Assembly (NCBI GenBank): GCA_963762745.1
Contig: CAVXMB010000005.1
Coordinates: forward strand, 72,283 to 136,282
Reading direction: 5' to 3'
Length of the DNA stretch: 64,000 nt
From: an uncultured Actinomycetota bacterium
GTDB lineage: Bacteria > Actinomycetota > UBA4738 > HRBIN12
Numbering within the stretch: position 1 is the stretch's first letter; each line of letters begins with the position of its first letter. Shown here in pieces: positions 1 through 64,000 of this stretch. The translations under genes were made by a program, and so were the position numbers. The notes beneath the pieces were generated by a model, which worked only from the letters and a program-made list of their open reading frames with translations, ran no database searches and was not told the DNA's origin.

Positions 1-562
1 CTCGGAGGAACTCGAGCCCGAGCGGGTTCTGGATCCTGAACCGGTTCGGCTCGCCGTAGATGCTGCCGGGGCGGAACACCAGCCAGACCAGACAGAGGAT
101 GCTTCCGGCGAGCCATGCACGGCCGACCCAGCGCCAGTTCGGCGTCGGGGGTGCGCCCGTCGGGAACAACAGGAAGAGCATCGGGATCGCGAGCGCCATC
201 ACCGCGGGGAACAGGTTCGCCGTCATCCCGGCGATCCCCGTGCCGGGGAGACTCGCAACGTAGGGCTCCCGGAAGGCAACCTCGAGGTATCCCTCGCCGG
301 GCAAGCCGAGGGCGAGGCTCCCGCCCATCACGAGGAACACCCAGCCGAGCACGTTGTCCGCTCGCGTCACGATGAGCCGACCGAGCGTGGAGAACCCGGC
401 AACGAGCACGATCATCAGCACGACGAAGAGTGGATCGCCGCCACCCTCCCCGGTGATGGCCCCCGCGATCACGGCGATGATGACCAGCGACAGGATGCTG
501 AGCGAACCGAGATGGACGATCCGGGCCCATCGAGCCGAGCGCGTCGTCGTTCGTTGGCTCAC
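1..562 (-). CDS. sensor histidine kinase paralogue, N-terminal polytopic membrane domain only (3' part lies beyond the window edge)
   Basis: Own minus-strand translation from GTG 562-560: VSQRTTTRSARWARIVHLGSLSILSLVIIAVIAG...IVTRADNVLGWVFLVMGG...PMLFLLFPTGAPPTPNWRWVGRAWLAG...RFRIQNPLGLEFLR. Absent from the ORF track because no stop lies in the window. High GC3. Same membrane layout and FPxG-x4-P-x-WR motif as kinases 559-2697 and 5339-7414. Its GTG overlaps the stop of the upstream kinase (GTGA). Confidence 0.6.
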   Translation of the reverse strand, partial: MSQRTTTRSARWARIVHLGSLSILSLVIIAVIAGAITGEGGGDPLFVVLMIVLVAGFSTLGRLIVTRADNVLGWVFLVMGGSLALGLPGEGYLEVAFREPYVASLPGTGIAGMTANLFPAVMALAIPMLFLLFPTGAPPTPNWRWVGRAWLAGSILCLVWLVFRPGSIYGEPNRFRIQNPLGLEFLR

Positions 563-2697
563 GATCGCACCCGTTCCGGGACCCGAAGGCGCCCCGAGAC
601 CATCGTTCCGGTGCCCGGCGTCGATGTGATGGTGACGTCGCCTCCGAACGCGGCCAGTCGATCACGCATGTTCTGCAGGCCGGTACCACCTGCCGTCTCG
701 ATCGCGTCGAAGCCGATGCCGTCGTCTTGCACGCGGAAGGACAGCGTGTCGCCCTCGCGAGCGAGGGACACGTGGACCCCGGCGGCTCGTGCGTACTTGG
801 CGGCGTTCTGCATCGCCTCGAGGCACACGAAGTAGACGGCCGCCTCGATCTCGATCGGAAGGCGGCCGACACCGTCGCCGTCGACCGAGACGGGCACCCC
901 GGCAGCTCGGCCCTGCACCGCAAGGGCGACGCCGATCCCCTGCTCCTCCAGCACCGCGGGATAGATGCCCGTGGCCAGGTCGAGCAGGGTCGTCAGCGCG
1001 AGATCCGTCTGATCCCGCAGTTCCATGAGTTGGTCCGCCGCGCGCTGCGGATCCTTCCCAGCCGTTGCGCCTGCGAGGCGGAGCTTGACGGCGAGCGCCA
1101 CCAGGTGCTGCTGCGCGCCGTCGTGGATGTTGCGTTCCAGACGGCGACGCTCCGCGTCGTGGGCTTGCACGATCCTCATCCGGGACGCCTGGAGCTCCTG
1201 TGCGCGAACGGACAGTTCATCGACCCTCGCCTGGAGCTCGTCCGTGAGTGCCTGGTTCCTGACGACGAGCCCCGTCTGCGACGCGAGGTCGCGGAGCAGC
1301 TTCTCTTCGGCCGGGCGGAGCGCCTTGCCCGGGTCGGTCCACACCCGGATCTGTCCGAGCACCTGGTGCTGATACCGGATGTCCTCGGCACGCCACTCGC
1401 GACCCGTCTCGTTCCCGTCGCTTGGCCACGAGGCCGCTCGGAGCCGTTCGTCGCCGGTGTCGAGCCAGATCTCGACGCGCGTCGCCCCGGTCGCTTCCGC
1501 GATCACCCGTGCCGTCCGCGGGACGATGTCGCCCGCCGCGTACGTGGCGCCGACCCTTTCATTGAAGCGAGCGAGCACCTCATAGGGCTCCGCCCGCTTC
1601 CCGAAGACGAGGCGGTTGGCGAGCTTCGTGGCGCGTCGCCGGATCGGTTGGAAGAGCGCCGCGACGATCGCAGTCGCCACGAGTGAGGGGACGAGCGAGT
1701 CGGCGTCGGTCGCGCGCGTGCCGATCACCACGACGACCACGACGTAGATGGCTGTGATGAACGCGGCGAGCGCCCCGAACACGAGCGTCCGCCGGATCAC
1801 GACGTCGATCTCGTACAGCCGGTGTTTCAAGATCGCGATCCCCGTGGCGACCGGGATCCCGATCGCGAGCACGAGGAAGAACAGGAAGAACAACGCGTTG
1901 TTCAGGCCGACGTAGTTCTCCGACGCGAAGCTGCCGATCATCAGGACGAGCGCCGCAAGACCGACGTACGCCAGCCAGCGGATCTGCTGGCGCTCGTCCC
2001 CGGACGACCTCCTGAACCTGAGCACCAGTGAGGTCAAGGCTGCGAGCGCCGCGGCGAGCGAACCGATCCCGCCCACCGTCAGGAAGACGCTCGCGAGCGG
2101 CGCGAGCGACTCGACCGCGGTCGGATTGTCGAGCGGGAACCGTTCCGGCGTCTCGAGCGGGTTCGGCGAGAGGATGAACCCGAGGATCGCGAGGAGCGTG
2201 AAGCCTCCGATCGCCCACAGGAGGAAGCGCCATCGAGGCGATGGTGGACGGCCGTCCGGGAACAGGAGCAAGACGAGCGGCACGGCCACCAGCGCCAGCA
2301 CGAAGAGCCAGCTCTGGAGCCACGCGAGCGGAACCACCATCGTCATCCGCCCGGTCACGAGCCCCCGCGTCACGAACTCGTCCGCGAAGGCGGTGATCGC
2401 GAAGATCGCGGCGATCCCACAGAAGAGCCATCCGATGGCGTTCCGAGGGTGACGCGATGCGATCAGTGCGCCGACGGCGCCGTACCCGAGCACCAGGCCG
2501 ATCCCTCCGTAGATGAAGACGACGTCGTCATCCCCCTGCCGGTACCCGGCCTCCAGCACGAGTCCCCAGGCGATGAGGACGACGTCGAGGGTCAGCAGCC
2601 CCCACGCCAGCCGGGAAGCCGTCCTCGCTCTCACGGCTCCACGACCGAGAGGAGTCTCGAGGTGTTCCGCCCTTCGATCATGACCGGATGCTCCCAT
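559..2697 (-). CDS. sensor histidine kinase, NarL-partner type (polytopic membrane sensor + HisKA_3 + HATPase_c)
   Basis: 712-aa ORF with many hydrophobic segments in the first ~400 aa, including LLLFPDGRPPSPRWRF. H-box ERRRLERNIHDGAQQHLVAL is typical of HisKA_3. C-terminal ATPase boxes QNAAKYA, DDGIGF and GTGLQNMRDRL...TSTPGTGT. Confidence 0.9.
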   Translation of the reverse strand: MGASGHDRRAEHLETPLGRGAVRARTASRLAWGLLTLDVVLIAWGLVLEAGYRQGDDDVVFIYGGIGLVLGYGAVGALIASRHPRNAIGWLFCGIAAIFAITAFADEFVTRGLVTGRMTMVVPLAWLQSWLFVLALVAVPLVLLLFPDGRPPSPRWRFLLWAIGGFTLLAILGFILSPNPLETPERFPLDNPTAVESLAPLASVFLTVGGIGSLAAALAALTSLVLRFRRSSGDERQQIRWLAYVGLAALVLMIGSFASENYVGLNNALFFLFFLVLAIGIPVATGIAILKHRLYEIDVVIRRTLVFGALAAFITAIYVVVVVVIGTRATDADSLVPSLVATAIVAALFQPIRRRATKLANRLVFGKRAEPYEVLARFNERVGATYAAGDIVPRTARVIAEATGATRVEIWLDTGDERLRAASWPSDGNETGREWRAEDIRYQHQVLGQIRVWTDPGKALRPAEEKLLRDLASQTGLVVRNQALTDELQARVDELSVRAQELQASRMRIVQAHDAERRRLERNIHDGAQQHLVALAVKLRLAGATAGKDPQRAADQLMELRDQTDLALTTLLDLATGIYPAVLEEQGIGVALAVQGRAAGVPVSVDGDGVGRLPIEIEAAVYFVCLEAMQNAAKYARAAGVHVSLAREGDTLSFRVQDDGIGFDAIETAGGTGLQNMRDRLAAFGGDVTITSTPGTGTMVSGRLRVPERVRS

Positions 2698-2870
2698 CGG
2701 CGGCGCCCGGCTCCAAGGGCGTCGACCTGCGGTTTCCGGCGCGAGAACACCCGGTCAGGGGGTGTGCTGGCACCCCGAGGAAGTCGGCATGCGAGCGCCG
2801 TCGTCGGACCGGGGTCGGCGGCGTAGCGTCAGCCTGACGAAAGAAGAAGGACGAACGAAGGAGGCCCCAG

Positions 2871-3278
2871 ATGACGACGATCCTGGTGGGAACCGACACC
2901 TCGGCGGCCGCGGATCTCGCGGTCGAGGATGCGGCGCGTCTCGCGCGCGACCGCGGCGCCGAGCTCTTGGTCTTGTACGTGAAGTCCGAGGGTGACGTTC
3001 GGGCGGTCGTCGACCCCGACCGCGCGGCAGATCCCCAGACGCATCTGCGGCGCCTCGCCGGGAGGTTCCCCGGTCTGTCGATCACGACACGGATCGAGGA
3101 CGGCGACGCGGCGGCTCGGATCGTCGACGTGGCCGAGGAGATCCGAGCGGACACCATCGTGCTCGGGAACCGCGGCACCCACGGGTCACGATGGCGCGTC
3201 CGCGAGACGGTCCCGAACCTCGTGCTCCGACACGCGCCGTGCAGCGTCTACATCGTCGACACGCGGAAGGCGCAGTGA
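2871..3278 (+). CDS. universal stress protein (single USP domain)
   Basis: 135 aa: MTTILVGTDTSAAADLAVEDAARLA...IVLGNRGTHGSRWRVRETVPNLVLRHAPCSVYIV. GAAGGAGG lies 6 nt upstream of the ATG. Confidence 0.9.
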   Translation: MTTILVGTDTSAAADLAVEDAARLARDRGAELLVLYVKSEGDVRAVVDPDRAADPQTHLRRLAGRFPGLSITTRIEDGDAAARIVDVAEEIRADTIVLGNRGTHGSRWRVRETVPNLVLRHAPCSVYIVDTRKAQ

Positions 3279-3334
3279 AGGTGCGCAGTCGCGACGCACG
3301 GGGGCTGGTCGAGCGCGCGAGACATGTGGGCGCG

Positions 3335-4015
3335 CTACGACTGATCGCGGAGGAAGGCGAGCACCGCCATCACTCGGCGGTGCACGTCTGGCTCCTCGGT
3401 CAGACCCAGCTTGTGGAACAACGAGTTGATGTGCTTCTCGACCGCACGCTCGGTGAGGAAGAGCGACTTCGCGATCGCGGCGTTGTTCTGGCCCTGGGCC
3501 ATGTGACCGAGCACCTCGCGCTCCCGGTCGGTCAGTCGCGCGAGCGGCGAGTGCGCGAGGTGCTCCTTCGCGGCGACGAGCGCCTCGACGATCTTCGGGT
3601 CGAGGACGCTCCCGCCGCGGGCCACCTCGGTCAGCGCACGCACCAGCTCCTCGACGTCGGCCACGCGTTCCTTCAACAGGTATCCGAGGCCGGCCGCGCC
3701 GTCTTTCAGCAGGTCGTACGCGTACTCCTCCTCCGCGAACTGCGAGAGCACCACGACCCCGATCTCCGGGTGCGACGCTCGGATCTGCTTCGCACCCCGG
3801 ATCCCCTCGTCGGTCCCGCTCGGCGGCATGCGGATATCGGTGAGCACGGCATCCGGCCCGTGCTCGTCGACCGCGAAGAGCAGCTCGTCGAGGCTCGACG
3901 CCATGCCGACGATCTCGACTTCTTCGGCGGTCGCGAGGAGGGCGGCGGTTCCTTCCCGCACGAGGTAGTTATCCTCGGCGAAGACCACCCGCAGCGGCAT
4001 GCGCGGATGGTACAC
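3335..4015 (-). CDS. response regulator, NarL/LuxR family (REC + GerE HTH)
   Basis: 226 aa. Receiver RVVFAEDNYLVREG...DAVLTDIRMPP...VVVLSQ. HTH LTDREREVLGHMAQGQNNAAIAKSLFLTERAVEKHINSLFHKLGL. The start may be the internal Met at 4000. Confidence 0.9.
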   Translation of the reverse strand: MYHPRMPLRVVFAEDNYLVREGTAALLATAEEVEIVGMASSLDELLFAVDEHGPDAVLTDIRMPPSGTDEGIRGAKQIRASHPEIGVVVLSQFAEEEYAYDLLKDGAAGLGYLLKERVADVEELVRALTEVARGGSVLDPKIVEALVAAKEHLAHSPLARLTDREREVLGHMAQGQNNAAIAKSLFLTERAVEKHINSLFHKLGLTEEPDVHRRVMAVLAFLRDQS

Positions 4016-4050
4016 GCGAGGAACTTGCAGAGGTTTCGGGGGGCGGTGGC

Positions 4051-4665
4051 GTGACGATCCGGGTGGTGCTCGGCGAGGACAACGTCCTGGTTCGCGAGGG
4101 CGTGCGGGCGCTGCTGAACTCCTACGAGGACATCGAGGTCGTGGGGGTCGCCGAAGACGCGCCCACGTTGCTCGCGACGGCGGCGGAGCACAGCCCCGAC
4201 GTCGTCGTGACCGACATCAAGATGCCGCCGTCCTTCCAACTCGAGGGGATCGACTGCGCGCACTCGATCCGCGACCGCCATCCCGACACGGGCGTGGTGG
4301 TGCTGTCCGCACACGACGACGAGGAATACGCGATCGCGCTCCTCGGCAAGGGCCACAGCGGGCTGGCCTACCTCCTGAAGGATCGGATCGCGCAGGGCGA
4401 CGAGCTCGCCCGCGCGATCCGGGAGGTGCAGAGCGGCGGGAGCGTGGTGGACCCGACGATCGCCGAGCGCTTGTCCGGGCGAGCCGAGTCCCAGGAGGAG
4501 GACCGCATCGTGCTCGACATGATGGCTCAGGGCCTCGGCTACGAGGCGATGGCGGCCGCACTCGGCACGACCCAGGAAGCGGTGGACGGTCGCGTGACGA
4601 TGCTCTTCCGGCGGATGGCGGGTGACGGCGGAGCCGGCACCGGCCTGCTCGGGGAGTTCAAGAGA
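4051..4665 (+). CDS. REC + degenerate LuxR-type HTH module; no in-frame stop, coding signal leaves this frame near 4660
   Basis: Frame-1 ORF 4051-5097. Receiver IRVVLGEDNVLVREG...DVVVTDIKMPP...VVVLSAH. HTH-like EDRIVLDMMAQGLGYEAMAAALGTTQEAVDGRVTMLFRRM, paralogous to RR 3335-4015. After ~4660 this frame is Arg-rich and non-coding-like, while frame 2 carries a cyclase domain. Confidence 0.7.
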
Positions 4666-5339
4666 GCTGCACGCCGCGGTCGTCGAGCAGTCGGCGACCG
4701 CCACGTCGCTCAAGTCCTACGTGCCGTCGCAGTTCGTGGACGCGCTCGCTCGCGGCGGGGACGCCGCGAGCCAGCGCGAGCTCGAGGTGACCGTCCTGTT
4801 CAGCGACATCCGAGGGTTCTCGACGATCGCCGAGCGACTCACGGCTCGGGAGATCGGCGAGATCGTCGGACGTCACCTCGGCGCGATGGCCGAGGTGATC
4901 TCCGAGCACGGCGGCACGATCGACAAGTTCCAAGGCGACGCGGTGATGGCCGTCTTCGGCGCACCGGAGCCGTCCGAGGATCACGCGGAGCGTGCGTTGC
5001 AGATGCGCGCTGGCGATGCAGGATCGCCAGCGCGAGCTCAACTCGATGGGCTGGGGGACAGAAGCGGTCGACGGACTCCACGTGGGGATCGGGTTGAACA
5101 CCGGCGTCGTCATGGCCGGCGCCATCGGTGGCGGCGGGCGTCTCGAGTACACCGTGATCGGGGACGCGGTGAACGTCGCACAGCGGCTGCAGTCCGAGGC
5201 CGGAGGAGGCGAGGTCGTCGCCGCGGCCTCGACCGTCTCGGCAGCGCCTGCCGTCGCGGCCGAGTCGATCGGCCCGCGCGTCGTCAAGGGCCGCGAGGAA
5301 CCCGTCGAGGTCTTCCGGATCGTGGGGAGCGTCGCGTGA
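4622..5339 (+). pseudogene. class III adenylate/guanylate cyclase catalytic domain split over two reading frames
   Basis: Frame 2: ...SYVPSQFVDAL...ELEVTVLFSDIRGFSTIAERL...GGTIDKFQGDAVMAVFGAPEPSEDHAERAL. Frame 0 from ~5000: CALAMQDRQRELN...GLHVGIGLNTGVVMAGAIGGGGRLEYTVIGDAVNVAQRLQSEA...KGREEPVEVFRI. Stop TGA 5337-5339 overlaps the ATG of the next kinase. The domain is contiguous only if one nt near 4995-5005 is skipped. Confidence 0.75.
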
Positions 5340-7414
5340 TGGCCGCGACCCCTCCGATCTCCCGGCCGGCTCGCTGGCCGTGGGTCGTCATCGCCCTCGG
5401 CGCCGCGTTCGCGTCCCTCGGGCTGGTGTTCACGTCCATGAACGGCGACCCGCTCATCAGCGAAGCGACCAACTTCCTCGCGTTCATGGGGATGGGCGTG
5501 GTCGGAGCCCTCAGCCTCAGCCGTGCGCCGGGCAACCGGATCGGCGCCCTGATGCTCTGGGTGGCGGTCACCGTCGGGGTCGCCTTCGCGACCGCCGAAT
5601 GGTCGACCTACCTCTTCGACCATGGAGATCGGACCGCCGCGGGTTGGGTGGGCTGGCCGGGGAATACGCTATGGGCACTCAGCCTCTTCCCGCTGCTGGT
5701 GTTGCTGCCGCTCTGGTTCCCCGACGGGAAGCTCTTGTCGCCTCGTTGGCGATCCGTGTCCTGGGTCGGGATCGCGCTGTCCGTCGCCGCCTTCCTCACG
5801 ATCGGGTTCGCGTCGCCCACGCAGCCGGTGTCCGTCGACGCCGTGGGCAACGACATCGAGATCGCCAACCCGCTCCACGTGCCGGCGCTGGGAGCGATCG
5901 ACTGGCTCGCATGGGCGTTGTGGCCAGCGCTCCTCGCGCTCTTCGTTCTCGCGATCTCCTCGATGTTCATCCGGTTCCGCCGATCGACCGGGGTGGAGCG
6001 GCAGCAGCTCAAGTGGTTCGCGTTCGCGGCCACCCTCCTCGCCGGCTACTTCATCGTGAGTGCGATCCTCGAAGCCGTCGGCGTCTCCGAAGGGAGCATC
6101 GGGCAGATCGTTTCCGGGCTGGTGTTCGCGGGGATCCCGGTCGCGGTGGGGATCGCGATCCTGCAGTACCGGCTCTGGGACCTCGACATCGTCGTGAAGA
6201 AGGCGGTGGTGGCGGGGACCGTGGTCGTCCTCGCACTCCTCGTGTACGCGGGCGCCGTCGCACTGATCGGCACGCTGACCGTCGACGAGAACCGTCCCGC
6301 GCTCCTGTTCGGCGTCGCGCTCGCGCTCGGGATCGCCTTCCGGCCCGTGATGCGCATCGCGCGTCGCGTCGCCGATCGGCTCGCATACGGCAAGCGCGCG
6401 ACGCCCTATGAGGTGCTGACGGAGTTCTCGGAGCGGATGGGCACGTCCTACGCCACCGAGGACGTGCTCCCACGGATGGCGCAGGTCCTGGGAGAGGGGA
6501 CGGGAGCGGACGTCGCGCGGATCTGGCTGCGGGTCGGCAACGAGTACCGACCCGCCGCGGCCTGGCCCCTCGACGCTCCGTCGGTGACGCCCATCAGGGC
6601 CACATCGTCCGGATCCGAAGTTCCGGGCGAGACCGTGACGGAGGTGCGCGACCGCGGTGAGCTGCTCGGTGCGCTCTCCCTGCGGATGCCCGCGTCCGAC
6701 CCGATGAGCCCCTCCAAAGACAAGTTGGTGAGAGACCTCGCAGCCCAGGCGGGACTCGTGCTGCGGAACGTGCGGTTGGTCGAAGACGTCCGAGCCTCGC
6801 GTCAGCGGCTCGTGGCGGCGCAGGACGAGGAACGGCGGCGGCTGGAGCGCAACATCCACGACGGCGCGCAGCAACAGCTCGTCGCGCTCGCGGTCAAGGC
6901 GCGGCTCGCTCGGCAGCTGACCGAGCGCGAGCCCGCGAAGGCCGCGGAGATCCTCGGTCAGATCGAGGCCGAGACGCAGACGGCGCTCGAGGACCTGCGG
7001 GACCTCGCCCGAGGGATCTACCCGCCGCTGCTCGCGGATCGCGGTCTGGTGGCTGCGCTCGAAGCGCAATCGCGCAAGGCCCCGGTGCCGGTGAGCGTCC
7101 AGGCGGAGTCCGTCGGCCGTTACTCGGCCGACGTGGAGGCCACCGTCTACTTCTGCACCCTGGAGGCGCTCCAGAACGTCGCCAAGTACGCCGGGACGGA
7201 TCGCACCGTGATCCGTCTGTCGCAATCCAACGGCAGCCTCTCCTTCGAGGTGGTGGACGAAGGTCGAGGCTTCGACCCGAACGAGGTGGCCACCGGCTCC
7301 GGACTCCAGGGCATGGCCGACAGACTGGCCGCCGTGGGAGGCTCTCTCGAGATCCGATCGGCACCCGGCAGCGGCACCACGGTGGCGGGCCGAGTGCCGG
7401 TCACCGCTGCCTGA
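5339..7414 (+). CDS. sensor histidine kinase, NarL-partner type (polytopic membrane sensor + HisKA_3 + HATPase_c)
   Basis: Real part of track ORF 4622-7414, from ATG 5339 (TGATG overlap). MAATPPISRPARWPWVVIALGAAF..., LPLWFPDGKLLSPRWRS, H-box ERRRLERNIHDGAQQQLVAL, DEGRGF, GSGLQGMADRL...RSAPGSGT. Confidence 0.9.
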   Translation: MAATPPISRPARWPWVVIALGAAFASLGLVFTSMNGDPLISEATNFLAFMGMGVVGALSLSRAPGNRIGALMLWVAVTVGVAFATAEWSTYLFDHGDRTAAGWVGWPGNTLWALSLFPLLVLLPLWFPDGKLLSPRWRSVSWVGIALSVAAFLTIGFASPTQPVSVDAVGNDIEIANPLHVPALGAIDWLAWALWPALLALFVLAISSMFIRFRRSTGVERQQLKWFAFAATLLAGYFIVSAILEAVGVSEGSIGQIVSGLVFAGIPVAVGIAILQYRLWDLDIVVKKAVVAGTVVVLALLVYAGAVALIGTLTVDENRPALLFGVALALGIAFRPVMRIARRVADRLAYGKRATPYEVLTEFSERMGTSYATEDVLPRMAQVLGEGTGADVARIWLRVGNEYRPAAAWPLDAPSVTPIRATSSGSEVPGETVTEVRDRGELLGALSLRMPASDPMSPSKDKLVRDLAAQAGLVLRNVRLVEDVRASRQRLVAAQDEERRRLERNIHDGAQQQLVALAVKARLARQLTEREPAKAAEILGQIEAETQTALEDLRDLARGIYPPLLADRGLVAALEAQSRKAPVPVSVQAESVGRYSADVEATVYFCTLEALQNVAKYAGTDRTVIRLSQSNGSLSFEVVDEGRGFDPNEVATGSGLQGMADRLAAVGGSLEIRSAPGSGTTVAGRVPVTAA

Positions 7415-7438
7415 TCTCGGAAGGGAACGATCGAGGAG

Positions 7439-8203
7439 ATGGGATCCACCCACACACCGGACGCATCTCGGGGACGGCTGGCCTTCCGCCTCGTCGGCTG
7501 GATCTTCGGAGTGCTCACGATCGGATACTCATTGTTCCTCGTCTTGCTCTCGATCGTGTCGAGCGACCCCTCGAACACGATCCACCGTTTCCACTTCCTG
7601 GGAGGCCTTGCCGGCGGGGGACTGATCGGCGTGTTCTCGATCGTCCTGGTGATGCGACCGGGCTGGACGTCTGCCTTCCACGTCCTCGTCGCCCAGGCGA
7701 TCGCGTGGACGATCGGCGGGTTGATGGGTGGTGACTTCCTCACCGGCTTCTACGTCTCCGGTCCGATCGGGGTGATCGTCTTGCTGCTGCTGCATCCCGA
7801 CCCCCGGTCGCTCCTCCGGCTCCCCGGCCACCCGAGCATCGCGCTGATGATCTATGCGGTGATCGCGACGATGCCGGCCTGGATCTACGCGGTGACCGAG
7901 GCGGAGCTCCAGCACGGACCGGCCGCGGACCCGCACGTGCAGATGCATCACTGGTCGGGTGTCGCCGTTGCCGCGCTCTCGATCGCGGGAGCTGGGATCG
8001 CGACGTCTCTGCGTGGTCGTGGCTGGGAAGTCGCGGGCGCGGCGGCGTCGATCGCGGCAGTCCTCTTCGGCGTGGCCGGCCTCGTGTTCGCCGAATATGC
8101 GGGCGCGCCGCCGAGCGGGTGGTCGTGGCTCGCGGTCGCCGCCGGCATCGGGTTCTGGCTCCTCGTCCGAGTCGAAGCGGCGCGAGAGGCACCCGCCGGG
8201 TGA
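7439..8203 (+). CDS. polytopic membrane protein, unknown function (His-rich loops)
   Basis: 254 aa with ~8 hydrophobic segments. Loops HRFHFLGG, HPDPRSLLRLPGHPS and DPHVQMHHW. GAGGAG RBS, 24 nt after the kinase stop. High GC3. Confidence 0.8.
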   Translation: MGSTHTPDASRGRLAFRLVGWIFGVLTIGYSLFLVLLSIVSSDPSNTIHRFHFLGGLAGGGLIGVFSIVLVMRPGWTSAFHVLVAQAIAWTIGGLMGGDFLTGFYVSGPIGVIVLLLLHPDPRSLLRLPGHPSIALMIYAVIATMPAWIYAVTEAELQHGPAADPHVQMHHWSGVAVAALSIAGAGIATSLRGRGWEVAGAAASIAAVLFGVAGLVFAEYAGAPPSGWSWLAVAAGIGFWLLVRVEAAREAPAG

Positions 8204-8370
8204 GCGCACCGGGCCGTTCCCCGTTCCGCCGGTTCGAGCGGTGGCTCGTCGGCCTCTTCATGGCCGTCCTCGTCTTCGTGCTGGAGCGCCTCGTGATGCG
8301 ACAGATCAAGAAGAAGGAGCACGCGCGCTCGGAGTCCCTGGGCGCCGCTGTCACCCTGGGGGAGGACTAG
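8200..8370 (+). CDS. small single-TM protein (56 aa)
   Basis: GTG 8200 overlaps the upstream stop (GTGA). VSAPGRSPFRRFERWLVGLFMAVLVFVLERLVMRQIKKKEHARSESLGAAVTLGED. High GC3. The upstream part of track ORF 8119-8370 is out-of-frame overlap with the previous gene. Confidence 0.55.
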   Translation: MSAPGRSPFRRFERWLVGLFMAVLVFVLERLVMRQIKKKEHARSESLGAAVTLGED

Positions 8371-8374
8371 TCCC

Positions 8375-9166
8375 GTGCATCGCTGGTGGGTCTTCCTCCA
8401 CATCGCCGGGGTCTTCGGGTTCCTCATGGCGCACGGCGTGTCCATCTACGTGACCCTCAAGCTGCCGAGGGAGCGCGATCCTGGCCGCATCGCACAGCTC
8501 TTGGAGCTCTCGGCGTCCTCGGTCGGCTTCATGTGGAACTCGATCGGTGTGCTGCTGCTCGGCGGGATCGCCGCCGGATTCACCGGGCACTTCTGGGGTC
8601 AGGGATGGATCTGGGCGTCGATCGTCGTCCTGGTCCTCGTCATGGTCGCGATGTACGCGATGGGAACCACGTGGGCCGCTCGGCTGCGGACGATCTCCGG
8701 CGCGATGGCGGAGGGAACCGAGGCGGTCTCCCAGGAGCAGTTCGAGGAGATCGTGCGCTCCAAACGGCCATACACGATCGCGGCCATCGGATTCGCCGGG
8801 TTGCTCCTGATCCTGTGGCTGATGATCTTCAAGCCGACGCTCGGGTTCGGCGGCGTCCCGGAATGTTCGACCGAGGCCGGCGCCGATGTGACCCTGTGCG
8901 CATTCGACGACCAGGCGTTCCTCCCCGACCGCATCGAGGCGCCGGGGGGTGAGCCGTTCACGCTCGCGTTCTCGAACGAGGACGGGGGGGTGCAGCACAA
9001 CGTCGCGATCTACACGGATGCGTCGGCGGTGGAATCGCAGTTCGTCGGCGAGCTGGTGGCCGGACCGACGACGGTCACCTACGGCGTGCCGGCGCTCGAG
9101 CCCGGCGAGTACTACTTCCGCTGCGACGTCCATCCCCAGATGGATGGAACGCTGGAGGCCGCGTAG
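8375..9166 (+). CDS. membrane-anchored cupredoxin (4-TM N-terminal domain + type-1 copper domain)
   Basis: 263 aa. Four hydrophobic helices in aa 1-150, then a soluble domain with the ligand pattern GGVQHNVAIY ... YYFRCDVHPQMDGTLE (His ... Cys-x2-His-x2-Met). Confidence 0.85.
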   Translation: MHRWWVFLHIAGVFGFLMAHGVSIYVTLKLPRERDPGRIAQLLELSASSVGFMWNSIGVLLLGGIAAGFTGHFWGQGWIWASIVVLVLVMVAMYAMGTTWAARLRTISGAMAEGTEAVSQEQFEEIVRSKRPYTIAAIGFAGLLLILWLMIFKPTLGFGGVPECSTEAGADVTLCAFDDQAFLPDRIEAPGGEPFTLAFSNEDGGVQHNVAIYTDASAVESQFVGELVAGPTTVTYGVPALEPGEYYFRCDVHPQMDGTLEAA

Positions 9167-11518
9167 ATGTCCTATCGAACGATCGTCGTGGGCACGGACG
9201 GTTCGCCGACCGCGTCCGTCGCCGTCGAGGTCGCGCAGAAGCTCGCGAAACGCCTCCGGGGCAAGCTGATCCTCGTCGGCGCGCTCGACGCGTACGGCGT
9301 CTCTCGGCAGCCGTTGCAGACGGCCCTTTACGAGGCCGCGGAGGCCGCGCGCGCGAAGAAGGTCGATGCGACCGCGGAGCTGATCGAGGGAACGCCGGGT
9401 GAGTCCATCCTCGCGGCCGCGATCAAGCACGACGCCGATCTGATCGTCGTCGGTAACCGCGGCATGGGGCAGGCGACCCGGTTCCGGCTGGGGAGCGTGC
9501 CCGATTGGATCGCGCACGATGCGCCGTGTGACCTGTTGATCGTGGACACGACCGGTCGCGCCGGCCCGCGGGAACCCGCCCCGCCCTACATGCGGATCCT
9601 GGCGGGCACGGACGGCTCGGGCACGGCGACCGAGGCCGTCCGCAAGTCCTACACGCTCGCGTCGATGTACGCGGGCTCGGTGATCCTCGTGCATGTGGGC
9701 GATCCGCTCGTCGGCGCCATCAGGCTGGAGGAGGTCGCGTCGACGCGGCCCGAGGACGTCGAGGTCGAGAAGCGAACCGTCGAAGGGGATCCCGCCCAAC
9801 GGATCTGCGAGCTCGCCGAGGCGGAGGGCGTGCAGCTGGTCGTGGTCGGGAACAAGGGGATGTCGGGCGTCCGGCGGTTCCTCGGCTCCGTGCCGAACAA
9901 GGTCGCACACGAGGTGCCCTCCGACGTCTTGATCGTGAAGACCGTCGATCGGTCGGCCGAGGACCTCGTGGCCGGCCACGGCGGGCTCGTCGGGGTCGAC
10001 GGCCGGCAGCTCGCGGTCTACCGCGACGAGGACGGGCATACGTACGAGCTCTCCCCCCGGTGCACCCATATGGGCTGCACCGTCGATTGGAACGACGCCG
10101 CGAAGACCTGGGACTGCCCGTGCCACGGATCGCGGTTCTCCTTCGACGGGTCGGTGGTGCGAGGGCCCGCGGCGGAGCCTCTCGAACGCGTGGGAGGAAC
10201 GGCGGCGGGCCTCGGTCCGGGAGAGGTGACCGCCGCCGAGCCGGCATCCGGGTCCGCGTCGTCGCTCGCCGGAAGCGCTGGCTCGGGCGGGGAGCGGGGC
10301 GCGAAGAAGGAGCGATACGTCGTCGTCGGCGCGAGCCTCGCCGGCGCCACGGCCGCCGCGACCCTGCGCGAGGAAGGCTTCGACGGCGACGTCGTCCTGA
10401 TCGGGTCGGAGCCGACGTTTCCGTACGAGCGACCGCCCCTGTCGAAGACGTTCCTCCGCGGCGAGTCGACGATCCAGGAGGCGATGGTCCGGCCAGAGGC
10501 GTTCTATGCCGACAACCGGATCGAAACGCGGTTCGGGACGACGGTGATCGGTGTGGACACGGCGGGGAAGACGCTCACGATCGCCGGTGGCGATCCCGTG
10601 CCCTTCGACAAGCTCCTGATCGCAACGGGTGCCCGGAACCGCCGCTTCCCGATCCCCGGGATCGACCTCGAAGGGGTCCTCGACCTCCGGACACTGGGCG
10701 ACGCGGCCAGGATCCGGGCAGAGATGCTGCCCGGACACCGGGTCGTGATGGCCGGGATGGGGTTCATCGGCTCCGAGGTCGCGGCGTCGCTCCGCCAGCG
10801 TGGTCTCGAGGTCCACGTCGTGGCGGGCGGGAAGGCGCCGCTCGACCGAGTGCTCGGCGAGGACGTGGGACGCGTCATCGAAGGGATCCACCGCGACCAC
10901 GGCGTCGCGATGACGTTCGACGATCAGGTGGCGAGCTTCGAAGGGAACGGCCGCGTCCGGAGCGTGAAGACCGCGAGCGGCGTCAGCGTCCCCTGCGACT
11001 TCGTGGTGCTCGGCCTCGGCGTCGAGCCGGTCGCGGACTTCCTCGAGGGATCGGGGATCGACGTCGACGACGGCATCGTGGTCGACGAGCATTGCCGGGC
11101 GAGCGTCGACGGTGTCTTCGCCGCCGGCGACGTCGCCAACCACTACCACCCGGTCTTCGAGCGCCGGATCCGCACCGAGCACTGGAACAACGCGAAAGCG
11201 CAGGGTCGCGTCGCCGCCCTGAACATGATGGGCCGCGACACGCCGTACGACGAGATCCACTGGTTCTGGTCCGACCAATACGAGCACACGATCCAGTACG
11301 CCGGGTACCACCGGGAGTGGGACGATCTCGTGATCCGCGGAAGCCTGGAATCTCGGAGCTTCGCGGCGTTCTATCTGCTCGGGGGTCGGGTCCAGGCCGT
11401 GGTCTCACTGGACCGTCCCGCCGACGTCCAGGACGCGATGGCCATCATCCGCTCCGGCGGCCGAGCCGACCCCGCGAAGCTCCGCGACGAGGGCGTGGAG
11501 CTCGCCTCATTAGGATGA
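9167..11518 (+). CDS. four-domain fusion: USP - USP - Rieske [2Fe-2S] - FAD/NAD(P)H ferredoxin-reductase-like oxidoreductase
   Basis: 783-aa uninterrupted ORF. USP1: RTIVVGTDGSP...LIVVGNRGMGQATRFRLGSVPDWIAHDAPCDLLIV. USP2: RILAGTDGSG...LVVVGNKGMSGVRRFLGSVPNKVAHEVPSDVLIV. Rieske: CTHMGC...CPCHGSRF. Gly/Ser linker. Reductase: RYVVVGASLAGATAA...PYERPPLSK...VVMAGMGFIGSEVAA...VFAAGDVA...EHWNNA. Confidence 0.9.
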   Translation: MSYRTIVVGTDGSPTASVAVEVAQKLAKRLRGKLILVGALDAYGVSRQPLQTALYEAAEAARAKKVDATAELIEGTPGESILAAAIKHDADLIVVGNRGMGQATRFRLGSVPDWIAHDAPCDLLIVDTTGRAGPREPAPPYMRILAGTDGSGTATEAVRKSYTLASMYAGSVILVHVGDPLVGAIRLEEVASTRPEDVEVEKRTVEGDPAQRICELAEAEGVQLVVVGNKGMSGVRRFLGSVPNKVAHEVPSDVLIVKTVDRSAEDLVAGHGGLVGVDGRQLAVYRDEDGHTYELSPRCTHMGCTVDWNDAAKTWDCPCHGSRFSFDGSVVRGPAAEPLERVGGTAAGLGPGEVTAAEPASGSASSLAGSAGSGGERGAKKERYVVVGASLAGATAAATLREEGFDGDVVLIGSEPTFPYERPPLSKTFLRGESTIQEAMVRPEAFYADNRIETRFGTTVIGVDTAGKTLTIAGGDPVPFDKLLIATGARNRRFPIPGIDLEGVLDLRTLGDAARIRAEMLPGHRVVMAGMGFIGSEVAASLRQRGLEVHVVAGGKAPLDRVLGEDVGRVIEGIHRDHGVAMTFDDQVASFEGNGRVRSVKTASGVSVPCDFVVLGLGVEPVADFLEGSGIDVDDGIVVDEHCRASVDGVFAAGDVANHYHPVFERRIRTEHWNNAKAQGRVAALNMMGRDTPYDEIHWFWSDQYEHTIQYAGYHREWDDLVIRGSLESRSFAAFYLLGGRVQAVVSLDRPADVQDAMAIIRSGGRADPAKLRDEGVELASLG

Positions 11519-11584
11519 GCGAAGGCCGAGGAGACGTGAGGAGCATGACCATCGGACGGAAGCGCGATCTCAGGGAGCGATGAG

Positions 11585-12010
11585 ATGACGAGCGATGTCG
11601 AGGCGCTCCGAAAGGTCCGATTCTTCGAGGAGCTGACCGACGACGATCTCTCGCGCGTCGCGAAGGTCGGGCAGCGACGGACCTACGCGGTCGGCGAGGC
11701 GCTCGTCGAGCGGGACTCCGACCGGGGCGGCCTCTTCGTGATCCTCTCCGGAACCGCCGAGGTCGGGGTCGGCGGCGCCGTCCACGACCTCGGCCCTGGC
11801 GACTTCTTCGGAGAGATGGCGCTGCTCGGCCACACACGCCGGTCGGCGAGCGTCACGGCGAAGGAACCAGTGGAGGCGCTCGTGATCGAGACGATCTACT
11901 TCGATCCGTTCCTCATCCAGAACCCGAGCGTCGCGGTCGCGATCCTCCACGGCGTCGTGGAGCGTCTCCGGGAAGTGCAGGATCGGGTCGACGGCGCCGG
12001 CTCCGGCTAG
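11585..12010 (+). CDS. stand-alone cyclic-nucleotide-binding (CAP/Crp effector-type) domain protein
   Basis: 141 aa: FFEELTDDDLSRVAKVG...GDFFGEMALLGHTRRSASVTA. No HTH or other output domain. Confidence 0.9.
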   Translation: MTSDVEALRKVRFFEELTDDDLSRVAKVGQRRTYAVGEALVERDSDRGGLFVILSGTAEVGVGGAVHDLGPGDFFGEMALLGHTRRSASVTAKEPVEALVIETIYFDPFLIQNPSVAVAILHGVVERLREVQDRVDGAGSG

Positions 12011-14118
12011 CGGCTGCGGTTGTTGAAGAGATCCAGCAGCAGGCCGAACGTCAGTAGCCCGCCGACGATGCCGAAGGTGATCGGCACCCATCCCGGCACC
12101 CGCGCCGACATCGCCGTGAGTCCGCTCGCGAGGATCGCTGCACCCGCCGTGAGTCCCAGCGCGAGTTGGCGCCCGGCCCGGCGCACCGTGGCCTCGAGCG
12201 GCGCCGCCCGGAAGTTGATCTCCATCTTCTGGCCGGGCCGGGCGCCGATCATCCGCTCGATCGCCTCGACCACGCGCATCGCTCGCACCTTGAACTTCTG
12301 CGATCGATAGAAGACGGTCTTCGGGTCGATCCTCGCGCTCATCCCTCGCAGCAGGTTCCGCATCAAGAACTTGCCCGCCACCTCGAAGGGATCGAGCTCG
12401 GGGTCGAGCTGCGCCGTCGCGAGCTGCATCTGCGCGAGCGCCTTGCCGGTGAGCGCGAGCGATGCGGGCAACGGCACACCGAACCGCAGAGAGATCTCCG
12501 TCATCTCCTGGAGGATCGGACCGAGCTGGATGTCCTTCAGGGACGACGTTCGGTACCGCGCCATGAGCGCTCCGATCTCCGACTGGAACTTGTCCACGTC
12601 GAGGTCGCTCCGCTCGATCGCGTTCGCCAGCATCAGCGTCACGTCGGTCAGGAATCCGACGTCCTCCTGGGAGAACGCCATCAGCATGAGCATCAGGTGC
12701 TCCCGCATCTCGGCGCCGACCTCTCCGACCATGCCGAGGTCGAGGAAGTAGAGACGCTCCTCCTGCGGCTGCCACATCAGGTTGCCGGGATGCGGGTCGG
12801 CGTGGAAGAACCCGTCCACCATGATCTGCTTGTAGAAGGACTCGAGCAGCTGGCGTGCCGCCTCGCGCCGCGCCTCGCCGTCGGGCGCCGAGTCGAGTGG
12901 ACCTCCACCCACGTCGTGCATCACCAGCAGTCGCGACGTGGACAGCCCTCGATGCACCGCAGGAACGGCGAGCCTCGGGAAGGGTTCGAGCACCTCGCCG
13001 ATGCGTTGCACGTTCGATGCTTCCTGCCGGAAGTCGAGCTCTCGTTGGAGGGAGTCCGACAGGTGCTGGAAGACCGCCTCCATGTCGATCACGAGCTTCA
13101 GGCTCGGGCGCTTGGAGGCCTTCTCCGCGAACACTTCGAGCAGCGCGAGATCCTGCTCGATCAGCTCGCGGGCGTCCGGTCGCTGGATCTTGATGACCAC
13201 CTTCTCGCCCGTCGCGAGGGACGCTCGGTGGACCTGCGCGATCGTCCCGGCGGCGAGCGGCTGCGGATCCACCGTCTCGAAGACGTCCTCCCACGGCACG
13301 CCGAGCTCCTGCTCCATCACCGAGACGACCTGAGCCTCGGTGAGCGGCGGCACGTTGTCCTGCAGGGTCGCGAGCTCTTCGATGAACTCGGGTGGAAGCA
13401 GGTCCGGCCGCGTCGAAAGGATCTGGCCGAGCTTGCAGAACGTGGGACCGAGTTCCTCGAGCGCGGTGCGGAGCCGCTTGGCTTGGCGCCGCCGGCCGAC
13501 CGCGCCCTCCTCGTCGGGCCGACCGAAGAGCTCCCGCAGGCCGTGCTTCGCGAAGACGACGCCGATCTTCGTGCCGCGCGAGACGAGATGCGGATGGGTC
13601 TCGGTCTCCTCGGTCAGGGACGAGCGGATCGCCGTCGAGGATGCCGGGCTCCGCACGGCGGTCGTTTGGCCGTTCGTCGTGTTCACGATGATCACCGTGC
13701 AGCGAGCGTTGTGGCTGATCCGGTTCGGGACGTTGCCGAGCAGGAACTCCTTGCGGCCCGCCATCCCGGCGTTGCCGACGACGAGCACGTCGACCGCATG
13801 GTCCTCGGACGAACGCACGATCGCCATCGCGGGGTCGTCGTCGATCACGACATGCGCGCGCCCGCGCTCGCCGGCGAGCTGCGTGGTGTACACCTGCAGC
13901 GCGTCGGCCGCGCTGCGCGCCCGGGTCGCCTCGGCGGCCCCGTGTTCCGTGTCGGCCGCGTGTTCGGGGACGATCACCTGGACGACGTGGAGCTCCGCGC
14001 CGAACCGCTCGGCGAACGAGGCCGCCCACTCCACCGCCCTGGCGGCCGTCTCCGACCGATCGGTCCCCACCATCACGCGGGCGACGGGACCCACGGCGTC
14101 TGTCTGGGTGGAAGCCAT
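12007..14118 (-). CDS. USP domain fused to UbiB/ABC1-family atypical kinase with C-terminal TM segments
   Basis: Track ORF 12007-14190; likely start is ATG 14118 (MASTQTD...). USP: RVMVGTDRSETA...VLVVGNAGMAGRKEFLLGNVPNRISHNARCTVIIV. ABC1: ELGPTFCKLGQILSTRPDLLPPEFI...AAGTIAQVHRA...VIKIQRP...FHADPHPGNL...LDLGMVG. Two hydrophobic helices at the C-terminus. Confidence 0.88.
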   Translation of the reverse strand: MASTQTDAVGPVARVMVGTDRSETAARAVEWAASFAERFGAELHVVQVIVPEHAADTEHGAAEATRARSAADALQVYTTQLAGERGRAHVVIDDDPAMAIVRSSEDHAVDVLVVGNAGMAGRKEFLLGNVPNRISHNARCTVIIVNTTNGQTTAVRSPASSTAIRSSLTEETETHPHLVSRGTKIGVVFAKHGLRELFGRPDEEGAVGRRRQAKRLRTALEELGPTFCKLGQILSTRPDLLPPEFIEELATLQDNVPPLTEAQVVSVMEQELGVPWEDVFETVDPQPLAAGTIAQVHRASLATGEKVVIKIQRPDARELIEQDLALLEVFAEKASKRPSLKLVIDMEAVFQHLSDSLQRELDFRQEASNVQRIGEVLEPFPRLAVPAVHRGLSTSRLLVMHDVGGGPLDSAPDGEARREAARQLLESFYKQIMVDGFFHADPHPGNLMWQPQEERLYFLDLGMVGEVGAEMREHLMLMLMAFSQEDVGFLTDVTLMLANAIERSDLDVDKFQSEIGALMARYRTSSLKDIQLGPILQEMTEISLRFGVPLPASLALTGKALAQMQLATAQLDPELDPFEVAGKFLMRNLLRGMSARIDPKTVFYRSQKFKVRAMRVVEAIERMIGARPGQKMEINFRAAPLEATVRRAGRQLALGLTAGAAILASGLTAMSARVPGWVPITFGIVGGLLTFGLLLDLFNNRSR

Positions 14119-14233
14119 TCGCGCATCATGGCGCCTGGAGTGGTGCACAGCCAATGGTGAGAACCCGCTGACCGTGGGTGATGCCACCACTCATACCGGC
14201 CGCGACCAGGGGCGTTGGTATCCTGCCTCGTCC

Positions 14234-14306
14234 GCCGGAGTAGCTCAGTGGCAGAGCAACCGCCTCGTAAGTGGTAGGTCATGGGTTCGAATCCCATCTC
14301 CGGCTC
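14234..14306 (+). tRNA. tRNA-Thr (anticodon CGT)
   Basis: Cloverleaf read by eye: acceptor GCCGGAG/CTCCGGC, D arm GCTC-AGTGGCA-GAGC, anticodon stem ACCGC/GTGGT with loop CTCGTAA, T arm ATGGG-TTCGAAT-CCCAT. Confidence 0.9.
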
Positions 14307-14357
14307 TTGCCGTTAGGAGTTGCCGAAGGAGTGAGCAGGTTGCGAGAATCGCGGCGG

Positions 14358-15064
14358 ATGAGGGCCCTCCGCGCGATCCCGCTTGCCGCAGCCCTCGTGA
14401 TGGTCCTCCCGGCGGGTGCCGCCGTCGCCCAGGTGTCCGTGGACCCCTCCGTCACGCCCGAGCTGAACACGGGTGGCTGGGTCCACGGCATGGCGATCCT
14501 GTTCGGTGCGCTCGGCCTCATCGTCATCTTGTTGCTGGTGGCCGGGTACGTGCGTTTCGCGCCGCGCTTCTCCACCGACGAGTCGACGCTCAAGGTCGTT
14601 CGTGCCGACCGGGTTCGTCCCGGGGAAGAACTCCCTCGTCGCACGGTCGACATCAAGGCTGCGGCTCCGATGGTCGTGGCACCCCCGCCACTGCCGCAGC
14701 CGACGGGTGTCGCGGCGGCTGCGCCGGCACCGGCAGCCGCTGCGCCGGCACCGGCAGCCGCTCGCAGCCGCTCCAGCCCGGCAGCGCAGCTCCCGCCACC
14801 CCAGCTCCTGCCGCCCCCGCGCCGGCCGAGTCCGGCGCAGAAGCGCCCGCCGAAGCGGACGCCGCGACCGAGGCTCCCGAAGCACCTGCCGCGGCTCCGG
14901 CGCCCGCCCCCGCCGAGCGGCACGAGGTCTCGCTCGACCAGGAGGTCTTCGACCAGACCCTGAAAGAGCTCCTCGAGAAGGGAACCGACAAGCGCGTGGC
15001 CGAGGGACAGGCTCGTCGGGCGGCGATGATCGCAGCGCGCAAGAAGGCGGCCGGCGAGGCCTAG
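14358..15064 (+). pseudogene. signal peptide + TM protein with Ala/Pro-rich linker and charged C-terminal helix; frame change after a 21-bp tandem repeat
   Basis: Frame 0 from ATG 14358: MRALRAIPLAAALVMVLPAGAAVA...GMAILFGALGLIVILLLVAGY...AAAAPAPAAAAPAPAAA, then Arg/Pro-rich junk. Frame 2 from ~14763: ...AAPATPAPAAPAPAESGAEAPAE...AERHEVSLDQEVFDQTLKELLEKGTDKRVAEGQARRAAMIAARKKAAGEA, stop 15064, with high GC3 and no internal start codon. Confidence 0.6.
14721..14762 (+). repeat. perfect 21-bp tandem duplication (GCGCCGGCACCGGCAGCCGCT x2) inside the Ala/Pro-rich coding region
   Basis: Read directly from the sequence. The next unit begins CGCAGCCGCT, one G short of the GCCGCTGCGC pattern, exactly where the reading frame changes. 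Confidence 0.85.
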
Positions 15065-15090
15065 CTTCGAGAACCGCGTAGCCTGTCGGC

Positions 15091-16167
15091 ATGGATGCCA
15101 CCCGGGTCGACTGGTCGATGGGCTCCCAGGCGGCACAACTCGCCGACTGGGATGCAGCCCTCGCGATCGGTCGCCGGGTCGCGGGTCCCGGCGTTCGCGT
15201 CCCGGCCGCAGAGCGCGCGAGGATGCGGGAGGACTTCGCGGAGTTCGTCTCGTTCTCCGAAGAACGCATCAAGGAGTTCACCTCGCTCGATCCCGGTGGG
15301 TTCCGTTCCCGTGCCTGGGTCATGGGCCGGGGCGACTGGATCCGCGCGAACCTCGGCGGGCTCCAGCGGCTGCTGGAGCCGCTCGCGGGCCGGATCCTCG
15401 CGAAGCAGTCCGGTCACGGCACGTTCCGGAGGAAGGCGCTGGGCGCCCAGGCCGGCGGACTCCTCGGCTACGTCTCGAGGAGGGTGCTGGGTCAATACGA
15501 CGCCTTCCTCCCGCCCGACGACGAGGGGTTGCTGTACTTCGTCGGACCCAACGTGGCGGAGGTCGAGCAGCGGTTCTCGCTTCCCGCTCGTGACTTCCGG
15601 CTGTGGATCGCGATCCACGAGGTGACGCATCGGGTGCAGTTCGGGGCCGCTCCGTGGCTCCGGAGCCACATCCGCGGTCAGGTCGACCGCTACCTCGGCA
15701 CGATCTCCCTCGAGTCGACGGACTTCGGGGCGCAGCTGCGACGAGCGATCGAGGAGGCGCGCGCCGGCGCGGACATCCGGGGCATGGGCGGGGTCTTCCT
15801 GCTGCTGAACGAGGAACAGCGCGAGATCGTGAAGCACGTCCAGGGCGTGATGTCGCTCCTCGAGGGTCACGCCTCATTCGTGATGAACGAGGTCGCGAAG
15901 GATCACGTCGCCGACCTGCCGAAGATGCGGACGGCCCTGGCAGAGCGCAGGCGGCGTGCGAGCGGCGCGGAGCGCGCGTTCCAGCGCGCGATCGGCTTCG
16001 ACAAGAAGATCGAGCAGTACGATGCGGGCGAGCGGTTCGTGCGAGAGGCGGTGTCGCGCTCCGGCATGGAAGGGTTCAACCGGGTGTGGCTCGCGCCCGA
16101 GAGCCTCCCGAGCGTCGAGGAGATCGCCGAACCCGACCGCTGGGTGGCGCGCGTCGCCGGGAGCTGA
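15091..16167 (+). CDS. zinc-dependent metalloprotease, DUF2342-type
   Basis: 358 aa. HExxH motif in LWIAIHEVTHRVQF. It occupies the position directly upstream of tilS-hpt-ftsH, as in other actinobacteria. Confidence 0.8.
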   Translation: MDATRVDWSMGSQAAQLADWDAALAIGRRVAGPGVRVPAAERARMREDFAEFVSFSEERIKEFTSLDPGGFRSRAWVMGRGDWIRANLGGLQRLLEPLAGRILAKQSGHGTFRRKALGAQAGGLLGYVSRRVLGQYDAFLPPDDEGLLYFVGPNVAEVEQRFSLPARDFRLWIAIHEVTHRVQFGAAPWLRSHIRGQVDRYLGTISLESTDFGAQLRRAIEEARAGADIRGMGGVFLLLNEEQREIVKHVQGVMSLLEGHASFVMNEVAKDHVADLPKMRTALAERRRRASGAERAFQRAIGFDKKIEQYDAGERFVREAVSRSGMEGFNRVWLAPESLPSVEEIAEPDRWVARVAGS

Positions 16168-16168
16168 C

Positions 16169-17164
16169 ATGCCTCGCCGGCCTCCGGCGGTCGCGCGGGT
16201 GCTGGAGCGGGTCACCAAGACGGCTCGCGAGCACGAGATGTTCGCCCCGGGCGAGTTGGTCCTCGTGTCGTGCAGCGGCGGTCCCGACTCGGTCTGCCTC
16301 CTCTATTCCTTGTGGCATCTCCGGCGCCTGTTCAAGATCCGCCTCGCCGTCCTCCACTTCGACCATCGGCTGCGTCCTGATTCCGGTGAGGACGCCGCAT
16401 ACGTGCGAAGGCTCGCCGCCCGTCTGGAGCTCCCGGTCCACGTCCGGACCGCGGAAGACGCGCCGGTCAAGGGCGAGTCGGTCGAAGCCTGGGGGTTCAT
16501 CGCTCGGAGCCGTGCGCGGGCGGCCGTCGCGTCCGAGGTCGGCGCCTCGAAGATCGCCCGCGCGCACACCCTGGACGACCGAGCCGAGTGGTTGCTGGTC
16601 TGCCTGATGGCCGGGGCCGGTCCGCTCGGCCTGGCCGGGCCGTCGGCGCATCATGAGGCCGACGTCGAGCCTCTCTTCGACGTGAGTCGCGACGAGGTCA
16701 TGGCGTTCTGCCGAGCGCTCCACCTTCGGCCTCGGCGGGATCCGACCAACGAGGACACCTCGAAGCTCCGAGCGGCGATCCGACACCAGGTCCTACCCGT
16801 GATGGACGAGGTCCGCAAAGGTGGGGCGCGGAAGGCGATCGCCAGGACCGCCGATCAGCTTCGGATGATCGAGCCGTTGATCCGCCGGGAGATGGCGTCC
16901 CGGGGCGCCGGCTCCGCCCGATGGGACGGCGGGTTCCGATTCGAGGTCGATCGGGTGCACGAGGCGCCGTACGAGTTCATCGACCGGATGAGCCTGGCGA
17001 GGGAGTTCCGGCTGATGGGGCATCGGCTCGCGGAAGCCGACGTCGAGGCGGTGATCGATCTGGCGCGCGGGCGTCCCGGCCGGCGACGTGATCTCTCCGG
17101 GGGGTTGAAGGCGATCCGCGAGAAGGGGTACGTTCGAGTTTCTCGTTCTTCCCCCGAGAGCTGA
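16169..17164 (+). CDS. tilS: tRNA(Ile)-lysidine synthetase
   Basis: ATG 16169 within track ORF 15956-17164. PP-loop LVSCSGGPDSVCLL and HFDHRLRPDS. Located upstream of hpt. Confidence 0.88.
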   Translation: MPRRPPAVARVLERVTKTAREHEMFAPGELVLVSCSGGPDSVCLLYSLWHLRRLFKIRLAVLHFDHRLRPDSGEDAAYVRRLAARLELPVHVRTAEDAPVKGESVEAWGFIARSRARAAVASEVGASKIARAHTLDDRAEWLLVCLMAGAGPLGLAGPSAHHEADVEPLFDVSRDEVMAFCRALHLRPRRDPTNEDTSKLRAAIRHQVLPVMDEVRKGGARKAIARTADQLRMIEPLIRREMASRGAGSARWDGGFRFEVDRVHEAPYEFIDRMSLAREFRLMGHRLAEADVEAVIDLARGRPGRRRDLSGGLKAIREKGYVRVSRSSPES

Positions 17165-17192
17165 TGGGTTCTTCGACGCCGAAGGGGGAGCG

Positions 17193-17771
17193 ATGACCGC
17201 GGTCTCTACACTGACCGACTACGTGCAGGCCTACGAACCCGACATCGAACGAGTCCTGATCTCCTCCGAGGAGATCCAGGGCAAGCTCGCGGAGATGGGG
17301 CGGCAGATCTCCGCGGACTACGAGGGCAAGTCGCTGTTGCTCGTCGGGGTCCTGAAGGGCGCCTTCGTGGTGATGGCCGATCTGGCCCGCTACGTCCGCT
17401 TGCCGCTGGAGTTCGACTTCATGGCCGTCTCGTCCTACGGAGCCGCCACGAAGACCTCGGGGGTCGTCCGGATCCTCAAGGACCTGGACCACGACCTCGA
17501 CGGGATGCACGTGCTGCTCGTGGAGGACATCGTGGACTCCGGTCTCACGCTCAAGTACCTGCTGAAGAACCTCGCGGCGAGGAAGCCCGCGTCGCTCGAG
17601 GTCGCCGCGCTGCTCCGCAAGACCGGGATCCAGAAGGTCCCGCTCGACATCCGGTACGTGGGCTTCGACATCCCACCGGACTTCGTGGTCGGCTACGGCC
17701 TCGACTTCGACGAGCGCTATCGGAATCTTCCGTACATCGCGACGCTGAAGCCCGAGGCGTACGGCGGCTAG
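17193..17771 (+). CDS. hpt: hypoxanthine phosphoribosyltransferase
   Basis: 192 aa. PRPP motif VLLVEDIVDSGLTL and ...VGFDIPPDFVVGYGLDFDERYRNLPYI. Confidence 0.93.
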   Translation: MTAVSTLTDYVQAYEPDIERVLISSEEIQGKLAEMGRQISADYEGKSLLLVGVLKGAFVVMADLARYVRLPLEFDFMAVSSYGAATKTSGVVRILKDLDHDLDGMHVLLVEDIVDSGLTLKYLLKNLAARKPASLEVAALLRKTGIQKVPLDIRYVGFDIPPDFVVGYGLDFDERYRNLPYIATLKPEAYGG

Positions 17772-17807
17772 CGGAACCGGCCTGCGGCGCCGGCCGTCCA
17801 ACCGAAC

Positions 17808-18179
17808 GTGAAGCGGTTCGCCCTCGCCCTCGTCACCGTCGCCATCGCCTCATGCGGAGGCGCTGGCGCCGGCGACGGGGCCTCGGGGATCCGCGGAGAG
17901 GCACGGTCCGGTCCCCAGTGCCCGGTCGAAGTGCAAGGCTCGCCGTGTCCCGACCTCCCGTATGAAGGAACGGTGATCGCGACGAACACGGAGACAGACG
18001 AGGAGTTCACCGTCGAGACGGACTCGCAGGGTCGCTTCGAGCTCTCCCTCGAGCCGGGGACCTACGAGGTGTCGATCGTGTCCGAGTCCTCGCCCCCGTT
18101 CGCGAAGCCGCAGACCGTGACCGTCGAACAAGGGTCGTTCGCGGAGATCGTCGTGTCCGTCGACACCGGCATCAGGTAG
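17808..18179 (+). CDS. lipoprotein with carboxypeptidase-regulatory-like beta-sandwich domain
   Basis: 123 aa. Lipobox VAIASC after the signal peptide MKRFALALVT. GTVIATNTETDEEFTVETDSQGRFELSLEPGTYEV. Confidence 0.7.
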   Translation: MKRFALALVTVAIASCGGAGAGDGASGIRGEARSGPQCPVEVQGSPCPDLPYEGTVIATNTETDEEFTVETDSQGRFELSLEPGTYEVSIVSESSPPFAKPQTVTVEQGSFAEIVVSVDTGIR

Positions 18180-18287
18180 CGACGGCCGCCCCATCTGGGG
18201 CTGGTGCTACCCTGACTCCGGGTTGGGACGTGCCATCTGCCGGCCCGTTGCATCCCCCAGGATCGCGCTCCAGGGAAGAGGCCGTCG

Positions 18288-20207
18288 TTGTCCAAGCCAG
18301 AACCTCCGTTCCGACGACTCGCTCGCACCCCGACCATCTGGATCGTGGGCGCGGTCGTGCTGTTCTTCGGGTTGCTGTCCGTCATGCAACGGCCCGAGAC
18401 CGCGGAGAGGATCAAGCTCAACGAGTTCTGGACCCTGCTCGAAGCCGGTGAGATCCGGAACGCGGAGATCCTCGAGGGCGACCAGCAGATCCAGGGGAAG
18501 CTCGAGGACGGCGCCGACTACGTGGTGTCGTATCCGGCCGAGAGCATCGACGAGATCACCACCCAGCTCCAGGACGCGGGTGTCACGACGGAAGCGACGC
18601 CGCAGAAGCCGAACGAGATCGTGGGGCTCCTGTACTACGTGCTTCCGATCCTCCTGCTCGCCGGACTGTTCCTCTGGATGATGAATCGAGCACAGGGCGG
18701 CGGCGGCCGCGTGATGCAGTTCGGTCGCAGCCGCCACAAGACGGTCGGCAAGGATCAGCCCAAGACCACGTTCAAAGACGTCGCGGGCGTGGATGAGGCG
18801 ATCGAGGAGCTGGAGGAGGTCAAGGAGTACCTCCAGCATCCGGCCAAGTTCCAGGCTATGGGGGCGAAGATCCCGCGAGGAGTGCTGTTGTTCGGCCCCC
18901 CCGGGACCGGGAAGACCCTCCTCGCCCGGGCCGTCGCGGGCGAAGCGGGCGTGCCCTTCTATTCGATCAGCGGCTCCGACTTCGTCGAGATGTTCGTAGG
19001 GGTGGGCGCGGCGCGCGTTCGAGATCTCTTCGAGCAGGCGAAGGCGAGCGCGCCCGCCATCGTCTTCGTGGACGAGATCGACGCCGTCGGCCGCCACCGC
19101 GGCGCCGGTCTGGGCGGCGGCCACGACGAGCGCGAGCAGACGCTGAACCAGCTCCTGGTGGAGATGGACGGGTTCGATCAGCGGTCGACGGTGATCCTGA
19201 TGGCGGCCACCAACCGGCCCGACATCCTTGACCCCGCGCTCCTGCGTCCCGGGCGCTTCGACCGTCAGATCGTCGTGGACCGGCCTGACCTCGAGGGACG
19301 GAAGGCGATCCTCCGCGTCCACGCGAAAGGCAAGCCACTCGACCCCGGCGCGGACCTCGACATCCTCGCTCGGCGCACGCCGGGCTTCACGGGGGCCGAC
19401 CTGGCCAACGTCATCAACGAGGCCGCTCTCCTCGCCGCCAGGCGCTCGAAGAAGAGCATCACGATGAAGGAGATCGAGGAGGCGGTCGACCGCGTCATGG
19501 CCGGGCCCGAGCGCAAGAGCCGCGTGATGAGCGAGGAAGAGCGTCGCCTGATCGCGTACCACGAAGGCGGCCACGCGATGGTCGCGCACGTCCTCCCCAA
19601 CACCGACGAGGTGCACAAGATCACCGTGATCCCTCGCGGGCGGGCGCTCGGCTACACGCTCACGCTTCCCGAACAGGACAAGTTCATGATGACCCGCGAG
19701 GAGCTCCGCGACGAGCTGGCGATGCTGATGGGAGGCCGGGTGGCCGAAGAGATCGTGGCCGGCGACATCTCCACCGGCGCCGGCAACGACATCGAGCGCG
19801 CGACCAAGATCGCGCGTCAGATGGTGACCGAGCACGGGATGAGCGATTCGATCGGACCCCGGACCCTCGGACAGAAGCAAGGAGAGGTGTTCCTCGGCCG
19901 CGACTGGGCCTCCACGCCCGACTACTCGGACGCCGTCGCATTCGAGATCGACCAAGAGGTCAGCCATCTCCTCGACGAGGCGCACGACGTCGCGCTCGAG
20001 ATCTTGAACGAGCACCGGCAGAAGCTCGACGAGCTCGCCGCGCTCCTGCTCGCGAAGGAGACCCTTGATCGCGAGGAGGTCGAGCTGTTCTTCAAGCCGG
20101 TCACCAAACGGTCCCCTCGCGCGCCGGAGGTCCGCAGCGCCGGCCTCGCCGTGTCGCGCACGGAGATGTTCCCCCAGCCTGAGGGCCCAGGTCCCCTGCG
20201 GCGATGA
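18288..20207 (+). CDS. ftsH: ATP-dependent zinc metalloprotease FtsH
   Basis: 639 aa with two N-terminal TM segments. Walker [12 protein letters not shown] region PGRFDR, and zinc site HEGGHA. Confidence 0.97.
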
Positions 20208-20866
20208 CGGATCGCTGGGCCACCTTCGACTGCTACGGCACGCTGATCGACTGGGACGGCGGGGTACGCCGGGCGCTCGGCAGGGTCTGGCCGGAGGAGG
20301 ACGGGGAGCGGCTGTTCCAGCGCTACCACGACGTCGAACCGCGCATCCAGGCCGGGCGGGGCATCTCCTATCGTCAGGTCCTGCGCGAGACGTTGTCCGC
20401 GATCGCCGAGGCGGACCAGCTCGAGGTGCCTCCCGGGCAGGACGACGCGCTCGCCGACTCGCTCCCGTCGTGGCGGCCGTTCCCGGAGGTGCCCGGAGCG
20501 CTCCGCGAGCTCCGGGATCGTGACTGGAAGCTCGGGATCCTTTCGAACACGGACCCGGACATGCTCGCCGCGTCACTGAAGACGATCGGGGTCGAGGTGG
20601 ACCTGCGGATCACGGCGGCCGAGGCGGGGTCCTACAAGCCGGCCTTCGGACACTGGGACACGTTCTTCCGTACCACGACGGCCCAGCGGGAGCGTCACGT
20701 CCATGTCGGAGCGTCGCTCTATCACGACGTCGAGCCGTGCGCGCAGCTCGGGCTCCCGTGCGTGTGGATCAATCGACTGGACGAGTCGAGCGACCTCCCG
20801 CGCGCCGGCGAGCTGTTCGATCTCGGCAGGCTGCCCGCCACGCTCGACGCACTCGTTCCCCGGTAG
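20204..20866 (+). CDS. HAD-superfamily hydrolase (haloacid dehalogenase type II-like)
   Basis: 220 aa. Motif [11 protein letters not shown] and GILSNTD. ATGA overlap with the ftsH stop. Confidence 0.8.
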
Positions 20867-20876
20867 CATCCGCCCG

Positions 20877-21467
20877 ATGGATCTGCTCGGACCTCCCGAG
20901 GCGTTCGACGCCAAGAAGGTGGAGGAAGGCGTGCGCCTGATCCTCGAGGGCATCGGGGAGGATCCCGATCGCGGTGGGCTTCGCGAGACACCCGCACGCG
21001 TCGCGCGCATGTACGAGGAGATCTTCGCGGGCATCGGCAAGGACGCCTCGCAGCTCGTCACCGTCGTCGAAGGTGCCGACTACGACGAGATGATCATGGT
21101 CCGCGACATCCCTCTGCAGTCGTTCTGCGAGCACCACCTGATCCCGTTCGCCGGCCGCGCGCACGTCGCGTACATCCCGAACAAGGCGCAGCAGATCACC
21201 GGGCTCTCCAAGATCGCGCGCGTGGTCGACCTCCTGGCGAAGAAGCCGCAGGTCCAGGAGCGGCTGACGACCGAGATCGCCGAGGCGATCGATCTGGCCC
21301 TTTCACCCCGCGGCGTGTTCGTGGTGATCGAGGCCGAGCACTTCTGCATGACGATGCGTGGGATCAAGAAGCCCGGGTCGGTGACCGTGACGTCGACCGT
21401 GCGCGGGCTCTTCCGCTCCGATGCCCGGACCCGCCAGGAGGCGATGGACCACATCGGCATGCGCTGA
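20877..21467 (+). CDS. folE: GTP cyclohydrolase I
   Basis: ATG 20877 within track ORF 20703-21467. [21 protein letters not shown]...[10 protein letters not shown]...GLSKIARVV...QVQERLT...HFCMTMRG. Confidence 0.93.
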
Positions 21468-21496
21468 GATCCGGGCGCCGCATTACCATCTGGGAC

Positions 21497-22345
21497 ATGG
21501 GGCTCGTGTGGCGTTGCCGTGATCGCGAGCTGCCGCTCGGCGAGCGGACGCTCGTGATGGGCATCGTGAACGTCACCCCCGACTCCTTCAGCGACGGGGG
21601 GATGTTCGAGGATCCCGATGCCGCGATCACGCATGGTCTGCGGCTCCTGGAGGAGGGCGCCGACATCCTCGACGTCGGCGGCGAGTCCACCCGGCCGGGT
21701 TCGGACCCGGTGGCGGAGGACGAGGAGCGCCGGCGGGTCCTGCCGGTGATCGAGGGGCTCCGGCGCGAAGCGCCGGAGGCCCTCCTGTCGGTGGACACCC
21801 GCAAGGCTCCGGTCGCGAGCGAGTGCCTGGCGGCCGGCGCCGATGTCGTGAACGACATCGGCGCCGGCACCGACGCTGAGATGTTCGACGTGGTCGCGTC
21901 CACGGGAGCCGGGATGGTGTTGATGCACATGCGGGGCGAGCCGACGACGATGCAGGTGGATCCGCACTACGACGACGTCGTCACCGAGGTGCGCGGGTAC
22001 CTCGCCGAGCGCTTGGAGGCGGCGGGCGCCGCCGGGATCGGCCGCGACCGCCTCTGCATCGACCCCGGGATCGGTTTCGGGAAGAACCTCGAACACAACC
22101 TCGCGCTGCTCCGTTCGATCGGCTCGTTCCGCGAGCTGGGCGTGCCGGTCCTCGCCGGTGCCTCGCGGAAGCGTTTCGTCGGCGAGCTCTCGGGGAGCGA
22201 CGATCCCGCGGGTCGCCTCGAGGGTTCGGTCGCGGCAGCGGTCTGGTGTGCGACGCAGGGCGTGGAGGTGGTCCGCGTCCACGACGTCGGTCCCACCGTG
22301 CGGGCCCTCCGTGTCGTGGACGCGATCGCTCGGGAGCGACCGTGA
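21497..22345 (+). CDS. folP: dihydropteroate synthase
   Basis: 282 aa. VMGIVNVTPDSFSDGG...GADILDVGGESTRPG...DPGIGFGK. Confidence 0.93.
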   Translation: MGLVWRCRDRELPLGERTLVMGIVNVTPDSFSDGGMFEDPDAAITHGLRLLEEGADILDVGGESTRPGSDPVAEDEERRRVLPVIEGLRREAPEALLSVDTRKAPVASECLAAGADVVNDIGAGTDAEMFDVVASTGAGMVLMHMRGEPTTMQVDPHYDDVVTEVRGYLAERLEAAGAAGIGRDRLCIDPGIGFGKNLEHNLALLRSIGSFRELGVPVLAGASRKRFVGELSGSDDPAGRLEGSVAAAVWCATQGVEVVRVHDVGPTVRALRVVDAIARERP

Positions 22346-22986
22346 CCGACGATCTGCCGATCGTGTTGCTCCTCCACGACGAGGGCCGCGGCGCCGACCA
22401 GTGGCGCGAGTTCGTCCCGCTCCTCGAGAGCCGTTTCCGTGTGGTCGCGCCGGACCTGCCGTCGCGTCCGACGCTCGACCACCTGCGCGCCGCGATCGAC
22501 GGCGAGCGGTGCGGGGTGATCGGGCACGGGACCGGCGGTGCACTCGCCCAGGTGTTCGCGACCGAAGGTGGTGTCGACGCGATGGTGCTGCTCGATGCCC
22601 CGCGCGCGGAGGGTGTCGACGACGAAGCGCTCGCGTCCTTCGACTTCCCCGTACTCCTGCTGTGGGGTGAAGACGACGAGGTGGTGCCGGTCTCGATCGC
22701 GGAGGAGCTGAACGACGCGATCCCGACGTCCACGCTCGGACTCTTGCCGGGATGCGGCCACGAGCTCACCGACGACGCGGCCGCCACGATCGCACCGATG
22801 ATCCTGGAGTACCTCCGCGCCCGGTATCTCAAGCAGCCGCACTCGGCGGCGCACGGTCACGACGCCGATCACGCGCACGACGGCGTGGTGCGGATCCAGC
22901 TCGAACGACGGCCTCCGTGGGTGGACCTCGAGGAGGACGAGCGAGACGATTGGTTCGTCGAGGATGACGAGGAGGCAGCGCCGTGA
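22342..22986 (+). CDS. alpha/beta-hydrolase-fold protein with His/Asp/Glu-rich C-terminal tail
   Basis: GTG 22342 (GTGA overlap with folP). VLLLHDEGRG...GHGTGGALA...LLLWGEDDEVVP...GCGHEL. Tail HSAAHGHDADHAHDG...EEDERDDWFVEDDEEAAP. Confidence 0.7.
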   Translation: MTDDLPIVLLLHDEGRGADQWREFVPLLESRFRVVAPDLPSRPTLDHLRAAIDGERCGVIGHGTGGALAQVFATEGGVDAMVLLDAPRAEGVDDEALASFDFPVLLLWGEDDEVVPVSIAEELNDAIPTSTLGLLPGCGHELTDDAAATIAPMILEYLRARYLKQPHSAAHGHDADHAHDGVVRIQLERRPPWVDLEEDERDDWFVEDDEEAAP

Positions 22987-23351
22987 GCCCAGCCCGCCTG
23001 TTCCTGACCGGGATCCGCACCGAAGGCCGCCACGGCGCACGTCCCGGAGAGAAGGACGAACCGCAGCCATTCGTCGTCGACCTCGACCTCGAGGTCGACG
23101 TGGGAGATGACTCCATCGAGGCGACGGCGGACTACCGTGAGATCACGGACGCGGTCCGCGAGATCGTGGAGCACGGGTCGTTCGATCTCATCGAGACGAT
23201 GGCCGACGCGATCGCTCGCCGGATCGCCTCGGCCCCTCGGGTCGTTGGCGTGACCGCCATCGTGCACAAGCCGAACGCGGCCGGCCGGCTTGCGATCGAC
23301 GGGGTCGCCGCCGCCGCGACGGCGACCCGGGGCGCCGGCGCAGGCGAGTAG
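22983..23351 (+). CDS. folB: dihydroneopterin aldolase
   Basis: 122 aa. GIRTEGRHGARPGEKDEPQPFVVDLDLEV...DYREI...LIETMA. GTGA overlap with the previous gene. Confidence 0.88.
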   Translation: MSPARLFLTGIRTEGRHGARPGEKDEPQPFVVDLDLEVDVGDDSIEATADYREITDAVREIVEHGSFDLIETMADAIARRIASAPRVVGVTAIVHKPNAAGRLAIDGVAAAATATRGAGAGE

Positions 23352-23357
23352 GTCGAT

Positions 23358-23855
23358 ATGGGCGTCGTTGCCTTCCTCGGGCTCGGTTCGAACCTCGGGG
23401 ATCGCCTCGCGAACCTCCAGTCCGCGGTCGACGTTCTGCAGACCGAGCCCGGGCTCAGGGTGACGGCGTCCAGCCGCGTGTGGGAGACGACGCCGGTGGG
23501 CGGTCCGCCGCAGCCCGACTATCTGAACGCCGTCATACGGGTCGAGACGGATCTCTCGGCGCGGGATGTCCTCGATGCCGCTCGCCGCGTCGAGGCCCGC
23601 CTCGGCAGGGTCCGGAAGGAGCGATGGGGCGCGCGCACCATCGACGTCGACATCCTGCTGTACGACGAGGAGCAGATCGACGAGCCCGACCTGGTGGTCC
23701 CGCATCTCCGGCTGACCGAGCGAGCGTTCGTCGTCCTGCCGCTGCTCGAGCTCGAGCCGGATCCGGTCCTGCCCGACGGCACGCGTCTGAAGGAGGTGCG
23801 GATCGATACGAACGGGGTCGTCCCCTCCGCCTCCCCGCTCGCGGTCCGCCCATGA
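23358..23855 (+). CDS. folK: 2-amino-4-hydroxy-6-hydroxymethyldihydropteridine pyrophosphokinase
   Basis: 165 aa. AFLGLGSNLGDR...ERWGARTIDVDILLYD...LVVPHLRLTERAFVVLPL. Confidence 0.93.
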   Translation: MGVVAFLGLGSNLGDRLANLQSAVDVLQTEPGLRVTASSRVWETTPVGGPPQPDYLNAVIRVETDLSARDVLDAARRVEARLGRVRKERWGARTIDVDILLYDEEQIDEPDLVVPHLRLTERAFVVLPLLELEPDPVLPDGTRLKEVRIDTNGVVPSASPLAVRP

Positions 23856-25192
23856 ACGCGACGTGCCTGCGATGTGACTGGGGAGGCGAGACGGACGGTT
23901 CGGCGTGCCCACGGTGCGGCGCGCCGCTCTACCGAAGCGCGCCGGCTCAGCGGGAGCCGCGCGCCGCACCGCCTCCGATCCCCGCCGCGGTCCGGGTCGA
24001 AGGATCGACGGCGGTGTCGGAGGCTCCCTCGCCGGTGTCTGGATCGGAGCGGTCGAGCCCTCGGGCCATCCTCCTCGCCACGGCCGCCGTGTTCTCCGTC
24101 GTCGTGTTCCTGCTGACGCGAGGGGGTCTCGATCCGGGTCCGCCGGCCGGTAGAAGCGCGAGTCCGGTTTCGCGGCAGACCGGAGGGCGACTGGTGTACA
24201 CCGTCCCCGAAGGCGACGAGATGGCGCGCGTCTGGCGGTGGAACCTCATCTCCGACGAGGTCTCGAGAGGTCCGCTCGTCCGGGCGCCGGTCGCATTGGT
24301 CAATGTCCGCTCGGCGGCGTACGGCTGGCTGGGCGTGACGTCCGACGACGGGAGCGGCACGCGGGAGGCATCGCTCCTAGACTCCCTCGATCCCGATGCC
24401 CGGTCCCAGCCGATCGGGAGCGGCGACATCGTGACGTGGACCCGACGTGGGAGCACCGTGCTGTTGGTCCGGCGCGGGCCGTTGCTCGACGGCTGCCGGC
24501 GCCGCGTGGACGTCACCGCCGTGACCGTCGGAGGTCCCGGCGCGGAGACGATCCTCCGGGACACGATCTGCGGCGACGTCCTGTCCGTCGGACGAACGAG
24601 CGTGGGCTATTTCCTGACGCTGCTCGGCGAGGGCGACGCCAACGTCGTGGGCATCGGATACGAGGACGCGGGCGTCCTGCTTCCGCACCACGGTGTGATC
24701 GACGTCTCGCCCGGGGGTCAGATGCTGGTGACGCCGGCGACCCAGTTCCTGCCCGCGCATCCCCCTGCGGTCGGCCCGCAAGGGCCGCCGATCCCGGTCT
24801 CGGGCGAGGCTTCGCGATACCGGTTGTTCGGTGGGATGCCCGTCGATCTGCTGCCGGACGCCGCGTCTTTGCGGATCGACAGGGTGCTGGCGTACACGGA
24901 CGGCGGCACGCGCGCCATGGTGATCGGCCGGCAAGGGCGAGATGGTCCCGCGCTCTGGGAGGTACCGCTCGGGATCGCAAGGGACGAGCCGACGATCCCT
25001 CGATACATCCTCCAGGTCCGCGGATCGACCGCCGCGACGTACGCGAACGACGGAACCGCGTTCGTGTTGACGGATTCGAGATTGTGGCACCTGGTGGGGG
25101 ATCGACTCACGGCCCTGGACCTCCCCGAGGGCTCACCGACCCCCGACGGTCCGATCGCCTGGATCGTCCGCGAACCGATCACGGGGCTCTAG
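23852..25192 (+). CDS. zinc-ribbon + single-TM protein with large extracytoplasmic domain, unknown function
   Basis: ATG 23852 (ATGA overlap with folK) within track ORF 23480-25192. CLRCDW...CPRCG, TM AILLATAAVFSVVVFLL, then a ~370-aa beta-rich region. Confidence 0.7.
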   Translation: MNATCLRCDWGGETDGSACPRCGAPLYRSAPAQREPRAAPPPIPAAVRVEGSTAVSEAPSPVSGSERSSPRAILLATAAVFSVVVFLLTRGGLDPGPPAGRSASPVSRQTGGRLVYTVPEGDEMARVWRWNLISDEVSRGPLVRAPVALVNVRSAAYGWLGVTSDDGSGTREASLLDSLDPDARSQPIGSGDIVTWTRRGSTVLLVRRGPLLDGCRRRVDVTAVTVGGPGAETILRDTICGDVLSVGRTSVGYFLTLLGEGDANVVGIGYEDAGVLLPHHGVIDVSPGGQMLVTPATQFLPAHPPAVGPQGPPIPVSGEASRYRLFGGMPVDLLPDAASLRIDRVLAYTDGGTRAMVIGRQGRDGPALWEVPLGIARDEPTIPRYILQVRGSTAATYANDGTAFVLTDSRLWHLVGDRLTALDLPEGSPTPDGPIAWIVREPITGL

Positions 25193-25240
25193 CCGAGCCC
25201 GCCCGCAGATCGACGCCGTACGAGTTGCGATACTCGAACG

Positions 25241-26104
25241 GTGGAGATCGCGGTGGTCGGCGCCGGAACGGTCGGGACGGCGATCGCGGTCCTGCTCGAG
25301 CGGGCGGGCCACCGGATCGTGGGGGTCACCGGGAGGAGCGAGACGCCCACCCGCGTGCGCTCATACCTGCCCGAGGCGCCGTTCCTGGAGCCGGCCGAGG
25401 CGGCGGCCGCCGCGGAGCTCGTGGTGATCGGCACCCCCGACGACGTGATCGAGCAGACGGTGGAGGCCCTCGTCGCGGCGGCCGCCGTGGGGGCCGACAC
25501 GTCGGTGGCCCACCTGTCGGGATCGCTCGGTCTCGACGTCCTCAGGGCCGCCGGCGAGACGGGCGCGCGGATCCTCGCGATCCATCCGCTGCAGACGTTC
25601 CCCGACGTCGACTCGGCCCTGGCACGCCTCCCCGGCTGTTGGATCGCGATCACCGCCGAGGACGAGGAGGGACACATCCTCGGTGAGGAGCTGGCGGAGG
25701 ATCTCGAGGCGATCCCGTTCCGCCTCGCGGACGAGTTCCGGCCCCTGTATCACGCGGCTGCCGTGTTCGCGTCGAACTACCTGGTGACCGCATCGGCGAT
25801 CGCGGAGGGGCTCTTCGACATCGCGGGGGTGCCCGATCCGGCGGAGGCGATGTGGCCGCTGCAGCGCGCCTCTCTCGACCACGTCGAGCGTCTCGGGCCC
25901 GCCGATGCCCTGACCGGCCCCGCGGTGCGAGGCGACGCCGGCACGATCCGCCGGAACCTCGGCGCCCTCGAACGGTATGCGCCCGAGCTGGTGCCCTCCT
26001 ACGTGGCGATGGCCAGGGCGACGCTCGATCTCGCCGAACGATCCGGGCGGTTGCAGCCGAGATCGCGAGCCGCGGTGGAGGACGCGCTCGCGGCATGGAG
26101 CTGA
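25241..26104 (+). CDS. Rossmann-fold / DUF2520-type protein (oxidoreductase-like) preceding panC
   Basis: 287 aa. MEIAVVGAGTVGTAIAVLLERAGHRIVGV. Sits in the usual actinobacterial position upstream of panC. Confidence 0.75.
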   Translation: MEIAVVGAGTVGTAIAVLLERAGHRIVGVTGRSETPTRVRSYLPEAPFLEPAEAAAAAELVVIGTPDDVIEQTVEALVAAAAVGADTSVAHLSGSLGLDVLRAAGETGARILAIHPLQTFPDVDSALARLPGCWIAITAEDEEGHILGEELAEDLEAIPFRLADEFRPLYHAAAVFASNYLVTASAIAEGLFDIAGVPDPAEAMWPLQRASLDHVERLGPADALTGPAVRGDAGTIRRNLGALERYAPELVPSYVAMARATLDLAERSGRLQPRSRAAVEDALAAWS

Positions 26105-26949
26105 TCCGTGACACGGGCGAGCTGGAGCGAACCACCGCCTCATGGCGTGCCGGGGGATGGGTGGTGGGGCTCGTGCCGACCATGGGCTCGCTGCACGAAG
26201 GGCACGCCTCGCTGATCCGGCGCGCGCGAGAGGAGGTCTCACGCCTGGTCGTGTCGATCTTCGTCAATCCGGCGCAGTTCGCCCCGGGAGAGGATCTCGC
26301 CACCTATCCGCGCGACGAGGAAGGAGACCTCGAGGTCTGCCGGCGGCTCGGCGCCGATGCGGTCTGGGCTCCGTCCGTGGAGGAGGTCTATCCGCCCGGC
26401 GTGCCGCTGCCCGAGCCCGATCCCGGCCCGGTCGGCGAGACGTTCGAAGGCGCGGCACGGCCCGGTCATCTGCGGGGCGTGCTGAAGGTCGTACACCGCC
26501 TCTTCGACGTGACCGGGCCGTGCCGCGCCTACTTCGGCGAGAAGGATGCGCAACAGCTGTTCCTCGTTCGCCGGATGGTCCGGGAGATGGACCTCCCCGT
26601 CACCGTCGTGCCCTGTCCGACGATGCGGGCTCCCGACGGCCTCGCGCATTCGTCCAGGAACGCTCGTCTCGGCGCCGAGGAGCGCGATCAGGCAGGGTGC
26701 CTGTTCCTGGCGCTCTCGGAGGCGGCGACGCTCGCTCGCGCCGGGGAGACGAACGCGGCCGTCTTGATCGCGGCGATGGGTCGTGAGATCGGCGCGACAC
26801 CACTCGCCAGGCTCGATTACGCGGCCCTGGTCGGGGAGGACACGTTCGAGCCGATCGCCCGCGTGGACCGGCCCGCGCGCGCGATCGTCGCCGCACGGTT
26901 CCCCTCGGCGAGGCTCATCGACAACCTGCGTCTGCCACCGGCCGCCTGA
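26095..26949 (+). CDS. panC: pantoate--beta-alanine ligase
   Basis: ATG 26095 within track ORF 25852-26949. VPTMGSLHEGHASLI...VSIFVNPAQF...YPRD. Confidence 0.92.
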   Translation: MELIRDTGELERTTASWRAGGWVVGLVPTMGSLHEGHASLIRRAREEVSRLVVSIFVNPAQFAPGEDLATYPRDEEGDLEVCRRLGADAVWAPSVEEVYPPGVPLPEPDPGPVGETFEGAARPGHLRGVLKVVHRLFDVTGPCRAYFGEKDAQQLFLVRRMVREMDLPVTVVPCPTMRAPDGLAHSSRNARLGAEERDQAGCLFLALSEAATLARAGETNAAVLIAAMGREIGATPLARLDYAALVGEDTFEPIARVDRPARAIVAARFPSARLIDNLRLPPAA

Positions 26950-27050
26950 AGGCGCCGCCGAAGAGGGCGAGCGAGTTGTCGCCGCCCGGTCCGTGGGCCA
27001 CGATGGACCGTTCCTCCCATGGACCGCACGACCTGTGCTTGGAGCCCACG

Positions 27051-27818
27051 ATGCTGCTCACCGCCGACGTCGGCAATACGGAGACCGTGCTCGGGGTCTT
27101 CGACGGATCCGACCTCACGCAGACATGGCGTCTCTCCACGCAGCCGGAGCGCTCCGCCGACGAGCTCGCACTCGTCTTCTCGGGCCTGCTCGAGCATCGG
27201 AGCCTCTCCCTCGAGAAGCTCTCGGGGCTGTGCATCGCATCCGTCGTCCCCGACGTCACGCAACAGCTCCGTGAGATGGCTGCTCGCTACCTTTCCTTCG
27301 AGCCGCTGGTGGTCGGACCGGGGACGAAGACCGGCGTCTCCGTCCTCACGGACAATCCGCGCGAAGTCGGAGCCGATCGGATCGTCAACACCCTCGCGGC
27401 GTTCACGCGCTTCGGGGGCCCCGCCATCGTCGTCGACTTCGGCACCGGGACGAACTTCGACGTCGTCTCCGAGCACGGAGAGTTCCTCGGAGGCGTGATC
27501 GCTCCGGGGCTCCAGATCTCCGCCGCCACCCTGGTGCAACGCGCGGCAAGGCTCACCCGCGTCGAACTCGACGCGCCGCCTTCGGTGATCGGCAAGAACA
27601 CCGTGGAAGCGATCCAGTCGGGTCTCGTCTTCGGAACGGCCGGCGAGGTCGACGGGATCGTCGAGCGGATCCGTCGCGAGGTGGGCGCGGCGACGTCCAT
27701 CGCCACGGGGGGTCTCGCACCGGTCGTGATCCCCCATTGCCGAACGATCGATCACCACGAGCCGTTCCTGACGCTGGAGGGCTTGCGGCTGGTCCACGGG
27801 AAGAACACGGATGGCTGA
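27051..27818 (+). CDS. coaX: type III pantothenate kinase
   Basis: ATG 27051 within track ORF 26976-27818. MLLTADVGNTETVLGVF...GADRIVN...VVDFGTGTNFDV. Confidence 0.9.
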   Translation: MLLTADVGNTETVLGVFDGSDLTQTWRLSTQPERSADELALVFSGLLEHRSLSLEKLSGLCIASVVPDVTQQLREMAARYLSFEPLVVGPGTKTGVSVLTDNPREVGADRIVNTLAAFTRFGGPAIVVDFGTGTNFDVVSEHGEFLGGVIAPGLQISAATLVQRAARLTRVELDAPPSVIGKNTVEAIQSGLVFGTAGEVDGIVERIRREVGAATSIATGGLAPVVIPHCRTIDHHEPFLTLEGLRLVHGKNTDG

Positions 27819-29343
27819 GCCGGGCGACGCGGTCACGCGCTCGCGCGAGGAGGAGGTGCTCCGCGCCAGGCGCGAGTCCCTCGAACGCCTCGGAGACGAG
27901 GCGTTCGCGATCACCCTCCGCGACGCCCTCGGCGTGGACGAACCCACACCGACCGCGACGCTCCGCGAACGGTACGGGTCGCTCGCACCGGATCGCCGGG
28001 AGCAGGACACGGTCACGGTCGCCGGCCGCGTCGTCCTCAAGCGCGACATGGGCAAGCTGAAGTTCCTGACGCTCCGCGACGGGTACGGCGACATCCAGCT
28101 CGTCTGCAACCGCACGGAGCTCGACGACGAGCGCTTCGCGGCCCTCGACGAGGTGGATCTCGGAGACATCATCGCCGCCGCCGGACAGGTCGGGACCACC
28201 CGGCGAGGTGAGCTGTCGATCTTCGTCGAACGCTGGGCGATGCTCACGAAGTCGCTCAGGCCGCTCCCCGAGAAATGGCATGGTCTGAAGGACCCCGATC
28301 TGCAGCAGCGCCGGCGCTACCTCCATCTGATCGCCGACGAGACGCCGCGCCGTTTCCTCGCGGCGCGGGCGGCCGTCCTCCGCGCCCTCCGCGAGGTCCT
28401 TCACGAGCGGCGGTTCGTCGAGGTCGAGGGCCCGATGCTCCAGACGGTGGCGGGCGGCGCCAATGCCCGTCCGTTCACGACGTTCCACGAGGCACTCGGC
28501 ATCGAGATGAAGCTCCGGATCTCCCTGGAGCTGTACCTCAAGCGGCTGCTCGTCGGAGGGATCGAGCGCGTGTACGAGCTCGGGCGCAACTTCCGGAACG
28601 AGGGCATCGATCGCGATCACAACCCGGAGTTCACGATGCTCGAGGCGTACCAGGCCTACGGGGACTACACGACGATGATGGAGCTCTCGGAGGCGCTCGT
28701 CCGCGAGAGCGCGCGTGCGGCGAACCCGGTGATGGGTCGCGATGCAGGCGATCTGACGATCCCCTGGCGAGGCGCCGAGATCGATCTCGGCCCGCCGTTC
28801 CGGCGGCTCCCGATGCTCGAAGGGGTCTCCGCGGCGACGGGTGAGGAGATCACCCTGGATCGCACGGATCTGCGAGCCATCGCCGAGAAGCACGGCGTGC
28901 CGGTGGACGACATCTGGGGCCCGGGCAAGATCGTGGTCGAGCTCTTCGAGAAGCTGGTCGAGGACACGATCGAAGAGCCGACGTTCGTCCTCGACTTCCC
29001 CCGCGAGGTGTCACCGCTCGCGCGACCCCACCGATCCAACCCCGAGCTGACGGAGCATTTCGACCTCATCATCGGCGGCGTCGAGCTGGTCACCGCGTTC
29101 TCCGAGCTCACCGACCCGCTGGAGCAGCGCGCCAAGTTCGAGCTCCAGCTGCAGCTGAAAGCGGCGGGCGTCGGGGAGACACATCCCCTCGACGAGGAGT
29201 TCCTCCGAGCGCTCGAGCACGGCATGCCACCCGCCGGCGGCCTGGGGCTCGGCATCGATCGGCTCCTGATGGTGCTCACGGACGCGCCTTCCCTCCGCGA
29301 CCTCATCATGTTCCCCGCGCATCGCCCCGAAGCCGCCGACTGA
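27811..29343 (+). CDS. lysS: lysine--tRNA ligase (class II)
   Basis: 510 aa. OB-fold region VAGRVVLKRDMGKLKFLTLRDGYGDIQ. Class II motifs YELGRNFRNEGID and GGLGLGIDRLLMVL. Confidence 0.96.
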   Translation: MAEPGDAVTRSREEEVLRARRESLERLGDEAFAITLRDALGVDEPTPTATLRERYGSLAPDRREQDTVTVAGRVVLKRDMGKLKFLTLRDGYGDIQLVCNRTELDDERFAALDEVDLGDIIAAAGQVGTTRRGELSIFVERWAMLTKSLRPLPEKWHGLKDPDLQQRRRYLHLIADETPRRFLAARAAVLRALREVLHERRFVEVEGPMLQTVAGGANARPFTTFHEALGIEMKLRISLELYLKRLLVGGIERVYELGRNFRNEGIDRDHNPEFTMLEAYQAYGDYTTMMELSEALVRESARAANPVMGRDAGDLTIPWRGAEIDLGPPFRRLPMLEGVSAATGEEITLDRTDLRAIAEKHGVPVDDIWGPGKIVVELFEKLVEDTIEEPTFVLDFPREVSPLARPHRSNPELTEHFDLIIGGVELVTAFSELTDPLEQRAKFELQLQLKAAGVGETHPLDEEFLRALEHGMPPAGGLGLGIDRLLMVLTDAPSLRDLIMFPAHRPEAAD

Positions 29344-29567
29344 GCGGAGCGGTGACCCGCGTCACGTTCCGCGGGTGATGCATCTCACCCATCGGCTGTT
29401 ATCCACGTCACATCTCGCCGCTACGTCGGTCGCTACCTTCGACGCGTTCGACGAAGACAGGCCGAGAGGTCTGTCGGAGGCGGATGGCCCGGAAGCGCAC
29501 GGCCGAGAGGCCACGTGCGCATGCCGGGGAAGCAGGGGGTGGCCCCGTCGCACCCGGGGCATCCGTT

Positions 29568-29609
29568 GGGGGCCGGCTCGCCGAGGCGAGCCGGCCCCCT
29601 TCTCGTGTT
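29568..29609. terminator. strong GC hairpin (15-bp perfect stem) with T-rich tail on the + strand; likely bidirectional terminator
   Basis: GGGGGCCGGCTCGCC-GA-GGCGAGCCGGCCCCC followed by TTCTCGTGTT. It lies ~225 nt after the lysS stop and ~32 nt after the stop of the minus-strand gene 29641-29928. Confidence 0.7.
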
Positions 29610-29640
29610 GCAAGCGGTACGTGCGGAGATCTTCCCGCCG

Positions 29641-29928
29641 TCAGCGCTCGCGGACCCAGCGCTTGCCGGCGCCCCTACCACCGCCGCCGAGCGCGCCGAG
29701 ATCGACCAGGACGCCGATGATCACCAGCACGAGCCCCACGCCTTTCACGCCTCCGTACCGGTTCTCGGCCACGGCGTAGGCGAGCGTCGTCGTCGGGAGG
29801 ATGAAGAAGCCGATGAGCGGCCAGACCCAGGTGCCGAAGGCCGTCGACAGGTAGTCGGAGAACAGCCACAACACGACCATGATCGTGCGGGGCAGCAGGA
29901 GGACGAACAGGACGATCAGGCAGCCCAT
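29641..29928 (-). CDS. small membrane protein (95 aa, 3 TM), unknown function
   Basis: MGCLIVLFVLLLPRTIMVVLWLFSDYLSTAFGTWVWPLIGFFILPTTTLAYAVAENRYGGVKGVGLVLVIIGVLVDLGALGGGGRG. High GC3. 22 nt downstream of the receiver gene. Confidence 0.75.
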   Translation of the reverse strand: MGCLIVLFVLLLPRTIMVVLWLFSDYLSTAFGTWVWPLIGFFILPTTTLAYAVAENRYGGVKGVGLVLVIIGVLVDLGALGGGGRGAGKRWVRER

Positions 29929-29950
29929 CCGGGCACCCTATCCCTCCGGG

Positions 29951-30319
29951 TCAGCCGGCGCCGGCCGTCACCTCGTGGAGCACCATCAGGATGTCCTGGA
30001 GGCCCCGGCCTTTGGCGACGAACCCGGAGGCACCGGCGCCGCGCGCCGCGCGCTCCACGCCTTCGTCCGCGTGTGCCGTGAGGATCACGACCGGAAGATC
30101 CGGGGTCGACGAATGGATCCGCTGCATCGCCTCGATCCCGGAGATGTCGGGCATCGAGAGGTCCATCAGGACGACGTCCGGCTGGAGCTCCTTCGCGCCG
30201 ATGCAGGCGTCCTCGCCCCCGGAGGCCTCGCCCGCGACCTCGATGTCGCCGACCAGGCGGAGCGCGGACGCGAGCGCCTTCCGGAAGGCGGGATGGTCGT
30301 CGACAACGAGTACTCGCAC
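29951..30319 (-). CDS. single-domain response regulator (receiver only)
   Basis: VRVLVVDDHPAFRKAL...DVVLMDLSMPDISG...VVILTAHAD...GFVAKG. GTG 30319 is preceded by AGGAAG. The track ORF extends to 30433, so the start is uncertain. Confidence 0.8.
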   Translation of the reverse strand: MRVLVVDDHPAFRKALASALRLVGDIEVAGEASGGEDACIGAKELQPDVVLMDLSMPDISGIEAMQRIHSSTPDLPVVILTAHADEGVERAARGAGASGFVAKGRGLQDILMVLHEVTAGAG

Positions 30320-30792
30320 GATCTTCCTGCTCTCCTTCCAAAGCAGAGGCCCGGCCCGAGGCCCGACCTCGAAGCGGTGGGGAGACTCCCGTGGGGACAC
30401 GAGGAGCGGTTCGAAGATGCTGCCAGTCACCACCTCCCGTTACAACGGTCTTCCGGGTGGTCCTTCTGGTTCGAAAGGTCTATGCCTCGTCTCACCCGCC
30501 CCGCGGAAAGACCTGGATCGGAGTTTTCCTCAAGACCTCATCCCGGGAGCGACTTCTTCCGAAAGAGAAGTGTGAGAGTCGGATCCGACAACCGGGCGGG
30601 GCCTGGAGGACGGCCAGGAGGACGCAAGTGATGTGGCGTGACGTGCTGGCGTATCGGGGGCGCTGGGTATACTGCGTGCAGGAAGGCGCTGTGACCGGAA
30701 GGGAGCGGCGCCTCATGTCCCTCGAGGGTAGGACGGGGTCCGACGATCCTCGGGGCCGGACGGACGAGTCGCCGCCTGGAGGGATGTAGGGC

Positions 30793-33282
30793 ATGTTCGA
30801 GCGATTCACCGACCGAGCACGGCGAGTGGTCGTCCTCGCGCAAGAAGAAGCGAGGATGCTCAACCACAACTACATCGGTACGGAGCACATCCTCCTCGGC
30901 TTGATCCACGAGGGCGAGGGCGTCGCCGCGAAAGCGCTGGAGTCGCTCAACATCTCTCTCGAAGCCGTACGGCAGCAGGTCGAGGAGATCATCGGGCAGG
31001 GTCAGGCTGCGCCTACGGGTCACATCCCGTTCACGCCGCGCGCCAAGAAGGTCCTCGAGCTGTCGCTCCGCGAAGCGCTGCAGCTCGGTCACAACTACAT
31101 CGGCACCGAGCACATCCTGCTCGGACTGATCCGCGAGGGCGAGGGCGTCGCCGCGCAGGTGCTGCAGAAGCTCGGTGCGGACCTCAACCGCGTCCGCCAG
31201 ACCGTGATCCAGCTCCTCTCCGGCTACACCGCCGGCAAGGGTGAGCAGGTCTCCGGTTCCCCGGAGGGCAGCGGCCAGGGATCGATGGTGCTCGACCAGT
31301 TCGGACGCAACCTCACGCAGCTCGCCCGCGACGGCAAGCTCGACCCGGTGATCGGCCGCGAGAAGGAGATCGAGCGGGTCATGCAGGTCCTGTCACGCCG
31401 GACCAAGAACAACCCGGTGTTGATCGGCGAGCCGGGAGTGGGCAAGACCGCCGTCGTCGAGGGCCTCTCGCAGGACATCGTCCGCGAGGAGGTGCCCGAG
31501 ACCCTGAAGGGCAAGCAGATCTACACGCTCGACCTCGGTGCACTCGTCGCGGGCTCCCGGTACCGCGGTGACTTCGAGGAGCGCCTCAAGAAAGTGCTGA
31601 AAGAGATCAAGACCCGCGGCGACATCGTCCTGTTCATCGACGAGCTGCACACGCTGGTCGGCGCGGGCGCCGCGGAAGGCGCGATCGACGCCGCGAGCAT
31701 CCTCAAGCCGATGCTCGCGCGCGGCGAGCTCCAGACGATCGGGGCCACGACGCGCGACGAGTACCGCAAGCACCTCGAGAAGGACGCTGCGCTCGAGCGC
31801 CGGTTCCAGCCGATCGTGGTCGAGGAGCCGACGGTCCCGCACACCATCGAGATCTTGAAAGGCCTTCGGGATCGCTACGAGGCTCACCACCGCGTGAGCT
31901 TCACCGACGACGCGCTGGTCGCGGCGGCGAACCTCGCCGACCGCTACATCGCCGACCGGTCCTTGCCGGACAAGGCCATCGACCTGATCGACGAGGCCGG
32001 GTCGCGCACGCGGATCCGGCGGATGACCGCTCCGCCCGACGTTCGCGAGGTCGACGAGAAGATCGCCGAGGTTCGACTCCGCAAGGAGTCCGCGATCGAC
32101 GCGCAGGACTTCGAGGGCGCCGCATCGCTCCGCGACGAGGAGCGGCAGCTCCAGGAGGAGCGCCAGCGCCGCGAGCAGCGTTGGAAGGCCGGCGAGATGG
32201 ATGTCCTCTCCGAGATCGGTGAGGAAGAGATCGCCGAGGTGCTCTCGGTCTGGACCGGCATCCCCGTCTTCAAGCTCACCGAGGAGGAGACGGAGAAGCT
32301 CCTCCGGATGGAGGACGAGATCCATCGGCGGATCATCAGCCAGCACGAGGCCATCTCCGCGGTCTCGCGCGCGATGCGACGCACGCGCAGCGGCTTGAAG
32401 GACCCCCGCCGCCCGTCGGGGTCGTTCATCTTCCTGGGCCCCTCGGGCGTCGGGAAGACCGAGCTCTCCAAGGCGCTCGCGGAGTTCCTGTTCGGCGACG
32501 AGGACGCGCTGATCCAGCTCGACATGTCCGAGTACATGGAGAAGCACACGGTCTCGCGCCTGATCGGCTCCCCTCCCGGCTACGTCGGGTACGAGGAGGG
32601 CGGGCAGCTCACCGAGGCGGTCCGGCGCAAGCCGTTCAGCGTCGTGCTGTTCGACGAGATCGAGAAGGCCCACCCCGATGTGTTCAACACGCTGCTGCAG
32701 ATCCTCGAGGACGGGCACCTGACGGACGCCCAGGGCCACCAGGTCGACTTCAAGAACACGATCATCATCATGACGTCCAACCTCGGCACGAGGGACATCG
32801 CCAAGGGCGTGGGGATCGGCTTCATGGCGGCGCGCGACGATGCCGTCACGTACACGAAGATGAAGGAGAACGTGACCGAGGAGCTCAAGCGCTCCTTCCG
32901 GCCCGAGTTCCTGAACCGGATCGACGAGGTCATCGTCTTCCACTCGCTCACCCCCGAGGACGTGAAGCGGATCGTCGACCTGCTGATGAAGCGGGTCGAG
33001 GAGCAGCTCAAGTCCAAGGACGTCGACATCGAGCTCTCCGACGCGGCCAAGACGCTGCTGGCGGAGCGGGGTTACGACAAGGCGCTCGGCGCCCGGCCGC
33101 TGCGCCGGACGATCCAGCAGCTCGTCGAGGACCCGCTCGCAGAGAAGCTCCTGTACAAGGAGTTCCGGGCGGGAGAGACGATCATCGTCGACGTTCTCGA
33201 CGGCGAGATCACGTTCGAGCACGGTGCCGGCGTCATGCCCCCCGACACGCCGCCCGTCGAGCTCGCGGGCTCGACCGAGTAG
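30793..33282 (+). CDS. clpC: ATP-dependent Clp protease ATP-binding subunit ClpC
   Basis: 829 aa. Duplicated Clp_N repeat ([13 protein letters not shown] x2), two AAA modules ([16 protein letters not shown]) and a UVR-like linker [14 protein letters not shown]. Confidence 0.97.
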
Positions 33283-33328
33283 GTCGAACCCGCGTCACAC
33301 GCCGCGTCCCGAACGCGGCGGGAAGGCC

Positions 33329-33368
33329 GAAGCCCGGTCCCTCTCGAGAGACCGGGCTTCTCGGCATC
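33329..33368 (+). terminator. rho-independent-type terminator after clpC
   Basis: GAAGCCCGGTC-(CCTCTCGAGA)-GACCGGGCTTC followed by TCGGCATCTT, 47 nt after the clpC stop. Confidence 0.6.
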
Positions 33369-33386
33369 TTGGCCCAACCAGCTCGG

Positions 33387-33623
33387 CTAGCGAAGCGGAC
33401 GCAAGAACAGATCCACGGCACGGTCGCCGATCAGGCGCCCGTGGTCCACCCCTTGCTCGACCGCGTGCCGGAAGTGGAACCCGACGAGGATCCGTGAGAG
33501 CGCGTTCTCATCCGCCGCCTGGGAGAAGCTCGTGAACGAGCGCGTCACCGATGCCGCGTCGTTGCACGTGCTCCCGGCCGGCAGCGTCAGGCTGCAGGTC
33601 TCGAAGCTGATCTCGTCGGTCCC
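33387..33623 (-). pseudogene. C-terminal remnant of a PAP2 / vanadium-haloperoxidase-like protein
   Basis: Own translation, no usable start: ...ISFETCSLTLPAGSTCNDAASVTRSFTSFSQAADENALSRILVGFHFRHAVEQGVDHGRLIGDRAVDLFLRPLR*. The F.SF..AA.E...SRI..G.HFR..V..G...G motif is typical of that family's C-terminus. The upstream part of the frame is occupied by the sigma-factor ORF in another frame. Confidence 0.4.
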
Positions 33624-33985
33624 AGGTCGAGCAAGAGCATGCGGACGTCGTGGCGGAGCTCGATCTCGTCGTACGGGTCGCGATCCCGTTCGACAGGGAT
33701 GAGTCGCCGCCCCGCCCGGCGTGCGGCGCGCGCCCGCATCCGGGAACCGTTCAACGCCACGCGGAAGAGGTAGGCCGTCGGATCATCGACCCGATCGATC
33801 CGATCCCATCGCTCCCAGAGCTTCAGGAAAGCGTCCTGCACCAGCTCGGCGGCGTCTGCCCGGTTCCCCGTCACGAAGTACACGGCCTTGAAGAGTGCTC
33901 GATGCTGCTCCGCGAAGAACGCCGCGAAGTCCATCGGGACCGAGGCCCGCTCAGGGAACCGCAGAACGTCTCCCTCTGCCTGCAT
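33587..33985 (-). pseudogene. ECF sigma factor truncated after region 2 (no region 4 HTH)
   Basis: 132 aa. Region 2: ADAAELVQDAFLKLWERWDRIDRVDDPTAYLFRVALN. It ends ...RMLLLDLGPTRSASRPAA*, where the region-4 motif (L..LP..QR...) should begin. No HTH is present in any frame downstream. Confidence 0.6.
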
Positions 33986-34058
33986 CGCTTCCTAGATGCC
34001 ACCGAGTGGCTGAACGCTTAGGACCAGTCCCAGGATGAACCTTCGGGCGCTGCTGGGC

Positions 34059-35150
34059 TCACCTCAAGGAATGGACGGGGAGGAACTCCTGCACCAGAAG
34101 GGTGTCGTCGTCGACCCAGACCGCGTATTCGCCGGTCGCCACCTGTCGGTCCTCGCCCGTGGCGAGGTCGAACACATGGATGTAGGACTCACCGTGCTGA
34201 GAGACGATGAACGAGATCCGGCTTCCGTCGGGAGACCAGGCGGTGTCCGACGCGTTGTCCACGTCGAGGCTCAGCAGCTGCTCCTTCCGCGAGCCGTCGC
34301 CGTCCATGACCCATAACGAATGCCTCGCCTGGCCGCTTCCCATCCCGAAGCGGGCCGTGATGAACGCGATCCGCCCGGACTGCCCGTCCCAGGCGCCCTC
34401 CAAAGCGTGACGTTGATCCCGCCCGCCGGCAAGCACGCTGACGCGACCGGACTCGACCGTCACCGATCGCACCTCGACGCTCGTCGTGGTCGTCGGCAAC
34501 TCCGACGACGGGTCGTCGATCTCGGTCCAGGCCCAATACACGATCCGCGAGCCATCGGGGGACCACCTCGGGTTCCAAGGGTCCTTGGGTTCGGTGATGA
34601 CCTTGTGGGGCTTCCCGCCCTCGACGTCGATCACGAAGAGATCTCGCGAATCACCTGCACCGAATCCGACGTAGACGATCCGCGCGCCGTCCGGGGACCA
34701 GGTGGGATCGATGGCCTCGAAGGGATCATGGGTCAGTTGGCGAAGCTCGGTTCCGTCCATATCCATGATCCACACCTGGCTCCGCCCGCTCGTATCCGTC
34801 GTGAACGCGATCCTCGATCCATCCGGCGAGATGTCGTAGAGCCAACTACCTCGAGGCAGCGTGTGCACACTCGTCACTTCGCCGGTGGCTACGTCGATCA
34901 CGTACTCGCGCGGATCTCGCTCGGACCCCTCGACCGCTGTTCGGTCGTGGTCGGCCGACGGCACGCTGCCCGCAGCCACGACGATCGCCACGGCTGCGAC
35001 CACCGCTACCGCTACTCCTCCGGAGATCGTGATCGCGGCCCTGCGTCGCGCCCGGGCGATCGTTCGCTCCGGTGCAGGTGCGAACGTCGGCGCGTCCCAG
35101 GCCGCCTCGAACAGCCGTCGGCGTACGTCCTCGTGTGTGTCTTCAGGCAT
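34059..35150 (-). CDS. anti-sigma-like membrane protein with extracytoplasmic TolB-like (PD40/WD40) beta-propeller
   Basis: 363 aa. Short cytoplasmic N-terminus, TM ITISGGVAVAVVAAVAIVVAAG. Repeated ISPDGSRIAF / WSPDGARIVY / WSPDGSRIVY / WSPDGSRISF blades. Its start overlaps the sigma-factor stop by 8 nt. Confidence 0.8.
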   Translation of the reverse strand: MPEDTHEDVRRRLFEAAWDAPTFAPAPERTIARARRRAAITISGGVAVAVVAAVAIVVAAGSVPSADHDRTAVEGSERDPREYVIDVATGEVTSVHTLPRGSWLYDISPDGSRIAFTTDTSGRSQVWIMDMDGTELRQLTHDPFEAIDPTWSPDGARIVYVGFGAGDSRDLFVIDVEGGKPHKVITEPKDPWNPRWSPDGSRIVYWAWTEIDDPSSELPTTTTSVEVRSVTVESGRVSVLAGGRDQRHALEGAWDGQSGRIAFITARFGMGSGQARHSLWVMDGDGSRKEQLLSLDVDNASDTAWSPDGSRISFIVSQHGESYIHVFDLATGEDRQVATGEYAVWVDDDTLLVQEFLPVHSLR

Positions 35151-35625
35151 CGGTGTACCTCTGGATGTCGGCTCGGAGGGCCTGCACGCCCCGGGTCACG
35201 AGCGAGCGAACGGTGCCGTTCCGGCACCGAAGGATCTGGGCGATGGCGTCCTCGGTGAGGTCTTCGTAGAAGCGCAGGACGATAGCGGCTCGTTGTCGCT
35301 GCGGGAGCCGTGCCAGAGCCGCCATCGTCGCCTCGCGCTCGACGAGATGCTGCTCGTGTCCCGCGGCGACCGTCGCGGGTCTCGTTCGCTCGAAGAAGGC
35401 GCGCTCCACCGCGCGACGACGGAAGTGGTTCTTTGAAAGATTCACGACCGCTCGACGGAGGTAGGCGTCGAACGCTCCGCCTTCTCGGAGGTGGGCGAGG
35501 CGACCGCTCACCCGGACGAACGCATCCTGCGTGATGTCTTCGGCCACCGATCGATCACCGGTGAGCAGGTACGCGAGCCGGATCGCTCCCGGCGCGCTGC
35601 GCTCGTAGAGATCGGCGAGGCTCAT
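35143..35625 (-). CDS. ECF-type RNA polymerase sigma factor
   Basis: Met at 35625 within track ORF 35143-35943 (alternative start 35703). Region 2: EDITQDAFVRVSGRL...AYLRRAVVNL. Region 4: LARLPQRQRAAIVLRFYEDLTEDAIAQILRCRNGTVRSLVTRGVQALR. Confidence 0.85.
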   Translation of the reverse strand: MSLADLYERSAPGAIRLAYLLTGDRSVAEDITQDAFVRVSGRLAHLREGGAFDAYLRRAVVNLSKNHFRRRAVERAFFERTRPATVAAGHEQHLVEREATMAALARLPQRQRAAIVLRFYEDLTEDAIAQILRCRNGTVRSLVTRGVQALRADIQRYTDA

Positions 35626-35792
35626 CCTCGCTTCGACCGCCACCTCCGGTTGTGCCACGCCGCTCTCCTGGGCCACACCATCAGGGACACCTGAGCGGGC
35701 CATCCCGCTGCATCGCTTTCCGGAACCGTACGCGAAGGAAAGTCGATGCGGGTCCGGATCGACGGTGCGGTCGACCGGACCCGCCTCGACGT

Positions 35793-36113
35793 CTAGCCGT
35801 TGTCCCGATCGCCGGCCGAGGCCTGGAACCCTGCCATGGCGTCCAGCTTCGCCTGGTCCCACGGTGCGATACCCGGTCCGTCCAACGCGGCGGTCTCGGC
35901 CTGCTGCCTGCCGGCCATCGCGTCGAGCTTCTGCTGGTCCCACGGGGCGATCCCGACGACGTGCTCGCGGGTGGTCACCTCATCCGTGGCGAACGTCCGC
36001 GTGATGATGCTGCCTGCGGCGGCCCCGATGACGAGGGCGAGGACGACTGCCACCACGTACGACGCGAGATGCCTTGCCGGTGTTGCGAGGGTCTGTGCCT
36101 TGGCGCTCATCCC
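35793..36113 (-). CDS. small membrane-anchored protein with duplicated GIAPWDQxKLDAMAG motif
   Basis: Met at 36113 within track ORF 35793-36161. MSAKAQTLATPARHLASYVVAVVLALVIGAAAGS... then VVGIAPWDQQKLDAMAGRQQ...GPGIAPWDQAKLDAMAGFQ. High GC3. Confidence 0.65.
   Translation of the reverse strand, partial: GMSAKAQTLATPARHLASYVVAVVLALVIGAAAGSIITRTFATDEVTTREHVVGIAPWDQQKLDAMAGRQQAETAALDGPGIAPWDQAKLDAMAGFQASAGDRDNG
35829..35954 (-). repeat. two ~45-bp imperfect direct repeats (35829-35873 and 35909-35954) encoding the duplicated peptide motif
   Basis: Plus-strand copies: CCCTGCCATGGCGTCCAGCTTCGCCTGGTCCCACGGTGCGATACC and TGCCGGCCATCGCGTCGAGCTTCTGCTGGTCCCACGGGGCGATCCC. Confidence 0.8.
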
Positions 36114-36226
36114 GTACCTCCTCGGTCTCACGACGCTCTCTTTTCGCGTCGACGCCATCAAGACACGCGGGGGCGAAGTTCCGCTGCGTCAGATGACCGA
36201 TGTGGGTGTGACGTTCATCACAGCCG

Positions 36227-37195
36227 TCAGGCGACGTCGACCCAGAGATTCCCCGTCTCCTCGTCGAACGCCAGGCCGCGGATCTCCGCACCGAACAGGA
36301 TCTCGGTGACCTTGCGAGTGTCTTCGTCCACACGGCGGATCACGCCGTCCTCGTCGCCGACCCAGATCGCGCCGTCACCGACCGCGAGTCCAACCGGCGT
36401 CGGCCCGACCTGCACCACCCCGGTGGGCTCCTTCGTCGAGGGGTCGATTCGAGTGATCGTTCCCTGGGTCCGTGAGAGCACCCAGATCGCCGAGTCCCCG
36501 ACCACGACGCCGTCACCTCCGTTCACCGCGACCCGCGCCCGCCGACGGATCGAGGCGGGGTCGTACTCCGACAGCGTCTCCCCGACGACATCGATCGTCC
36601 AGACCGAGCCATGTCCGAAGGCGAGCGCGTCGATCGGGTCGAGGCCAGCTCGCGTCACCTCGCGGTCGGTACGTGGATCGAAGCGCATCAGCCGGCCGTC
36701 CCCCACGCCGACCCACACGAACCGCCCTCCGACGGCGACCTCCGCCGTCCAGGTCCCGTCGAACGAGATCGCGCGGCGCTGCTCGCCGGTCGCCGGGTTC
36801 ACCTCGATCAGGCCTCCGTCGAAGGCCACCCAGATCTTGTCCTCGCCTTCGACGACGTCGAACGAGAACGAGATCGGAGTCTCGAGGTTGATGCGGGTCC
36901 GCACCTCCGATCGCGCGGGATCCACGTGGTAGAGCGAGCGGAACCGGACGGTCCAGACCCCGCCCTGCCCGACCGCGATCGGGTGCGTCGCGGCGGGCGG
37001 CGCGATCGCCGGGCCTCCGTGTTGCTCCACAGGGATCGGGATCGATCGGACGATCGGCGGGTCCGCTTCGGGATCGACCTCCACGACGGCCTCGGCCGGA
37101 GTCTCGGGTTCAGGAGCCGCCGACGGGGCGGTCTCGTCGTCGCGTGTCGCCGCGAAAGCGACGGCCGCGATCAACAGCGAGGAGTGCCGAGCCAA
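36227..37195 (-). CDS. seven-bladed beta-propeller domain protein (secreted, or C-terminal part of the upstream cyclase)
   Basis: 322 aa from TTG 37195. Blade signature recurs: GGVWTV, DKIWVAF, RFVWVGV, HGSVWTI, DSAIWVL, DGAIWVG, GNLWVDV. The N-terminal LLIAAVAFAA is either a signal anchor or the second half of a TM helix begun in the cyclase frame. Confidence 0.8.
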   Translation of the reverse strand: MARHSSLLIAAVAFAATRDDETAPSAAPEPETPAEAVVEVDPEADPPIVRSIPIPVEQHGGPAIAPPAATHPIAVGQGGVWTVRFRSLYHVDPARSEVRTRINLETPISFSFDVVEGEDKIWVAFDGGLIEVNPATGEQRRAISFDGTWTAEVAVGGRFVWVGVGDGRLMRFDPRTDREVTRAGLDPIDALAFGHGSVWTIDVVGETLSEYDPASIRRRARVAVNGGDGVVVGDSAIWVLSRTQGTITRIDPSTKEPTGVVQVGPTPVGLAVGDGAIWVGDEDGVIRRVDEDTRKVTEILFGAEIRGLAFDEETGNLWVDVA

Positions 37196-37832
37196 CGGCG
37201 ATCAGTACCGATCGGCGCGGCCGCTCCCGGCGGGCGGACGTTTCGATCGATGCGCGACGTTCGGCCGCTTCCGCCGCCGGGAGCGGCCGCGCCCGCTGTT
37301 CGCCGTTCAGCCCGGTGACGGCGTACACCTGCCAGGTTCCCGGCACCCCTTTCAGCTCGTGTGCCGAGAAGTCCTCGAAACCGAACTCCGAGCCCGTCAC
37401 GAGCTCCTTCGTGGTGCTCGTGACCAAGATGTCGCCCGCGTCGGCCAGCGACATCACCCGCGCGCCGATCACTACCGCGATGCCGTGGGTCTTGCCGGCC
37501 TGATCCTCCGTCTGGCCCGTGTGGATGCCGGAGCGGATCTCGATGCCGAGGCTGCGAACCTCCTCGGCGAGCACTGCCGCACATCTGATCGCTCGATCCG
37601 GCTGGGGGAACGTGGCGAAGAAGCCGTCGCCGGCGTGGTCCTCCTCCTTGCCTCCGAAGCGCTTGAGAGTGGCCCGGACGAGCCGGTTGAACCGCGAGGA
37701 GAGCTCCCGATATCGGGCGTCGCCCATCTGCGCCGCGATGTGGGTCGACCCCACCACGTCGAGCATCAACACCGTGGCGATCCGCCGTTCCGGGCATGGC
37801 CGGAGTATCCGACAGCGCCAGGGGGCACTCAA
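37110..37832 (-). CDS. class III nucleotidyl-cyclase-like domain protein, non-canonical (GIAVxIGARV subgroup)
   Basis: 240 aa. ERRIATVLMLDVVGST...GGKEEDHAGDGFFATF...IRSGIHTGQ...HGIAVVIGARVMSLADAGDILVTS...LKGVPGTWQVYAV. The tail after RPRRSVLIAVGSALL is Arg-rich and overlaps the next ORF by 86 nt. Confidence 0.8.
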   Translation of the reverse strand: MSAPWRCRILRPCPERRIATVLMLDVVGSTHIAAQMGDARYRELSSRFNRLVRATLKRFGGKEEDHAGDGFFATFPQPDRAIRCAAVLAEEVRSLGIEIRSGIHTGQTEDQAGKTHGIAVVIGARVMSLADAGDILVTSTTKELVTGSEFGFEDFSAHELKGVPGTWQVYAVTGLNGEQRARPLPAAEAAERRASIETSARRERPRRSVLIAVGSALLAVDRGRRFRGDTRRRDRPVGGS

Positions 37833-37839
37833 CCTTCGG

Positions 37840-38595
37840 CTACAGGAGCGGGCGGAGCTCCTCGGGGACGAGATCGGCGAACGTCCAGGCCGTCCACAGG
37901 TCGGCGGCGGTGCTTGCCGGATCGCGGGAGACCCCTCGACGAGCGAAGTGCTCGCACACCCGAGCCACGTCGCGAGCGAGGAGCGATTCGGCGTGTCGGT
38001 TCTTCTTCGGATCGACGGCTTGTGGAAGGTCGATCACGCAGATCTCCCCCTCCCACACGAGGACGTTGAACGGCGACAGGTCGCCGTGGATCACGTCGTG
38101 GAAGAGCATGCGTTCGATCGACAGGAGGCATTGCTCGAGCAGCTCCTCGGCCTCCGCCTGATCTCGCTCCCGATACCGATGGAGCTGCGGCGCGGCCTCG
38201 TTCTCGTCGCCGATGTAGGACATCAGGATCGCCCGATCCGTGACCTCGATGGGTCGCGGCACCGGCGCTCCCGCCTCGGACAGGGCTTGCAGGGTTTCCC
38301 ATTCCCGGTTGACCCAGATGCCGCCCTGCACCTCGCGACCGAATTTCGTGCGCTTGTCGAGGGCGACGCGGATCCGACGCTCCTTGATGAACTCGCCATC
38401 GCGGTAGATGGACTCGTCGCGGAAGTCTCGCCGGTCGAGGGGGTGATAGATCTTCAGCGCCGCCAGCTCTTCGCCGGTCGTGCGCGGGTTGGCACGGCAG
38501 AGGTGGACACTCGCCTCCTTGCCGCTCTTGATGGGTCGGATGACCCGTTCGATGAGCCCTTCGTCGAGGAAGTGCTCGATGACTTCGTCTCGCAA
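37840..38595 (-). CDS. RIO-family atypical serine protein kinase
   Basis: 251 aa, TTG start preceded by GAAGGAGC. IKSGKEASVH (ATP-binding Lys), HGDLSPFNVLV (catalytic loop), VIDLPQAV (metal-binding Asp). Confidence 0.85.
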   Translation of the reverse strand: MRDEVIEHFLDEGLIERVIRPIKSGKEASVHLCRANPRTTGEELAALKIYHPLDRRDFRDESIYRDGEFIKERRIRVALDKRTKFGREVQGGIWVNREWETLQALSEAGAPVPRPIEVTDRAILMSYIGDENEAAPQLHRYRERDQAEAEELLEQCLLSIERMLFHDVIHGDLSPFNVLVWEGEICVIDLPQAVDPKKNRHAESLLARDVARVCEHFARRGVSRDPASTAADLWTAWTFADLVPEELRPLL

Positions 38596-38791
38596 GGCGG
38601 TTGCTCCTTCGCTCGTACGGATGCGGACATGCGGGAACGCCGCGTCCTTCGGGAGCTACCGCGAGAGAGCCGAACGGCTCAGCGGGAGACGGAGGGGCGC
38701 AACGCGCGAACGGTGACCGAGCTCGCAGTCATCATCCATCCCTCCTTCATCGTCGACGCGACCGTCGCGCCGAACGGACCGAGTATACGTG

Positions 38792-39151
38792 CTAGGGGGC
38801 GGCCAAGTCGTTCATCTCGGCCTCGTCGGGCGACAGCGGCGAGATCTTCTCGACGACCGCGACGGGGATGTGGGTGACCGCCCGGAAACCGTCACCATCG
38901 GGCAGGACCTCCTGCGCGACCGAGACGAAGCGCGGCCCGCGCTGCACGAGGAATCCCACGGTGTTCACCAGGTAGTCAGCGCGAGCGTCCTGCGGATCCG
39001 GCTCGTCGAAGTCGAACCAGGCGTCGCGCCAGATCACGAGGACGAGGGGGAACTCGGGCGGGGCGGCGAGGCTCTCGGCGGCTCCGATCTCCTGCGGAGC
39101 ATGATCTTGCTCCCACTCGGCGTCTCCGCCGCCGATCCGCACGACCTCCAC
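38792..39151 (-). CDS. hypothetical acidic protein (119 aa)
   Basis: GTG start with GGAGG 7 nt upstream. High GC3. I recognise no motif. Confidence 0.6.
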   Translation of the reverse strand: MEVVRIGGGDAEWEQDHAPQEIGAAESLAAPPEFPLVLVIWRDAWFDFDEPDPQDARADYLVNTVGFLVQRGPRFVSVAQEVLPDGDGFRAVTHIPVAVVEKISPLSPDEAEMNDLAAP

Positions 39152-39336
39152 AGTCGTTCCTCCTTGTTCGCTAGAGCACGTATCGGCACCTCAGACGCAA
39201 CTCGTAGGGGAAAGGTCCGATCTCACTCCACCGGCCGTCGATCCGAGCCGTTGGTCCTAATCGAAGCAAGGTATCCGGCCGGGCCGACACGGCCGCGATG
39301 GGCCCTGTCAGACCTCAGGGCTAGCGTCTGGCCTCC

Positions 39337-40677
39337 ATGGCTCGACCCCGGACCCTCTTCACCTGCTCGGAGTGTCGGCAGCAGGTCGCCCAGTGGGTCG
39401 GCCGCTGCCCCGGCTGCGCGGCCTGGGGCACGATCGAAGGCTCCGTGGGTGGGTCGCTCAGCCAGGTCGCTCCCGTCCTCACGCTCGGCGGGACAGCCGA
39501 GGCCGGATCTCGCGTCACCACGGGCATCCCGGGTCTGGACCGAGTGCTCGGCGGGGGGTTGGTGCCGGCATCGGTGGTGCTCCTCGCGGGAGAGCCGGGG
39601 ATCGGCAAGTCCACGCTGCTGCTGCATCTCCTCGCCCGGCTCTCCGGGTCTGGGCGGTCATGCCTGCTCGTGTCCGGGGAGGAGTCCCACGGCCAGGTCG
39701 CGGCCCGCTCTCGTCGACTCGGCGTGGCGGGTGACGCGATCGCCTTCGCCCCGGGCCGCGACCTGGCCACCGTGCTCGGCACGGCCCGCGACCGAGCGCC
39801 CTTCCTCCTCGCCGTGGATTCCATCCAGGCGGTTCGCGATCCGTCCGCCCCTCAGATGCCTGGAGGGGTCGCCCAGGTACGTACCTGCACGGACGCCCTC
39901 GTCGGCATGGCGAAGGAGCAGGGTGTCGCGGTCGTCATGACCGGCCACGTGACCAAGGACGGCGACCTCGCCGGTCCTCGCGCCCTCGAGCACGCCGTCG
40001 ACGTCGTGCTCATGTTCGAGGGGGACCCGCGGTCCGGTCTCCGCGTGCTTTCGGGAGGCAAGAACCGATTCGGCGCCGAAGGCGAGACCGCGTGGTTCGA
40101 GATGGGTGCCGATGGCCTCCACGAGATCGATCCGGCTGGTGTGCTCCTGTCGGGCTCCGGCGTGCCCGGAGCAGCGGTCGCGCTGCCCCTCGCCGGACGC
40201 CGGGCGCTCGCGGTCGAGGTCCAGGCGCTCGTGGGATCCGTCGACGGGCCTGCTCGCCGGCAGACGACGGGGCTCGATGGGCCCCGGTTCCAGCTCATGG
40301 CGGCGGTCCTCGCTCGCGCCGGCGGCTATCGCCTCGGGCGAGCGGAGCTGTTCGGTGCCTCCTCGGGAGGTCTCCGCGTCGACGATCCGGCGGCCGACCT
40401 GGCGGTCGCGGCCGCCCTCGCGTCGGCCGTCTCTGGGGTCCCGGCGCCGGAAGGGGCTGCATTCGTGGGCGAGGTATCCCTGACAGGGCTCGTTCGCCAG
40501 GCGTCAGCGATGCCGCAGCGACTGGCTGCGGCGGAGGCCGCTGGCTGTCGATCCGTGTACGCAGCCCCTGGTCAGGACACACGGCGGCATCCTCGACTGG
40601 TCCCCGTTCGCGATGTGTCAGAGGCCCTTTCCTGGGCCAACACCCACGAGGCGGGAGCACGACGCAGGGCGTCGTGA
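39337..40677 (+). CDS. radA: DNA repair protein RadA
   Basis: 446 aa. Zinc finger CSECRQQVAQWVGRCPGC, Walker A GEPGIGKST, KNRFG motif, Lon-like C-terminal domain. Confidence 0.95.
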   Translation: MARPRTLFTCSECRQQVAQWVGRCPGCAAWGTIEGSVGGSLSQVAPVLTLGGTAEAGSRVTTGIPGLDRVLGGGLVPASVVLLAGEPGIGKSTLLLHLLARLSGSGRSCLLVSGEESHGQVAARSRRLGVAGDAIAFAPGRDLATVLGTARDRAPFLLAVDSIQAVRDPSAPQMPGGVAQVRTCTDALVGMAKEQGVAVVMTGHVTKDGDLAGPRALEHAVDVVLMFEGDPRSGLRVLSGGKNRFGAEGETAWFEMGADGLHEIDPAGVLLSGSGVPGAAVALPLAGRRALAVEVQALVGSVDGPARRQTTGLDGPRFQLMAAVLARAGGYRLGRAELFGASSGGLRVDDPAADLAVAAALASAVSGVPAPEGAAFVGEVSLTGLVRQASAMPQRLAAAEAAGCRSVYAAPGQDTRRHPRLVPVRDVSEALSWANTHEAGARRRAS

Positions 40678-40745
40678 GCGTTCCGACCATCGTCCGGTCG
40701 GACTCCGCCGAACGGACGAAAGTGCCTCTGACCTGCAGGTTTGGG

Positions 40746-40775
40746 TTGCGAGAGAAGGGGGTTCCGTGTTACTCT
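40746..40775 (+). promoter_or_regulatory. candidate sigma-A-type promoter for carD
   Basis: TTGCGA (40746-40751), 18-nt spacer, TACTCT (40770-40775), ~60 nt upstream of the carD start. By-eye match only. Confidence 0.3.
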
Positions 40776-40833
40776 TCCTATCCTCGCCGGCCACGCTTCG
40801 GCCGGACGCCTGCTCTCGTGAAGGGGGAACCTC

Positions 40834-41349
40834 TTGTCCGCGTTCCGTAAAGGAGACACCGTCGTCCATCCCGAGCACGGGGCGGCCGTCATCGAAGAAC
40901 TGAAGGACAAGGAATTCCTCGGAGAGAAGCGCAAGTACCTCGTGCTTCGGGTCGTCTATGGCGACCTGACGCTCTCGGTCCCTGTCGACTCGGCCGAGCA
41001 GGTCGGGCTCCGACCCGTCATCAGCAAGGCGCAGGTGAAGAAGATCCTGAAGGTCCTCACCGAGGCCGAGACCATCTCGGCAGCCAACTGGAGCCGCCGG
41101 TTCAAGAACAACCTCGAGAAGCTCCATTCGGGCGATCCGTTCGAGGTGGCCGAAGTGCTCAGGAACCTCTCGATCAGGGATCGTGAGAAAGGCCTCTCCG
41201 CCGGGGAGAAGCGCATGATCCACAAGGCACGGCAGATCCTGATCTCCGAGCTGTCCCACGCGGCCGGCAAGACCGAAGAGGACGCCGAGATCATGATCGA
41301 CGACGTCTTGGACGGCGCGCACGGCGTGAAGCTGGCCGCCCAGGCCTGA
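40834..41349 (+). CDS. carD: CarD-family RNA-polymerase-binding transcription regulator
   Basis: 171 aa, TTG start. FRKGDTVVHPEHGAAVIEELKDKEFLGEKRKYLVLR...ANWSRRFKNNLEKLHSGDP. Confidence 0.93.
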   Translation: MSAFRKGDTVVHPEHGAAVIEELKDKEFLGEKRKYLVLRVVYGDLTLSVPVDSAEQVGLRPVISKAQVKKILKVLTEAETISAANWSRRFKNNLEKLHSGDPFEVAEVLRNLSIRDREKGLSAGEKRMIHKARQILISELSHAAGKTEEDAEIMIDDVLDGAHGVKLAAQA

Positions 41350-41471
41350 AAGCAGGTCTCTCCAGCCGCTCCACCCGAAGCCGTTGCAAGAGGGAGCTCA
41401 GGAGGGGTCCCGCGTGCGCCGATGACCTCTGAAGGGGCACATCGGCCCTCTACCGGGCTTTCCGAGGCGGG

Positions 41472-42569
41472 GTGAGCATCGTGAGGGAGAACGAGCAGGG
41501 GCATGGGCGGGGTGATGTCCGCGCGCGTGTGGCGGGCGGCGTCCGCCTCATCTTCGTCGCCCTGATCGCGACCGTCGGCGCCCGGATCGGGGAGGCCTCC
41601 GGCACCACGAGCACGAGCCGTGCCCTCCTGTTCGTCTTCCTCGGAGCTGGGGTCGGCTACGTGGTGGGCGGGGTCTTCGGGCGACTGACCCTGCAGGCCG
41701 TGCATGGCCTCGAGACCGAGCTCGGCAAGAAGCCACCGGCCGTCTTGGCCGGGGGCGTCGTCGGGCTCGTGGTGGGATTGCTCGTGTCCGCGTTGATGAT
41801 GGTTCCTCTGTTGTTCCTCCCGGCGTCCGCGTCCTGGCCGGCGATCGTGTTCCTGTACCTCACCGTCGGGACGGTTGGCTACCGGCTCGGGCAGGCGAAG
41901 TACGAAGACATCTTCGGGCTCGTCGGGATCAAGCCGCGCGCCGCCGGTGTCCAGCGCGGGGATCTCCACGTGATGGACACGAGCGCGCTGATCGACGGCC
42001 GGGTCGCCGACCTCGTCGCGACCGGTTTCGTCGGCGGCACGATCTTGTTGCACGAGGGTGTGCTCCGCGAGCTCCAAGCGATCTCGGATTCTTCCGATCC
42101 CCACCGTCGATCGCGTGGGCGGCGTGGCCTCGACATGCTCGTCGAGCTCCAGAAGGCGCCGACGGTGCAGTTCCAGTTGGTGGAAGAGGCAGGAGTCATC
42201 GACGTGGATGCTGCGCTCGTGCGTCTCGCTCGCGAGCGCGGCGCGCAGCTCATCACCGTGGACCACAACATGGCGAAGGTCGCGGAGGCGCTCCGTGTGC
42301 CGGTCGCGCAGATCAACGCGCTCGCCTCGCGCTTCCGCGTTCCCTACACGGCCGGCGACGAGATCTCGGTCCGCCTGGTCAAGGAGGGGCGCGAGCACGG
42401 TCAGGCGGTCGCGTACCTCGATGACGGCACGATGGTCGTCGTGGAGCAGGCGGCCGAGCGCATCGGTTCCCAGGTCGAGGTCCGGGTCACGAACGTGATC
42501 CAGACGACGACCGGACGCATGATCTTCGCGGCGGTGACCGGCCAGACCCCCGCCACCGCCGACGCCTGA
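41472..42569 (+). CDS. PIN + TRAM domain membrane protein (YacL-like)
   Basis: 365 aa. Four N-terminal TM segments, PIN (VMDTSALIDGR...TVDHNMAKVA), TRAM (GDEISVRLVKEGREHGQAVAYLDDGTMVVVE...VEVRVTNVIQTTTGRMIFA). Confidence 0.88.
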   Translation: MSIVRENEQGHGRGDVRARVAGGVRLIFVALIATVGARIGEASGTTSTSRALLFVFLGAGVGYVVGGVFGRLTLQAVHGLETELGKKPPAVLAGGVVGLVVGLLVSALMMVPLLFLPASASWPAIVFLYLTVGTVGYRLGQAKYEDIFGLVGIKPRAAGVQRGDLHVMDTSALIDGRVADLVATGFVGGTILLHEGVLRELQAISDSSDPHRRSRGRRGLDMLVELQKAPTVQFQLVEEAGVIDVDAALVRLARERGAQLITVDHNMAKVAEALRVPVAQINALASRFRVPYTAGDEISVRLVKEGREHGQAVAYLDDGTMVVVEQAAERIGSQVEVRVTNVIQTTTGRMIFAAVTGQTPATADA

Positions 42570-42597
42570 CATTTCTTTCGTCTGCGATGCTTCGCAC

Positions 42598-43290
42598 GTG
42601 GAGTCCGCCGACGCGATCGTGATCCTGTTGGGCGCGGGCGCCGGCCGTCGACTGGGTTCGTCCGAGCCCAAGGCCTTGCTCCCCATCGGCGGCCGTCCGA
42701 TGCTCGCGGTCGCCGCTGCCGCTGCCGCCGCTTCCGTTCCGGTGCGTGGACTCGTCGTGACGTTCCCGTCGGGCTGGGAGGGACGTGCGAGGGCGTGCGT
42801 GGAGGACCTGGGGGTGCCGATCCGGCTCGTGGCGGGAGGGGAGACGCGTCAGGCGTCGGTCCGCGCCGCGCTGGCAGAAGTCCCGAGGACCGTCGACATC
42901 GTTGCGGTGCACGACGCGGCTCGGCCGTTCGCGACGCCCGATCTGTTCGCACGCGTCCTGGGAGCGGTTGCGGGTGGTGCCGACGGGGCCGTCCCGGTGC
43001 TCGCTGTGAGCGACACCGTGCTCCGGGTCCAGGGAGCGGTCGTGCAGGGTATGGAGCCCCGCGAGGAGCTGGCGCTCGGCCAGACCCCGCAGGCCTTCCG
43101 GACGTCGGTCCTGCGAGAGGCGCACGCGAAGGCCGAGGCGGCGGGTGCATCCTTCACCGACGACGCATCCTTGCTCCGCTGGGCCGGTTACGACGTTCGC
43201 GCCATCCCGGGAGATCCGGTGAACGTCAAGATCACCACGCTCGCCGACCTGGCACAGGCGGATCGGCGCATGGGAAGCGGCGATGAGTGA
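42598..43290 (+). CDS. ispD: 2-C-methyl-D-erythritol 4-phosphate cytidylyltransferase
   Basis: 230 aa. VILLGAGAGRRLGSSEPKALLPIGG...VAVHDAARPF...GQTPQAF. Confidence 0.9.
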   Translation: MESADAIVILLGAGAGRRLGSSEPKALLPIGGRPMLAVAAAAAAASVPVRGLVVTFPSGWEGRARACVEDLGVPIRLVAGGETRQASVRAALAEVPRTVDIVAVHDAARPFATPDLFARVLGAVAGGADGAVPVLAVSDTVLRVQGAVVQGMEPREELALGQTPQAFRTSVLREAHAKAEAAGASFTDDASLLRWAGYDVRAIPGDPVNVKITTLADLAQADRRMGSGDE

Positions 43291-43750
43291 GTCCGTCGGG
43301 CTCGGTTTCGACGTGCATCCGTTCGCGTCCGAAGGCGAGCTGTGGCTCGGCGGGCTGCGCTTCGAAGGCGAGGTCGGCCTCGCGGGTCATTCCGACGGCG
43401 ACGTGGTCTGTCACGCGGTGGCGGACGCACTGCTCGGCGCCGTGGCACTCGGAGACATCGGTGAGCACTTCCCCGAGACGGCTGCCGAGACCGCGGGGAT
43501 CGCTGGGGACGCGCTCCTCGCCCGAACGCTTCGGATCCTTTCCGACGCCGGTCGCTCGCCGGTGTCGATGGACGTCACCGTCGTCTGCGACCGTCCGCAC
43601 ATCGCGCCCAGGAGGGCGGAGATGCGCGATCGGCTCGCCGCGATCTCCGGCCTCCCGGTCGACCGCGTGTCCGTGAAGGCCACGCGTCCGGAAGGACTCG
43701 GCCTGGTGGGGAACGGCATCGGGTGCCTGGCGCTCGCGGTGGTCGCGTGA
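43283..43750 (+). CDS. ispF: 2-C-methyl-D-erythritol 2,4-cyclodiphosphate synthase
   Basis: 155 aa. GLGFDVHPF...GHSDGDVVCHAVADALLGA...DIGEHFP. Confidence 0.93.
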   Translation: MSESVGLGFDVHPFASEGELWLGGLRFEGEVGLAGHSDGDVVCHAVADALLGAVALGDIGEHFPETAAETAGIAGDALLARTLRILSDAGRSPVSMDVTVVCDRPHIAPRRAEMRDRLAAISGLPVDRVSVKATRPEGLGLVGNGIGCLALAVVA

Positions 43751-44511
43751 GCGACGACCATGTCACGGGACGCCGTGCCGTCGTCGAAGCGTTGCGAGCG
43801 GGGCAGGTCCGGGAGGTGTTGATCGCCGTGGGCGCTCGTGACACGCAAGGTCTGCGAGCGGTCCGAGAAGAAGCCCGCGCGGCCAAGGTGCCCGTCCGCG
43901 CGACGGATCGGCGGGAGCTCGATCGATTGGCCGACGATCATCGCGGGGTCGTCGCGCGGACGGTCGGGGGCCGCGCCGCTCCCACCCAGATGGGCGAGCG
44001 GGATCTGGCCACCCTGGCGTTCGGGCCCGATGCGCTCGTCATCGTCCTGGACGGGATCACGGACCCGCAGAACCTGGGCGCGGCGGCGCGGACGGCGGAG
44101 GCGGCCGGCGCCGCGGCCCTCGTGACCCGCTCCCGACGTGCGGCCGGCGTCACGCCGGCCGCCGTGCGCGCGTCCGCCGGCGCCCTGGAGCACCTGCCGC
44201 ACGCCGTCGTCGCCAACATCGGCCGGGCGCTCGCCCGGCTCCAGGAAGCCGGCTTCACCGTGGTCGGTCTGGACGAGGGCGCTTCGGGCACGATCTTCGA
44301 CCAGCGTTGTCCGGACGGGCGCGTCGCGGTGGTCATCGGGTCGGAGGGGCAAGGCATGTCGAGGCTGGTCCGGGAACGCTGCGACCTGCTGGTCGCGCTT
44401 CCGGTGAAAGGTCACGTCGGCTCGCTGAACGCCTCGGCGGCCCTCGCCGCGGCCCTCTACGGCTTCGTCCTCCCGGCTCGAGTCGTTGCCTCTCCCGGGG
44501 GACGTGGCTAG
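43747..44511 (+). CDS. TrmH/SpoU-family RNA 2'-O-methyltransferase (RlmB-like)
   Basis: GTG 43747 (GTGA overlap with ispF); track ORF starts at 43723. GRRAVVEALRAG...LDGITDPQNLGAAARTAEAAG...VIGSEGQGMSRLV...GSLNASAA. Confidence 0.85.
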   Translation: MSDDHVTGRRAVVEALRAGQVREVLIAVGARDTQGLRAVREEARAAKVPVRATDRRELDRLADDHRGVVARTVGGRAAPTQMGERDLATLAFGPDALVIVLDGITDPQNLGAAARTAEAAGAAALVTRSRRAAGVTPAAVRASAGALEHLPHAVVANIGRALARLQEAGFTVVGLDEGASGTIFDQRCPDGRVAVVIGSEGQGMSRLVRERCDLLVALPVKGHVGSLNASAALAAALYGFVLPARVVASPGGRG

Positions 44512-44544
44512 GCTCGGCCGTGCCGGGGCACCCGGCGCCCACCG

Positions 44545-44994
44545 ATGAGCGATATCCCGCCTCCCCCAGCCTGGGATCCAGCCGGCAGCGTGCCGACCCC
44601 ACGCGCCGCCCCCGCTCGGCGCCCTCCGATGATCACCTACGCCGGCCTGATCCTGCTGATCTCCGGCGCGCTGTCGCTGCTCTTCGGGATCGTGACGTTG
44701 ACGAGCGACGCGCGCCTCCTCGTCCCGGAAGGCGGGATGAGCGAGGAGGTCGTCGCCGGGTACCTGATCGTCAGCGGCGGACTCTCGCTGGTCGCCGGCT
44801 GGCTGGTGCTGCGCCTGCGACCGGCGGGGAGGGTGCTCGGGATCGTGCTGGCGACCCTCGGCATCGTGACCGGGCTGGTGCAGATCGGGGACACCGGGGG
44901 ACCGGGCCTGCTCGCGATCGCGCTCAACGCGTTCGTCCTCTACGGGCTCTTCACGTTCGGGTTCGTGTTCAAGAACCAGCCATCGCCCCGCTAG
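44545..44994 (+). CDS. membrane protein, unknown function (149 aa, 4 TM)
   Basis: Pro-rich N-terminus, then four hydrophobic helices. High GC3. Confidence 0.7.
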   Translation: MSDIPPPPAWDPAGSVPTPRAAPARRPPMITYAGLILLISGALSLLFGIVTLTSDARLLVPEGGMSEEVVAGYLIVSGGLSLVAGWLVLRLRPAGRVLGIVLATLGIVTGLVQIGDTGGPGLLAIALNAFVLYGLFTFGFVFKNQPSPR

Positions 44995-45005
44995 ACTCGG
45001 ACACG

Positions 45006-45078
45006 GCCGGCGTGGCGCAGCTGGTAGCGCAAGCGATTTGTAATCGCTAGGTCGTCGGTTCGAGTCCGACCGCCGGCT
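45006..45078 (+). tRNA. tRNA-Thr (anticodon TGT)
   Basis: Acceptor GCCGGCG/CGCCGGC, D arm GCGC-AGCTGGTA-GCGC, anticodon stem AGCGA/TCGCT with loop TTTGTAA, T arm GTCGG-TTCGAGT-CCGAC. CCA is not encoded. Confidence 0.9.
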
Positions 45079-45142
45079 CCGAAGGCGCAGCGATCGCTCG
45101 ATGGCGTCAGGGCCTCAGCGAGCGAGATTTGGGCGCCCCCCC

Positions 45143-45172
45143 TTGTGGGTTGTCGCCCAACCGGCCTAGTAT
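45143..45172 (+). promoter_or_regulatory. candidate promoter for the small Gly-rich protein gene
   Basis: TTGTGG (45143-45148), 18-nt spacer, TAGTAT (45167-45172). GGAAGGAAGG RBS before ATG 45228. Confidence 0.3.
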
Positions 45173-45227
45173 GCCGGGTGGACATCTCGATCTATCGACC
45201 TATCGATACGGAAGGAAGGCGGTGACG

Positions 45228-45497
45228 ATGAAGCGCTTCATCGGAGCAAGTATCGCGGCGATCGTGTATTCGGTCGTTCTGCCACTCGCGGCCCTCGCGC
45301 AAGAAGGCTCCGGCCTGGGTGAGCCTGAGGGGCCGACCGTCGGTGGAACCGGCGGGAGCGTCGGTGGGACCGGAGGGTCAGCGTTCACGGGTGCTGAGAT
45401 CGCGGGGCTCGTCGCCCTGGCTGTCGGGCTGCTGGTGGTGGGACTGGTGATCGTCGCCTTCTCCCGTCGGCGACCGGCTTCACGCATCGAGGCCTAG
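45228..45497 (+). CDS. small secreted Gly-rich protein with C-terminal sorting-signal-like anchor
   Basis: ATG 45228 within track ORF 45129-45497. Signal peptide MKRFIGASIAAIVYSVVLPLAALA, (GGTGGS)-type repeats, then SAFTG + hydrophobic stretch + RRRP tail. Confidence 0.7.
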   Translation: MKRFIGASIAAIVYSVVLPLAALAQEGSGLGEPEGPTVGGTGGSVGGTGGSAFTGAEIAGLVALAVGLLVVGLVIVAFSRRRPASRIEA

Positions 45498-45537
45498 AGC
45501 CTCTTCACAGCGTTCGGTCACGGTTCCGCGAGGAGTC

Positions 45538-47502
45538 TCAGAACAGGTCGGAGATCGCCTGCCAGAGACGCACCGGTAGCGATGGGGCCTCGAACGTGAC
45601 CTCGAGCTCCAGTTCGCCCTGGAGTACGCCCTCCCACGTCGCCACCCCATCGTGGGCGCGCACGCCATCGCTCCACGCCGTGAAGTGCATGCCCTCAGGC
45701 GCGAGGATCCGGATGCTCGCATGCGTCTGCCGGATCGTGGTCTGACCGAGGACGGTCAACCGATAGGAACCGCCGGAGGCGTCCCCTTCCCACGACCCGC
45801 GCGTTTCCGTGTGGACAGCGAGCACCCCCGTCCGCCCGGAGGGGATCCTGAAGTAGTCCTGGTGATAGGGATAGCCGAGCTCGGTGCCCGTGTGCAAGGC
45901 CACGCGCTGGTCGTCGCGTTCGGCCCGGACCAGGTCGCAGCGCCTTCCACAGAACACGGAGATCAACGGGATGTTGTCCCCGGCTTGGCCGAGGCCCGGG
46001 CCGATGACGTAGCGAGGCTGTCCCGACGTCGGGGCGCCGTTCTCGATCGAAGTGACCGTGAGGGCCGTCGAATCCGAGTCCGGGAGAAGCGTCACCTCGT
46101 GGCGGACCGATCGCCGGGCGAAGAAGTCGACCTTGGCACCCGCCCCGGCGTTCACGATCACGCCGAGCAGATCACCCTCCTGCGGCCGCAGGCCGTTGTC
46201 GAGGCCCGATCCGACCAGGGCCTGTTGCATGGCCGCGTCGACGGTGTAGATCTTCAGATGTCCCTCGGTGACCGATCGGCCCATCGCACGGAGCCTGGGC
46301 ACCACGCGCCCATCGAGCGCCAGGAATCGGTCGAAGACCGCCAACGCGACCTGGCCCAAGAGCGCTTTGCGGGTCCGTGAATCGGGGAAGCGCGCGAATG
46401 CGCGGTTCGACAGGAGCGGGACGACGTTCTCGTTCGTGACGACCACGGGCGGGCGGGACAGACGGATCGGCCCCGTCACCCCGAGGAGATGCTCGAGGGT
46501 GAACGGATCCGCGGTGAGGACGCCGTCCAGCGGCTCGCCCCCGATCGCTTCCCACAAGCCCAGCGCCGTGCGGGCGGCAGACGGGAAGTCGGGCGTCATG
46601 TTCGTGTTCAACCAATAGCCGGGTGCCCCCCACCGGTCGTAGTTGCGGCGGTATTCGGGGTTGGGAGCGGGCGCAGTGTCCGACGGGAGGTTTCGCAGCG
46701 ATTGGATGGGGCGGAAGCCCGAGAACGTGAGCCGGCCCTCCTCGAGCCGCAGGATGGAGTACGCGCCCCAGAGCCCGCCGGTGCCCCGGAGCTCCGCGGG
46801 GTTCTCGGCGAGGAACAGGTATCGGCGAGGTTCGTTGCCACCTGCGAACTCGGGCAAGCCGCGTGCGAACGCCTCCCACGACTCGAGGGCTCTCTCGACC
46901 TCCTCGAAACGCTTCAATGCGCGGCGGCGTGCATCCGCGACCTGCCCGGGCAAAGGCGAGTCCGGCGAAGAGCGGATCGCGTCCACCGCGAGGGACGTCT
47001 CCGTCCGCGCCTGCTCGAGTGGCTCGCCCAGCGCAGAGAAGGCCTCGAACGGGAGCGCACCGTCGGCGGGAGCGAGCGACTCCATCCCGCCGGGGAGTCT
47101 GTCGATCGCGGTCGACATCGCGAGGCCGGCTTTGGCCGAGTGGCCTCCGGCCTCGGCCAGCGCGGCGGCGACGTCGGCGGTTCGTCCCATGACGGGCATG
47201 AACCGGCCGAAGATGGACGGGCCGGAGTTCATCTCGGCGTCCGCCGCGCGGAACGAGCGGAGCGCGTCTTCGAAGGAGCCGGTGGCCTCGTCGATGCGCC
47301 CGTCGACCAGCGCGCGGCCGCCTCGCTCGAGTGCCGCGCGACCGTCCTCGAGTTCCTCGCGGACACCGAGTGCGCCGATCGCCACCGCGGCCGCACCCGC
47401 GACGGCAAGCGCGAGGAGGAACAGCACGAGAAGCAACAGGACGCGTCGAGCGGGCGGCCTGCGGGGCCGGTCGTCCGTCGTCATCGAGTGATCCGTTCCC
47501 AC
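45538..47502 (-). CDS. DUF4012-type membrane-anchored protein
   Basis: 654 aa. N-terminal TM VLLLLVLFLLALAVAGAAAVAIG, NPAELRGTGGLWGAYSIL and TNMTPDFPSAA as I recall for DUF4012. The family name needs an HMM check. Confidence 0.75.
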   Translation of the reverse strand: MGTDHSMTTDDRPRRPPARRVLLLLVLFLLALAVAGAAAVAIGALGVREELEDGRAALERGGRALVDGRIDEATGSFEDALRSFRAADAEMNSGPSIFGRFMPVMGRTADVAAALAEAGGHSAKAGLAMSTAIDRLPGGMESLAPADGALPFEAFSALGEPLEQARTETSLAVDAIRSSPDSPLPGQVADARRRALKRFEEVERALESWEAFARGLPEFAGGNEPRRYLFLAENPAELRGTGGLWGAYSILRLEEGRLTFSGFRPIQSLRNLPSDTAPAPNPEYRRNYDRWGAPGYWLNTNMTPDFPSAARTALGLWEAIGGEPLDGVLTADPFTLEHLLGVTGPIRLSRPPVVVTNENVVPLLSNRAFARFPDSRTRKALLGQVALAVFDRFLALDGRVVPRLRAMGRSVTEGHLKIYTVDAAMQQALVGSGLDNGLRPQEGDLLGVIVNAGAGAKVDFFARRSVRHEVTLLPDSDSTALTVTSIENGAPTSGQPRYVIGPGLGQAGDNIPLISVFCGRRCDLVRAERDDQRVALHTGTELGYPYHQDYFRIPSGRTGVLAVHTETRGSWEGDASGGSYRLTVLGQTTIRQTHASIRILAPEGMHFTAWSDGVRAHDGVATWEGVLQGELELEVTFEAPSLPVRLWQAISDLF

Positions 47503-47545
47503 TCCATCGTCCGATGGTAGGGGTTCGGGGGGTTGAGGAGATCCG

Positions 47546-49771
47546 CTACGACCCCGGCAGGAACACGTGGAACGACGCCCCTCCGCCCTCGCGTTCCTCC
47601 GCCCACGCGTTGCCGCCGTGGAGCTCGGCGAAACGACGGACGAGCGAGAGCCCGATGCCGACCCCGGGCGCGTGCACGGAGGAGGACCCCGGCGCCTGGC
47701 GGAAGGGCTCGAAGACCGCCTCTCGGAGCTCCGGGGGCACGCCCGGGCCGTCGTCTTCCACGATGAACAACACCCCGTCGTCCTTCGGCCTGGCCCGCAC
47801 CCAGATCTTCGCCTCCGTGGGAGTGTGCCGGAGGCTGTTGGACAAGAGGTTCTCGAGGATCCGTTCCGTCTTGGCCTGGTCGATCTGCGCGGTCCCCGGC
47901 TGCACGTCCACCTCGATCGTCCGCCCGTGGGTCTCCATCTCCTGGACGGCTCGGTGGACGAAGTCGGCCAGATCCGTCGTGCGACGCTTCGGCGAGACGA
48001 TCCCGCGCTGGAGCCGGTCGAGGTCGAGAAGGTCGGAGAGGAGTCGCTCGAGCTTCCTGGCGTTCGCGGCGATCCGGCTGACCATGTCGAGCGCTTCGTC
48101 GGCGGGGAGGTCGAGCTTCGAGCGCTCGAGCGTGAGGGCTGAGCCCAGGATGGACGTGAGCGGCGTGCGGAGGTCGTGGGAGACGGCTTCGAGGAACGTG
48201 TTCTTCATCTCGTCGAGCATGCGGAGACGTTGCGCTGCCTCACGTTCGCGCTTGAAGGCGTCTGAGTACTTCCGTTCGCTCGCGCGGAGCGCTCGTTCCG
48301 CCCGCTTCCGCTCGGTGATGTCGACCATCAGGCCTCTCAGGATGGTCGGTCCGCCTCCGCGGCCACGGATCACGTGGATCAGGTCGCGGATCCACCGCGG
48401 TGACCCGTCCTCGCTCGGAACCCGATACTCCAGTGCCTCACCGACTCCGCTCGCGATCGCACGCTGCAGTCCCGCCATGGCGTCTTCGCGGTCGGGTTCC
48501 TCGATGTGGGAGCCCCACACGCGCCTCTCGGTCGGCCACGACTCCGTCTCCCCGCCGAACAGGTCGTTGATCGCGCCTGCGACGAACGTGAACTCCAGAT
48601 CGGGAAGCGACGCCTCCCAGAACGCGGCGTCCAGACCCGCGACCAGCTCGTGGAACCGCTCGAGCTCGGACATCCGCCTCGCATTGCCGAGTGCGAGCGA
48701 CGTGAGATCGGCGACCCCGCGGATCAGCCGTCGTTCGCGATCGGCGAAGATCCCCTCGCCGTCATGGCCGACCACCGCGATCGTGCCTGCTCCATCGGGC
48801 TCCCACGACACGGGGACGACCAGCACCTCCCGGGCTTCTTTCGACACCACGAAATCCTGGTCTTTGACCAGCGGAGACCTCCGAGAGAACACCAGCGGTT
48901 CGTCGTCGTCGAACATGACCGATGCCACGATCGACTCCGGGACGTCCCCGATCTCTTGCCGCGGGCGGATCGCATCAGCGTCGAGCGTGAGGAGCCGCGC
49001 GAGCCGGAAGTCACCGGTGTGCTCGTCCCGGACGTGGAACGCGACCGCGGCGGCATCGATCAGTGAGGACACGGTCTCGATCGCTCCCTGCAGGATGTCG
49101 CCGACCGATCGGAGCTGCGTGAGTCGCTTCGAGAGTCCGAGGAGTGCCGCCGACGTCTCCGCCGCCTCGCGCTCCGCCTGCAGGAGTTTCGCGTTGGAGA
49201 TCGCGATCGCGGCGTGCGACGCCAGGACCTCGAGGAGGCGCTGGTCCTCTTCGTCGAAGGCGCCGTAACCGAGACTGGAGAGGACGATCACGCCTTGGAC
49301 CGCCTCGCCGACCGTCATGGGGACGGCGAGCATCGACTCGAGGATGTCCTCGGTGTCGGCGATCTGGACGGCGAAGGGGACGAGCCTCGCATCCGGAGTC
49401 AAAACCGACGTTCGATGTTCCGCGACCCAGCCCGTGATGCCCTCGCCGACCTGGGTGATGAGCTCCTCCAGCGTCTCGTGCGCGTACTCGTAGAAGATCT
49501 CGCCGCGGAACGCGACGGGCATGAGGGTCCGCCCGTCCTCCTGCATCACGTACACGCGGCAGTTGTGGTAGTCGAGGATCGTCCGGAGCTCTTCGGTGAT
49601 CGCCGCACCGATCTCCTCCACGTCGTTCATGCTCGCCAGCGCGGCCGCCATGCTGTGCAGCATGTTGAGCTGCGCGACGAAGCGGAGATCAGCCGCAGGC
49701 GCGGCCTTCTCTTCGACGTGATCGCCAGTTGCCATCGACCGATGCCTTCCTGAACCCTCCCATCCTCCCAT
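47546..49771 (-). CDS. cytoplasmic sensor histidine kinase (GAF-GAF-PAS-HisKA-HATPase_c)
   Basis: 741 aa (start possibly Met 49735). H-box FLEAVSHDLRTPLTSI. EDDGPGVP and GVGIGLSLVRRFAELHGG. Confidence 0.9.
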   Translation of the reverse strand: MGGWEGSGRHRSMATGDHVEEKAAPAADLRFVAQLNMLHSMAAALASMNDVEEIGAAITEELRTILDYHNCRVYVMQEDGRTLMPVAFRGEIFYEYAHETLEELITQVGEGITGWVAEHRTSVLTPDARLVPFAVQIADTEDILESMLAVPMTVGEAVQGVIVLSSLGYGAFDEEDQRLLEVLASHAAIAISNAKLLQAEREAAETSAALLGLSKRLTQLRSVGDILQGAIETVSSLIDAAAVAFHVRDEHTGDFRLARLLTLDADAIRPRQEIGDVPESIVASVMFDDDEPLVFSRRSPLVKDQDFVVSKEAREVLVVPVSWEPDGAGTIAVVGHDGEGIFADRERRLIRGVADLTSLALGNARRMSELERFHELVAGLDAAFWEASLPDLEFTFVAGAINDLFGGETESWPTERRVWGSHIEEPDREDAMAGLQRAIASGVGEALEYRVPSEDGSPRWIRDLIHVIRGRGGGPTILRGLMVDITERKRAERALRASERKYSDAFKREREAAQRLRMLDEMKNTFLEAVSHDLRTPLTSILGSALTLERSKLDLPADEALDMVSRIAANARKLERLLSDLLDLDRLQRGIVSPKRRTTDLADFVHRAVQEMETHGRTIEVDVQPGTAQIDQAKTERILENLLSNSLRHTPTEAKIWVRARPKDDGVLFIVEDDGPGVPPELREAVFEPFRQAPGSSSVHAPGVGIGLSLVRRFAELHGGNAWAEEREGGGASFHVFLPGS

Positions 49772-49837
49772 CCCTCAAGATGTCGGGAGGAACGGGGTAG
49801 TGCTTGAACCAGGCGTGGCGGAGGCTACCCTCGCGAC

Positions 49838-50122
49838 ATGGGAGACAGGCGCCGCCGAACCACGCCGCCATCGGCGCTGGACCAGCGTTCGAAAGACATC
49901 CTGGACTTCGAACGCGAGGCCTGGAAGCTGTCCGTGACGAAGGAGCGTGCGATCCGGGAGCGGTTCAGCTTCTCTCCGTCCCGCTACCACCAGGTCCTTC
50001 ATCGGGTCATCGATCGTCCCGAAGCTCTCCTCTACGATCCGATGCTGGTTCGCCGGTTGCGGCGTGTGCGCGAGGTGAGGCGGCGGGCCCGCACGGCCTC
50101 AGGCCTGGGCGTTCGCGTCTGA
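49838..50122 (+). CDS. DUF3263-family protein
   Basis: 94 aa. ILDFEREAWKLSVTKERAIRERFSFSPSRYHQVLHRVIDRPEALLYDPMLVRRL. Confidence 0.8.
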   Translation: MGDRRRRTTPPSALDQRSKDILDFEREAWKLSVTKERAIRERFSFSPSRYHQVLHRVIDRPEALLYDPMLVRRLRRVREVRRRARTASGLGVRV

Positions 50123-50154
50123 GCCGGGCGCAGATTGGCCGGTAGGATGGGCCC

Positions 50155-50655
50155 GTGAATCCAGGCGTCGCCCGGCTGGCCATCGTGATCGCCCTCGTGA
50201 TCGGGGGAATCGCCGTGCTGACCAACGGTTTCTCCGACGGAGCATCGATCGCGAACCCCACCGACTCACCGTCTCCGAGCCCGTCGGACAGTCCGTCCCC
50301 GTCGCGCTCCCCCCAGCAGTCGATCGTCCCGAACCAGGAGGGAGTGCTGGTTCAAGTGCTGAACGGGACCTCGCAGGCCGGGTACGCGGGAGACTTCCAG
50401 ATCCTGCTCGAGGAGGAGGGCTACCTGCGGGCCGGCGAGCCGGCGGACGCGCCCGACAAGCCGGTGCTGGACTCGATCGTCTACTTCCGCCCGGACGACA
50501 ACCGGGCGCAGAACCGCGCGGACGCGCAGCTCCTGTCGGAGACCTACCTCGGCGGCGTCCCCGTGAGGCCGATGCCCGCGACCCTCGACGATTCGGTGTC
50601 GGAGTCGGCGGACGTGGTCGTGGTGCTCGGCGAGGACCAAGCCGGCTCGCCCTGA
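50155..50655 (+). CDS. LytR_C (LytR cell-envelope-related C-terminal) domain protein
   Basis: 166 aa. TM anchor, Ser/Pro linker, VQVLNGTSQAGYAGDFQILLEEEGY...VVVVLGED. Confidence 0.8.
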   Translation: MNPGVARLAIVIALVIGGIAVLTNGFSDGASIANPTDSPSPSPSDSPSPSRSPQQSIVPNQEGVLVQVLNGTSQAGYAGDFQILLEEEGYLRAGEPADAPDKPVLDSIVYFRPDDNRAQNRADAQLLSETYLGGVPVRPMPATLDDSVSESADVVVVLGEDQAGSP

Positions 50656-50659
50656 GGCC

Positions 50660-51034
50660 TCAGGTCCGCTCCTTCGACACCAGCGACTCCACCAGCTCGC
50701 AGAGCTCGTTGGGCAGGAACGGCTTCGTGAGGAAGTCGGAAGCGCCCAGTCCGTGTGAGCGTTCCCGATCGGCACGGAGCGACTTCGCGGTGAGCACGAG
50801 GACCGGGATGTCCGACGTCTGCGCGTCCTCCTTGAGTGTCTCGAGCACCTCGTAGCCGGTCATCCCCGGGAGCATGAGATCGAGGACGATCACGTCGGGG
50901 TGCCGCTCCCTCGCCAGCTGCAACGCCCTGCTCCCCTCGGAGGCCTCCAGCACCTCGTGGCCACGCTGCTGCAGGTTGAGCCTGCACAGGAGGAGGACGT
51001 CAGGCTCGTCGTCGACGACCAGCACCCGACCCAT
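50660..51034 (-). CDS. single-domain response regulator (CheY-like receiver)
   Basis: 124 aa. RVLVVDDEPDVLLL...DVIVLDLMLPGMTG...VLVLTAK...DFLTKPF. Confidence 0.9.
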   Translation of the reverse strand: MGRVLVVDDEPDVLLLCRLNLQQRGHEVLEASEGSRALQLARERHPDVIVLDLMLPGMTGYEVLETLKEDAQTSDIPVLVLTAKSLRADRERSHGLGASDFLTKPFLPNELCELVESLVSKERT

Positions 51035-51148
51035 CCGACCTGTCCTCCTTCCGGGGTAGCCCGCTCAACCTACATCGATGGAATCATCGGATCGGGAGCC
51101 TTCCTGGCTGCATACCCGGAACGTGGGTGATCCTGGCAGGTCGCCCCG

Positions 51149-51177
51149 TTGACGGCTGTGAGCGCCCCTCCTACGCT
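51149..51177 (+). promoter_or_regulatory. candidate promoter for the Rrf2 regulator gene
   Basis: TTGACG (51149-51154), 17-nt spacer, TACGCT (51172-51177), 22 nt before ATG 51199. Confidence 0.35.
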
Positions 51178-51198
51178 CGATGCCGAAAGGACACTCCC

Positions 51199-51669
51199 AT
51201 GCTGAAGGTCTCCCAGAAGCTCGAGTACGCGATGCGGGCCATGATCGAGTTGGCGGATGGCAGCCACGTCGGCGTCCTCGTGCCCGCGAGGGAGATCGCT
51301 TCACGCCAGCAGATCCCGCTCCGGTTCCTCGAGCAGCAGCTGGGTGCCCTCTCGAAAGCGGGCCTCGTGGAGAGCTTCCGAGGAGGGGGTGGTGGGTGCC
51401 GGCTGGCGCGATCCCCGGGGGAGATCACCGTCGCCGAGATCGCGGACGCGATCGAAGGCCAGATCTTCCCGGTGTTCTGCCTGGAGCCTTCCGATCACAC
51501 GTGTTTCCAGGACTCACGCTGTGGGCTGCAAGGCTTCTGGGCCGATGTGGCGAGGGCCGTCCAGGCCGTGTTCGCCGAGACGACGGTGGCGGACCTCTCG
51601 GCCCGCCACCGCCGGATGACGCCGGGACGCGTGCTGGTCAGCCCCGAGCAGCTCCTGTCTCGTCCCTAG
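51199..51669 (+). CDS. Rrf2-family transcriptional regulator (three-Cys, probably Fe-S binding)
   Basis: ATG 51199 within track ORF 51127-51669. [19 protein letters not shown]...[31 protein letters not shown]. Cys cluster [15 protein letters not shown]. Confidence 0.88.
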
Positions 51670-51851
51670 GACGCCGCTACGTCTGCCTTGCCCAGGATCC
51701 GCATGACCTTGGTTCCGCACACGGGACACGTTCCCGATGCGGCGTTCCGCCCGTTCTTCAGGGTGACGACCGTCCCCTCGAACTGACGCTTCGCCTTGCA
51801 CTTCACGCAATACGCCTCGTACTGAGCCACTATGTCCTCCCTTCCCCCCAT
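51666..51851 (-). CDS. small zinc-ribbon protein (DUF5679-like)
   Basis: [36 protein letters not shown]. Start is ATG 51851 or, more likely, GTG 51830, which is preceded by AAGGGAGG plus 5 nt. The track ORF upstream extension is Arg-rich. Confidence 0.7.
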
Positions 51852-52013
51852 CGTGCTCCGGAGCCGCCTCGATGGGCGGCTCCGAGCACGATGGTGGCTC
51901 TGTCCTCTCACGTATGCAAGCACCCCCAGGCTCGCGCGTCACACGGGCCCTCCCGTACGATTGGTGCTCCGAGCCCTCAGAGAGGGGCCAGAGGGAGCAG
52001 GAAGGGACCTGGC

Positions 52014-53975
52014 GTGACCGAGCCTCAGCAGCACATCGACGCGCTCCTGCAGGAGAAGAGGGTCTTCCCACCGCCCCCGAGCTTCGTCGAGCAGGCCCTC
52101 GTTTCGGACCCGGAGATCTACGAGCGCGCCGCTCGGGACCCCGACGCGTTCTGGGCCGAGCAGGCGGAACAGCTGGACTGGAGCCGACGGTGGGACACCG
52201 TGATGGAGTGGACGCCTCCCTTCGTGAAGTGGTTCGTGGGGGGGACCCTGAACGCCTCGGTGAACTGCCTGGACCGCCACGTCGAGGCCGGCGGCGGCGA
52301 CAAGGTCGCCTACCACTGGGAGGGGGAGCCGGGGGACACGAGAACGATCACCTATCGAGAGCTCCTCGACGAGGTCTCCCGCCTGGCCAACGGACTCCGA
52401 TCGCTCGGGGTGCGGAAGGGCGATCGGGTGAACATCTACCTCGGCATGGTGCCCGAGTTGCCGATCGCGATGCTCGCCTGCGCTCGGATCGGCGCTCCAC
52501 ACTCGGTCGTGTTCGGCGGCTTCAGCGCCGACTCGCTCCGCGACCGCATCAACGATGCGGAGGCGAAGGTGCTGATCACCGCGGACGGTGCGTGGCGCCG
52601 CGGTCAGGTCGTCCCGCTCAAGGCGAACGCGGACGAGGCCGTCAAGGATTGCCCGAGCATCGAGCATGTCATCACTCTGCGGCGCTGCGAGAACGAGCAC
52701 GAGTTCACCGAGGGCAGGGACATCTGGTACCACGATCTGGTCGCGGACCAGCCCACCGAGTGCCCGCCGGAGGAGATGGACGCGGAGGACATCCTGTACC
52801 TCCTGTACACGAGCGGCACGACCGGCAAGCCGAAGGGCATCGCCCACTCCACGGGCGGGTATCTCACGCAGGTCGCGGCGACACACCGCATGATCTTCGA
52901 CATCCACGAGGACGACGTCTTCTGGTGCGCCGCCGACTGCGGGTGGGTCACCGGCCACTCCTACATCGTCTACGGGCCGCTCGCGAACCACACGACGGGG
53001 ATCATGTACGAGGGGGCCCCCGACTGGCCCGACAAGGATCGATGGTGGTCGATCGTCGAGACCTACAAGGCCACGATCCTGTACACGGCGCCAACGGCGA
53101 TCCGCGCGTTCATGCGATGGGGCACGGAGTATCCGGGCAAGCACGACCTCTCCTCGCTCCGACTGCTCGGGTCGGTGGGCGAGCCGATCAATCCGGAGGC
53201 GTGGGTCTGGTACTGGAAGGTGATCGGCGGCGAACGTGCCCCGGTCGTCGACACGTGGTGGCAGACGGAGACGGGCGCGATCCTCGTCTCTCCGCTCCCG
53301 GGGGTCACCGTCCTCAAACCGGGGTCGGCCACCGTTCCGCTCCCCGGCATCCAGGCGGACATCTTCGACGACGAGGGGAAGAGCGTGCCGCTCGGCGGGG
53401 GCGGCTACCTGGTGCTCACGCGACCCTGGCCTGCGATCTCACGGACGATCTGGGGAGATCCGGACCGATACGTGGAGACCTACTTCTCGAGATACGGCCC
53501 GGAGATCTACGTCGCGGGCGACGGCGCGAAGCGAGACGAGGACGGGTACTTCTGGCTCCTTGGCCGGATCGACGACGTGATGAACGTCGCCGGGCACCGC
53601 CTCTCCACCTTCGAGATCGAGTCGGCGCTCGTGGACAACGACAAGGTCGCCGAGTCGGCGGTCGTCTCGAAGCCGGACGACCTCGTGGGCGAGGCGATCG
53701 TCGCGTTCGTCACCCTCAAGTCGGCGTACGTGGGCGACGACGCGATGGCGGAGGAGCTCCGTGATCACGTCGCGGCCAAGATCGGGAAGATCGCGCGGCC
53801 GCACGGGATCATCTTCACGACCGACCTGCCGAAGACGCGTTCGGGCAAGATCATGCGCCGCCTCCTCCGCGACGTGGCACACGGGCGGGCGCTCGGCGAC
53901 GTGACGACGCTCGCCAATGCGGAGATCGTCGAGCAGATCCGCGAGATGTCGGACGGCTCGTCGGGCGAAGACTAG
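52014..53975 (+). CDS. acs: acetyl-coenzyme A synthetase
   Basis: GTG 52014 within track ORF 51180-53975. [11 protein letters not shown]...[11 protein letters not shown]...[11 protein letters not shown]...WWQTETG...[12 protein letters not shown]. Confidence 0.95.
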
Positions 53976-53992
53976 GAAGCCCTCGCGGCAGA

Positions 53993-55782
53993 TCAGCTCG
54001 CGAGGTGCCGCTTGAAGAAGTCGATGGTCATGCGCGCGTGGGCGATCTTCTCCTCGACCTCGAGCGCGTGGTGACCACCGGCGTAGAGGTGCACGTCGAC
54101 CTCGTGCGCACGAGCGCGGAGGGCATGGGCGTAGACCATCACCTGGCCGAGGGGGCAGCGGCTGTCGTGCTCGCCGGCGATCAGCAACATCGGGGCCTGC
54201 ACTCGATCCACGTACGTCATCGGGTTCCGCTCACGGTAGAGCTCGGGAAGCTCCATCGGCGAGCCTCCCAATGTCGCGATGTCCCACGCGCGCATCGTGG
54301 GCGCGCTCTCGTAGTGCGCGGCGACGTAGTCCCCCACCGGGATGCCGGCGCAGGCCGCGCGCCAACGATCCGGATGGAGACCGGCGATGAGGGTGGTCAG
54401 GTATCCGCCCCATGACCAACCCTCCAGGAACAGCGCGTTCCCGTCGGCGATGCCCTTCTCCACGAGATGATCGACCCCCGCCACGATGTCTTCGGTCTCC
54501 GGGAATCCGATGTTGCCCTTCAGCTCCTCGCGGAACGCCTTCCCTCGACCGGTGGATCCCCGGTAGTTGGTCTGGAGGACCGCGAACCCCTCGTCGACGA
54601 ACGCCTGCAGTCCCGGATCCCACAGATCGGTGTGGTGATACTCCGGCCCCCCGTGGATCGACGCGATCGTCGGGAACGGGCCCGAACCCTCGGGGGTCGT
54701 GACGAACCCGTAGATGGTGTCGCCGGCAGGGTTGGTCCACGAGAGCCAGCGACTCCGGGTGCCGGGTGGGGGGGATCGAGCGGCAGGGCGAGGGCCACGC
54801 GTCCGTCGCGGGTTCGCACCGACGGAGGGTCGACGCTCGAATCTCCCCGGAACCAGAGCTCGCCGTCGGGTCGGTATCCGGCTTCGTAGATCGTCCCCTC
54901 GAGGGTCGCTGCCTCCTCGAACGAGCCCGAGGCGGGATCCACGGTGAGGAGCCGGTTGATGCCCTCTCCCGGGTCGTTGTGCACGAGGAGATGAGCGCCG
55001 TCGGGCGTCCACCCCTGAGGGAGGACGGGTCCCTCGACGTCCTCCATCGCGAGGTCCACCCGTTCCCGCGTGTCGAGGTCCCATACCGACGGGCGTTCGA
55101 TGCCGGACCGTTCCTGGGTGAACAGGAGCCGCCGGGCACCCTGTGCGGGCGACCAGGCGACCGCTTCCATCCGCCGATCCGGGTCGACCTGGTCGCCCGC
55201 GGACTCGCCGGACCGGCTGTCCAGGATCCGGAGCGCCTGCCGGTCGATGTCGCCGTGCTCGGAGTGGTGGATGCAGAGGAGCGCGCCGTCGGGAGAAAGA
55301 CCGCCGCCCCCTTGTGGCCACTCGCTGCCGACCCCCGCGGGCTCCGGGTTGCGGTAGAGCTCGCGGGCAGGCTCCTCCCCGAGGGACACGAAGACCCGAT
55401 AGTCATCGTCCGTGGCGAGGCCGGCCGCGACACCTCCGTCGATGACGGACACGCCCATCATCCAACCGTCGTGGAAGCCCCGGAAGACGGGTCGAGCATC
55501 GCCTCCCTCGAAGGGTGAGACCATCCAACGTCCGCGCTCGTTCCCGACCTCGTCGTACCACCACACCACGCCCGAGCCGTCGGGGACGATGTGCGCCTCC
55601 TCCGCGCCGACGCCCCCGTGGGAGACGCGGCGCCGCTCGTTCGAGCGGAGATCCCAGGTCCACGCCTGGGTGCTCCCGTCCTCGGTCGTGACGGCCGCCA
55701 GGCGGTCTGGGTCGTGGGGTGACCACGCAACCTGCTCGATCGTCGGGTAGGTGAACCGGAGGGTCCAGCTCGGTCGTGTCAT
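53993..55782 (-). pseudogene. S9-family (prolyl oligopeptidase-type) serine peptidase with beta-propeller, frame broken at a 7-nt homopolymer
   Basis: N-terminal propeller is in the frame of ORF 54520-55893 (from Met 55782: MTRPSWTLRFTYPTIEQVAWSP...). The C-terminal catalytic domain is in the frame of ORF 53993-55321 (WLSWTNPAGDTIYGFVTTP...GWSWGGY...GEHDSRCP...GGHHAL). The frames meet at G7 (C7 on the coding strand) 54768-54774, and an eighth C would restore ...LDPPPPGTRSRWLSW... Confidence 0.8.
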
Positions 55783-55886
55783 CGGCGGAGAGGATATGCC
55801 CCCACCGGGGGGCGTGAAGGACGCCGGGGGGACTCGGCGGCGGATCCGAGCGGTTTGCCACTCGCGGGGAGGCCCCCCTAGAATCG

Positions 55887-55913
55887 TTAGCACTCGGGTG
55901 TCCCGAGTGCTAG
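55887..55913 (+). promoter_or_regulatory. CIRCE operator (HrcA binding site) upstream of groEL
   Basis: TTAGCACTC-GGGTGTCCC-GAGTGCTAG, against the consensus TTAGCACTC-N9-GAGTGCTAA. Located ~105 nt upstream of the groEL ATG. Confidence 0.85.
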
Positions 55914-57641
<1,728 letters not shown>

Positions 57642-57660
57642 GCACACCGCTCACAGGTCC

Positions 57661-57706
57661 GAAGGGGCCGGCGCGCCGAAGGCGCGCCGGCCCCTTCGCG
57701 TTTCCC
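57661..57706 (+). terminator. rho-independent terminator after groEL
   Basis: 17-bp perfect stem GAAGGGGCCGGCGCGCC-GAA-GGCGCGCCGGCCCCTTC followed by GCGTTTCCC. Confidence 0.8.
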
Positions 57707-57712
57707 GATACC

Positions 57713-58078
57713 GTGACGGCCGTGACGGCAGAGGTGAAGGTTCCGATCCGCTGGCGCGACGTGGATGCGTACGGCCACGTCAACAACGCCGTGTTCCTGA
57801 ACTACCTGGAGGAGGCACGTGATCGCCTCGTCGAGTCTCTCTTCGGCGAGCGGGCCTGGGACTTCGTCATCGCGCGCGTGGCGATCGACTATCGGAGCGA
57901 GCTCAACCAGAGCGACCGAGAGGTGACGGTGGAGTGCCGGGTCACGGGGTTCGGCACCTCGAGCGTCCGCACCGCCGAGCGGGTGCTCGCGGGCGACGGG
58001 AGGCTGTCGGCGGAATCAGAGTCCGTGATCGTGGCGAGGGATCCCGAGACGGGTCGGAAGCCGGCCGTTGACCGATGA
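57713..58078 (+). CDS. acyl-CoA thioesterase, hot-dog fold (YbgC/4HBT type)
   Basis: 121 aa. VPIRWRDVDAYGHVNNAVFLNYLEEAR... Confidence 0.85.
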   Translation: MTAVTAEVKVPIRWRDVDAYGHVNNAVFLNYLEEARDRLVESLFGERAWDFVIARVAIDYRSELNQSDREVTVECRVTGFGTSSVRTAERVLAGDGRLSAESESVIVARDPETGRKPAVDR

Positions 58079-58114
58079 GGAGAAGGTGATCCTGCAGGGC
58101 GCGGTCGACGGCGC

Positions 58115-59425
58115 CTAGGGACTCGGCTTCGGAGACGGAAGGATGCGTCGTCCGTGTACGAAGTGCTGCCGGTACCAGCCCGTTTGGACCCACATGAGCG
58201 TCACGCCGCCGACGCTGCTCGAGGAGTCGAGTGACCAACCGTTCCCGACGTAGACGTCGACGTGGTCGACGATCCCGTCGTCATCGCCGTCGTAGAACAT
58301 CAGGTCTCCCGGCAACAGCTCGGCGTACCTGAGCCTGTTCTTCGTCATACGCGACATCTCTGCCGACGACCGTTGGGGCAGCGCCCAGCCCTCGTGCGGG
58401 CGGGGAGGTGAGATCTCCCAGTAGACGCCGTCGTCTGCTCGTAGCGCCCACCAGGAGAGTCCCGAGCAGTCGAACCCAGGTCCCGGCTGGCTCCCGAAGG
58501 CAGCCGGGGAGGTGGAGTTGAACCCCCACTCGCCGGCCCAGATGTACGGGTAGCCGACGTAGCGGACACCCCAGTTGACGATCGAGTGACGCGCCGCGCC
58601 CATCTTGGGCAGGGCAATCCCCGCGTACTGATCCGCGAGGTAGGGAACGACCCAGTCGTCGAGCGTCGTCGCCCGGTACAGGGACCACGCGGCTTGCTTG
58701 CGCCGGAGCCTCGAGCTCGGCGTCACGTCTTGGGACTCGTCGACCTTGTTGTTGTAGCGGAGCCCGAGTCGCATCGCGAGGAGGTTGATGCCGAAGGATC
58801 GGGGCGTGTCGAACACGAAGCCGTCGGTCGTCGCCAGCCGATCGAGCGCGGCCGCGGTCGACCCCATCCCGAGCGCCCGAACGAGGGCGCGATGGACCTC
58901 TCGAGCCGTCACGGCCTTGTCCGGTTCGAATCCACCGCCGGCCCGCCGGGTCATCCACCCACGCTGCACGGCGATCGCTGCCCAGCGGTGGAACGGATCG
59001 GCCGGGTCGAGGTCGGTGAACGTCACGGTTGGATCGGGCTCCGCGTCCGGGTCGTACGCCAGCACCATCGCGCGCGCCCACCGCTTGCGCGTCTCGAACC
59101 TGTCGGGCTTGAAGCTCCAGTTGCCGTCCCGATCGGGTGCGAAGTCACGCATCCAGTCGTAGGTGCCGGCCACGTGGTTGATCGCGGGCTTCGCCCACAC
59201 GTCGTCCGATCCCAGGTCGGTCCAGGTCATCGACGGGATCAGCATCCGCTCCGAAGAAGTGGTGTGCGCGGGGAACGGAGCGGGGCCGCTGCCGTCTTCG
59301 CCGTCCGTCCAGGACGGCGGTGTCGCCTGTGCCGCCGTTGCGGCGAGCGACTGCACGAGCGCGACAGTGAGCGTCAGCAGCACGCCGGATGTCAGGCGAC
59401 GGCGAAGCCCACCCCTCTTGGCCAT
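58115..59425 (-). CDS. secreted NlpC/P60 peptidoglycan hydrolase with SLH-like repeats
   Basis: Met 59425 (MAKRGGLRRRLTSGVLLTLTVALVQSLAATAAQA signal peptide) within track ORF 58115-59578. SLH-like FTDLDPADPFHRWAAIAVQRGWM...GFEPDKAVTAREVHRALVRAL. Catalytic GFDCSGLSWWA...VDHVDVYVGNG. Confidence 0.85.
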   Translation of the reverse strand: MAKRGGLRRRLTSGVLLTLTVALVQSLAATAAQATPPSWTDGEDGSGPAPFPAHTTSSERMLIPSMTWTDLGSDDVWAKPAINHVAGTYDWMRDFAPDRDGNWSFKPDRFETRKRWARAMVLAYDPDAEPDPTVTFTDLDPADPFHRWAAIAVQRGWMTRRAGGGFEPDKAVTAREVHRALVRALGMGSTAAALDRLATTDGFVFDTPRSFGINLLAMRLGLRYNNKVDESQDVTPSSRLRRKQAAWSLYRATTLDDWVVPYLADQYAGIALPKMGAARHSIVNWGVRYVGYPYIWAGEWGFNSTSPAAFGSQPGPGFDCSGLSWWALRADDGVYWEISPPRPHEGWALPQRSSAEMSRMTKNRLRYAELLPGDLMFYDGDDDGIVDHVDVYVGNGWSLDSSSSVGGVTLMWVQTGWYRQHFVHGRRILPSPKPSP

Positions 59426-59475
59426 ACTTCCAACGTCGGCCCCCGGCAGGTGGAACTTGAGCACCCGGGTCGAGG

Positions 59476-59979
59476 CTAGTCCGAGGGGCCCTCCCCGCGC
59501 ACCTCCTGGACCTTCTTCAGGGCGTCCCGAAGGTCCTTCAACCAATCCTCCTGGCGCTCGGCGACCAGCCGAACGCACCAGGCGAGCGCGTGGCTCCGGC
59601 TCCGCGCCACGCCCGATTCGATCAGGGTGTCCAGCACGAGCCGCTCGTCCATGCGGAGGCGCGTCATGGCGGGGACCGAGAGGGTCGTGAAGGAGGCGGT
59701 GAGGTCCCCGCAGGACGCGCCCCAGCTCACCTTCCGGCCGAAGCGCCGTTGCGCCTCGTCGGCGATGCGCATCCGCTTGCGGCGGGTGTCCTCCCGGAAA
59801 CCCGAGATACGTGCCGTCAGGGCCGCCTCACGGGCCTCAGGACCCGCTTCGGCAGGGAGCTCGGGTTCTGAGAGGGCTCCCACGACCATGATCTCCTCAC
59901 GGTCACCGGTGACCGTGGGGCCTCCGACGAACCACTCCGACGGGATCCGACCGGCGAACCATCCGGCGATCTCTTCCAT
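59476..59979 (-). CDS. hypothetical protein (167 aa)
   Basis: High GC3 and a balanced composition. The C-terminal helical region ERLVLDTLIESGVARSRSHALAWCVRLVAERQEDWLKDLRDALKKV is faintly ribbon-helix-helix-like. I cannot name a family. Confidence 0.6.
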   Translation of the reverse strand: MEEIAGWFAGRIPSEWFVGGPTVTGDREEIMVVGALSEPELPAEAGPEAREAALTARISGFREDTRRKRMRIADEAQRRFGRKVSWGASCGDLTASFTTLSVPAMTRLRMDERLVLDTLIESGVARSRSHALAWCVRLVAERQEDWLKDLRDALKKVQEVRGEGPSD

Positions 59980-60106
59980 GAGGTCCTCCTTCGAGAAAGT
60001 GCAAGCCAGATTACATCATTACCTGCCCGGTGGCGAGTGCGGGCCAGTGCGGCGGCCCGTGCTCGGTGCCGGCGATGCGGCCGATGCGCTCTGTACCTTC
60101 TGCCCG

Positions 60107-60511
60107 ATGGAGGTCTTCGAATTCGACGTCGACACGGATGGACGTCGCGTCGTGGACCTGACCGAGCGCATCAGGGCGTTCGCCTCGCAGACCCGGGGCG
60201 ATGGGCTCCTGCACGTGTTCCTGCCCCATGCGACGGCCGGGCTCGCGCTGATGGAGACGGGCAGCGGTTCCGAGGAGGATCTGGAGGAGGCGCTCGGTCG
60301 GCTGCTGCCGCGTGACGATCGCTACTCCCATCGCCACGGTTCGGTCGGCCACGGCGGCGACCATCTCCTGCCCGTGTTCGTGTCCCCGTCTCTCACGCTG
60401 GCGGTCGAAGGAGGCAGACCCGTGCTCGGCACGTGGCAGTCGGTGGTCGTCGTCGATCCCAACCGCGAGAACGACGTCCGGCGAGTGCGCCTCAGCTTCC
60501 TGGCCGGCTAG
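60107..60511 (+). CDS. YjbQ/UPF0047-family protein (secondary thiamine-phosphate synthase type)
   Basis: ATG 60107 within track ORF 59627-60511. VFLPHATAGLALMETGSGSEEDLEEAL...YSHRH...GGDHLLP...GRPVLGTWQSVVVVD...RRVRLSF. Confidence 0.85.
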   Translation: MEVFEFDVDTDGRRVVDLTERIRAFASQTRGDGLLHVFLPHATAGLALMETGSGSEEDLEEALGRLLPRDDRYSHRHGSVGHGGDHLLPVFVSPSLTLAVEGGRPVLGTWQSVVVVDPNRENDVRRVRLSFLAG

Positions 60512-60909
60512 AGGTACTGCCCCGGTGTGCGGTCGCTGCGCGTGCCGGCCGCCGGTGGTGACGACACCGCCTGAACGTCTCGCTCGCGGAGCAGGACGAG
60601 CTCTTGACCGTCCAACTCCACCTCGAGGCCGGAAGACGGCAGGAACAGCACGCGATCTCCCTGCGTGGCCACGCGCACGTCAGGGCCGACGAGTTTCACG
60701 TCCGCCCAGGAGAGGCGTTTGGGGGCCGGGGCCGCGGTCGCCGGGATCAGCAGACCGCTCGCGGACTTCCGCTCCCCGTTCTCCGGCAGCTGCACCACCA
60801 AGCGGTCACCGGTGAGGCGCACGTCGCCCCCGACGGTGGCGAGCTTCTTGACGCGTGGACGCCGTGTTTTCGGCGCCTTCGCGTCTCCGGCGGACGGCGT
60901 TCCCGGCAT
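60508..60909 (-). CDS. divergent GroES/Cpn10-family protein with basic N-terminal and Pro-rich C-terminal extensions
   Basis: 133 aa. The core aligns by eye to Cpn10: LTGDRLVVQLPENGERKSASGLLIPATAA...VKLVGPDV...QGDRVLFLPSSGLEVELDGQELVLLRERDVQAV. Confidence 0.7.
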   Translation of the reverse strand: MPGTPSAGDAKAPKTRRPRVKKLATVGGDVRLTGDRLVVQLPENGERKSASGLLIPATAAPAPKRLSWADVKLVGPDVRVATQGDRVLFLPSSGLEVELDGQELVLLRERDVQAVSSPPAAGTRSDRTPGQYL

Positions 60910-60951
60910 GGGCCGAGTCTAGCGAGCGCCACTCGATAGGATGCTCCGACG

Positions 60952-61812
60952 TTGAAGGCACGCAAGGTCCTGGACGACGCGGTCAAGGTCCTCAAGGCCT
61001 CGCCCGCGATCGATCACTGGCAACGGGGACGGGAGCGGATCGAAGCCGAGGATCTGCTCTGGCACGTCCTCGGCGAGGAGCCGGATCCGAAGGACGACGT
61101 GACGGTCGCCGATCGCCGAACCTTCGATCGGCTCATCCGTCGCCGCGCGACGGGCGAGCCGATCCCGTTCATCAAGGGCTACGCGGAGTTCCGCGGGCTG
61201 GAGCTCCTCGCCCGGCCGGGTGTGTTCGTGCCGCGCGACGCCTCCGAGAACCTCGTGACGCAGGCAACGCGTCGACTCCGAGGTCGGCGCCGGCCCGTGC
61301 ACGTCGATCTGGCGACCGGCGCAGGAACGATCGCGCTCGCCGTTGCGAACGAGGTGCCGAAGGCCACCGTGGTGGGCACCGATCTCTCCGCGGACGCGGT
61401 CAGGCTCGCACGGCTGAACGCGAAGCGGCTGGGGCTGCGAGCGAAGTTCGTCACGGGGGATCTCTTCGGCGGTCTGCCGAAGGGGCTCGCGGGCACCGTG
61501 GACGTCGTCACCGTGCACCCGCCCTACGTACCGATGCGCGAGCTGAAGGATCTTCCCGAGGAGATCCGGGAATGGGAGCCGGAGCACACGCTCACGGACC
61601 GGAGCCGCGACGGGCTCGGACTCATCGGTCGCACGGCACGAGAGGCGCCGGCGTGGCTCGCTCGCGACGGATGGCTCCTGATGGAGGTGAGTCCCGACCG
61701 GGTCACACATGTGAAGCGGGTGCTCGGGGGGGAGGGGTTCCGGGACATGCGCAGCACGAAGGGCGGGCCGATCCCGCTCACGAGGGTCGTCGTCGCAAGG
61801 CGCCCCGCGTGA
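60952..61812 (+). CDS. HemK/PrmC-related N5-glutamine-type methyltransferase
   Basis: 286 aa, TTG start. SAM motif VDLATGAGTIALA...VVGTDLS, and catalytic tetrapeptide HPPY (NPPY variant) in VVTVHPPYVP. Confidence 0.8.
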   Translation: MKARKVLDDAVKVLKASPAIDHWQRGRERIEAEDLLWHVLGEEPDPKDDVTVADRRTFDRLIRRRATGEPIPFIKGYAEFRGLELLARPGVFVPRDASENLVTQATRRLRGRRRPVHVDLATGAGTIALAVANEVPKATVVGTDLSADAVRLARLNAKRLGLRAKFVTGDLFGGLPKGLAGTVDVVTVHPPYVPMRELKDLPEEIREWEPEHTLTDRSRDGLGLIGRTAREAPAWLARDGWLLMEVSPDRVTHVKRVLGGEGFRDMRSTKGGPIPLTRVVVARRPA

Positions 61813-63752
61813 CCCAGGCGGTGCCCTTCGGCGCCTGGGGCTCGCCCATCAGCGCCGAGATGGTCTCTGTCGGCGGTGTCGCCTTGTCGGCGCCGTGGCT
61901 CGAGGACGGCTCCGTGTACTGGCGGGAAAGCAGGCCCGCCGAGGGCGGACGGTCGGTCCTGATGCAGGCAGCGCCGTTCTCGGAGCCGGTCGAGGTGACC
62001 CCGCGCGGCTTCAACGTCCGGACGACCGTCCACGAGTACGGCGGCGGTGCCTACCTGATCCACCGGGGCACGGCGTTCTTCTCGAACTATGCGGACCAGC
62101 GGCTCTACCGTCGAGACGTCGGCACGGATCCGGTGCCGATCACGCCGGAGTCCGGCGGCCGGGATCGATACGCGGACGGACGGGTCACGCCCGACGGGCG
62201 ACGGCTCGTCTGCGTGCGCGAGCGGCACCCCGACCCCGACGATCCGTCCGGCGTCACCAACGAGCTGGTGGCGATGCCCCCCGACGGATCGGCGGAGCCG
62301 GCAGTGATCCGCTCGGGCCGCGACTTCTACTCCACGCCCCGGGTCTCACCCGACGGCTCGATGCTCAGCTGGCTCGAGTGGGACCTGCCCTGGATGCCCT
62401 GGGACGGATGCGAGGTCTTCGTGGGCGAACTCAGCGACGACGGCTCGCTCGAGCATGTGCGGCAGGTCGCCGGCCGGGCCGGCGAAGAGTCGATCTTCCA
62501 GCCCGCGTGGAGCCCGGCCGGTGACCTGCACTTCGTGTCCGACCGGACCGGCTGGTGGAACCTCTACCGGGAGCGCGACGGCGAGGCGCGGGCGCTGCAT
62601 CCCGCCGAAGCGGAGTTCGGCTGGCCGCAGTGGCTCTTGGGGATGGGTGCGTACGGTTTCCTTGGCGACGGGAGGATCGCCTGCCTGTGGGAGCGCGACG
62701 GCGTGCAGCACCTGGCGATCCTGGACCCCGAGACGGGTGAGCTGATCGATCTGGATCTGCCGTACTCAGCGATGTGGCCGGACCTGGACGTGGAGGGAGA
62801 CCGGGTGGCGTTCGTGGGAGGGGGTCCGTCGATCCCGGACCACGTGGTGCTCCTGGACGTCACCGCCCGCTCGGTCGACGTGCTGCGGTCGTCATCGTCG
62901 GTCGATGTCGACGAGACCTTCTTCTCGGTCCCTCGCCAGATCGAGTTCCCGACCGAGGACGGGGCGACCGCGTTCGCGCACTTCTATCCGCCCCGGAACC
63001 GAGACGCGACCGGGCCACCCGGCGAACGGCCGCCACTCATCGTGAAGAGCCACGGCGGACCGACGGCCGAGGCGATTCCGAGCTTCGATCTCGAGACGCA
63101 GTTCTGGACGAGCCGTGGCTTCGCGCTCGTGGACGTGAACTACGGTGGGAGCACCGGCTTCGGGCGTGCGTATCGGCAGCGTCTGAACGGCAACTGGGGC
63201 ATCGTCGACACGGCCGACTGCATCAACGCCGCCAGATGGCTGGGGGCGCAGGGCGAGGTCGACGGGGATCGGCTCCTGATCACCGGGGGCAGCGCCGGCG
63301 GGTACACGACCCTGTGCGCGCTCACCATGCACGAAGGGTTCGCGGCCGGCACCAGCTACTTCGGTCTGGCCGATCTCGAGGCGTTCGTCGGCGGCGGCAC
63401 GCACAAGTTCGAGTCCCGCTACCTGTTCTCGCTCGTCGGTCCCTATCCGGAAGCGGCCGAGAAGTACCGGTCCCGATCGCCGATCCACTCCACGGACGGG
63501 ATCTCCTGCCCGATGCTGCTGCTCCAGGGGTCGGAGGACCGGGTCGTGCCGCCGGCGCAGGCGGAGATCATGGTGGAGGTCCTCAAGGAGAAGGGGCTGC
63601 CGTACGCCTACGTGCTGTTCGAGGGCGAGCAGCACGGGTTCCGGAAGGCGGAGTCGACCCGCAGCGCGTTGGAGGCGGAGCTTTCCTTCTACGCACAGGT
63701 CCTGGGGTTCGAACGCGACGACGTGCCGACGCTGCGGATCGAGAATCTGTAG
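61809..63752 (+). CDS. S9-family serine peptidase (beta-propeller + alpha/beta-hydrolase)
   Basis: GTG 61809 (GTGA overlap) within track ORF 60855-63752. Catalytic triad context GGSAGGY, GSEDRVVP and EGEQHGF. Confidence 0.9.
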   Translation: MTQAVPFGAWGSPISAEMVSVGGVALSAPWLEDGSVYWRESRPAEGGRSVLMQAAPFSEPVEVTPRGFNVRTTVHEYGGGAYLIHRGTAFFSNYADQRLYRRDVGTDPVPITPESGGRDRYADGRVTPDGRRLVCVRERHPDPDDPSGVTNELVAMPPDGSAEPAVIRSGRDFYSTPRVSPDGSMLSWLEWDLPWMPWDGCEVFVGELSDDGSLEHVRQVAGRAGEESIFQPAWSPAGDLHFVSDRTGWWNLYRERDGEARALHPAEAEFGWPQWLLGMGAYGFLGDGRIACLWERDGVQHLAILDPETGELIDLDLPYSAMWPDLDVEGDRVAFVGGGPSIPDHVVLLDVTARSVDVLRSSSSVDVDETFFSVPRQIEFPTEDGATAFAHFYPPRNRDATGPPGERPPLIVKSHGGPTAEAIPSFDLETQFWTSRGFALVDVNYGGSTGFGRAYRQRLNGNWGIVDTADCINAARWLGAQGEVDGDRLLITGGSAGGYTTLCALTMHEGFAAGTSYFGLADLEAFVGGGTHKFESRYLFSLVGPYPEAAEKYRSRSPIHSTDGISCPMLLLQGSEDRVVPPAQAEIMVEVLKEKGLPYAYVLFEGEQHGFRKAESTRSALEAELSFYAQVLGFERDDVPTLRIENL

Positions 63753-63760
63753 AGGCCGCC

Positions 63761-64000
63761 TCAGCCGCCGATCATCGACATCGAGCGCTCGGGCTGGACG
63801 AAGTCGGGGTGGTTGATCCGATGCCCGGACCACTTCGACCACAACCCCTGCCTGATCGAAAGCGCGATCTCGTCGTCGGAAGCACCTTCGCGGAGCGGCG
63901 TCCGCAGGTCGGTCTCGTCCAACGCGAACAGACAGTTCCGGAACATCCCCTCGGCGGTGAGCCGGAGCCGGTTGCACGTGTCGCAGAACGGCTCCGTGAC
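63761..64000 (-). CDS. moaA: GTP 3',8-cyclase MoaA, C-terminal part (5' end outside the window)
   Basis: Minus-strand translation to the window edge: VTEPFCDTCNRLRLTAEGMFRNCLFALDETDLRTPLREG...SKWSGHRINHPDFVQPERSMSMIGG*. CxxCNRLRLTA-G...CLF is the MoaA C-terminal cluster motif. Confidence 0.85.
   Translation of the reverse strand, partial: VTEPFCDTCNRLRLTAEGMFRNCLFALDETDLRTPLREGASDDEIALSIRQGLWSKWSGHRINHPDFVQPERSMSMIGG

Follow-up and report, generated by a model that had tools for sequence, protein, structure and literature searches.

What is the block of USP-rich signalling and redox genes at the left end of this stretch of DNA (the window, 64,000 nucleotides long), and do its genes belong to a single system? 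The host is an uncultured soil Actinomycetota, and the block was confirmed to be real. On balance, we somewhat favor the view that it grew up, in one lineage, around an ancient redox module of two genes that is complete in itself and would move electrons across the membrane with nucleotide gating. The two-gene core is undescribed, and the signalling genes were added to it only in the lineage of the window. We could not find any publication on a DUF2269/USP-USP-Rieske module, in agreement with an earlier, sequence-only reading of this DNA that knew of no characterized system of this composition. The features are listed below; the Pfam domain calls are each above the gathering cut-off.

1 to about 556, minus strand: N-terminal polytopic sensor part of a probable third paralogous HisKA_3 kinase, running off the window's left edge (GC3 frame and translation)
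559 to 2697, minus strand: polytopic sensor histidine kinase with HisKA_3 and HATPase_c, 712 aa (Pfam)
2764 to 2773, plus strand: palindrome GTGCTGGCAC, candidate operator, single copy, conserved in relatives
2871 to 3278, plus strand: solo USP, 135 aa (Pfam Usp, 89 bits)
3335 to 4000, minus strand: NarL/LuxR-family response regulator with Response_reg and GerE, 221 aa (Pfam)
4051 to 5339, plus strand: REC, degenerate LuxR-like HTH and class III adenylate cyclase (Pfam Response_reg and Guanylate_cyc, after repair)
5336 to 7414, plus strand: polytopic sensor histidine kinase with HisKA_3 and HATPase_c (Pfam, alignment)
7439 to 8203, plus strand: orphan 8-helix membrane protein (no Pfam or NCBIfam match)
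8200 to 8370, plus strand: 56-aa single-TM protein, its start overlapping the stop of the 8-TM gene by 4 nt
8375 to 9166, plus strand: DUF2269 4-TM module with Cupredoxin_1 (Pfam, alignments, AF2, Foldseek)
9167 to 11518, plus strand: fusion of two Usp domains, Rieske, Pyr_redox_2 and Reductase_C, 783 aa (Pfam)
11585 to 12010, plus strand: stand-alone cNMP_binding protein, 141 aa (Pfam, 57 bits)
12007 to 14118, minus strand: USP-ABC1/UbiB-family atypical kinase, 703 aa (Pfam ABC1, 212 bits, and Usp)
14234 to 14306, plus strand: tRNA-Thr(CGT), the boundary to a conserved housekeeping run (ARAGORN and Rfam)

The gene order, strands and spacings given by the sequence-only reading all hold: the second complete kinase gene ends at 7414, and the following genes begin at 7439, 8200, 8375, 9167 and 11585, after gaps of 24, -4, 4, 0 and 66 nt. 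Its domain assignments all pass the Pfam HMM thresholds. Two statements required revision. The block does contain four USP domains, but in three architectures and not in four; and the REC-HTH-cyclase gene has the described order of domains but not a continuous ORF in the window, where single-nucleotide insertions at 4664 and 5003, both private to the window, shift the frame from 1 to 2 to 0. The gene is intact (428-429 aa) in loci L006 and L007 and in the 99.2%-identical strain L170. Judging from the gene lengths of relatives, the true starts are likely at 4000 for the NarL regulator (221-aa relatives), at 5336 or 5339 for the kinase, overlapping the cyclase stop as it also does in L006 and L170, and at 14118 for the UbiB kinase. 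Downstream of tRNA-Thr, the relatives carry a tilS-hpt-ftsH-folE housekeeping run.

The block is not a single uniformly conserved unit; its conservation is nested. All relatives with a fusion identity of at least 78% have the whole block, with tight or overlapping junctions. A sister group at 50-65% identity (L017, L018 and L115) keeps a reduced set consisting of a kinase, the solo USP, the NarL regulator, the REC-cyclase, the cupredoxin, a USP2-Rieske protein, the cNMP protein and the USP-UbiB kinase. The NarL regulator, the REC-adenylate cyclase, a kinase, the solo USP and USP-UbiB are found only in the window's clade and this sister group, in which the wider gene order is preserved as well, and a second kinase and the 8-TM protein only in the window's clade. 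At 57-63% fusion identity, most loci (L001/L009, L003, L008, L015 and L016) retain nothing of the block beside the fusion but the 4TM(-cupredoxin) gene, and these and all more distant loci have no kinase, cyclase, UbiB, 8-TM or 56-aa gene within 10 kb. The orthologues, whose scattering the sequence-only reading had made the test of its proposal, therefore divide: the DUF2269 gene and the fusion stay together, whereas the signalling genes drop away at 57-63%.

The core adjacency exceeds chance. Of 32 Actinomycetota loci at species level, 31 have the DUF2269 gene directly adjoining the tandem-USP-Rieske gene, down to 35% identity, and the contig of the 32nd is too short to judge; reciprocally, a DUF2269-anchored search of metagenomes gave 52 informative loci, and USP-USP-Rieske was adjacent in 48 of them. 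All of these loci are independent. The two genes occur in three orientations, namely co-directional (with gaps of 4-84 nt), convergent and divergent, so their proximity survives rearrangement. Across the 41 loci compared, no third recurrent neighbor was recognized, and none was consistent in distant lineages. By these counts the DUF2269 protein, which the sequence-only reading had entered as one item among many, is the obligate partner of the fusion. The cupredoxin and reductase fusions tend to occur together (both present at 20 loci, both absent at 19 and mixed at 13, in counts uncorrected for phylogeny), in keeping with the favored reading. Against it, neither the reductase nor an outer carrier is found in most family members, so that the ancestral pair would have to exchange electrons with other partners, or may act as a sensor and not as a conduit.

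It appears unlikely that the approximately 13 genes all work together as a single stress-redox signalling system, in which the kinases would pass phosphate to the NarL regulator and to the REC-cyclase, and cAMP would act on the cNMP protein and the USP domains, gating the reductase and the UbiB kinase. The intact block in close relatives and its reduced version in the sister group are consistent with such a system, as are two sets of paralogues. The N-terminal ~190 aa of the cyclase, to residue ~203, are homologous to the NarL regulator (45-48% identity), by which the two response regulators are taken as paralogues, and the three kinases are paralogues of one another. The cyclase, with its full catalytic set (two metal-binding Asp, the Lys/Thr specificity pair, Asn and Arg), and the cNMP protein, with an intact phosphate-binding cassette (FGEMALL..RSASV), also look functional from their residues. 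However, the signalling genes are missing from most 57-63% loci and from all distant ones, the downstream flank of L017 is also kept, so that conservation there may be plain synteny, and the block is transcribed in at least four directions, with no operator, promoter or terminator structure found that its genes have in common. Kinase control of the redox module, as the sequence-only reading had it, is suggested only by proximity, and that within one lineage. Its placing of a cyclase beside a cNMP receptor has fared better. Stand-alone cNMP-binding proteins are seen repeatedly in several clades, and they adjoin the core pair in L013, L017, L118, L129 and L031/L033/L034, in at least three different and unrelated arrangements; in L017, L018 and L115, the gene immediately upstream of the cupredoxin gene is that of the REC-cyclase.

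The USP-USP-Rieske-reductase protein represents a conserved family: 272 homologues of the fusion were found, and the 120 listed, which reach down to 57% identity, are all built in the same way. The fusion has neither a signal peptide nor a TM segment. Both USP domains keep the ATP-type motif G-x2-G-x(8-9)-G-S (x9 in USP1; in USP2, x8 within the window's clade and x9 elsewhere), and the cAMP-binding proteins MSMEG_3811 and Rv1636 are among their nearest solved relatives. The residue after the NAD-binding strand is Ala in the window's clade and acidic in other family members. The Rieske boxes, CTHMGC..CPCHGS, are invariant, and the nearest PDB relatives are PetC of b6f, bc1 and AioB, not the dioxygenase ferredoxins; by these features the domain is assigned to the bc1/b6f type. 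The Rieske proteins of b6f, bc1 and arsenite oxidase act against membrane partners. Given the USP signatures and the cAMP-binding relatives, the nucleotide-gated NAD(P)H-FAD-Rieske module of the sequence-only reading remains a fair one for this conserved family.

The reductase part has ArR and putidaredoxin reductase as its nearest solved relatives and is closest to the AndAa, HcaD, BphA4 and putidaredoxin-reductase types. Together with the JGI name '3-phenylpropionate/cinnamate dioxygenase ferredoxin reductase', this would fit a fusion serving as ferredoxin and ferredoxin reductase of a Rieske dioxygenase, with incidental neighbors. We regard that as highly improbable: the NCBIfam equivalog scores are far below their cut-offs (322 versus 650 and 299 versus 450), the Rieske domain is not of the ferredoxin type, no oxygenase gene occurs in nine annotated neighborhoods and four spot checks, nor does any third gene recur among the loci compared, the gene that strictly accompanies the fusion encodes a membrane protein, and most family members have no reductase.

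In that partner, the DUF2269 module comprises residues 1-154, with four TM segments and a conserved cytoplasmic ERDP loop. Alignments at 30-57% identity show H9, H20, G21, G64, W78, M93 and M150 to be invariant, which gives two His/Met pairs, one predicted to lie near each membrane face. No solved relative was found by profile comparison of DUF2269. The C-terminal domain has the full type-1 ligand set (H208, C250, H253 and M256) and is a type-1 copper domain, extracytoplasmic in the predicted topology; an AF2 model of the whole protein (pLDDT 82) gave only cupredoxin matches in Foldseek, to auracyanin, amicyanin and plastocyanin. In the homologue P0504, known from a single 1.1-kb contig, a CXXCH cytochrome c with a Thr/Ser-rich linker takes the place of the cupredoxin, and the convergent neighbor terminates with a bc-type Rieske domain like that of the fusion. 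The C-type heme attachment in P0504 places the C-terminus of DUF2269 outside. The His/Met pairs would hold a cofactor, which could be Cu(I) instead of heme.

The 8-TM protein, confined to the window's clade, belongs to a family of 206 homologues, all hypothetical proteins of ~250 aa, for which there is no Pfam or NCBIfam match. It has the invariant His motifs HRFH, LHPDP and DPHV..HHWSG, and its AF2 model (pTM 0.79) matched no PDB fold (best E 0.33). The 56-aa protein, 71-90% conserved within the clade and with one match beyond it (61% in L115), obtained no family assignment from the domain search. Because DUF2269 has invariant His/Met residues and a fused cupredoxin, and the 8-TM protein has invariant His clusters, a role in copper handling may be proposed, with DUF2269 and the 8-TM protein moving copper, the cupredoxin binding or presenting it in a CopC/CopD-like manner, and the Rieske-reductase driving Cu(II) to Cu(I). 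This seems improbable, since the cupredoxin has a complete type-1 H, C, H, M set and not a CopC-type site, a cytochrome c, which does not bind copper, can replace it, a copper domain is missing from most of the DUF2269 proteins that accompany USP-Rieske, genes for CopA, CopZ and CsoR are absent from the block, and the 8-TM protein is limited to one clade.

In the redox module that we favor, the first gene would supply the 4-TM DUF2269 protein and the second a cytoplasmic protein in which a bc1/b6f-type Rieske [2Fe-2S] domain is combined with a pair of ATP/cAMP-type USP domains. The window's lineage would have gained the reductase on the Rieske protein and the outward type-1 cupredoxin on DUF2269. 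Single electrons would then pass from NAD(P)H through FAD to the Rieske cluster on the cytoplasmic side, to one or more cofactors that the His/Met pairs of DUF2269 hold in the membrane, and through the blue copper outside to an extracytoplasmic acceptor, the flux being gated by adenine nucleotide at the paired USP domains and, in loci that encode it, by the small cNMP-binding protein. To this, the window's clade would have added the REC-adenylate cyclase, the DevR-like NarL regulator, three HisKA_3 kinases, the solo USP, USP-UbiB and two orphan membrane proteins, and the signalling genes among them plausibly supply phosphorelay and cAMP signals to the module.

Among the added genes, the 5336-7414 kinase comprises an FPDG..SPRWR membrane domain, a GAF-like region, HisKA_3 and HATPase_c, and the 559-2697 kinase is kept in the window's clade and in L017. 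The 1-556 fragment has no Pfam match of its own; it carries an FPTG..PNWRW motif and resembles the other two kinases, and relatives have a complete kinase of 691-707 aa at the corresponding position, which together argue for a third paralogue. The HTH region of the cyclase gave no GerE match in Pfam. The USP-UbiB kinase, present in the window's clade, L017 and L115, has C-terminal TM helices, scores 329 bits against the NCBIfam UbiB model (cut-off 487), and is convergent with the cNMP gene, with a 4-nt overlap at the stop. The solo USP has another residue in place of the final Gly of its ATP motif (..GNRGTHGSRWRVRET..). The palindrome lies upstream of the solo USP gene, at a distance of about 100 nt, and is conserved in the window, L006, L007, L012 and L014; no second copy was found in the block, and window-wide matches are at chance level.

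The sequence-only reading had also drawn a likeness to the DosR regulon, and the block could be a hypoxia or dormancy island of the DosR/DevR or OsdR type, a NarL regulator and kinases amid their own USP-rich regulon. The nearest solved structure to the regulator is indeed M. tuberculosis DevR (3C3W, E 3e-25), that to the solo USP is Rv2623/TB31.7 of the DosR regulon, and the USP density and a cNMP/Crp-like gene beside a two-component system mirror SCO0167-SCO0219 (PMC5069765). This origin is nevertheless rather unlikely. The kinases are polytopic, with a GAF match that is sub-threshold at most (21 bits versus the 22.4 Pfam cut-off), and are not cytosolic tandem heme-GAF sensors, which Pfam did not find in the block's kinases; DevR/OsdR-like boxes number five against 5.3 expected, with none in the intergenic regions of the block; nitroreductase, nar, hspX and tgs genes are absent; and by NCBIfam the regulator is nearest to MadR and MctR, below cut-off. 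Of the DosR likeness, the DevR-like regulator stands, and the box and the heme-GAF kinases do not.

Among known systems, the DosR/DevR regulon and the OsdR/OsdK region of S. coelicolor (PMC5069765) share with the block a clustering of a DevR-nearest NarL regulator, HisKA_3 kinases, USP genes and a cNMP/Crp-like gene; the block differs in its polytopic kinases without heme-GAF pairs, in having a REC-adenylate cyclase but no DevR box, and in its redox module, which those regulons lack. The cAMP-binding USPs Rv1636 and MSMEG_3811 (PMC11107214) are near the USP domains of the fusion, and the block also encodes an adenylate cyclase, but they are single-domain proteins, and the USP domains of the fusion may prefer either cAMP or ATP.

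The bc1/b6f Rieske subunits, the nearest solved relatives, have identical CTHxGC and CPCHGS boxes including the disulfide cysteines, but the domain here is without an N-terminal TM anchor or Tat signal, is predicted to be cytoplasmic, lies between USP and reductase, and has the 4-TM DUF2269 protein as partner, without an adjacent cytochrome b or c1 gene. BphA4, putidaredoxin reductase and ArR are likewise Pyr_redox_2 and Reductase_C flavoproteins joined to a [2Fe-2S] acceptor, whereas here there is no oxygenase partner, the Rieske domain would be of high potential, and USP is fused. The same holds for Rieske-reductase fusions such as AIFM3. Auracyanin, amicyanin and plastocyanin share the fold and ligand set of the C-terminal copper domain, and auracyanin is also membrane-tethered, but the domain here is fused to a 4-TM module and not to a lipid or single-helix anchor.

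PuuD (DUF989), a membrane urate oxidase fused to cytochrome c (PMC4562309), likewise combines a polytopic domain of an uncharacterized family with an outward one-electron carrier, and DUF989 is reported to be distantly similar to DUF2269 in an HMM-HMM comparison of marginal significance (E 0.15; PMC4562309); it differs in being a substrate oxidase in another gene context. In the MsrQ-Fre or NOX-like system (E. coli MsrPQ, PMC12525009), also stress-linked, a cytoplasmic NAD(P)H flavoreductase feeds a small polytopic membrane protein and thence an extracytoplasmic acceptor. No sequence or fold relation was found between the module and the MsrQ-type ferric-reductase domain. Here, in contrast, a Rieske cluster would stand between the flavin and the membrane protein with its putative DUF2269 cofactor, the outer carrier (type-1 copper or cytochrome c) is fused to that membrane protein, and the donor carries two fused USP domains in tandem.

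Genes across the region, whose GC content is about 69%, were called from third-position GC frames and translations. The plus-strand array described in the sequence-only reading is laid out exactly as claimed: the kinase ends at 7414 and the later genes start at 7439, 8200, 8375, 9167 and 11585, leaving gaps of 24, -4, 4, 0 and 66 nt. The domain assignments also hold, all of them lying above the Pfam gathering thresholds in a profile-HMM check. The features of the block are as follows (Pfam domains unless otherwise stated).

1-556, minus strand: membrane-sensor start of a third paralogous kinase, by its resemblance to the other two kinases and by the complete kinase present there in relatives
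559-2697, minus strand: HisKA_3/HATPase_c kinase
2871-3278: solo Usp
3335-4000, minus strand: Response_reg and GerE (NarL regulator)
5336-7414, plus strand: HisKA_3/HATPase_c kinase
7439-8203, plus strand: 8-TM protein
8200-8370, plus strand: 56-aa protein
8375-9166, plus strand: DUF2269 and Cupredoxin_1
9167-11518, plus strand: two Usp, Rieske, Pyr_redox_2 and Reductase_C
11585-12010, plus strand: cNMP_binding
12007-14118, minus strand: Usp and ABC1
14234-14306: tRNA-Thr(CGT), Rfam being among the bases of the call

The fragment at 1-556 gave no Pfam match of its own. In relatives, the tRNA-Thr(CGT) gene is followed by a Zincin_2-tilS-hpt-ftsH-folE run. A second tRNA-Thr gene, with the anticodon TGT, lies elsewhere in the window (45006-45080), and a G+C-rich, repetitive and apparently hypervariable segment (14720-14790), inside the gene of about 240 aa downstream of the tRNA, shows multiple indels even against L170, a 759,777-bp contig that is 99.2% identical.

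The 783-aa product of 9167-11518 (the fusion protein) represents a genuine family with the architecture USP-USP-Rieske-reductase. Homologues at E <= 1e-20 number 272, and each of the 120 listed among them has these five domains, down to 57% identity; their sources are all metagenomes or metagenome-assembled genomes (MAGs) named "Actinomycetota bacterium". The protein begins directly with a USP domain and contains neither a signal peptide nor a TM segment. The ATP-binding (UspFG/MJ0577-type) motif, G-x2-G-x9-G-(S/T), is present in both USP domains; the first keeps the form G-x2-G-x9-G-S, and the second keeps the same motif, except that its spacer lacks one residue (x8) in the window's clade, namely the loci in which fusion identity is at least 78%. 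The nearest solved relatives of these domains include MSMEG_3811 and Rv1636, both of which bind cAMP (PMC11107214).

The Rieske cluster boxes (CTHxGC/CPCHGS) read CTHMGC...CPCHGS and are invariant in 15 diverse homologues. The best 60 solved relatives listed for this domain are the iron-sulfur subunits of b6f and bc1 complexes, the arsenite-oxidase subunit AioB and similar respiratory-type proteins, with no dioxygenase ferredoxin among them, and NCBIfam PetC models matched at 69-70 bits, below their cut-off. A bc complex was rejected for want of cytochrome b and of an anchored Rieske protein: a cytochrome b gene was found in none of the neighbourhoods examined, and an N-terminal TM anchor or Tat signal is absent from a protein that starts with a USP domain. 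The reductase half (Pyr_redox_2, 211 bits; Reductase_C, 85 bits) is a glutathione-reductase-type ferredoxin-NAD(P)+ reductase and resembles ArR, PdR (putidaredoxin reductase), TodA and BphA4 in the PDB. Its scores against the NCBIfam equivalog models for AndAa and HcaD are far short of the cut-offs, which leaves the JGI name "phenylpropionate dioxygenase ferredoxin reductase" unjustified. A Rieske-oxygenase electron-transfer chain, as that name would imply, was rejected because an oxygenase gene is missing and the Rieske domain is of the wrong type; no oxygenase gene was found in the neighbourhoods with domain-annotated genes, and no third neighbour recurs over 41 loci. At residues of about 549-556, the NAD-binding strand ends in VHVVAGG in the window's clade versus VxVVDGG in more distant members, and this loss of an acidic residue may mark a switch from NADH towards NADPH.

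Based on gene neighbourhoods, a scan of one genome per species and tblastn searches with every window protein, the conservation of the block is nested. Of 32 species-level loci (L010-L041, with the labels Thermoleophilia, Acidimicrobiia or Actinomycetes), 31 have the DUF2269 gene immediately next to the USP-USP-Rieske gene, down to 35% identity; the remaining locus is a 2-kb contig without the flank. The DUF2269 gene lies upstream and co-directional (gap of 4-84 nt), immediately downstream and convergent (L029, L031-L037, L039 and L040) or divergent (L038). The converse search, anchored on DUF2269 in metagenome contigs and run with a six-sequence alignment, found USP-USP-Rieske adjacent in 48 of 52 informative loci. 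The stand-alone cNMP-binding protein recurs beside the pair in varying positions. It lies downstream of the pair in the window's clade and in L017 and L129, upstream of it in L013 and L118, and next to the convergent DUF2269 gene in L031, L033 and L034.

The NarL regulator, the REC-cyclase, one kinase, the solo USP and the USP-UbiB gene occur only in the window's clade and its sister group (L017, L018 and L115; 50-65% identity); in this sister group, the gene directly preceding the cupredoxin gene is the REC-cyclase. The window's clade alone has the second kinase, the 8-TM protein and the 56-aa protein. In the remaining loci of the 57-63% identity range (L001/L009, L003, L008, L015 and L016), the pair stands alone amid unrelated metabolic genes, and the same is true of all more distant loci; in distant lineages we could not find a third conserved partner of the minimal pair, its neighbours being unrelated metabolic genes. 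Thus, co-localisation across genomes, on which the sequence-only reading had staked the whole block, holds for the pair and fails for the large block beyond one lineage: given this nested conservation, the large block is a lineage feature and the pair is the conserved unit.

Some of these loci have peculiarities of their own. The MAG SMAG_U13298 carries two copies of the module, L017 and L018; L018 keeps the reductase, and in L017 (7137-7564) the Rieske domain is followed by no more of it than a short C-terminal piece (query residues 356-404), suggesting an internal deletion of the reductase. In the L031-L034/L040 clade (L033, 6920-9903), the minimal USP-USP-Rieske gene has genes for 2-oxoacid:ferredoxin oxidoreductase subunits upstream of it in divergent orientation, and these could represent a low-potential electron source or a coincidental placement.

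The membrane partner matches Pfam DUF2269 at 28.0 to 30.3 bits against a gathering cut-off of 28, and so is a borderline member from a divergent subfamily. Its DUF2269 module (residues 1-154) forms four helices (AF2 pLDDT 82), and its Lys and Arg residues are concentrated in loops 1 and 3, from which, by the positive-inside rule, the N- and C-termini would both face outside. Seven residues (H9, H20, G21, G64, W78, M93 and M150) are invariant at 30-57% identity; this topology would place H9 and M150 towards the outer face of the membrane and H20 and M93 towards the inner one. An ERDP motif in loop 1, which would be cytoplasmic, is invariant among closer relatives (45-93% identity) and mostly kept over 38 partner loci. 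The DUF2269 profile gave no match to PDB sequences, and the Foldseek list for the whole DUF2269-cupredoxin model was filled by cupredoxin matches. The only functional literature that we found touching DUF2269 is a remark on its distant similarity to DUF989, which forms the membrane part of PuuD, a urate oxidase fused to cytochrome c (PMC4562309).

By fold and ligands, the C-terminal domain is a predicted type-1 (blue) copper cupredoxin: Cupredoxin_1 matched at 44.6 bits, Foldseek gave a probability of 1.00 to auracyanin and amicyanin, plastocyanin was also matched, and the ligands H208, C250, H253 and M256 are invariant. An exhaustive search yielded 717 representative clusters of this DUF2269 subtype, most of which are stand-alone proteins of 155-165 aa, and the cupredoxin fusion is therefore derived. 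The most informative single result of the analysis is a swap of the carrier in P0504, a DUF2269 homologue at 35% identity, which has a cytochrome c domain (26 bits; cut-off, 21.3) in the place of the cupredoxin, with a CASCH motif after a Thr/Ser-rich linker. P0504 is encoded on a 1.1-kb contig where the convergent neighbour gene encodes, at its C-terminus, a Rieske domain of this bc-type family. Thus, one and the same membrane module can bear either of two interchangeable one-electron carriers that face outwards, and with either of them it is paired with the cytoplasmic Rieske protein, as expected if DUF2269 passes electrons between the Rieske protein and an outer carrier. In raw counts of loci, taken with no phylogenetic correction, the cupredoxin and reductase fusions tend to occur together (both in 20 loci, neither in 19, and mixed in 13), a tendency in line with such a role, as is the distant similarity to the membrane domain of PuuD. 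Another homologue, P0441, has the first three DUF2269 helices followed by a pair of CBS domains, another adenine-nucleotide sensor; this may be a real parallel to gating by USP domains or an artefact of gene calling.

In short, the observation made in the sequence-only reading was confirmed and its interpretation held in part, for the pair and not for the large block, which is lineage-specific; the finding is narrower and better founded than first proposed. It is a predicted two-protein membrane redox module, undescribed as such and spread across uncultured Actinomycetota, made of known domains and one DUF: DUF2269 with or without an outer carrier, and a tandem-USP-Rieske protein with or without a reductase. 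We found no description of a module with USP, Rieske and cupredoxin domains or of USP-Rieske fusions in the literature, where DUF2269 turned up in two papers only. The parts and their motifs, the obligate pairing and the carrier swap are observed; the most likely mechanism built on them is the following path. Electrons would pass from NAD(P)H to FAD and on to the [2Fe-2S] Rieske cluster, all in the cytoplasm, then to one or two cofactors (haem b or copper) held by the His/Met pairs of DUF2269, and from there to the type-1 copper outside and an extracytoplasmic acceptor. The tandem USP domains, together with the cNMP protein where present, would gate this flow according to adenine-nucleotide or cAMP status. 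We favour the outward direction because it would be downhill both chemically and electrically. For the forms that have no reductase or no outer carrier, a role in sensing instead of bulk electron transfer is possible.

In the window's lineage, an unusually rich set of signalling genes accompanies the module: three paralogous polytopic kinases, two paralogous receivers, a cNMP receptor, a solo USP and a USP-ABC1 kinase. Of the two receivers, one would drive transcription and the other would make cAMP. These genes, which co-localise with the redox module in this lineage and its sister group, would plausibly form its input and output layer. The USP-UbiB kinase of the sequence-only reading belongs to the ABC1 family (212 bits) and falls below the NCBIfam equivalog cut-offs for UbiB (TIGR01982, 329 against 487; NF003404, 258 against 667), and is best described as a predicted ABC1-family atypical kinase rather than a demonstrated UbiB. 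Actinobacteria generally make menaquinone. In L156 (5-1033 and 1122-1604), a metagenome contig of lower GC content, a DUF2269 gene that stands alone, with no USP-Rieske gene nearby, lies directly downstream of an ORF with the same FPDG/LPDG..W..W polytopic sensor domain as the window's kinases, an ORF that apparently ends without a kinase domain; this hints that DUF2269 may have a link to the sensor domain in which the Rieske protein has no part.

The reading frame of the REC-HTH-cyclase gene shifts twice in the window, at single-base insertions placed at 4664 and 5003 by alignment to the intact genes of the related loci L006 (429 aa) and L007 (428 aa). Both insertions lie outside homopolymers (AAGA[G]AGCTG and GCAG[A]TGCGC). 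In L170 the fusion protein is identical and the REC-cyclase is intact (428 aa); with the gene intact in L006, L007 and L170, both frameshifts are private to the window's assembly. Sister assemblies, apparently of the same project, each have private indels: L170 has its own in the upstream kinase (window position 1817), and a third, L005, is riddled with them. The idea that the frameshifts reflect a generally noisy window was rejected, as the two insertions are the only isolated, uncompensated indels relative to L006 and L007 in about 19 kb of shared sequence. They represent either very recent decay or consensus errors of long-read assembly. The repaired protein scores 64 bits for Response_reg and 88.9 bits for Guanylate_cyc, and among solved structures it is closest to Cya2 and to the Lys (adenylate) variant engineered from Cya2. 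Alignment to these two structures (2W01 and 6FHT) shows the residue set of class III adenylate cyclases, namely both metal-binding Asp, the Lys/Thr pair specifying adenine and the transition-state Asn/Arg. GerE was not detected in its HTH region. The label REC-HTH-cyclase is right by homology all the same, because over its first approximately 190 residues, HTH region included, the protein shares 45-48% identity with the adjacent NarL regulator; the one substantive correction is the broken gene. The NarL and REC-cyclase genes are divergent and only about 35-50 nt apart (window 3985-4066; 20-25 nt in L007, L012 and L014), so their promoters must overlap the opposite coding region or the transcripts must be leaderless.

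Two proteins of the array are orphans. The 8-TM protein has a confident model (pTM 0.79) and the invariant motifs HRFH, LHPDP and DPHV..HHWSG, and gave no PDB match by fold (best E, 0.33) and no Pfam, weak Pfam or NCBIfam match. The resemblance of LHPDPRSLLRLPG to FPDGxxSPRWR raised the suspicion of a detached kinase sensor domain, which was rejected at an hhalign probability of 1.4%. The 56-aa protein is conserved in the window's clade and matches no family; its identification with an ORF of 98-103 aa that precedes the cupredoxin gene in L001/L009 was dropped after an unconvincing alignment. The only conserved intergenic palindrome, GTGCTGGCAC (2764-2773), precedes the solo USP gene by about 100 nt, within a 170-nt intergenic region whose conservation is unusually high and which five relatives share, with a -10-like hexamer, TAGCGT, further downstream. 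This palindrome is single-copy, and no shared operator was found. Scans for sigma-70 promoters and intrinsic terminators gave nothing above shuffled expectation, and Rfam recognized only the tRNA and no riboswitch.

A larger proposal, which we hold tentatively and think rather unlikely to be right as a whole, is that DUF2269 is an unrecognised family of cofactor-bearing transmembrane electron conduits. With its obligate bc-type Rieske partner under tandem USP control, it would form a compact system of parts unrelated to NOX, MsrQ and DsbD, exporting electrons from NAD(P)H to an outward blue-copper or cytochrome c domain, switched by ATP/cAMP status and wired here to an adenylate cyclase under phosphorelay control and to a stand-alone cNMP receptor. 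If the electron-transfer model is right, it would provide a function for a domain of unknown function (717 representative clusters in this subtype alone) and for a protein family now mislabelled in databases as a dioxygenase reductase, as well as a new route of transmembrane electron movement in soil Actinomycetota that are abundant and uncultured. It would also give the USP domains, which are found everywhere and whose mechanism is obscure, a concrete biochemical target for their nucleotide sensing: the redox centre to which they are physically attached and on which they would act directly. With donor, conduit and acceptor fused in just two polypeptides, reconstitution from synthetic genes would be possible without culturing. 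The REC-cyclase, the cNMP protein and the DevR-like regulator suggest a testable link of cAMP to respiratory or redox control, related to, yet distinct from, the mycobacterial dormancy paradigm.

In genomic style, the closest analogues are the DosR/DevR regulon and the OsdR region of Streptomyces, which is USP-rich and includes a Crp-like gene and a NarL-type regulator (PMC5069765). The NarL regulator, with its confirmed REC and GerE domains, has DevR (3C3W, 92.5 bits) as its nearest solved relative, the NCBIfam models ranked first being MadR, MctR and NarL, all below cut-off; the solo USP is nearest to Rv2623, with the final Gly of its nucleotide motif replaced (GNRG-x9-ET). However, we do not assign the block to the DosR-type systems, because it has no haem-GAF sensors and no DevR boxes and characteristic dormancy genes are missing. 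The kinases of the block have long polytopic N-terminal domains with GAF only below threshold (21 bits; cut-off, 22.4), and a tandem GAF with a haem-binding first domain, as in DosS/DosT, is absent from them. The DevR/OsdR box (GGGnC-N4-GnCCC; pattern GGGNCNNNNGNCCC) has five matches in 64 kb against 5.3 expected, none of them in intergenic regions of the block. The closest functional analogue, with no detected homology to the window's module, is the NOX-like MsrQ/Fre system, which is made up of a flavoreductase in the cytoplasm, a small redox protein in the membrane and an acceptor in the periplasm (PMC12525009).

Follow-up and report, generated by a model that had tools for sequence, protein, structure and literature searches.

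A USP–USP–Rieske–ferredoxin reductase fusion of uncultured Actinomycetota forms the cytoplasmic part of a conserved, uncharacterised gene pair

Introduction

According to a preliminary description, the 64-kb stretch of DNA analysed here (hereafter, the window) contains one open reading frame (ORF) in which two universal stress protein (USP) domains, a Rieske [2Fe-2S] domain, a Gly/Ser linker and a FAD/NAD(P)H reductase follow each other in a single polypeptide. Each of these domains is familiar; their combination, together with the conserved membrane partner reported below, was undescribed until now. The locus raises the question of whether such a protein is real, to which classes its redox and nucleotide-binding parts belong and with what partner it might exchange electrons.

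Results

The four-domain ORF is real, conserved and rare

The ORF (Table 1) runs from ATG to TGA with zero internal stops, has a GGAGG Shine-Dalgarno sequence 8 nt 5' of its start codon and shows a GC3 of 0.90, which is normal for genes of this 69% GC window. All four parts scored above the Pfam cut-offs; the uninterrupted 783-aa frame and the Pfam matches for every part bear out the four-part organisation proposed previously. The same five Pfam domains were found at 57–96% identity in at least 120 clusters formed at 90% identity from JGI, ENA, NCBI and Logan assemblies. Since these clusters are independent, an assembly chimera, which had been named as what would refute the finding, was excluded without read-level data. 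The four-domain protein is a genuine one, conserved among uncultured Actinomycetota.

Table 1. Features of the module and its immediate surroundings (window positions)
Feature	Position	Strand	Size or residues	Remarks
Polytopic membrane protein	7439..8203	+	254 aa	tightly packed with next ORF; same operon possible
Single-TM ORF	8200..8370	+	56 aa	same operon possible
Membrane partner	8375..9166	+	263 aa	DUF2269 4-TM part (8375-8848); type-1 copper cupredoxin (8849-9163)
Fusion ORF, USP-USP-Rieske-linker-ferredoxin reductase	9167..11518	+	783 aa	cytoplasmic
USP domain 1	9167..9550	+	residues 1-128	VGTDGS; G96-x2-G99-x9-G109-S110
USP domain 2	9587..9943	+	residues ~141-259	TDGS; G228-x2-G231-x8-G240-S241
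Rieske [2Fe-2S] domain, bc1/b6f class by motif	9950..10201	+	residues ~262-345	
Gly/Ser/Ala/Pro flexible linker	10202..10306	+	residues 346-380	disordered in model
FAD/NAD(P)H ferredoxin reductase, ArR/PdR/BphA4 type	10307..11515	+	residues 381-783	Pyr_redox_2 + Reductase_C
Stand-alone cNMP-binding protein	11585..12010	+	141 aa	FGEMAL...RRSAS phosphate-binding cassette; without DNA-binding domain

At 50% identity, the architecture shrinks to about two clusters, with only one other full-length representative among 1.84 billion. Its database names are generic ('FAD-dependent oxidoreductase', 'dioxygenase ferredoxin reductase'), the JGI entry for the fusion itself being '3-phenylpropionate/trans-cinnamate dioxygenase ferredoxin reductase', and literature searches (USP with Rieske, DUF2269, YhfW) found nothing on the fusion system. 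The architecture is therefore rare and uncharacterised, in line with the unusual character first attributed to it; that it occurs many times in databases does not dismiss the finding, because none of these occurrences has been characterised.

With regard to the scope of these comparisons, P0067 (locus L005) contained frameshift errors and was omitted from the alignments, and a GTDB genome scan, flooded by plain reductases through the PYERPPLSK pattern, contributed L006 and L013 as its only informative loci. The AlphaFold model of the full fusion had good domains, a pTM of 0.54 and no dependable inter-domain geometry or packing; when used in Foldseek, it retrieved matches to the reductase part only.

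A tandem USP pair of the nucleotide-binding class by motif

Pfam Usp (PF00582) matched two stretches (E 4.7e-48, 163.8 bits vs. a cut-off of 24). Both domains had been described as carrying a G-x2-G-x9-G(S/T) tail, which is exact for USP1; in contrast, the USP2 loop of the window protein has x8 (GNKG-MSGVRRFL-GS), where most relatives have x9 (RRFLLGS). The VGTDGS motif and the loop of USP1 are invariant within the four-domain family, as are the USP loop Gly and Ser residues among 52 family members, and USP2 is followed by a short conserved connector to the Rieske domain (T259, D266, G270).

Residues 5–257 aligned over the whole tandem USP of Rv2623 (3cis, 2jax; E 7e-8), an ATP-binding protein with which the fusion shares the nucleotide-loop motifs, and single USP domains matched the cAMP-binding USPs 5ahw (MSMEG_3811) and Rv1636 (1tq8). 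By its motifs, the pair belongs to the universal stress protein family and its nucleotide-binding class. Unlike these three matches, which stand alone, the USP pair of the fusion is rigidly joined to a redox domain. The idea of a nucleotide-sensing USP pair on an electron-transfer module is a reasonable reading of these similarities.

The Rieske domain resembles those of bc1 and b6f complexes

The Pfam Rieske model matched residues 265–340 (E 9e-13), which contain the cluster ligands C299, H301, C317 and H320, the extra Cys pair C304 and C319, and S322. The CTHMGC and CPCHGS motifs pointed out previously were confirmed and proved invariant in 52 homologues; the residue after CPCHGS-R is Phe in the window protein and Tyr in most relatives. 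These loops follow the bc1/b6f-class pattern (C-x-H-x-G-C...C-x-C-H-G-S plus the disulphide Cys pair) and not that of dioxygenase ferredoxins (C-x-H...C-x-x-H without an extra Cys pair, with a co-encoded oxygenase). PetC models scored E 1e-19 on this domain, its top PDB matches were all b6f, bc1 or AioB proteins, and dioxygenase ferredoxins were absent among its 75 PDB matches. As judged from sequence, the domain is of the bc1/b6f class and not of the dioxygenase-ferredoxin class (BphF, TodB). Rieske clusters of the former class are known for a high redox potential, so that a blue-copper centre is a more fitting electron acceptor than an oxygenase, the potentials considered here being read from sequence class alone.

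PetC, small soluble b6f-like Rieske proteins (9rk3, 9rk4, 5cxm, 8hn2) and AioB share the CTH(M/L)GC...CPCHGS signature with the fusion, and the motif held in common with PetC-type proteins includes the disulphide cysteines and the Ser. However, neither a TM segment nor a signal peptide was predicted in the fusion protein, so that, lacking both membrane anchor and export signal, its Rieske domain is cytoplasmic. It differs from b6f/bc1 Rieske proteins in being unanchored, in being joined to USP domains and a flavoprotein, and in having a 4-TM DUF2269 protein as membrane partner. A cytochrome b gene was found in none of the neighbourhoods looked at, and since TM segment and signal peptide are missing as well, the fusion cannot be counted among the subunits of Rieske/cytochrome b complexes.

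A PdR/ArR/BphA4-type reductase on a flexible tether

The Gly/Ser linker noted before was recovered as a Gly/Ser/Ala-rich segment that is disordered in the AlphaFold model (pLDDT <50 for residues 350–379). It varies in length and sequence among relatives and is replaced by a gene boundary in L013.

The reductase part matched Pyr_redox_2 (residues 383–680, E 4e-62) and Reductase_C (residues 699–782, E 5.5e-24). Of the two Rossmann GxGxxG/A motifs initially reported, the second (GMGFIG) is canonical, whereas the first (VGASLAG) reads G-x-S-x-x-G. At the end of the NAD-binding beta2 strand, Ala (VVAGGK) is found in the clade of the window and Asp (VVDGG) in most of the family. Comparison with 3lxd gave a sequence E of 3.5e-75 and a structural TM-score of 0.92 on the target, and the full fold and domain set, with two dinucleotide folds, are common to residues 381–783 and the PdR/ArR/BphA4 reductases (3lxd, 1q1r, 1d7y, 6tuk). 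Known enzymes of this type stand alone and serve P450s or oxygenases by reducing separate ferredoxins of low potential; the fusion reductase, in contrast, is linked through its tether to a Rieske domain of the bc1/b6f class and to a USP pair. The best NCBIfam matches were the dioxygenase reductase models AndAa and HcaD, with scores of 322 vs. 650 and 299 vs. 450 required by the equivalog cut-offs, and because of this shortfall the name 'phenylpropionate dioxygenase ferredoxin reductase' is unjustified.

The eukaryotic AIFM3 had been offered as an analogue. The order of domains on which that comparison was based, Rieske followed by an AIF/FdR-type flavoprotein, is also that of bacterial fusions of ~520 aa (P0156, P0190, P0199), which are 33–40% identical to the window protein in the flavoprotein part. 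Nevertheless, these bacterial fusions have no USP pair and carry another Rieske class (CPHxG...CPWH), so the AIFM3-type likeness is architectural only.

The adjoining gene encodes a DUF2269 protein with an outer type-1 copper domain

The stop codon of the upstream gene abuts the start of the fusion with no gap (TAG-ATG), a junction that points to translational coupling. Its product reached the DUF2269 (PF10027) gathering score at the borderline (28.0 bits overall and 30.2 with the TM part alone, vs. a cut-off of 28; bare DUF2269 partners scored 34–39 bits). Lys and Arg are concentrated in loops 1 and 3 of DUF2269 (means of 5.1 and 6.2, against ~0.5 in the N-tail and loop 2), and the C-terminal cupredoxin is therefore predicted to be extracytoplasmic.

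The cupredoxin domain (pLDDT >90) aligned with amicyanin, plastocyanin and auracyanin, and Foldseek matched the same folds. Its ligands H208, C250, H253 and M256 are invariant and in register with those of amicyanin, which is the His, Cys, His, Met set of a type-1 (blue) copper site in a cupredoxin fold. The structural matches also included FtrB (8vuk), which is the cupredoxin component of the iron transporter FtrABCD. The cupredoxin was the only part of the partner model matched by Foldseek, with no solved analogue of the TM bundle, and no CopD match was obtained even at a permissive E-value threshold.

Within the TM helices, H9, H20, M93 and M150 were invariant in 139 of 139 sequences. Pairs of His and Met are also typical Cu(I) ligands. 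One DUF2269 partner gave a weak full-length match to UPF0093 (E 0.0037; 18 bits vs. a threshold of 34.2), a distant resemblance and not membership, which makes haem b a candidate cofactor of DUF2269. We take UPF0093 to be the HemJ family. HemJ/PgdH2 is a homodimeric b-type haem membrane protein (PMC13564367), and PuuD consists of a DUF989 membrane domain, comparable to DUF2269 at E 0.15, fused to cytochrome c (PMC4562309). Both are small polytopic membrane domains with redox chemistry and distant similarity to DUF2269. Unlike the DUF2269 protein, however, neither has a dedicated cytoplasmic Rieske or USP partner, and the extracytoplasmic electron-transfer domain is cytochrome c in PuuD and a type-1 copper domain in the window partner.

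The gene pair is conserved, also in split and simpler forms

It had been stated that no partner is encoded near the fusion. This is contradicted by the membrane type-1 copper gene that abuts its start, and by the finding that a DUF2269 gene adjoins the USP-USP-Rieske gene wherever adjoining DNA was available (the window, L001-L006, L013, L086-L092, L094-L097, L099, L101-L103, L107 and L109). Four look-ups from the DUF2269 side showed the same adjacency in five loci (L166-L170), while a DUF2269 neighbour was missing from all 78 loci that have a plain ferredoxin reductase. The remaining neighbours vary between lineages. The partnership of the two genes is well supported: they form a conserved, uncharacterised pair of which the fusion is the cytoplasmic half.

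In L013, three tightly packed genes encode DUF2269-cupredoxin, USP-USP-Rieske and the reductase, and further split proteins were found (P0125, P0163, P0123). More distant relatives have a bare DUF2269 protein of ~160 aa and a USP-USP-Rieske protein of ~345 aa, often with a stand-alone cNMP-binding protein. With the reductase encoded by its own gene in L013 and missing from the simpler forms, the evolutionary unit is USP-USP-Rieske plus DUF2269, and the reductase is a late addition on a flexible tether. Reductase and cupredoxin both occur in the lineage of the window and are both missing from the simpler forms, which suggests that redox modules were added together at both ends, the reductase on the cytoplasmic and the cupredoxin on the outer side; this co-occurrence counts loci and may go back to no more than one or two events in the evolution of a single lineage. 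The database holds at least 1,667 related membrane proteins, and most members of the DUF2269 family have no cupredoxin.

The simpler module comes without an obvious electron donor or outer acceptor, a point against the electron-transfer chain considered below, and its ancestral function could therefore be sensing and not bulk electron transfer.

A cNMP-binding protein is a recurrent third component

A cNMP-binding gene was present in eight module loci found via the Rieske protein and in four of the five found via DUF2269, and absent near L001 and L003; its product recurs as the third component of the module. The 254-aa membrane protein and the 56-aa ORF were rejected as a conserved fourth component, since neither is conserved outside the close relatives L005 and L006. 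A 2-oxoacid:ferredoxin oxidoreductase adjoins the module in L166-L170 and was considered as ancestral donor; the annotated flanks of the differently arranged loci L089, L094, L099 and L102 are unrelated, so that this adjacency is clade-level synteny and the candidate was discarded.

The genes around the module in the window and in its closest relatives include HisKA_3 kinases, a LuxR-type regulator and a cyclase-domain kinase. USP-transporter fusions were also seen, namely Na_H_Exchanger-Usp in L094 and Usp-ABC1 in the window. The 64-kb window is devoid of a gene for an external acceptor (oxidase, NirK, multicopper oxidase), no oxygenase or P450 was detected in any neighbourhood looked at, and a promoter and terminator scan gave matches no more frequent than chance expectation.

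Discussion

The gene pair suggests a regulated route for NAD(P)H electrons across the membrane. As a tentative proposal, to which we give somewhat less than even weight, electrons would pass along a nucleotide-gated chain from NAD(P)H through FAD and [2Fe-2S] to DUF2269 and an outer copper site, the fusion being the subunit that feeds electrons from the cytoplasm into a conserved membrane redox module and controls it. NAD(P)H would reduce the FAD of the C-terminal ferredoxin-reductase module, which in turn would reduce the bc1/b6f-type cluster. The Rieske domain, hanging on a disordered linker of ~35 residues and rigidly joined to the USP pair, could then dock on the co-translated DUF2269 protein via the cytoplasmic, K/R-rich loops of the latter. 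The membrane would be crossed via redox centres on the His/Met pairs, for which H20/M93 towards the inner and H9/M150 towards the outer face are candidates, and the analogy with HemJ, a distant relative, makes haem b the most likely cofactor. On the outer face, the type-1 copper domain would take up the electrons and pass them to an external high-potential acceptor. ATP or cAMP bound to the USP pair may gate the flow, together with the co-encoded cNMP-binding protein; in this way, the module would release reducing power from the cytoplasm under control.

NOX/ferric-reductase-domain proteins, MsrQ with Fre, and FtrABCD (FtrB plus the membrane polyferredoxin FtrD) also lead electrons from a flavin or Fe-S centre in the cytoplasm through a redox relay in the membrane to an acceptor on its far side. 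Their logic is that proposed here, although their membrane parts, from general knowledge, have no sequence relationship to DUF2269. A further-reaching interpretation, which we consider rather doubtful, is that the gene pair and the cNMP-binding protein represent a previously unrecognised type of transmembrane electron conduit, in which a nucleotide-gated cytoplasmic Rieske cluster would dock onto a minimal 4-TM protein with two His/Met-ligated centres, with NAD(P)H reductase input and blue-copper output in the lineage of the window. The simpler module would then be a widespread cousin of Rieske/cytochrome b modules, working from the cytoplasmic side.

Other explanations of the same components have to be weighed. 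An unlikely one is a redox and nucleotide sensor, where the Rieske domain would report on redox conditions (quinone pool, O2, NO or, via the reductase, NAD(P)H), the USP pair and the cNMP-binding protein would integrate ATP or cAMP, and DUF2269 would be an anchor or a regulated effector (channel or transporter), with a small flux for signalling only. Such a role would fit an ancestral module without dedicated donor or acceptor genes, built from the classic sensory USP and cNMP-binding domains and surrounded, in the window and its closest relatives, by signalling genes, and USP domains are often fused to transporters, as described above. It nevertheless leaves unexplained why the outer end of DUF2269 gained a complete electron-transfer copper site (H, C, H, M) in the same lineage in which the Rieske protein gained a full NAD(P)H reductase, and invariant intramembrane His/Met pairs at both faces suit a wire better than an anchor. 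The invariant His and Met residues could also be taken as signs of copper handling, with DUF2269 as a CopD-like translocator, the cupredoxin capturing copper like CopC, and the cytoplasmic Rieske-reductase acting as a cupric reductase or maintaining the redox state of the transported metal. A cupredoxin on a small polytopic membrane protein recalls the CopC-CopD fusions of general knowledge, and FtrB is among the structural matches; yet the full type-1 electron-transfer ligand set including Cys, the best matches to amicyanin, auracyanin and plastocyanin instead of CopC, the failure to match CopD, the absence of the cupredoxin from most of the DUF2269 family and the lack of further copper-homeostasis genes nearby in the window make this improbable.

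We also assign a low probability to a membrane NAD(P)H:quinone oxidoreductase, in which DUF2269 would provide a quinone site, the Rieske domain would exchange electrons with menaquinone at the cytoplasmic face as at a Qo site, and the cupredoxin would be a side branch. A high-potential Rieske cluster is a poor reductant of menaquinone (about -70 mV, established knowledge), and the co-acquired outer copper domain would be left unexplained, even though bc1/b6f-class clusters are the quinol-interacting class and the partner is a small polytopic membrane protein. HemJ, moreover, is oxygen-independent (PMC13564367), which favours this interpretation on the assumption that HemJ passes electrons to the respiratory chain; quinone or respiratory-chain coupling is tied to HemG (PgdH1) and not to HemJ (PMC13564367). 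It is very improbable that the reductase and Rieske-ferredoxin feed an oxygenase, a P450 or another soluble enzyme encoded elsewhere, with the USP pair as a stress-responsive switch and the adjacent membrane cupredoxin gene reflecting co-regulation only. The reductase module is nearest to ArR, PdR, TodA and BphA4, and its best NCBIfam matches and JGI name agree with that role; however, those scores fall far under the equivalog cut-offs, and the tie between the Rieske protein and DUF2269 persists where the reductase is missing. An oxygenase-donor role specifically was rejected on the Rieske class and the absence of a nearby oxygenase.

The misleading database name 'phenylpropionate dioxygenase ferredoxin reductase' is herewith corrected. 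If the proposed nucleotide-gated chain is true, monoderm Actinomycetota would possess a compact new form of NAD(P)H electron export to the exterior that bypasses the quinone pool and is under direct ATP or cAMP control. A bc1/b6f-class Rieske domain would in that case operate from the cytoplasm and have a membrane partner other than cytochrome b, and DUF2269 would receive its first function. The mode of action of USPs is a long-standing question, and the fusion would be a rare case of a USP domain with a defined biochemical output.

A four-domain protein in an intact reading frame

The preliminary description had placed two USP domains, a Rieske domain and a ferredoxin reductase in one uninterrupted polypeptide, and this was borne out by the 783-aa ORF and its Pfam domains (see the table of features). 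The ORF is preceded by a GGAGG motif 8 nt 5' of its ATG, and its GC3 of 0.90 is like that of other real genes of the window, where G+C content is 69%. The suspicion of an assembly chimera was dispelled by a search of 5.8 billion proteins, in which at least 120 clusters from JGI, ENA, NCBI and Logan assemblies shared the same five Pfam families, with 57–96% identity over 100% of the length; those bearing a name are labelled as Actinomycetota MAGs. In a 50%-identity clustering with 1.84 billion representatives, HMMER retrieved only one other full-length protein (P0121, 776 aa, 58% identity), and all remaining matches covered only part of the query. Therefore, the four-domain protein is genuine but limited to a narrow uncultured lineage. 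In databases it is named 'FAD-dependent oxidoreductase' or '3-phenylpropionate/trans-cinnamate dioxygenase ferredoxin reductase', and a literature search found no paper on the four-domain fusion. In a relative with 84% identity (locus L005 on ENA contig_14396, protein P0067), frameshifted stretches occur in the fusion gene as well as in the cupredoxin gene; these are most likely assembly errors rather than pseudogenes.

An AlphaFold2 model built from an alignment of 52 family sequences was confident for every domain taken singly (mean pLDDT 82.9), with a disordered linker at residues 350–379 and an inter-domain arrangement that is not fixed by the model (pTM 0.54). Since neither a hydrophobic segment of transmembrane (TM) quality nor a signal peptide was found in the fusion, it is cytoplasmic.

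Features of the window around the fusion gene and domains of its product
Feature	Position	Strand	Remarks
Second HisKA_3 kinase	559-2697	-	
Single-domain USP	2871-3278	+	
LuxR/GerE-type response regulator	3335-4015	-	
HisKA_3/HATPase histidine kinase	4622-7414	+	930 aa
Single-TM ORF (…FRRFERWLVGLFMAVLVFVLERLVMRQIKKKE…)	8200-8370	+	56 aa; between 254-aa membrane-protein and cupredoxin genes
Partner gene	8375-9166	+	263 aa; Pfam DUF2269 + Cupredoxin_1
Fusion gene	9167-11518	+	783 aa
Usp x2	fusion, two stretches		Pfam E 4.7e-48
Rieske	fusion residues 265-340		Pfam E 9e-13
Pyr_redox_2	fusion residues 383-680		Pfam E 4e-62
Reductase_C	fusion residues 699-782		Pfam E 5.5e-24
Stand-alone cNMP-binding protein	11585-12010		intact FGE...RSA cassette
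USP-ABC1/UbiB atypical kinase fusion	12007-14190	-	727 aa
Housekeeping cluster (tilS, hpt, ftsH, folE, folP, folB, folK)	15956-23855	+	

Reductase, Rieske and USP domains

The reductase module matched 3lxd in sequence (E 3.5e-75) and structure (Foldseek TM-score of 0.92 on the target) and, judged from these likenesses, is of the ArR/PdR/TodA/BphA4 type; it scored far below the NCBIfam equivalog cut-offs of the named dioxygenase reductases. The two Rossmann GxGxxG/A motifs assigned to it earlier need one correction, as the first reads G-x-S-x-x-G. Where the NAD-binding beta2 strand ends (window positions 10832–10852, fusion residues 556–562), the window clade carries VVAGGK vs. VVDGG in most family members; lacking the acidic residue and having a Lys close by, the clade may lean away from NADH and towards NADPH.

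The Rieske loops (CTHMGC...CPCHGS with an extra cysteine pair) are those of the bc1/b6f class, and the six Cys/His residues are all invariant within the family. PetC models matched the domain at E 1e-19. Each of the 75 PDB sequence matches was either a Rieske protein of b6f, bc1 or arsenite oxidase or a small soluble protein of b6f-like type (9rk3, 9rk4, 5cxm and 8hn2). By sequence class, then, the domain is not of the low-potential ferredoxin type usual with such reductases. Rieske clusters of the bc1/b6f type with Ser (and usually also Tyr) hydrogen-bond donors have a high potential; electron donation from this domain to oxygenases or menaquinone would therefore be unfavourable, whereas a blue-copper centre would suit it well.

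The tandem USP aligned over its full length with the ATP-binding Rv2623 (3cis, 2jax), and single USP domains aligned with the cAMP-binding MSMEG_3811 (5ahw) and Rv1636. Within the family, the nucleotide loop and the TDGS motif of each USP domain are invariant; the nine-residue loop spacer previously described for both domains is shortened to 8 residues in USP2 of the fusion, most relatives having 9 there. The connector to the Rieske domain is short and conserved, with T259, D266 and G270 invariant. A variant of 474 aa, P0168, carries an additional Rieske domain (CTHMGC…CPCHQS) after USP-USP-Rieske.

A membrane-bound cupredoxin encoded directly upstream

Contrary to the earlier statement that no partner is encoded nearby, a DUF2269-cupredoxin gene lies directly upstream, its TAG abutting the ATG of the fusion gene with no gap. 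The copper ligands of its product, H208 (in VQHNV) and C250-x2-H253-x2-M256, form a type-1 set with amicyanin spacing and are invariant down to 46% identity. In line with this assignment, the family profile matched amicyanin, plastocyanin, auracyanin and the NirK cupredoxin domain with the ligands in register, and the AlphaFold model (pLDDT 88.9) matched auracyanin, amicyanin and plastocyanin. Four TM helices make up the N-terminal part. Averaged over 19 orthologues, loop 1 holds 5.1 and loop 3 holds 6.2 Lys/Arg residues vs. approximately 0.5 in the N-tail and loop 2, and thus the positive-inside rule predicts that both the N-terminus and the cupredoxin domain are extracytoplasmic.

Few positions are invariant among 139 members of the DUF2269 subfamily, which numbers roughly 1,700 in all, yet H9 and H20 (TM1), M93 (TM3) and M150 (TM4) are each present in all 139. 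These four lie inside TM helices and are potential metal or haem ligands; the predicted topology would place H9/M150 near the outer face and H20/M93 near the inner face, so that the bilayer would be spanned by two pairs of His and Met. One DUF2269 partner protein gave a full-length but weak match, below threshold (E 0.0037), to UPF0093, the HemJ family; HemJ has been described as a b-type haemoprotein that forms homodimers (PMC13564367). A Foldseek search with the partner model retrieved no solved structure resembling the TM bundle. Distant similarity to DUF2269 has been reported for DUF989, the membrane domain of PuuD (urate oxidase) that is fused to cytochrome c (PMC4562309). As clues to mechanism, the His/Met pairs and both likenesses are leads and not proof.

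The partnership is conserved and predates the fusion

When HMMs of the four modules were run against 165 loci, a DUF2269-family gene was found beside the USP-USP-Rieske gene in every locus with adjoining DNA available, and in none of the 78 loci with a plain reductase only. At approximately 60% identity (L001, L003 and L087), the pair is kept while all other neighbours differ. At 45% identity, L013 carries DUF2269-cupredoxin, USP-USP-Rieske (347 aa) and reductase (411 aa) as three tightly packed genes, with a stop and a new start codon at the place of the flexible linker. In L088–L097, L099–L103, L107 and L109 (40–50% identity), a USP-USP-Rieske protein of about 345 aa stands beside a bare DUF2269 protein of about 155–160 aa; a cupredoxin is missing from all of these loci, and the surrounding DNA, as much as 5 kb to each side, showed no reductase. 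Such simple modules differ in the order and orientation of their genes but not in the adjacency, and four look-ups started from DUF2269 recovered the same arrangement in five loci (L166–L170).

From the simple modules and the split form in L013, we therefore conclude that the ancestral unit consisted of DUF2269 and USP-USP-Rieske and may or may not have included the cNMP-binding protein. Later, in the window lineage, the membrane protein gained its outer blue-copper domain and the Rieske protein its NAD(P)H reductase, the latter as a neighbouring gene before fusion.

In one subclade, the simple modules of L166–L170 and L095–L097 are flanked by a B12-dependent methionine synthase; a 2-oxoacid:ferredoxin oxidoreductase is a further neighbour in L166–L170, the loci inspected for it. 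Mere synteny is the probable explanation, because the four other loci with annotated neighbours (L089, L094, L099 and L102) have unrelated flanks.

Genomic surroundings

The cNMP-binding gene also occurs in L006, L013 (where it is fused to an MFS transporter), L087, L095–L097, L167, L168, L169 and L170, and overlaps the DUF2269 start codon in several loci; it is absent near L001 and L003. Its product is a recurrent third member of the module. The N-terminus of the 930-aa kinase contains a partial class III adenylate/guanylate cyclase domain (Pfam positions 3–81 of 183), and the equivalent position in L005 is occupied by a gene for a 491-aa cyclase; the kinase domain may be linked to the cNMP-binding protein and to the cAMP-type USP matches. 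The 56-aa ORF, which overlaps the preceding gene by 4 nt and is separated from the following one by 4 nt, is kept in L005 and L006 and not in the loci of approximately 60% identity. L005 and L006 also keep the USP-ABC1/UbiB gene, which is convergent with the module.

The grouping at 559–4015 resembles a DosR/DevR-type stress-gene set. The closest relatives share with the window two HisKA_3 kinases, the LuxR-type regulator, the single-domain USP and the USP-ABC1 kinase around the operon, surroundings that fit a stress or energy-state context; this context is not conserved in distant relatives. The conserved actinobacterial housekeeping cluster, in which genes for two hydrolases (one HAD, one alpha/beta) and for a small protein with a CarboxypepD_reg domain are interspersed, shows that the module sits in a core chromosomal region, and the rest of the annotated window genes are mostly housekeeping.

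A putative transmembrane electron route and its alternatives

That the fusion and the DUF2269-cupredoxin protein work together is, in our judgement, highly probable. In the route we propose, NAD(P)H would reduce the FAD of the reductase module, and the FAD would pass electrons to the Rieske cluster tethered to it. The Rieske domain, which the short conserved connector would fix rigidly to the USP pair, would dock on the basic loops that DUF2269 exposes to the cytoplasm. From there, electrons would cross the membrane via His/Met-ligated centres to the outer type-1 copper and on to an external high-potential acceptor, with the USP pair and the cNMP-binding protein as gates that respond to the level of ATP or cAMP. 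This complete chain is a tentative proposal, somewhat short of even odds, and there is a substantial, though clearly less than even, chance that the pair constitutes a new type of transmembrane electron conduit. No candidate outer acceptor (oxidase, nitrite reductase or multicopper oxidase) is encoded in the window. As a caveat to the model, co-occurrence of reductase and cupredoxin is confined to one lineage and may represent only one or two events.

The strongest rival is that the module acts as a sensor instead of a conduit, as the ancestral form has no obvious donor or acceptor. Copper handling by a CopD-like membrane protein would be compatible with the His/Met ligands, and is argued against by the complete type-1 site and the lack of a CopD signal. 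A soluble donor chain to an unlinked oxygenase, as the database names imply, is contradicted by the Rieske class and the gene contexts, and a quinone reductase is disfavoured by the thermodynamics expected of it.

Relation to other flavoprotein-Rieske fusions

Fusions of flavoproteins with Rieske domains are common. The same bc1/b6f-type Rieske domain is found in P0124, P0128 and L110 (694–2355), but C-terminal to the ferredoxin reductase (approximately 535–553 aa), and at the C-terminus of many proteins of about 500–600 aa in L111–L165. The two of these checked with Pfam (L113 and L120) are DAO-family flavoproteins, presumably YhfW-like. This subtype appears to be a recurrent output module of flavoenzymes. 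Rieske-reductase fusions of about 520 aa without USP domains carry the other Rieske class. Three features are new here: USP-USP-Rieske as a rigid unit, DUF2269 as its obligate partner, and the gain, specific to one lineage, of a reductase and a cupredoxin on what would be opposite sides of the membrane.

What the first reader, a model, noticed from the sequence alone, without database searches (positions are those of the whole stretch)
33387..39151. All-minus-strand accessory block between clpC and radA: RIO kinase, cyclase-like protein, beta-propeller, repeat protein, ECF sigma/anti-sigma
In Firmicutes clpC and radA are adjacent, and the downstream order yacL-ispD-ispF-rlmB is reproduced here. 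In this window they are separated by ~6 kb transcribed entirely in the opposite direction, bounded by the clpC terminator and the radA promoter region.

In transcription order the block contains:
- a hypothetical acidic protein;
- a RIO-type atypical kinase, 8 nt before a non-canonical class III cyclase-like protein;
- a seven-bladed beta-propeller that overlaps the cyclase-like gene, or is fused to it;
- a small membrane protein with a duplicated novel motif;
- an ECF sigma factor overlapping a TolB-like anti-sigma;
- two gene remnants.

Two different extracytoplasmic beta-propellers are each wired to a different cytoplasmic output (cyclase-like domain, sigma factor), next to a eukaryote/archaea-type kinase. 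That looks like an envelope-sensing module that has not been described as a unit.
Basis: partly seen in the sequence, partly recalled or inferred. Interest (0 to 1): 0.65.

Follow-up and report, generated by a model that had tools for sequence, protein, structure and literature searches.

The report
Conserved RIO kinase beside variable sensor genes
The block is not one inserted sensing module: a RIO kinase and a small acidic protein are fixed neighbours of radA in an uncultured soil actinobacterial lineage, and the genes behind them are separate membrane-sensor cassettes that come and go between close relatives.

Summary
The organism is a 65-71% G+C uncultured Actinomycetota MAG, not a Firmicute.

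**What is fixed.** In 80 species-level relatives the RIO kinase sits between radA and clpC wherever the contig reaches far enough. The acidic protein usually accompanies it. In 9 loci only RIO (with or without the acidic protein) fills the interval.

**What varies.** The RIO-to-clpC interval ranges from 28 bp to 8.4 kb. It gains and loses independent cassettes:
- 0-3 pairs of an ECF sigma factor with a PD40-propeller membrane protein.
- In one subclade, a ~525-aa protein made of a cyclase domain, one transmembrane helix and a 7-bladed propeller.

**State of this window.**
- The "cyclase" and "propeller" ORFs are that one gene, broken by two +1 insertions.
- The "two remnants" are the scar of a single 2.3-kb deletion.
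- Each cassette carries its own conserved promoter-like or operator-like sequence.

The "single undescribed unit" reading is therefore not supported.

**Unexpected extras.**
- A conserved upstream ORF and alternative-helix leader precede RIO in 86 of 90 loci.
- A unique CRP-type palindrome lies ahead of the sigma operon.
- The cyclase domain has an invariant Lys/Asp swap at the substrate-specifying positions.

The parts
38792..39151 (-). Small acidic protein (119 aa) of unknown function. GTG start with an AGGAGG ribosome-binding site. Transcribed divergently from radA.
   Evidence: ORF; no family match; 539 homologues, all named 'hypothetical'; conserved core FPLVLVTWRDAWFDFDEPDP...GFRAVTHIP; next to RIO in many species; structure model pLDDT 63, no fold match.
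38596..38791 (-). Conserved leader ahead of RIO. A TATACT -10-like hexamer follows the acidic gene's stop codon. SD1 is GAAGGAGGG at 38748-38740. The upstream ORF is 38735-38679 (MMTASSVTVRALRPSVSR). Block B is 38704-38691, hairpin GAGCC/GGCTC about 38681-38666, element E 38663-38652, block C 38647-38638, and SD2 plus the TTG start 38609-38593.
   Evidence: an SD-like motif plus an upstream ORF of 13-26 codons in 86 of 90 loci; the minimum-free-energy fold pairs SD1 with CCCUCC in 63 of 81 leaders; alternative helices with 87-90% of cells paired; no Rfam match.
37840..38595 (-). RIO-type atypical kinase/ATPase (251 aa, bacterial RioB-like). TTG start with a GAAGGAG ribosome-binding site.
   Evidence: PF01163, 135 bits. 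PA4780-family model scores 175.6, below its cutoff of 350; aligns to Rio1 structures. K48, H170-G-D172-L-S-x-x-N177 and D189 are invariant; sits between radA and clpC in about 80 species-level MAGs.
37804..37832 (-). Promoter-like element of the cyclase-propeller gene: TTGAGT (37832-37827), a 17-nt spacer, GATACT (37809-37804), then 6 nt to the ATG at 37797. This arrangement implies a leaderless mRNA.
   Evidence: TTGAG-N17/19-GATACT-N6-(A/G)TG is conserved ahead of every copy examined, whatever gene lies upstream (RIO, a paralogue or a sigma gene). The spacer sequence varies but its length does not.
36227..37797 (-). One gene for a cyclase-homology domain, one transmembrane helix and a 7-bladed propeller. 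Here it is disrupted by +1 insertions at 37790/1 and about 37179. The listed ORFs 37110-37832 and 36227-37195 are its two pieces.
   Evidence: frameshifts; more than 864 homologues, the top 120 nearly all single polypeptides of about 525 aa; cyclase domain matches Rv1900c (1e-39, TM-score 0.88); pLDDT 86, transmembrane helix 195-216, propeller 237-526; catalytic-residue census.
36207..36222 (.). Perfect CRP/FNR-type palindrome TGTGA-N6-TCACA, about 95 nt upstream of the small-membrane-protein ATG. A conserved block GCAGCGGAAC...CGTGTCTTGATGGCGTCGACG follows it.
   Evidence: conserved in all 10 loci that carry the small membrane gene, whatever lies upstream; the only exact match in the 64-kb window; in 91 loci it is found only at this position.
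35793..36110 (-). Small single-pass membrane protein (105 aa) with two GIAPWDQxKLDAMAG repeats. Probably the first gene of the sigma operon.
   Evidence: GAGGAGG ribosome-binding site plus ATG at 36110; called as 105 aa in L003 and L004; found in 10 loci, ahead of the sigma/PD40 pair or alone after RIO.
35143..35703 (-). ECF sigma factor (186 aa).
   Evidence: Sigma70_r2 3e-12 and r4_2 2e-13. TIGR02983 scores 130.2, below its cutoff of 141.55. Start taken.
34059..35150 (-). Putative anti-sigma factor: about 35 cytoplasmic residues, one transmembrane helix and an extracytoplasmic PD40 propeller. Overlaps the sigma gene by 8 nt.
   Evidence: PD40 4e-21; the TolB model scores 117.7, below its cutoff of 343; an anti-sigma model matches only weakly (E 0.0018); sigma/PD40 pairs occur in 55 of 91 loci.
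33622..33985 (-). N-terminal fragment (about 121 codons, region 2 only) of a second ECF sigma factor.
   Evidence: collinear with L003 15141-15504, where the gene is 173 aa.
33387..33620 (-). C-terminal fragment of a vanadium-haloperoxidase-like (VCPO_2nd) gene. The deletion junction is at about 33621.
   Evidence: the window lacks L003 12831-15141; intact genes of 448-457 aa with PF22778 in L002, L004, L005 and L006.
33329..33362 (.). G+C-rich hairpin after clpC, probably a terminator that works in both directions.

Best explanation
The 5.8-kb block is a mosaic of four separately signalled units, not one module.

**1. Fixed backbone.** A small acidic protein and a RioB-type RIO kinase/ATPase are permanent neighbours of radA across this uncultured soil Actinomycetota lineage. 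RIO is preceded by a conserved leader holding a strong Shine-Dalgarno sequence and an upstream ORF of 15-23 codons. The end of that ORF (CGCCGCGUCCCUCC, encoding PRPS) can pair in two ways: with the ORF's own Shine-Dalgarno sequence, or with a downstream GGACGYGGCG block. A third element is complementary to RIO's own ribosome-binding site. I infer an attenuator that sets RIO expression according to how the upstream ORF is translated.

**2. Variable slot.** The stretch between RIO and clpC gains and loses single-pass transmembrane signalling cassettes by deletion, duplication and replacement.

**3. First cassette.** This is a receptor with an N-terminal cytoplasmic class III cyclase-homology domain, one transmembrane helix and an outside 7-bladed propeller. 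It has its own promoter and appears to be leaderless. By inference, ligand binding outside alters dimerisation of the cyclase domain and so cyclic-nucleotide output. In this window the gene carries two +1 insertions and is probably a pseudogene.

**4. Second cassette.** This is an operon of the small membrane protein, an ECF sigma factor and a PD40-propeller membrane protein. A CRP-type palindrome precedes it. By inference, the PD40 protein holds the sigma factor until an envelope signal releases it.

**5. Third cassette.** A second sigma factor, its partner and a haloperoxidase-like gene have been reduced to a deletion scar.

**Shown versus inferred.** Gene identities, topology, the frameshifts, the deletion, the presence/absence pattern and the conservation of the motifs are shown. 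Promoter function, attenuation, cyclase activity and anti-sigma function are inferred.
For: - **Domains and structure:**
- **Backbone position of RIO:** searches cover 80 species-level MAGs. One search gives an interval of 28 bp to 8.4 kb in 74 loci, with 9 at 143 bp or less.
- **Independent gain and loss among strains with an identical ClpC protein:**. Soil metagenome contigs also join 33369 directly to 36224/6.
- **Census of the slot:** one search finds sigma/PD40 ORFs in 55 loci, the cyclase-propeller gene in 17, the small membrane protein in 10 and the haloperoxidase-like gene in 7.
- **One gene, two frameshifts:**. One search shows these are the only uncompensated window-specific indels found inside coding sequence across the ~23 kb of the window (20.9-46 kb) matched by one or more of seven relatives.
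- **Separate signals:** (TTGAG-N17/19-GATACT-N6-ATG ahead of every cyclase-propeller copy; palindrome and conserved block ahead of the small membrane gene; RIO leader).
- **Uniform base composition, no sign of foreign DNA:**
Against: - There is no transcript evidence. The three runs labelled RNA hold contigs of 32-62 kb and are probably DNA.
- No terminator was detected between RIO and the cyclase gene, so read-through transcription remains possible.
- Within its subclade the cyclase-propeller gene is always directly downstream of RIO, even at 52-58% propeller identity. That fits a functional link as well as simple vertical inheritance.
- The frameshifts could be long-read assembly errors. Related contigs from the same project, such as L003, are full of indels.
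- Helix support for the leader rests mostly on conservation and one-sided changes, and I derived the helices from these same sequences.
Confidence: 0.72

Rival explanations
1. RIO kinase, the cyclase-propeller receptor and the ECF sigma/anti-sigma pair form one integrated envelope-sensing module. For example, the propeller receptor would make a cyclic nucleotide, a CRP-type regulator would read it at the TGTGA-N6-TCACA box to drive the sigma operon, and RIO would modulate one of these proteins.
For: - All genes point the same way and no terminator was detected between them.
- RIO followed by the cyclase-propeller gene is conserved in about 20 loci, down to 52-58% propeller identity.
- A unique CRP-type palindrome lies directly between the cyclase-propeller gene and the sigma operon.
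Against: - RIO occurs without either partner in most species, and 9 loci have RIO followed at once by clpC.
- The palindrome and sigma cassette occur in loci that lack the adjacent cyclase: L014, L018, L019 and L023-L025.
- The cyclase occurs without any sigma factor in L008, L022, L026, L092 and L093.
- Sister strains delete one cassette and keep the others.
- Each cassette has its own promoter-like signal.
- The cyclase-propeller gene is frameshifted in this window.
Confidence: 0.12
2. The two frameshifts are assembly errors, so the organism carries an intact, working cyclase-propeller receptor. Everything else in the best explanation stays the same.
For: - Relatives come from long-read soil MAG assemblies (MFD records).
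- L003 and L001 show many 1-nt indels and broken genes.
- The insertion at 37790/1 lengthens a run of G.
- Related metagenome contigs lack that base (section 4, position 37791).
Against: - Every other compared gene in the window is intact. These two are the only uncompensated window-specific indels in coding sequence, and both fall in one 1.6-kb gene. That is roughly an 8% chance if errors were random.
- The site at 37179 is a substitution plus an insertion, not a simple homopolymer slip.
- The same gene is deleted or truncated in sister strains.
Confidence: 0.35
3. The block is a horizontally acquired genomic island inserted between clpC and radA.
For: - The gene content of the interval varies between close relatives.
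Against: - G+C content and skew match the flanks.
- No tRNA gene, integrase or flanking repeat is present.
- RIO and the acidic protein are present at this site in all relatives.
- Homologues of every part come from the same Actinomycetota lineage.
Confidence: 0.04

Closest known systems
RIO kinases: archaeal/eukaryotic Rio1 and the bacterial 'RioB' group (Pfam PF01163)
   Same: - The RIO domain is complete.
- The ATP-binding lysine, the HGDLSxxN catalytic loop and the metal-binding IDxPQ aspartate are all present.
   Different: - The in vivo role of bacterial RioB remains poorly characterised (PMC5815136).
- The protein scores below the cutoff of the PA4780-family model.
- Here it is a fixed neighbour of radA and carries a conserved upstream-ORF leader. 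I found no description of either feature.
Mycobacterium tuberculosis Rv1900c (LipJ) cyclase-homology domain (PDB 1YBT/1YBU) and M. avium Ma1120
   Same: - Same fold: 1e-39 to Rv1900c, about 46% identity, TM-score 0.88.
- Both metal-binding aspartates and the transition-state arginine are invariant.
- A non-asparagine residue at the second transition-state position is tolerated in the active enzyme Ma1120, which has Ala164 there (PMC4215837).
   Different: - The substrate-specifying pair is swapped. Aspartate sits where Ma1120 has Lys101, and lysine sits where it has Asp157. This holds in 114-115 of 115 family members.
- The domain is N-terminal and is followed by a transmembrane helix and an outside propeller. 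It is not attached to a lipase domain.
ECF sigma factors with co-translated single-pass anti-sigma factors
   Same: - Sigma regions 2 and 4 only.
- The downstream gene overlaps by 8 nt and encodes a short cytoplasmic segment, a transmembrane helix and an outside sensor domain.
   Different: - No recognised anti-sigma domain was detected in the partner.
- The sigma factor scores below the TIGR02983 cutoff.
- The outside domain is a PD40 propeller.
- A small repeat-bearing membrane protein and a CRP-type box precede the operon.
Leader-peptide (upstream-ORF) attenuators, such as those of erm or cat resistance genes and amino-acid operons
   Same: - A short translated leader lies inside mutually exclusive RNA helices.
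- One element is complementary to the downstream gene's ribosome-binding site.
- Some clades have a hairpin plus a U-rich tract after the upstream ORF.
   Different: - It controls a RIO kinase.
- The conserved peptide core is (P)(R/H)PS.
- It has no Rfam family.
- The mechanism is untested.
Actinobacterial clpC1-radA neighbourhood, e.g. M. tuberculosis lysS-lsr2-clpC1 ... radA-carD-ispD-ispF (from my own knowledge, not checked here)
   Same: - Same backbone order: folate genes, panC, coaX, lysS, clpC, then radA, carD, ispD, ispF and rlmB.
   Different: - A response regulator and a 95-aa protein replace lsr2.
- No disA is present.
- The interval holds RIO and the sensor cassettes.

Membership tests
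RIO kinase family (PF01163) | RIO domain detected above the curated cutoff | tested here: met
   135.4 bits against a cutoff of 22, covering residues 44-223.
RIO kinase family (PF01163) | Catalytic set: ATP-binding lysine, catalytic Asp/Asn loop, metal-binding aspartate | tested here: met
   K48 (ALKIY), H170-G-D172-L-S-x-x-N177 and I188-D189-x-P-Q are invariant in 12 relatives and align to the Rio1 structures.
PA4780-family RIO1-like kinase (NCBIfam NF041645, equivalog) | Score at or above the curated cutoff of 350 | tested here: not met
   175.6 bits.
RIO kinase family | ATPase/autophosphorylation activity, role in small-subunit maturation | not testable with these tools
   No biochemical or genetic data. 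PMC5815136 describes the role of RioB as poorly characterised.
Class III nucleotidyl cyclase (PF00211) | Cyclase-homology fold | tested here: met
   26 bits against a cutoff of 21.9; 1e-39 to Rv1900c. TM-score 0.88 to 1YBU.
Class III nucleotidyl cyclase (PF00211) | Two metal-binding aspartates and the transition-state arginine | tested here: met
   D13, D57 and R113 are invariant in 115 family members.
Class III nucleotidyl cyclase (PF00211) | Canonical Lys/Asp (adenine) or Glu/Cys (guanine) specificity pair, and the transition-state asparagine | tested here: not met
   Asp53 sits at the lysine position, Lys102 at the aspartate position and Val109 at the asparagine position. Ma1120 is active with alanine at the asparagine position, so activity is not excluded.
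Class III nucleotidyl cyclase (PF00211) | Makes cAMP or cGMP | not testable with these tools
   Needs an enzyme assay.
LipJ bifunctional lipase/cyclase (NCBIfam NF058673) | Full-length match with the lipase domain, score at or above 800 | tested here: not met
   174 bits, matching only model positions 292-449 (the cyclase domain).
ECF (group 4) sigma factor | Sigma regions 2 and 4 present, regions 1 and 3 absent | tested here: met
   r2 3e-12 and r4_2 2e-13. The protein is 186 aa. TIGR02937 scores 73.1 against a cutoff of 42.9.
SigE-family sigma factor subfamily (TIGR02983) | Score at or above 141.55 | tested here: not met
   130.2 bits.
Membrane anti-sigma factor | Recognisable anti-sigma domain that binds the sigma factor | tested here: inconclusive
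   Pfam finds no anti-sigma domain. Two NCBIfam models match only weakly (E 0.0011 and 0.0018). The assignment rests on the 8-nt overlap with the sigma gene and on topology.
TolB (TIGR02800) | Equivalog score at or above 343 | tested here: not met
   117.7 bits. The protein shares only the PD40 propeller repeats with TolB.
CRP/FNR-type operator | TGTGA-N6-TCACA palindrome ahead of a promoter | tested here: met
   an exact palindrome, unique in the window and conserved in position.
CRP/FNR-type operator | Bound by a cyclic-nucleotide-responsive regulator | not tested
   I looked for no regulator gene, and binding needs an experiment.
Leader-peptide attenuator | Conserved short ORF with its own ribosome-binding site upstream of the regulated gene | tested here: met
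   found in 86 of 90 loci. Length differences inside the ORF are in multiples of three bases.
Leader-peptide attenuator | Mutually exclusive helices supported by covariation | tested here: inconclusive
   Helix P1 has 90.5% of cells paired but no change on both sides. Helix P2 has 87.3% paired, with 5 pairs showing a few double changes. Slid controls give 30-52%, but I derived the helices from these same sequences.

The most novel reading that the evidence does not exclude
The conserved leader in front of RIO is a new attenuator that senses translation. Ribosome progress or stalling on the (P)RPS-encoding upstream ORF would switch the mRNA between two forms: one pairing block B with the ORF's Shine-Dalgarno sequence, the other pairing block B with block C. 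That switch would expose or hide RIO's own ribosome-binding site. Expression of the bacterial RioB protein would then follow ribosome status, which would tie bacterial RIO proteins to ribosome function as in archaea and eukaryotes. As a lesser addition, the Asp/Lys-swapped cyclase receptor would feed the neighbouring sigma operon through the CRP-type box.
Probability: 0.25. Interest if true: 0.65.

Novelty: new member of a known kind. Interest (0 to 1): 0.4.

Why it matters
- **Annotation.** The result removes a tempting over-reading. The clpC-radA interval in this lineage is a hot spot where ordinary one-component and ECF-type sensors turn over, not a new composite machine.
- **Bacterial RIO kinases.** Their role in cells remains poorly characterised. 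Here RIO is a fixed neighbour of housekeeping genes (radA, carD, clpC, lysS) in about 80 species and has a strongly conserved upstream-ORF leader. A link to translation can therefore be tested with reporter fusions.
- **Cyclase specificity.** A family of more than 800 receptor-type cyclase-homology proteins has an invariant Lys/Asp swap at the substrate-specifying positions. It is a natural test case for how class III cyclases choose their substrate.

Tried and rejected
1. **Exact look-up of the RIO protein.** It found nothing. ClpC worked instead.
2. **Fold of the acidic protein.** The model has pLDDT 63 and the best Foldseek E-value is 0.4, so there is no assignment.
3. **Rfam on the block and on the RIO leader.** Nothing relevant was found.
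4. **Transcript evidence.** The only "RNA" runs are metagenomic libraries holding contigs of 32-62 kb. Contigs do span the RIO/cyclase and acidic/RIO junctions, but they cannot be trusted as RNA. I treat this as inconclusive.
5. **Settling the frameshift at about 37179 with public runs.** Coverage there is close to zero.
6. **Consensus promoter and terminator scan.** It found no promoter and one weak terminator-like site inside the propeller gene. Its thresholds miss the 8-of-12 promoter later found by comparison.
7. **Reading the conserved GGAAC...CGTC block ahead of the small membrane gene as a standard ECF promoter.** The spacing (10-23 nt) does not fit, so I leave it as "conserved block".
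8. **The idea that CGCGGUAGCUCCCGAAGGACGCGGCG mimics helix 45 of 16S rRNA.** The likeness holds only in the nearest clade and not in other clades, so I dropped it.
9. **The Rv1900c structure paper (PMC549627).** It is not held. Residue roles were taken from the Ma1120 paper.
10. **Literature search for ECF groups with propeller anti-sigma factors.** It gave nothing specific.
11. **Horizontally acquired island.** Rejected on base composition and on the lack of mobility genes.

Full report
**1. What is in the sequence**

| Coordinates | Call |
|---|---|
| 38792-39151 | acidic 119-aa protein, no family match |
| 37840-38595 | RIO kinase, PF01163, 2e-39 |
| 37110-37832 | class III cyclase-like domain, PF00211 8e-6; LipJ C-terminal domain 4e-51 |
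| 36227-37195 | beta-propeller |
| 35793-36161 | small membrane protein with two GIAPWDQxKLDAMAG repeats |
| 35143-35943 | ECF sigma factor |
| 34059-35150 | PD40/TolB-like single-pass protein, overlapping the sigma gene by 8 nt |
| 33587-33985 | sigma fragment holding region 2 only |
| 33387-33548 | 53-aa fragment |

- A strong hairpin follows clpC.
- G+C is 0.64-0.73 throughout, with no step at the block's edges.
- The organism is therefore a high-G+C actinobacterium, not a Firmicute, and the block does not look foreign.

**2. Close relatives show a mosaic**

- The identical ClpC protein occurs on six metagenome contigs, L001-L006. Comparing them with the window by blastn shows that the clpC-radA interval differs between them in blocks.
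- L004 is the fullest. Reading from clpC towards radA, it holds:
  - a haloperoxidase-like gene (457 aa);
  - a 314-aa protein and a sigma factor (173 aa);
  - a 258-aa protein and a sigma factor (163 aa);
  - a PD40 protein and a sigma factor (186 aa);
  - the 105-aa membrane protein;
  - a single 527-aa cyclase-propeller protein;
  - RIO and the acidic protein.
- L001 lacks the cyclase-propeller gene. L002 and L005 lack window 34422-37037. L006 lacks 34055-36226.
- Against the 98%-identical L003, the window lacks 2.3 kb (L003 12831-15141). That deletion removes most of the haloperoxidase-like gene, the 314-aa gene and the C-terminal half of the 173-aa sigma factor.
- Soil and root metagenome contigs also hold a form that joins 33369 directly to 36224/6, with no sigma cassette at all.

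**3. Cyclase and propeller are one gene, broken here**

- A search with the L004 protein found more than 864 homologues. Nearly all of the top 120 are single polypeptides of about 525 aa that cover the whole query.
- Against L003, L004 and L006 the window has one extra base at about 37179, inside the transmembrane segment.
- A second extra G follows the conserved ATG CCC at 37790/1.
- The TTG at 37832, which made the ORF appear to start 8 nt after RIO, is part of a conserved TTGAGT hexamer.
- Across the roughly 23 kb of the window (20.9-46 kb) matched by one or more of seven relatives, these are the only uncompensated window-specific indels inside coding sequence.
- Sister strains have lost the same gene. 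I therefore favour a real pseudogene at roughly 60-65%. An assembly error is not excluded, because related long-read contigs such as L003 are full of indels.

**4. The intact protein**

- The AlphaFold model (pLDDT 86) shows three parts:
  - a cyclase-homology domain at residues 6-163;
  - a transmembrane helix at 195-216;
  - 28 strands arranged as seven four-stranded blades at 237-526, with the last blade closed by the first two strands.
- Foldseek places the N-terminal domain on Rv1900c (TM-score 0.88). It places the rest on seven-bladed WD40 and YVTN propellers.
- I scored the catalytic positions in 115 family members:
  - both metal-binding aspartates and the arginine are invariant;
  - the position of the substrate-specifying lysine (Lys101 in Ma1120) is always aspartate;
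  - the position of the substrate-specifying aspartate (Asp157) is lysine in 114 of 115;
  - the asparagine position is always valine.
- Ma1120 is active with alanine at the asparagine position (PMC4215837), so catalysis is possible. The substrate cannot be predicted.
- The cytoplasmic domain is much more conserved (column identity 0.81-0.95 per 25-residue block) than the propeller (0.53-0.82). This pattern fits a sensor domain that diversifies.

**5. Wider comparison: what is fixed and what varies**

- A scan of one genome per species with a RIO alignment returned 80 loci, nearly all labelled as uncultured Actinomycetota or Actinomycetes MAGs.
- I ran tblastn with the window's proteins against all loci. 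Wherever the contig allows, the order is carD and radA on one strand, then RIO on the other, and further on clpC converging on it.
- The acidic protein is detectable beside RIO in many loci. In L029, L031 and L034 it lies after RIO.
- The RIO-to-clpC interval runs from 28 bp to 8.4 kb in 74 loci.
- The cyclase-propeller gene is confined to the nearest subclade (RIO identity of about 80% or more), and some equally close species lack it. Only L088 has a distant cyclase hit after RIO.
- Sigma/PD40 pairs occur across the whole lineage in 0-3 copies. L085 has three.
- A census of ORFs in the slot gives sigma/PD40 in 55 loci, cyclase-propeller in 17, the small membrane protein in 10 and the haloperoxidase-like gene in 7.
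- Seen from the cyclase side, every context examined has the gene in the slot after RIO, sometimes as two tandem copies (L017, L094). This holds down to 55% identity.
- In summary:
  - RIO and the acidic protein are backbone.
  - The cyclase-propeller gene is a long-standing but dispensable resident of the slot in one subclade.
  - The sigma cassettes are the common currency of the slot.

**6. Separate regulatory signals (inferred from conservation)**

- **Cyclase-propeller gene.** Every copy is preceded by TTGAG, 17-19 variable bases, GATACT, six bases and then ATG or GTG. This holds whether RIO, a paralogue or a sigma gene lies upstream. It is the signature of a promoter driving a leaderless mRNA.
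- **Small membrane gene.** It is preceded, in all ten loci that carry it and whatever lies upstream, by a perfect TGTGA-N6-TCACA palindrome and a conserved 40-nt block. The palindrome is the only exact match in the window. Among 91 loci it occurs only at this position. This is the CRP/FNR operator consensus, which I know from the literature rather than from a test here.
- **RIO.** It has its own leader, described next.

**7. The RIO leader**

- The 196-nt spacer between the acidic gene and RIO is more conserved than most of the coding sequence around it.
- 86 of 90 loci have an SD-like motif (mostly GAAGGAGGGATG) followed after 5-8 nt by an ORF of 13-26 codons. That ORF ends shortly after a (P)(R/H)P(S/F) core.
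- Length differences inside the ORF are in multiples of three bases.
- The DNA encoding that core, CGCCGCGTCCCTCC, can pair in two ways:
  - with the Shine-Dalgarno sequence (9 bp, 90.5% of cells paired);
  - with a GGACGYGGCG block about 100 nt downstream (10 bp, 87.3% paired, five pairs with a few double changes).
- An element just upstream of that block (CGCGGTAGCTCC in the near clade) is complementary to RIO's ribosome-binding site and start region.
- The minimum-free-energy fold pairs the Shine-Dalgarno sequence with CCCUCC in 63 of 81 leaders.
- Some clades add a G+C-rich hairpin with a U-rich tract after the ORF.
- Rfam has nothing here.
- I read this as a leader-peptide attenuator. The evidence is conservation and pairing potential, not experiment.

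**8. RIO itself**

- RIO aligns to the Rio1 structures. It keeps the lysine, the HGDLSxxN loop and the IDxPQ aspartate.
- It scores below the cutoff of the PA4780-family model.
- The in vivo role of bacterial RioB is described as poorly characterised (PMC5815136).
- Its fixed place among housekeeping genes, together with the translation-type leader, points to a housekeeping role, perhaps related to the ribosome, rather than to envelope sensing. This is inference.

**9. Verdict**

- The interpretation as one undescribed envelope-sensing unit is not supported.
- The best-supported picture has two parts:
  - a conserved RIO locus;
  - behind it, a variable slot of independent transmembrane sensors, one of them inactivated here and another reduced to a deletion scar.
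- The parts are new members of known kinds.
- The RIO leader and the swapped-pair cyclase family are the items most worth following up.

Noticed in passing
window 38596-38791 (minus strand): The leader ahead of RIO is highly conserved. It holds a strong Shine-Dalgarno sequence, an upstream ORF of 18 codons (MMTASSVTVRALRPSVSR) and alternative helices. It is found in 86 of 90 related loci and has no Rfam match.
   Followed up: partly
window 36207-36222: A perfect CRP/FNR-type palindrome, TGTGACGTTCATCACA, lies between the propeller gene's stop codon and the small membrane gene. It is unique in the window and conserved in all loci that carry that gene.
   Followed up: partly
window 37804-37832 (minus strand); also L008, L017, L092-L094: A conserved TTGAG-N17/19-GATACT-N6-ATG lies ahead of every cyclase-propeller copy. 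This implies that each copy has its own promoter and a leaderless mRNA.
   Followed up: partly
L017:10792-12357 and 14213-15784; L094:4362-5942 and 6001-7581: Some relatives carry two cyclase-propeller paralogues in the slot. The cyclase domains are similar and the propellers diverged, which suggests duplication followed by sensor diversification.
   Followed up: no
L085:10946-15690: Three consecutive ECF sigma/PD40 pairs follow RIO in one species-level MAG.
   Followed up: no
L007:8294-8969: In one relative a 173-aa ECF sigma factor and a 53-aa ORF sit between RIO and the cyclase-propeller gene. Insertions therefore also occur at that junction.
   Followed up: no
window 29397-29412: A one-mismatch CRP-like site, TGTTATCCACGTCACA, lies between lysS and the conserved 95-aa membrane protein and response-regulator pair upstream of clpC. 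This is within chance expectation.
   Followed up: no
window 29641-30433 (minus strand): A response regulator (about 125 aa) and a 95-aa hydrophobic protein lie between lysS and clpC in all relatives. From memory, mycobacteria have lsr2 at this position.
   Followed up: no
cyclase-homology domain of the family (L004 protein residues 53, 102, 109; window about 37640, 37490, 37470): The substrate-specifying pair is swapped and invariant across 115 homologues: aspartate at the lysine position and lysine at the aspartate position. Valine replaces the transition-state asparagine.
   Followed up: partly
window 14234-14306 and 45006-45080: Two tRNA-Thr genes (anticodons CGT and TGT). No rRNA or other Rfam family was found in the window.
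   Followed up: no
L087 (2.2-kb contig labelled Gammaproteobacteria): A RIO gene 90% identical to the window's sits on a short contig binned as Gammaproteobacteria. This is probably a binning error.
   Followed up: no
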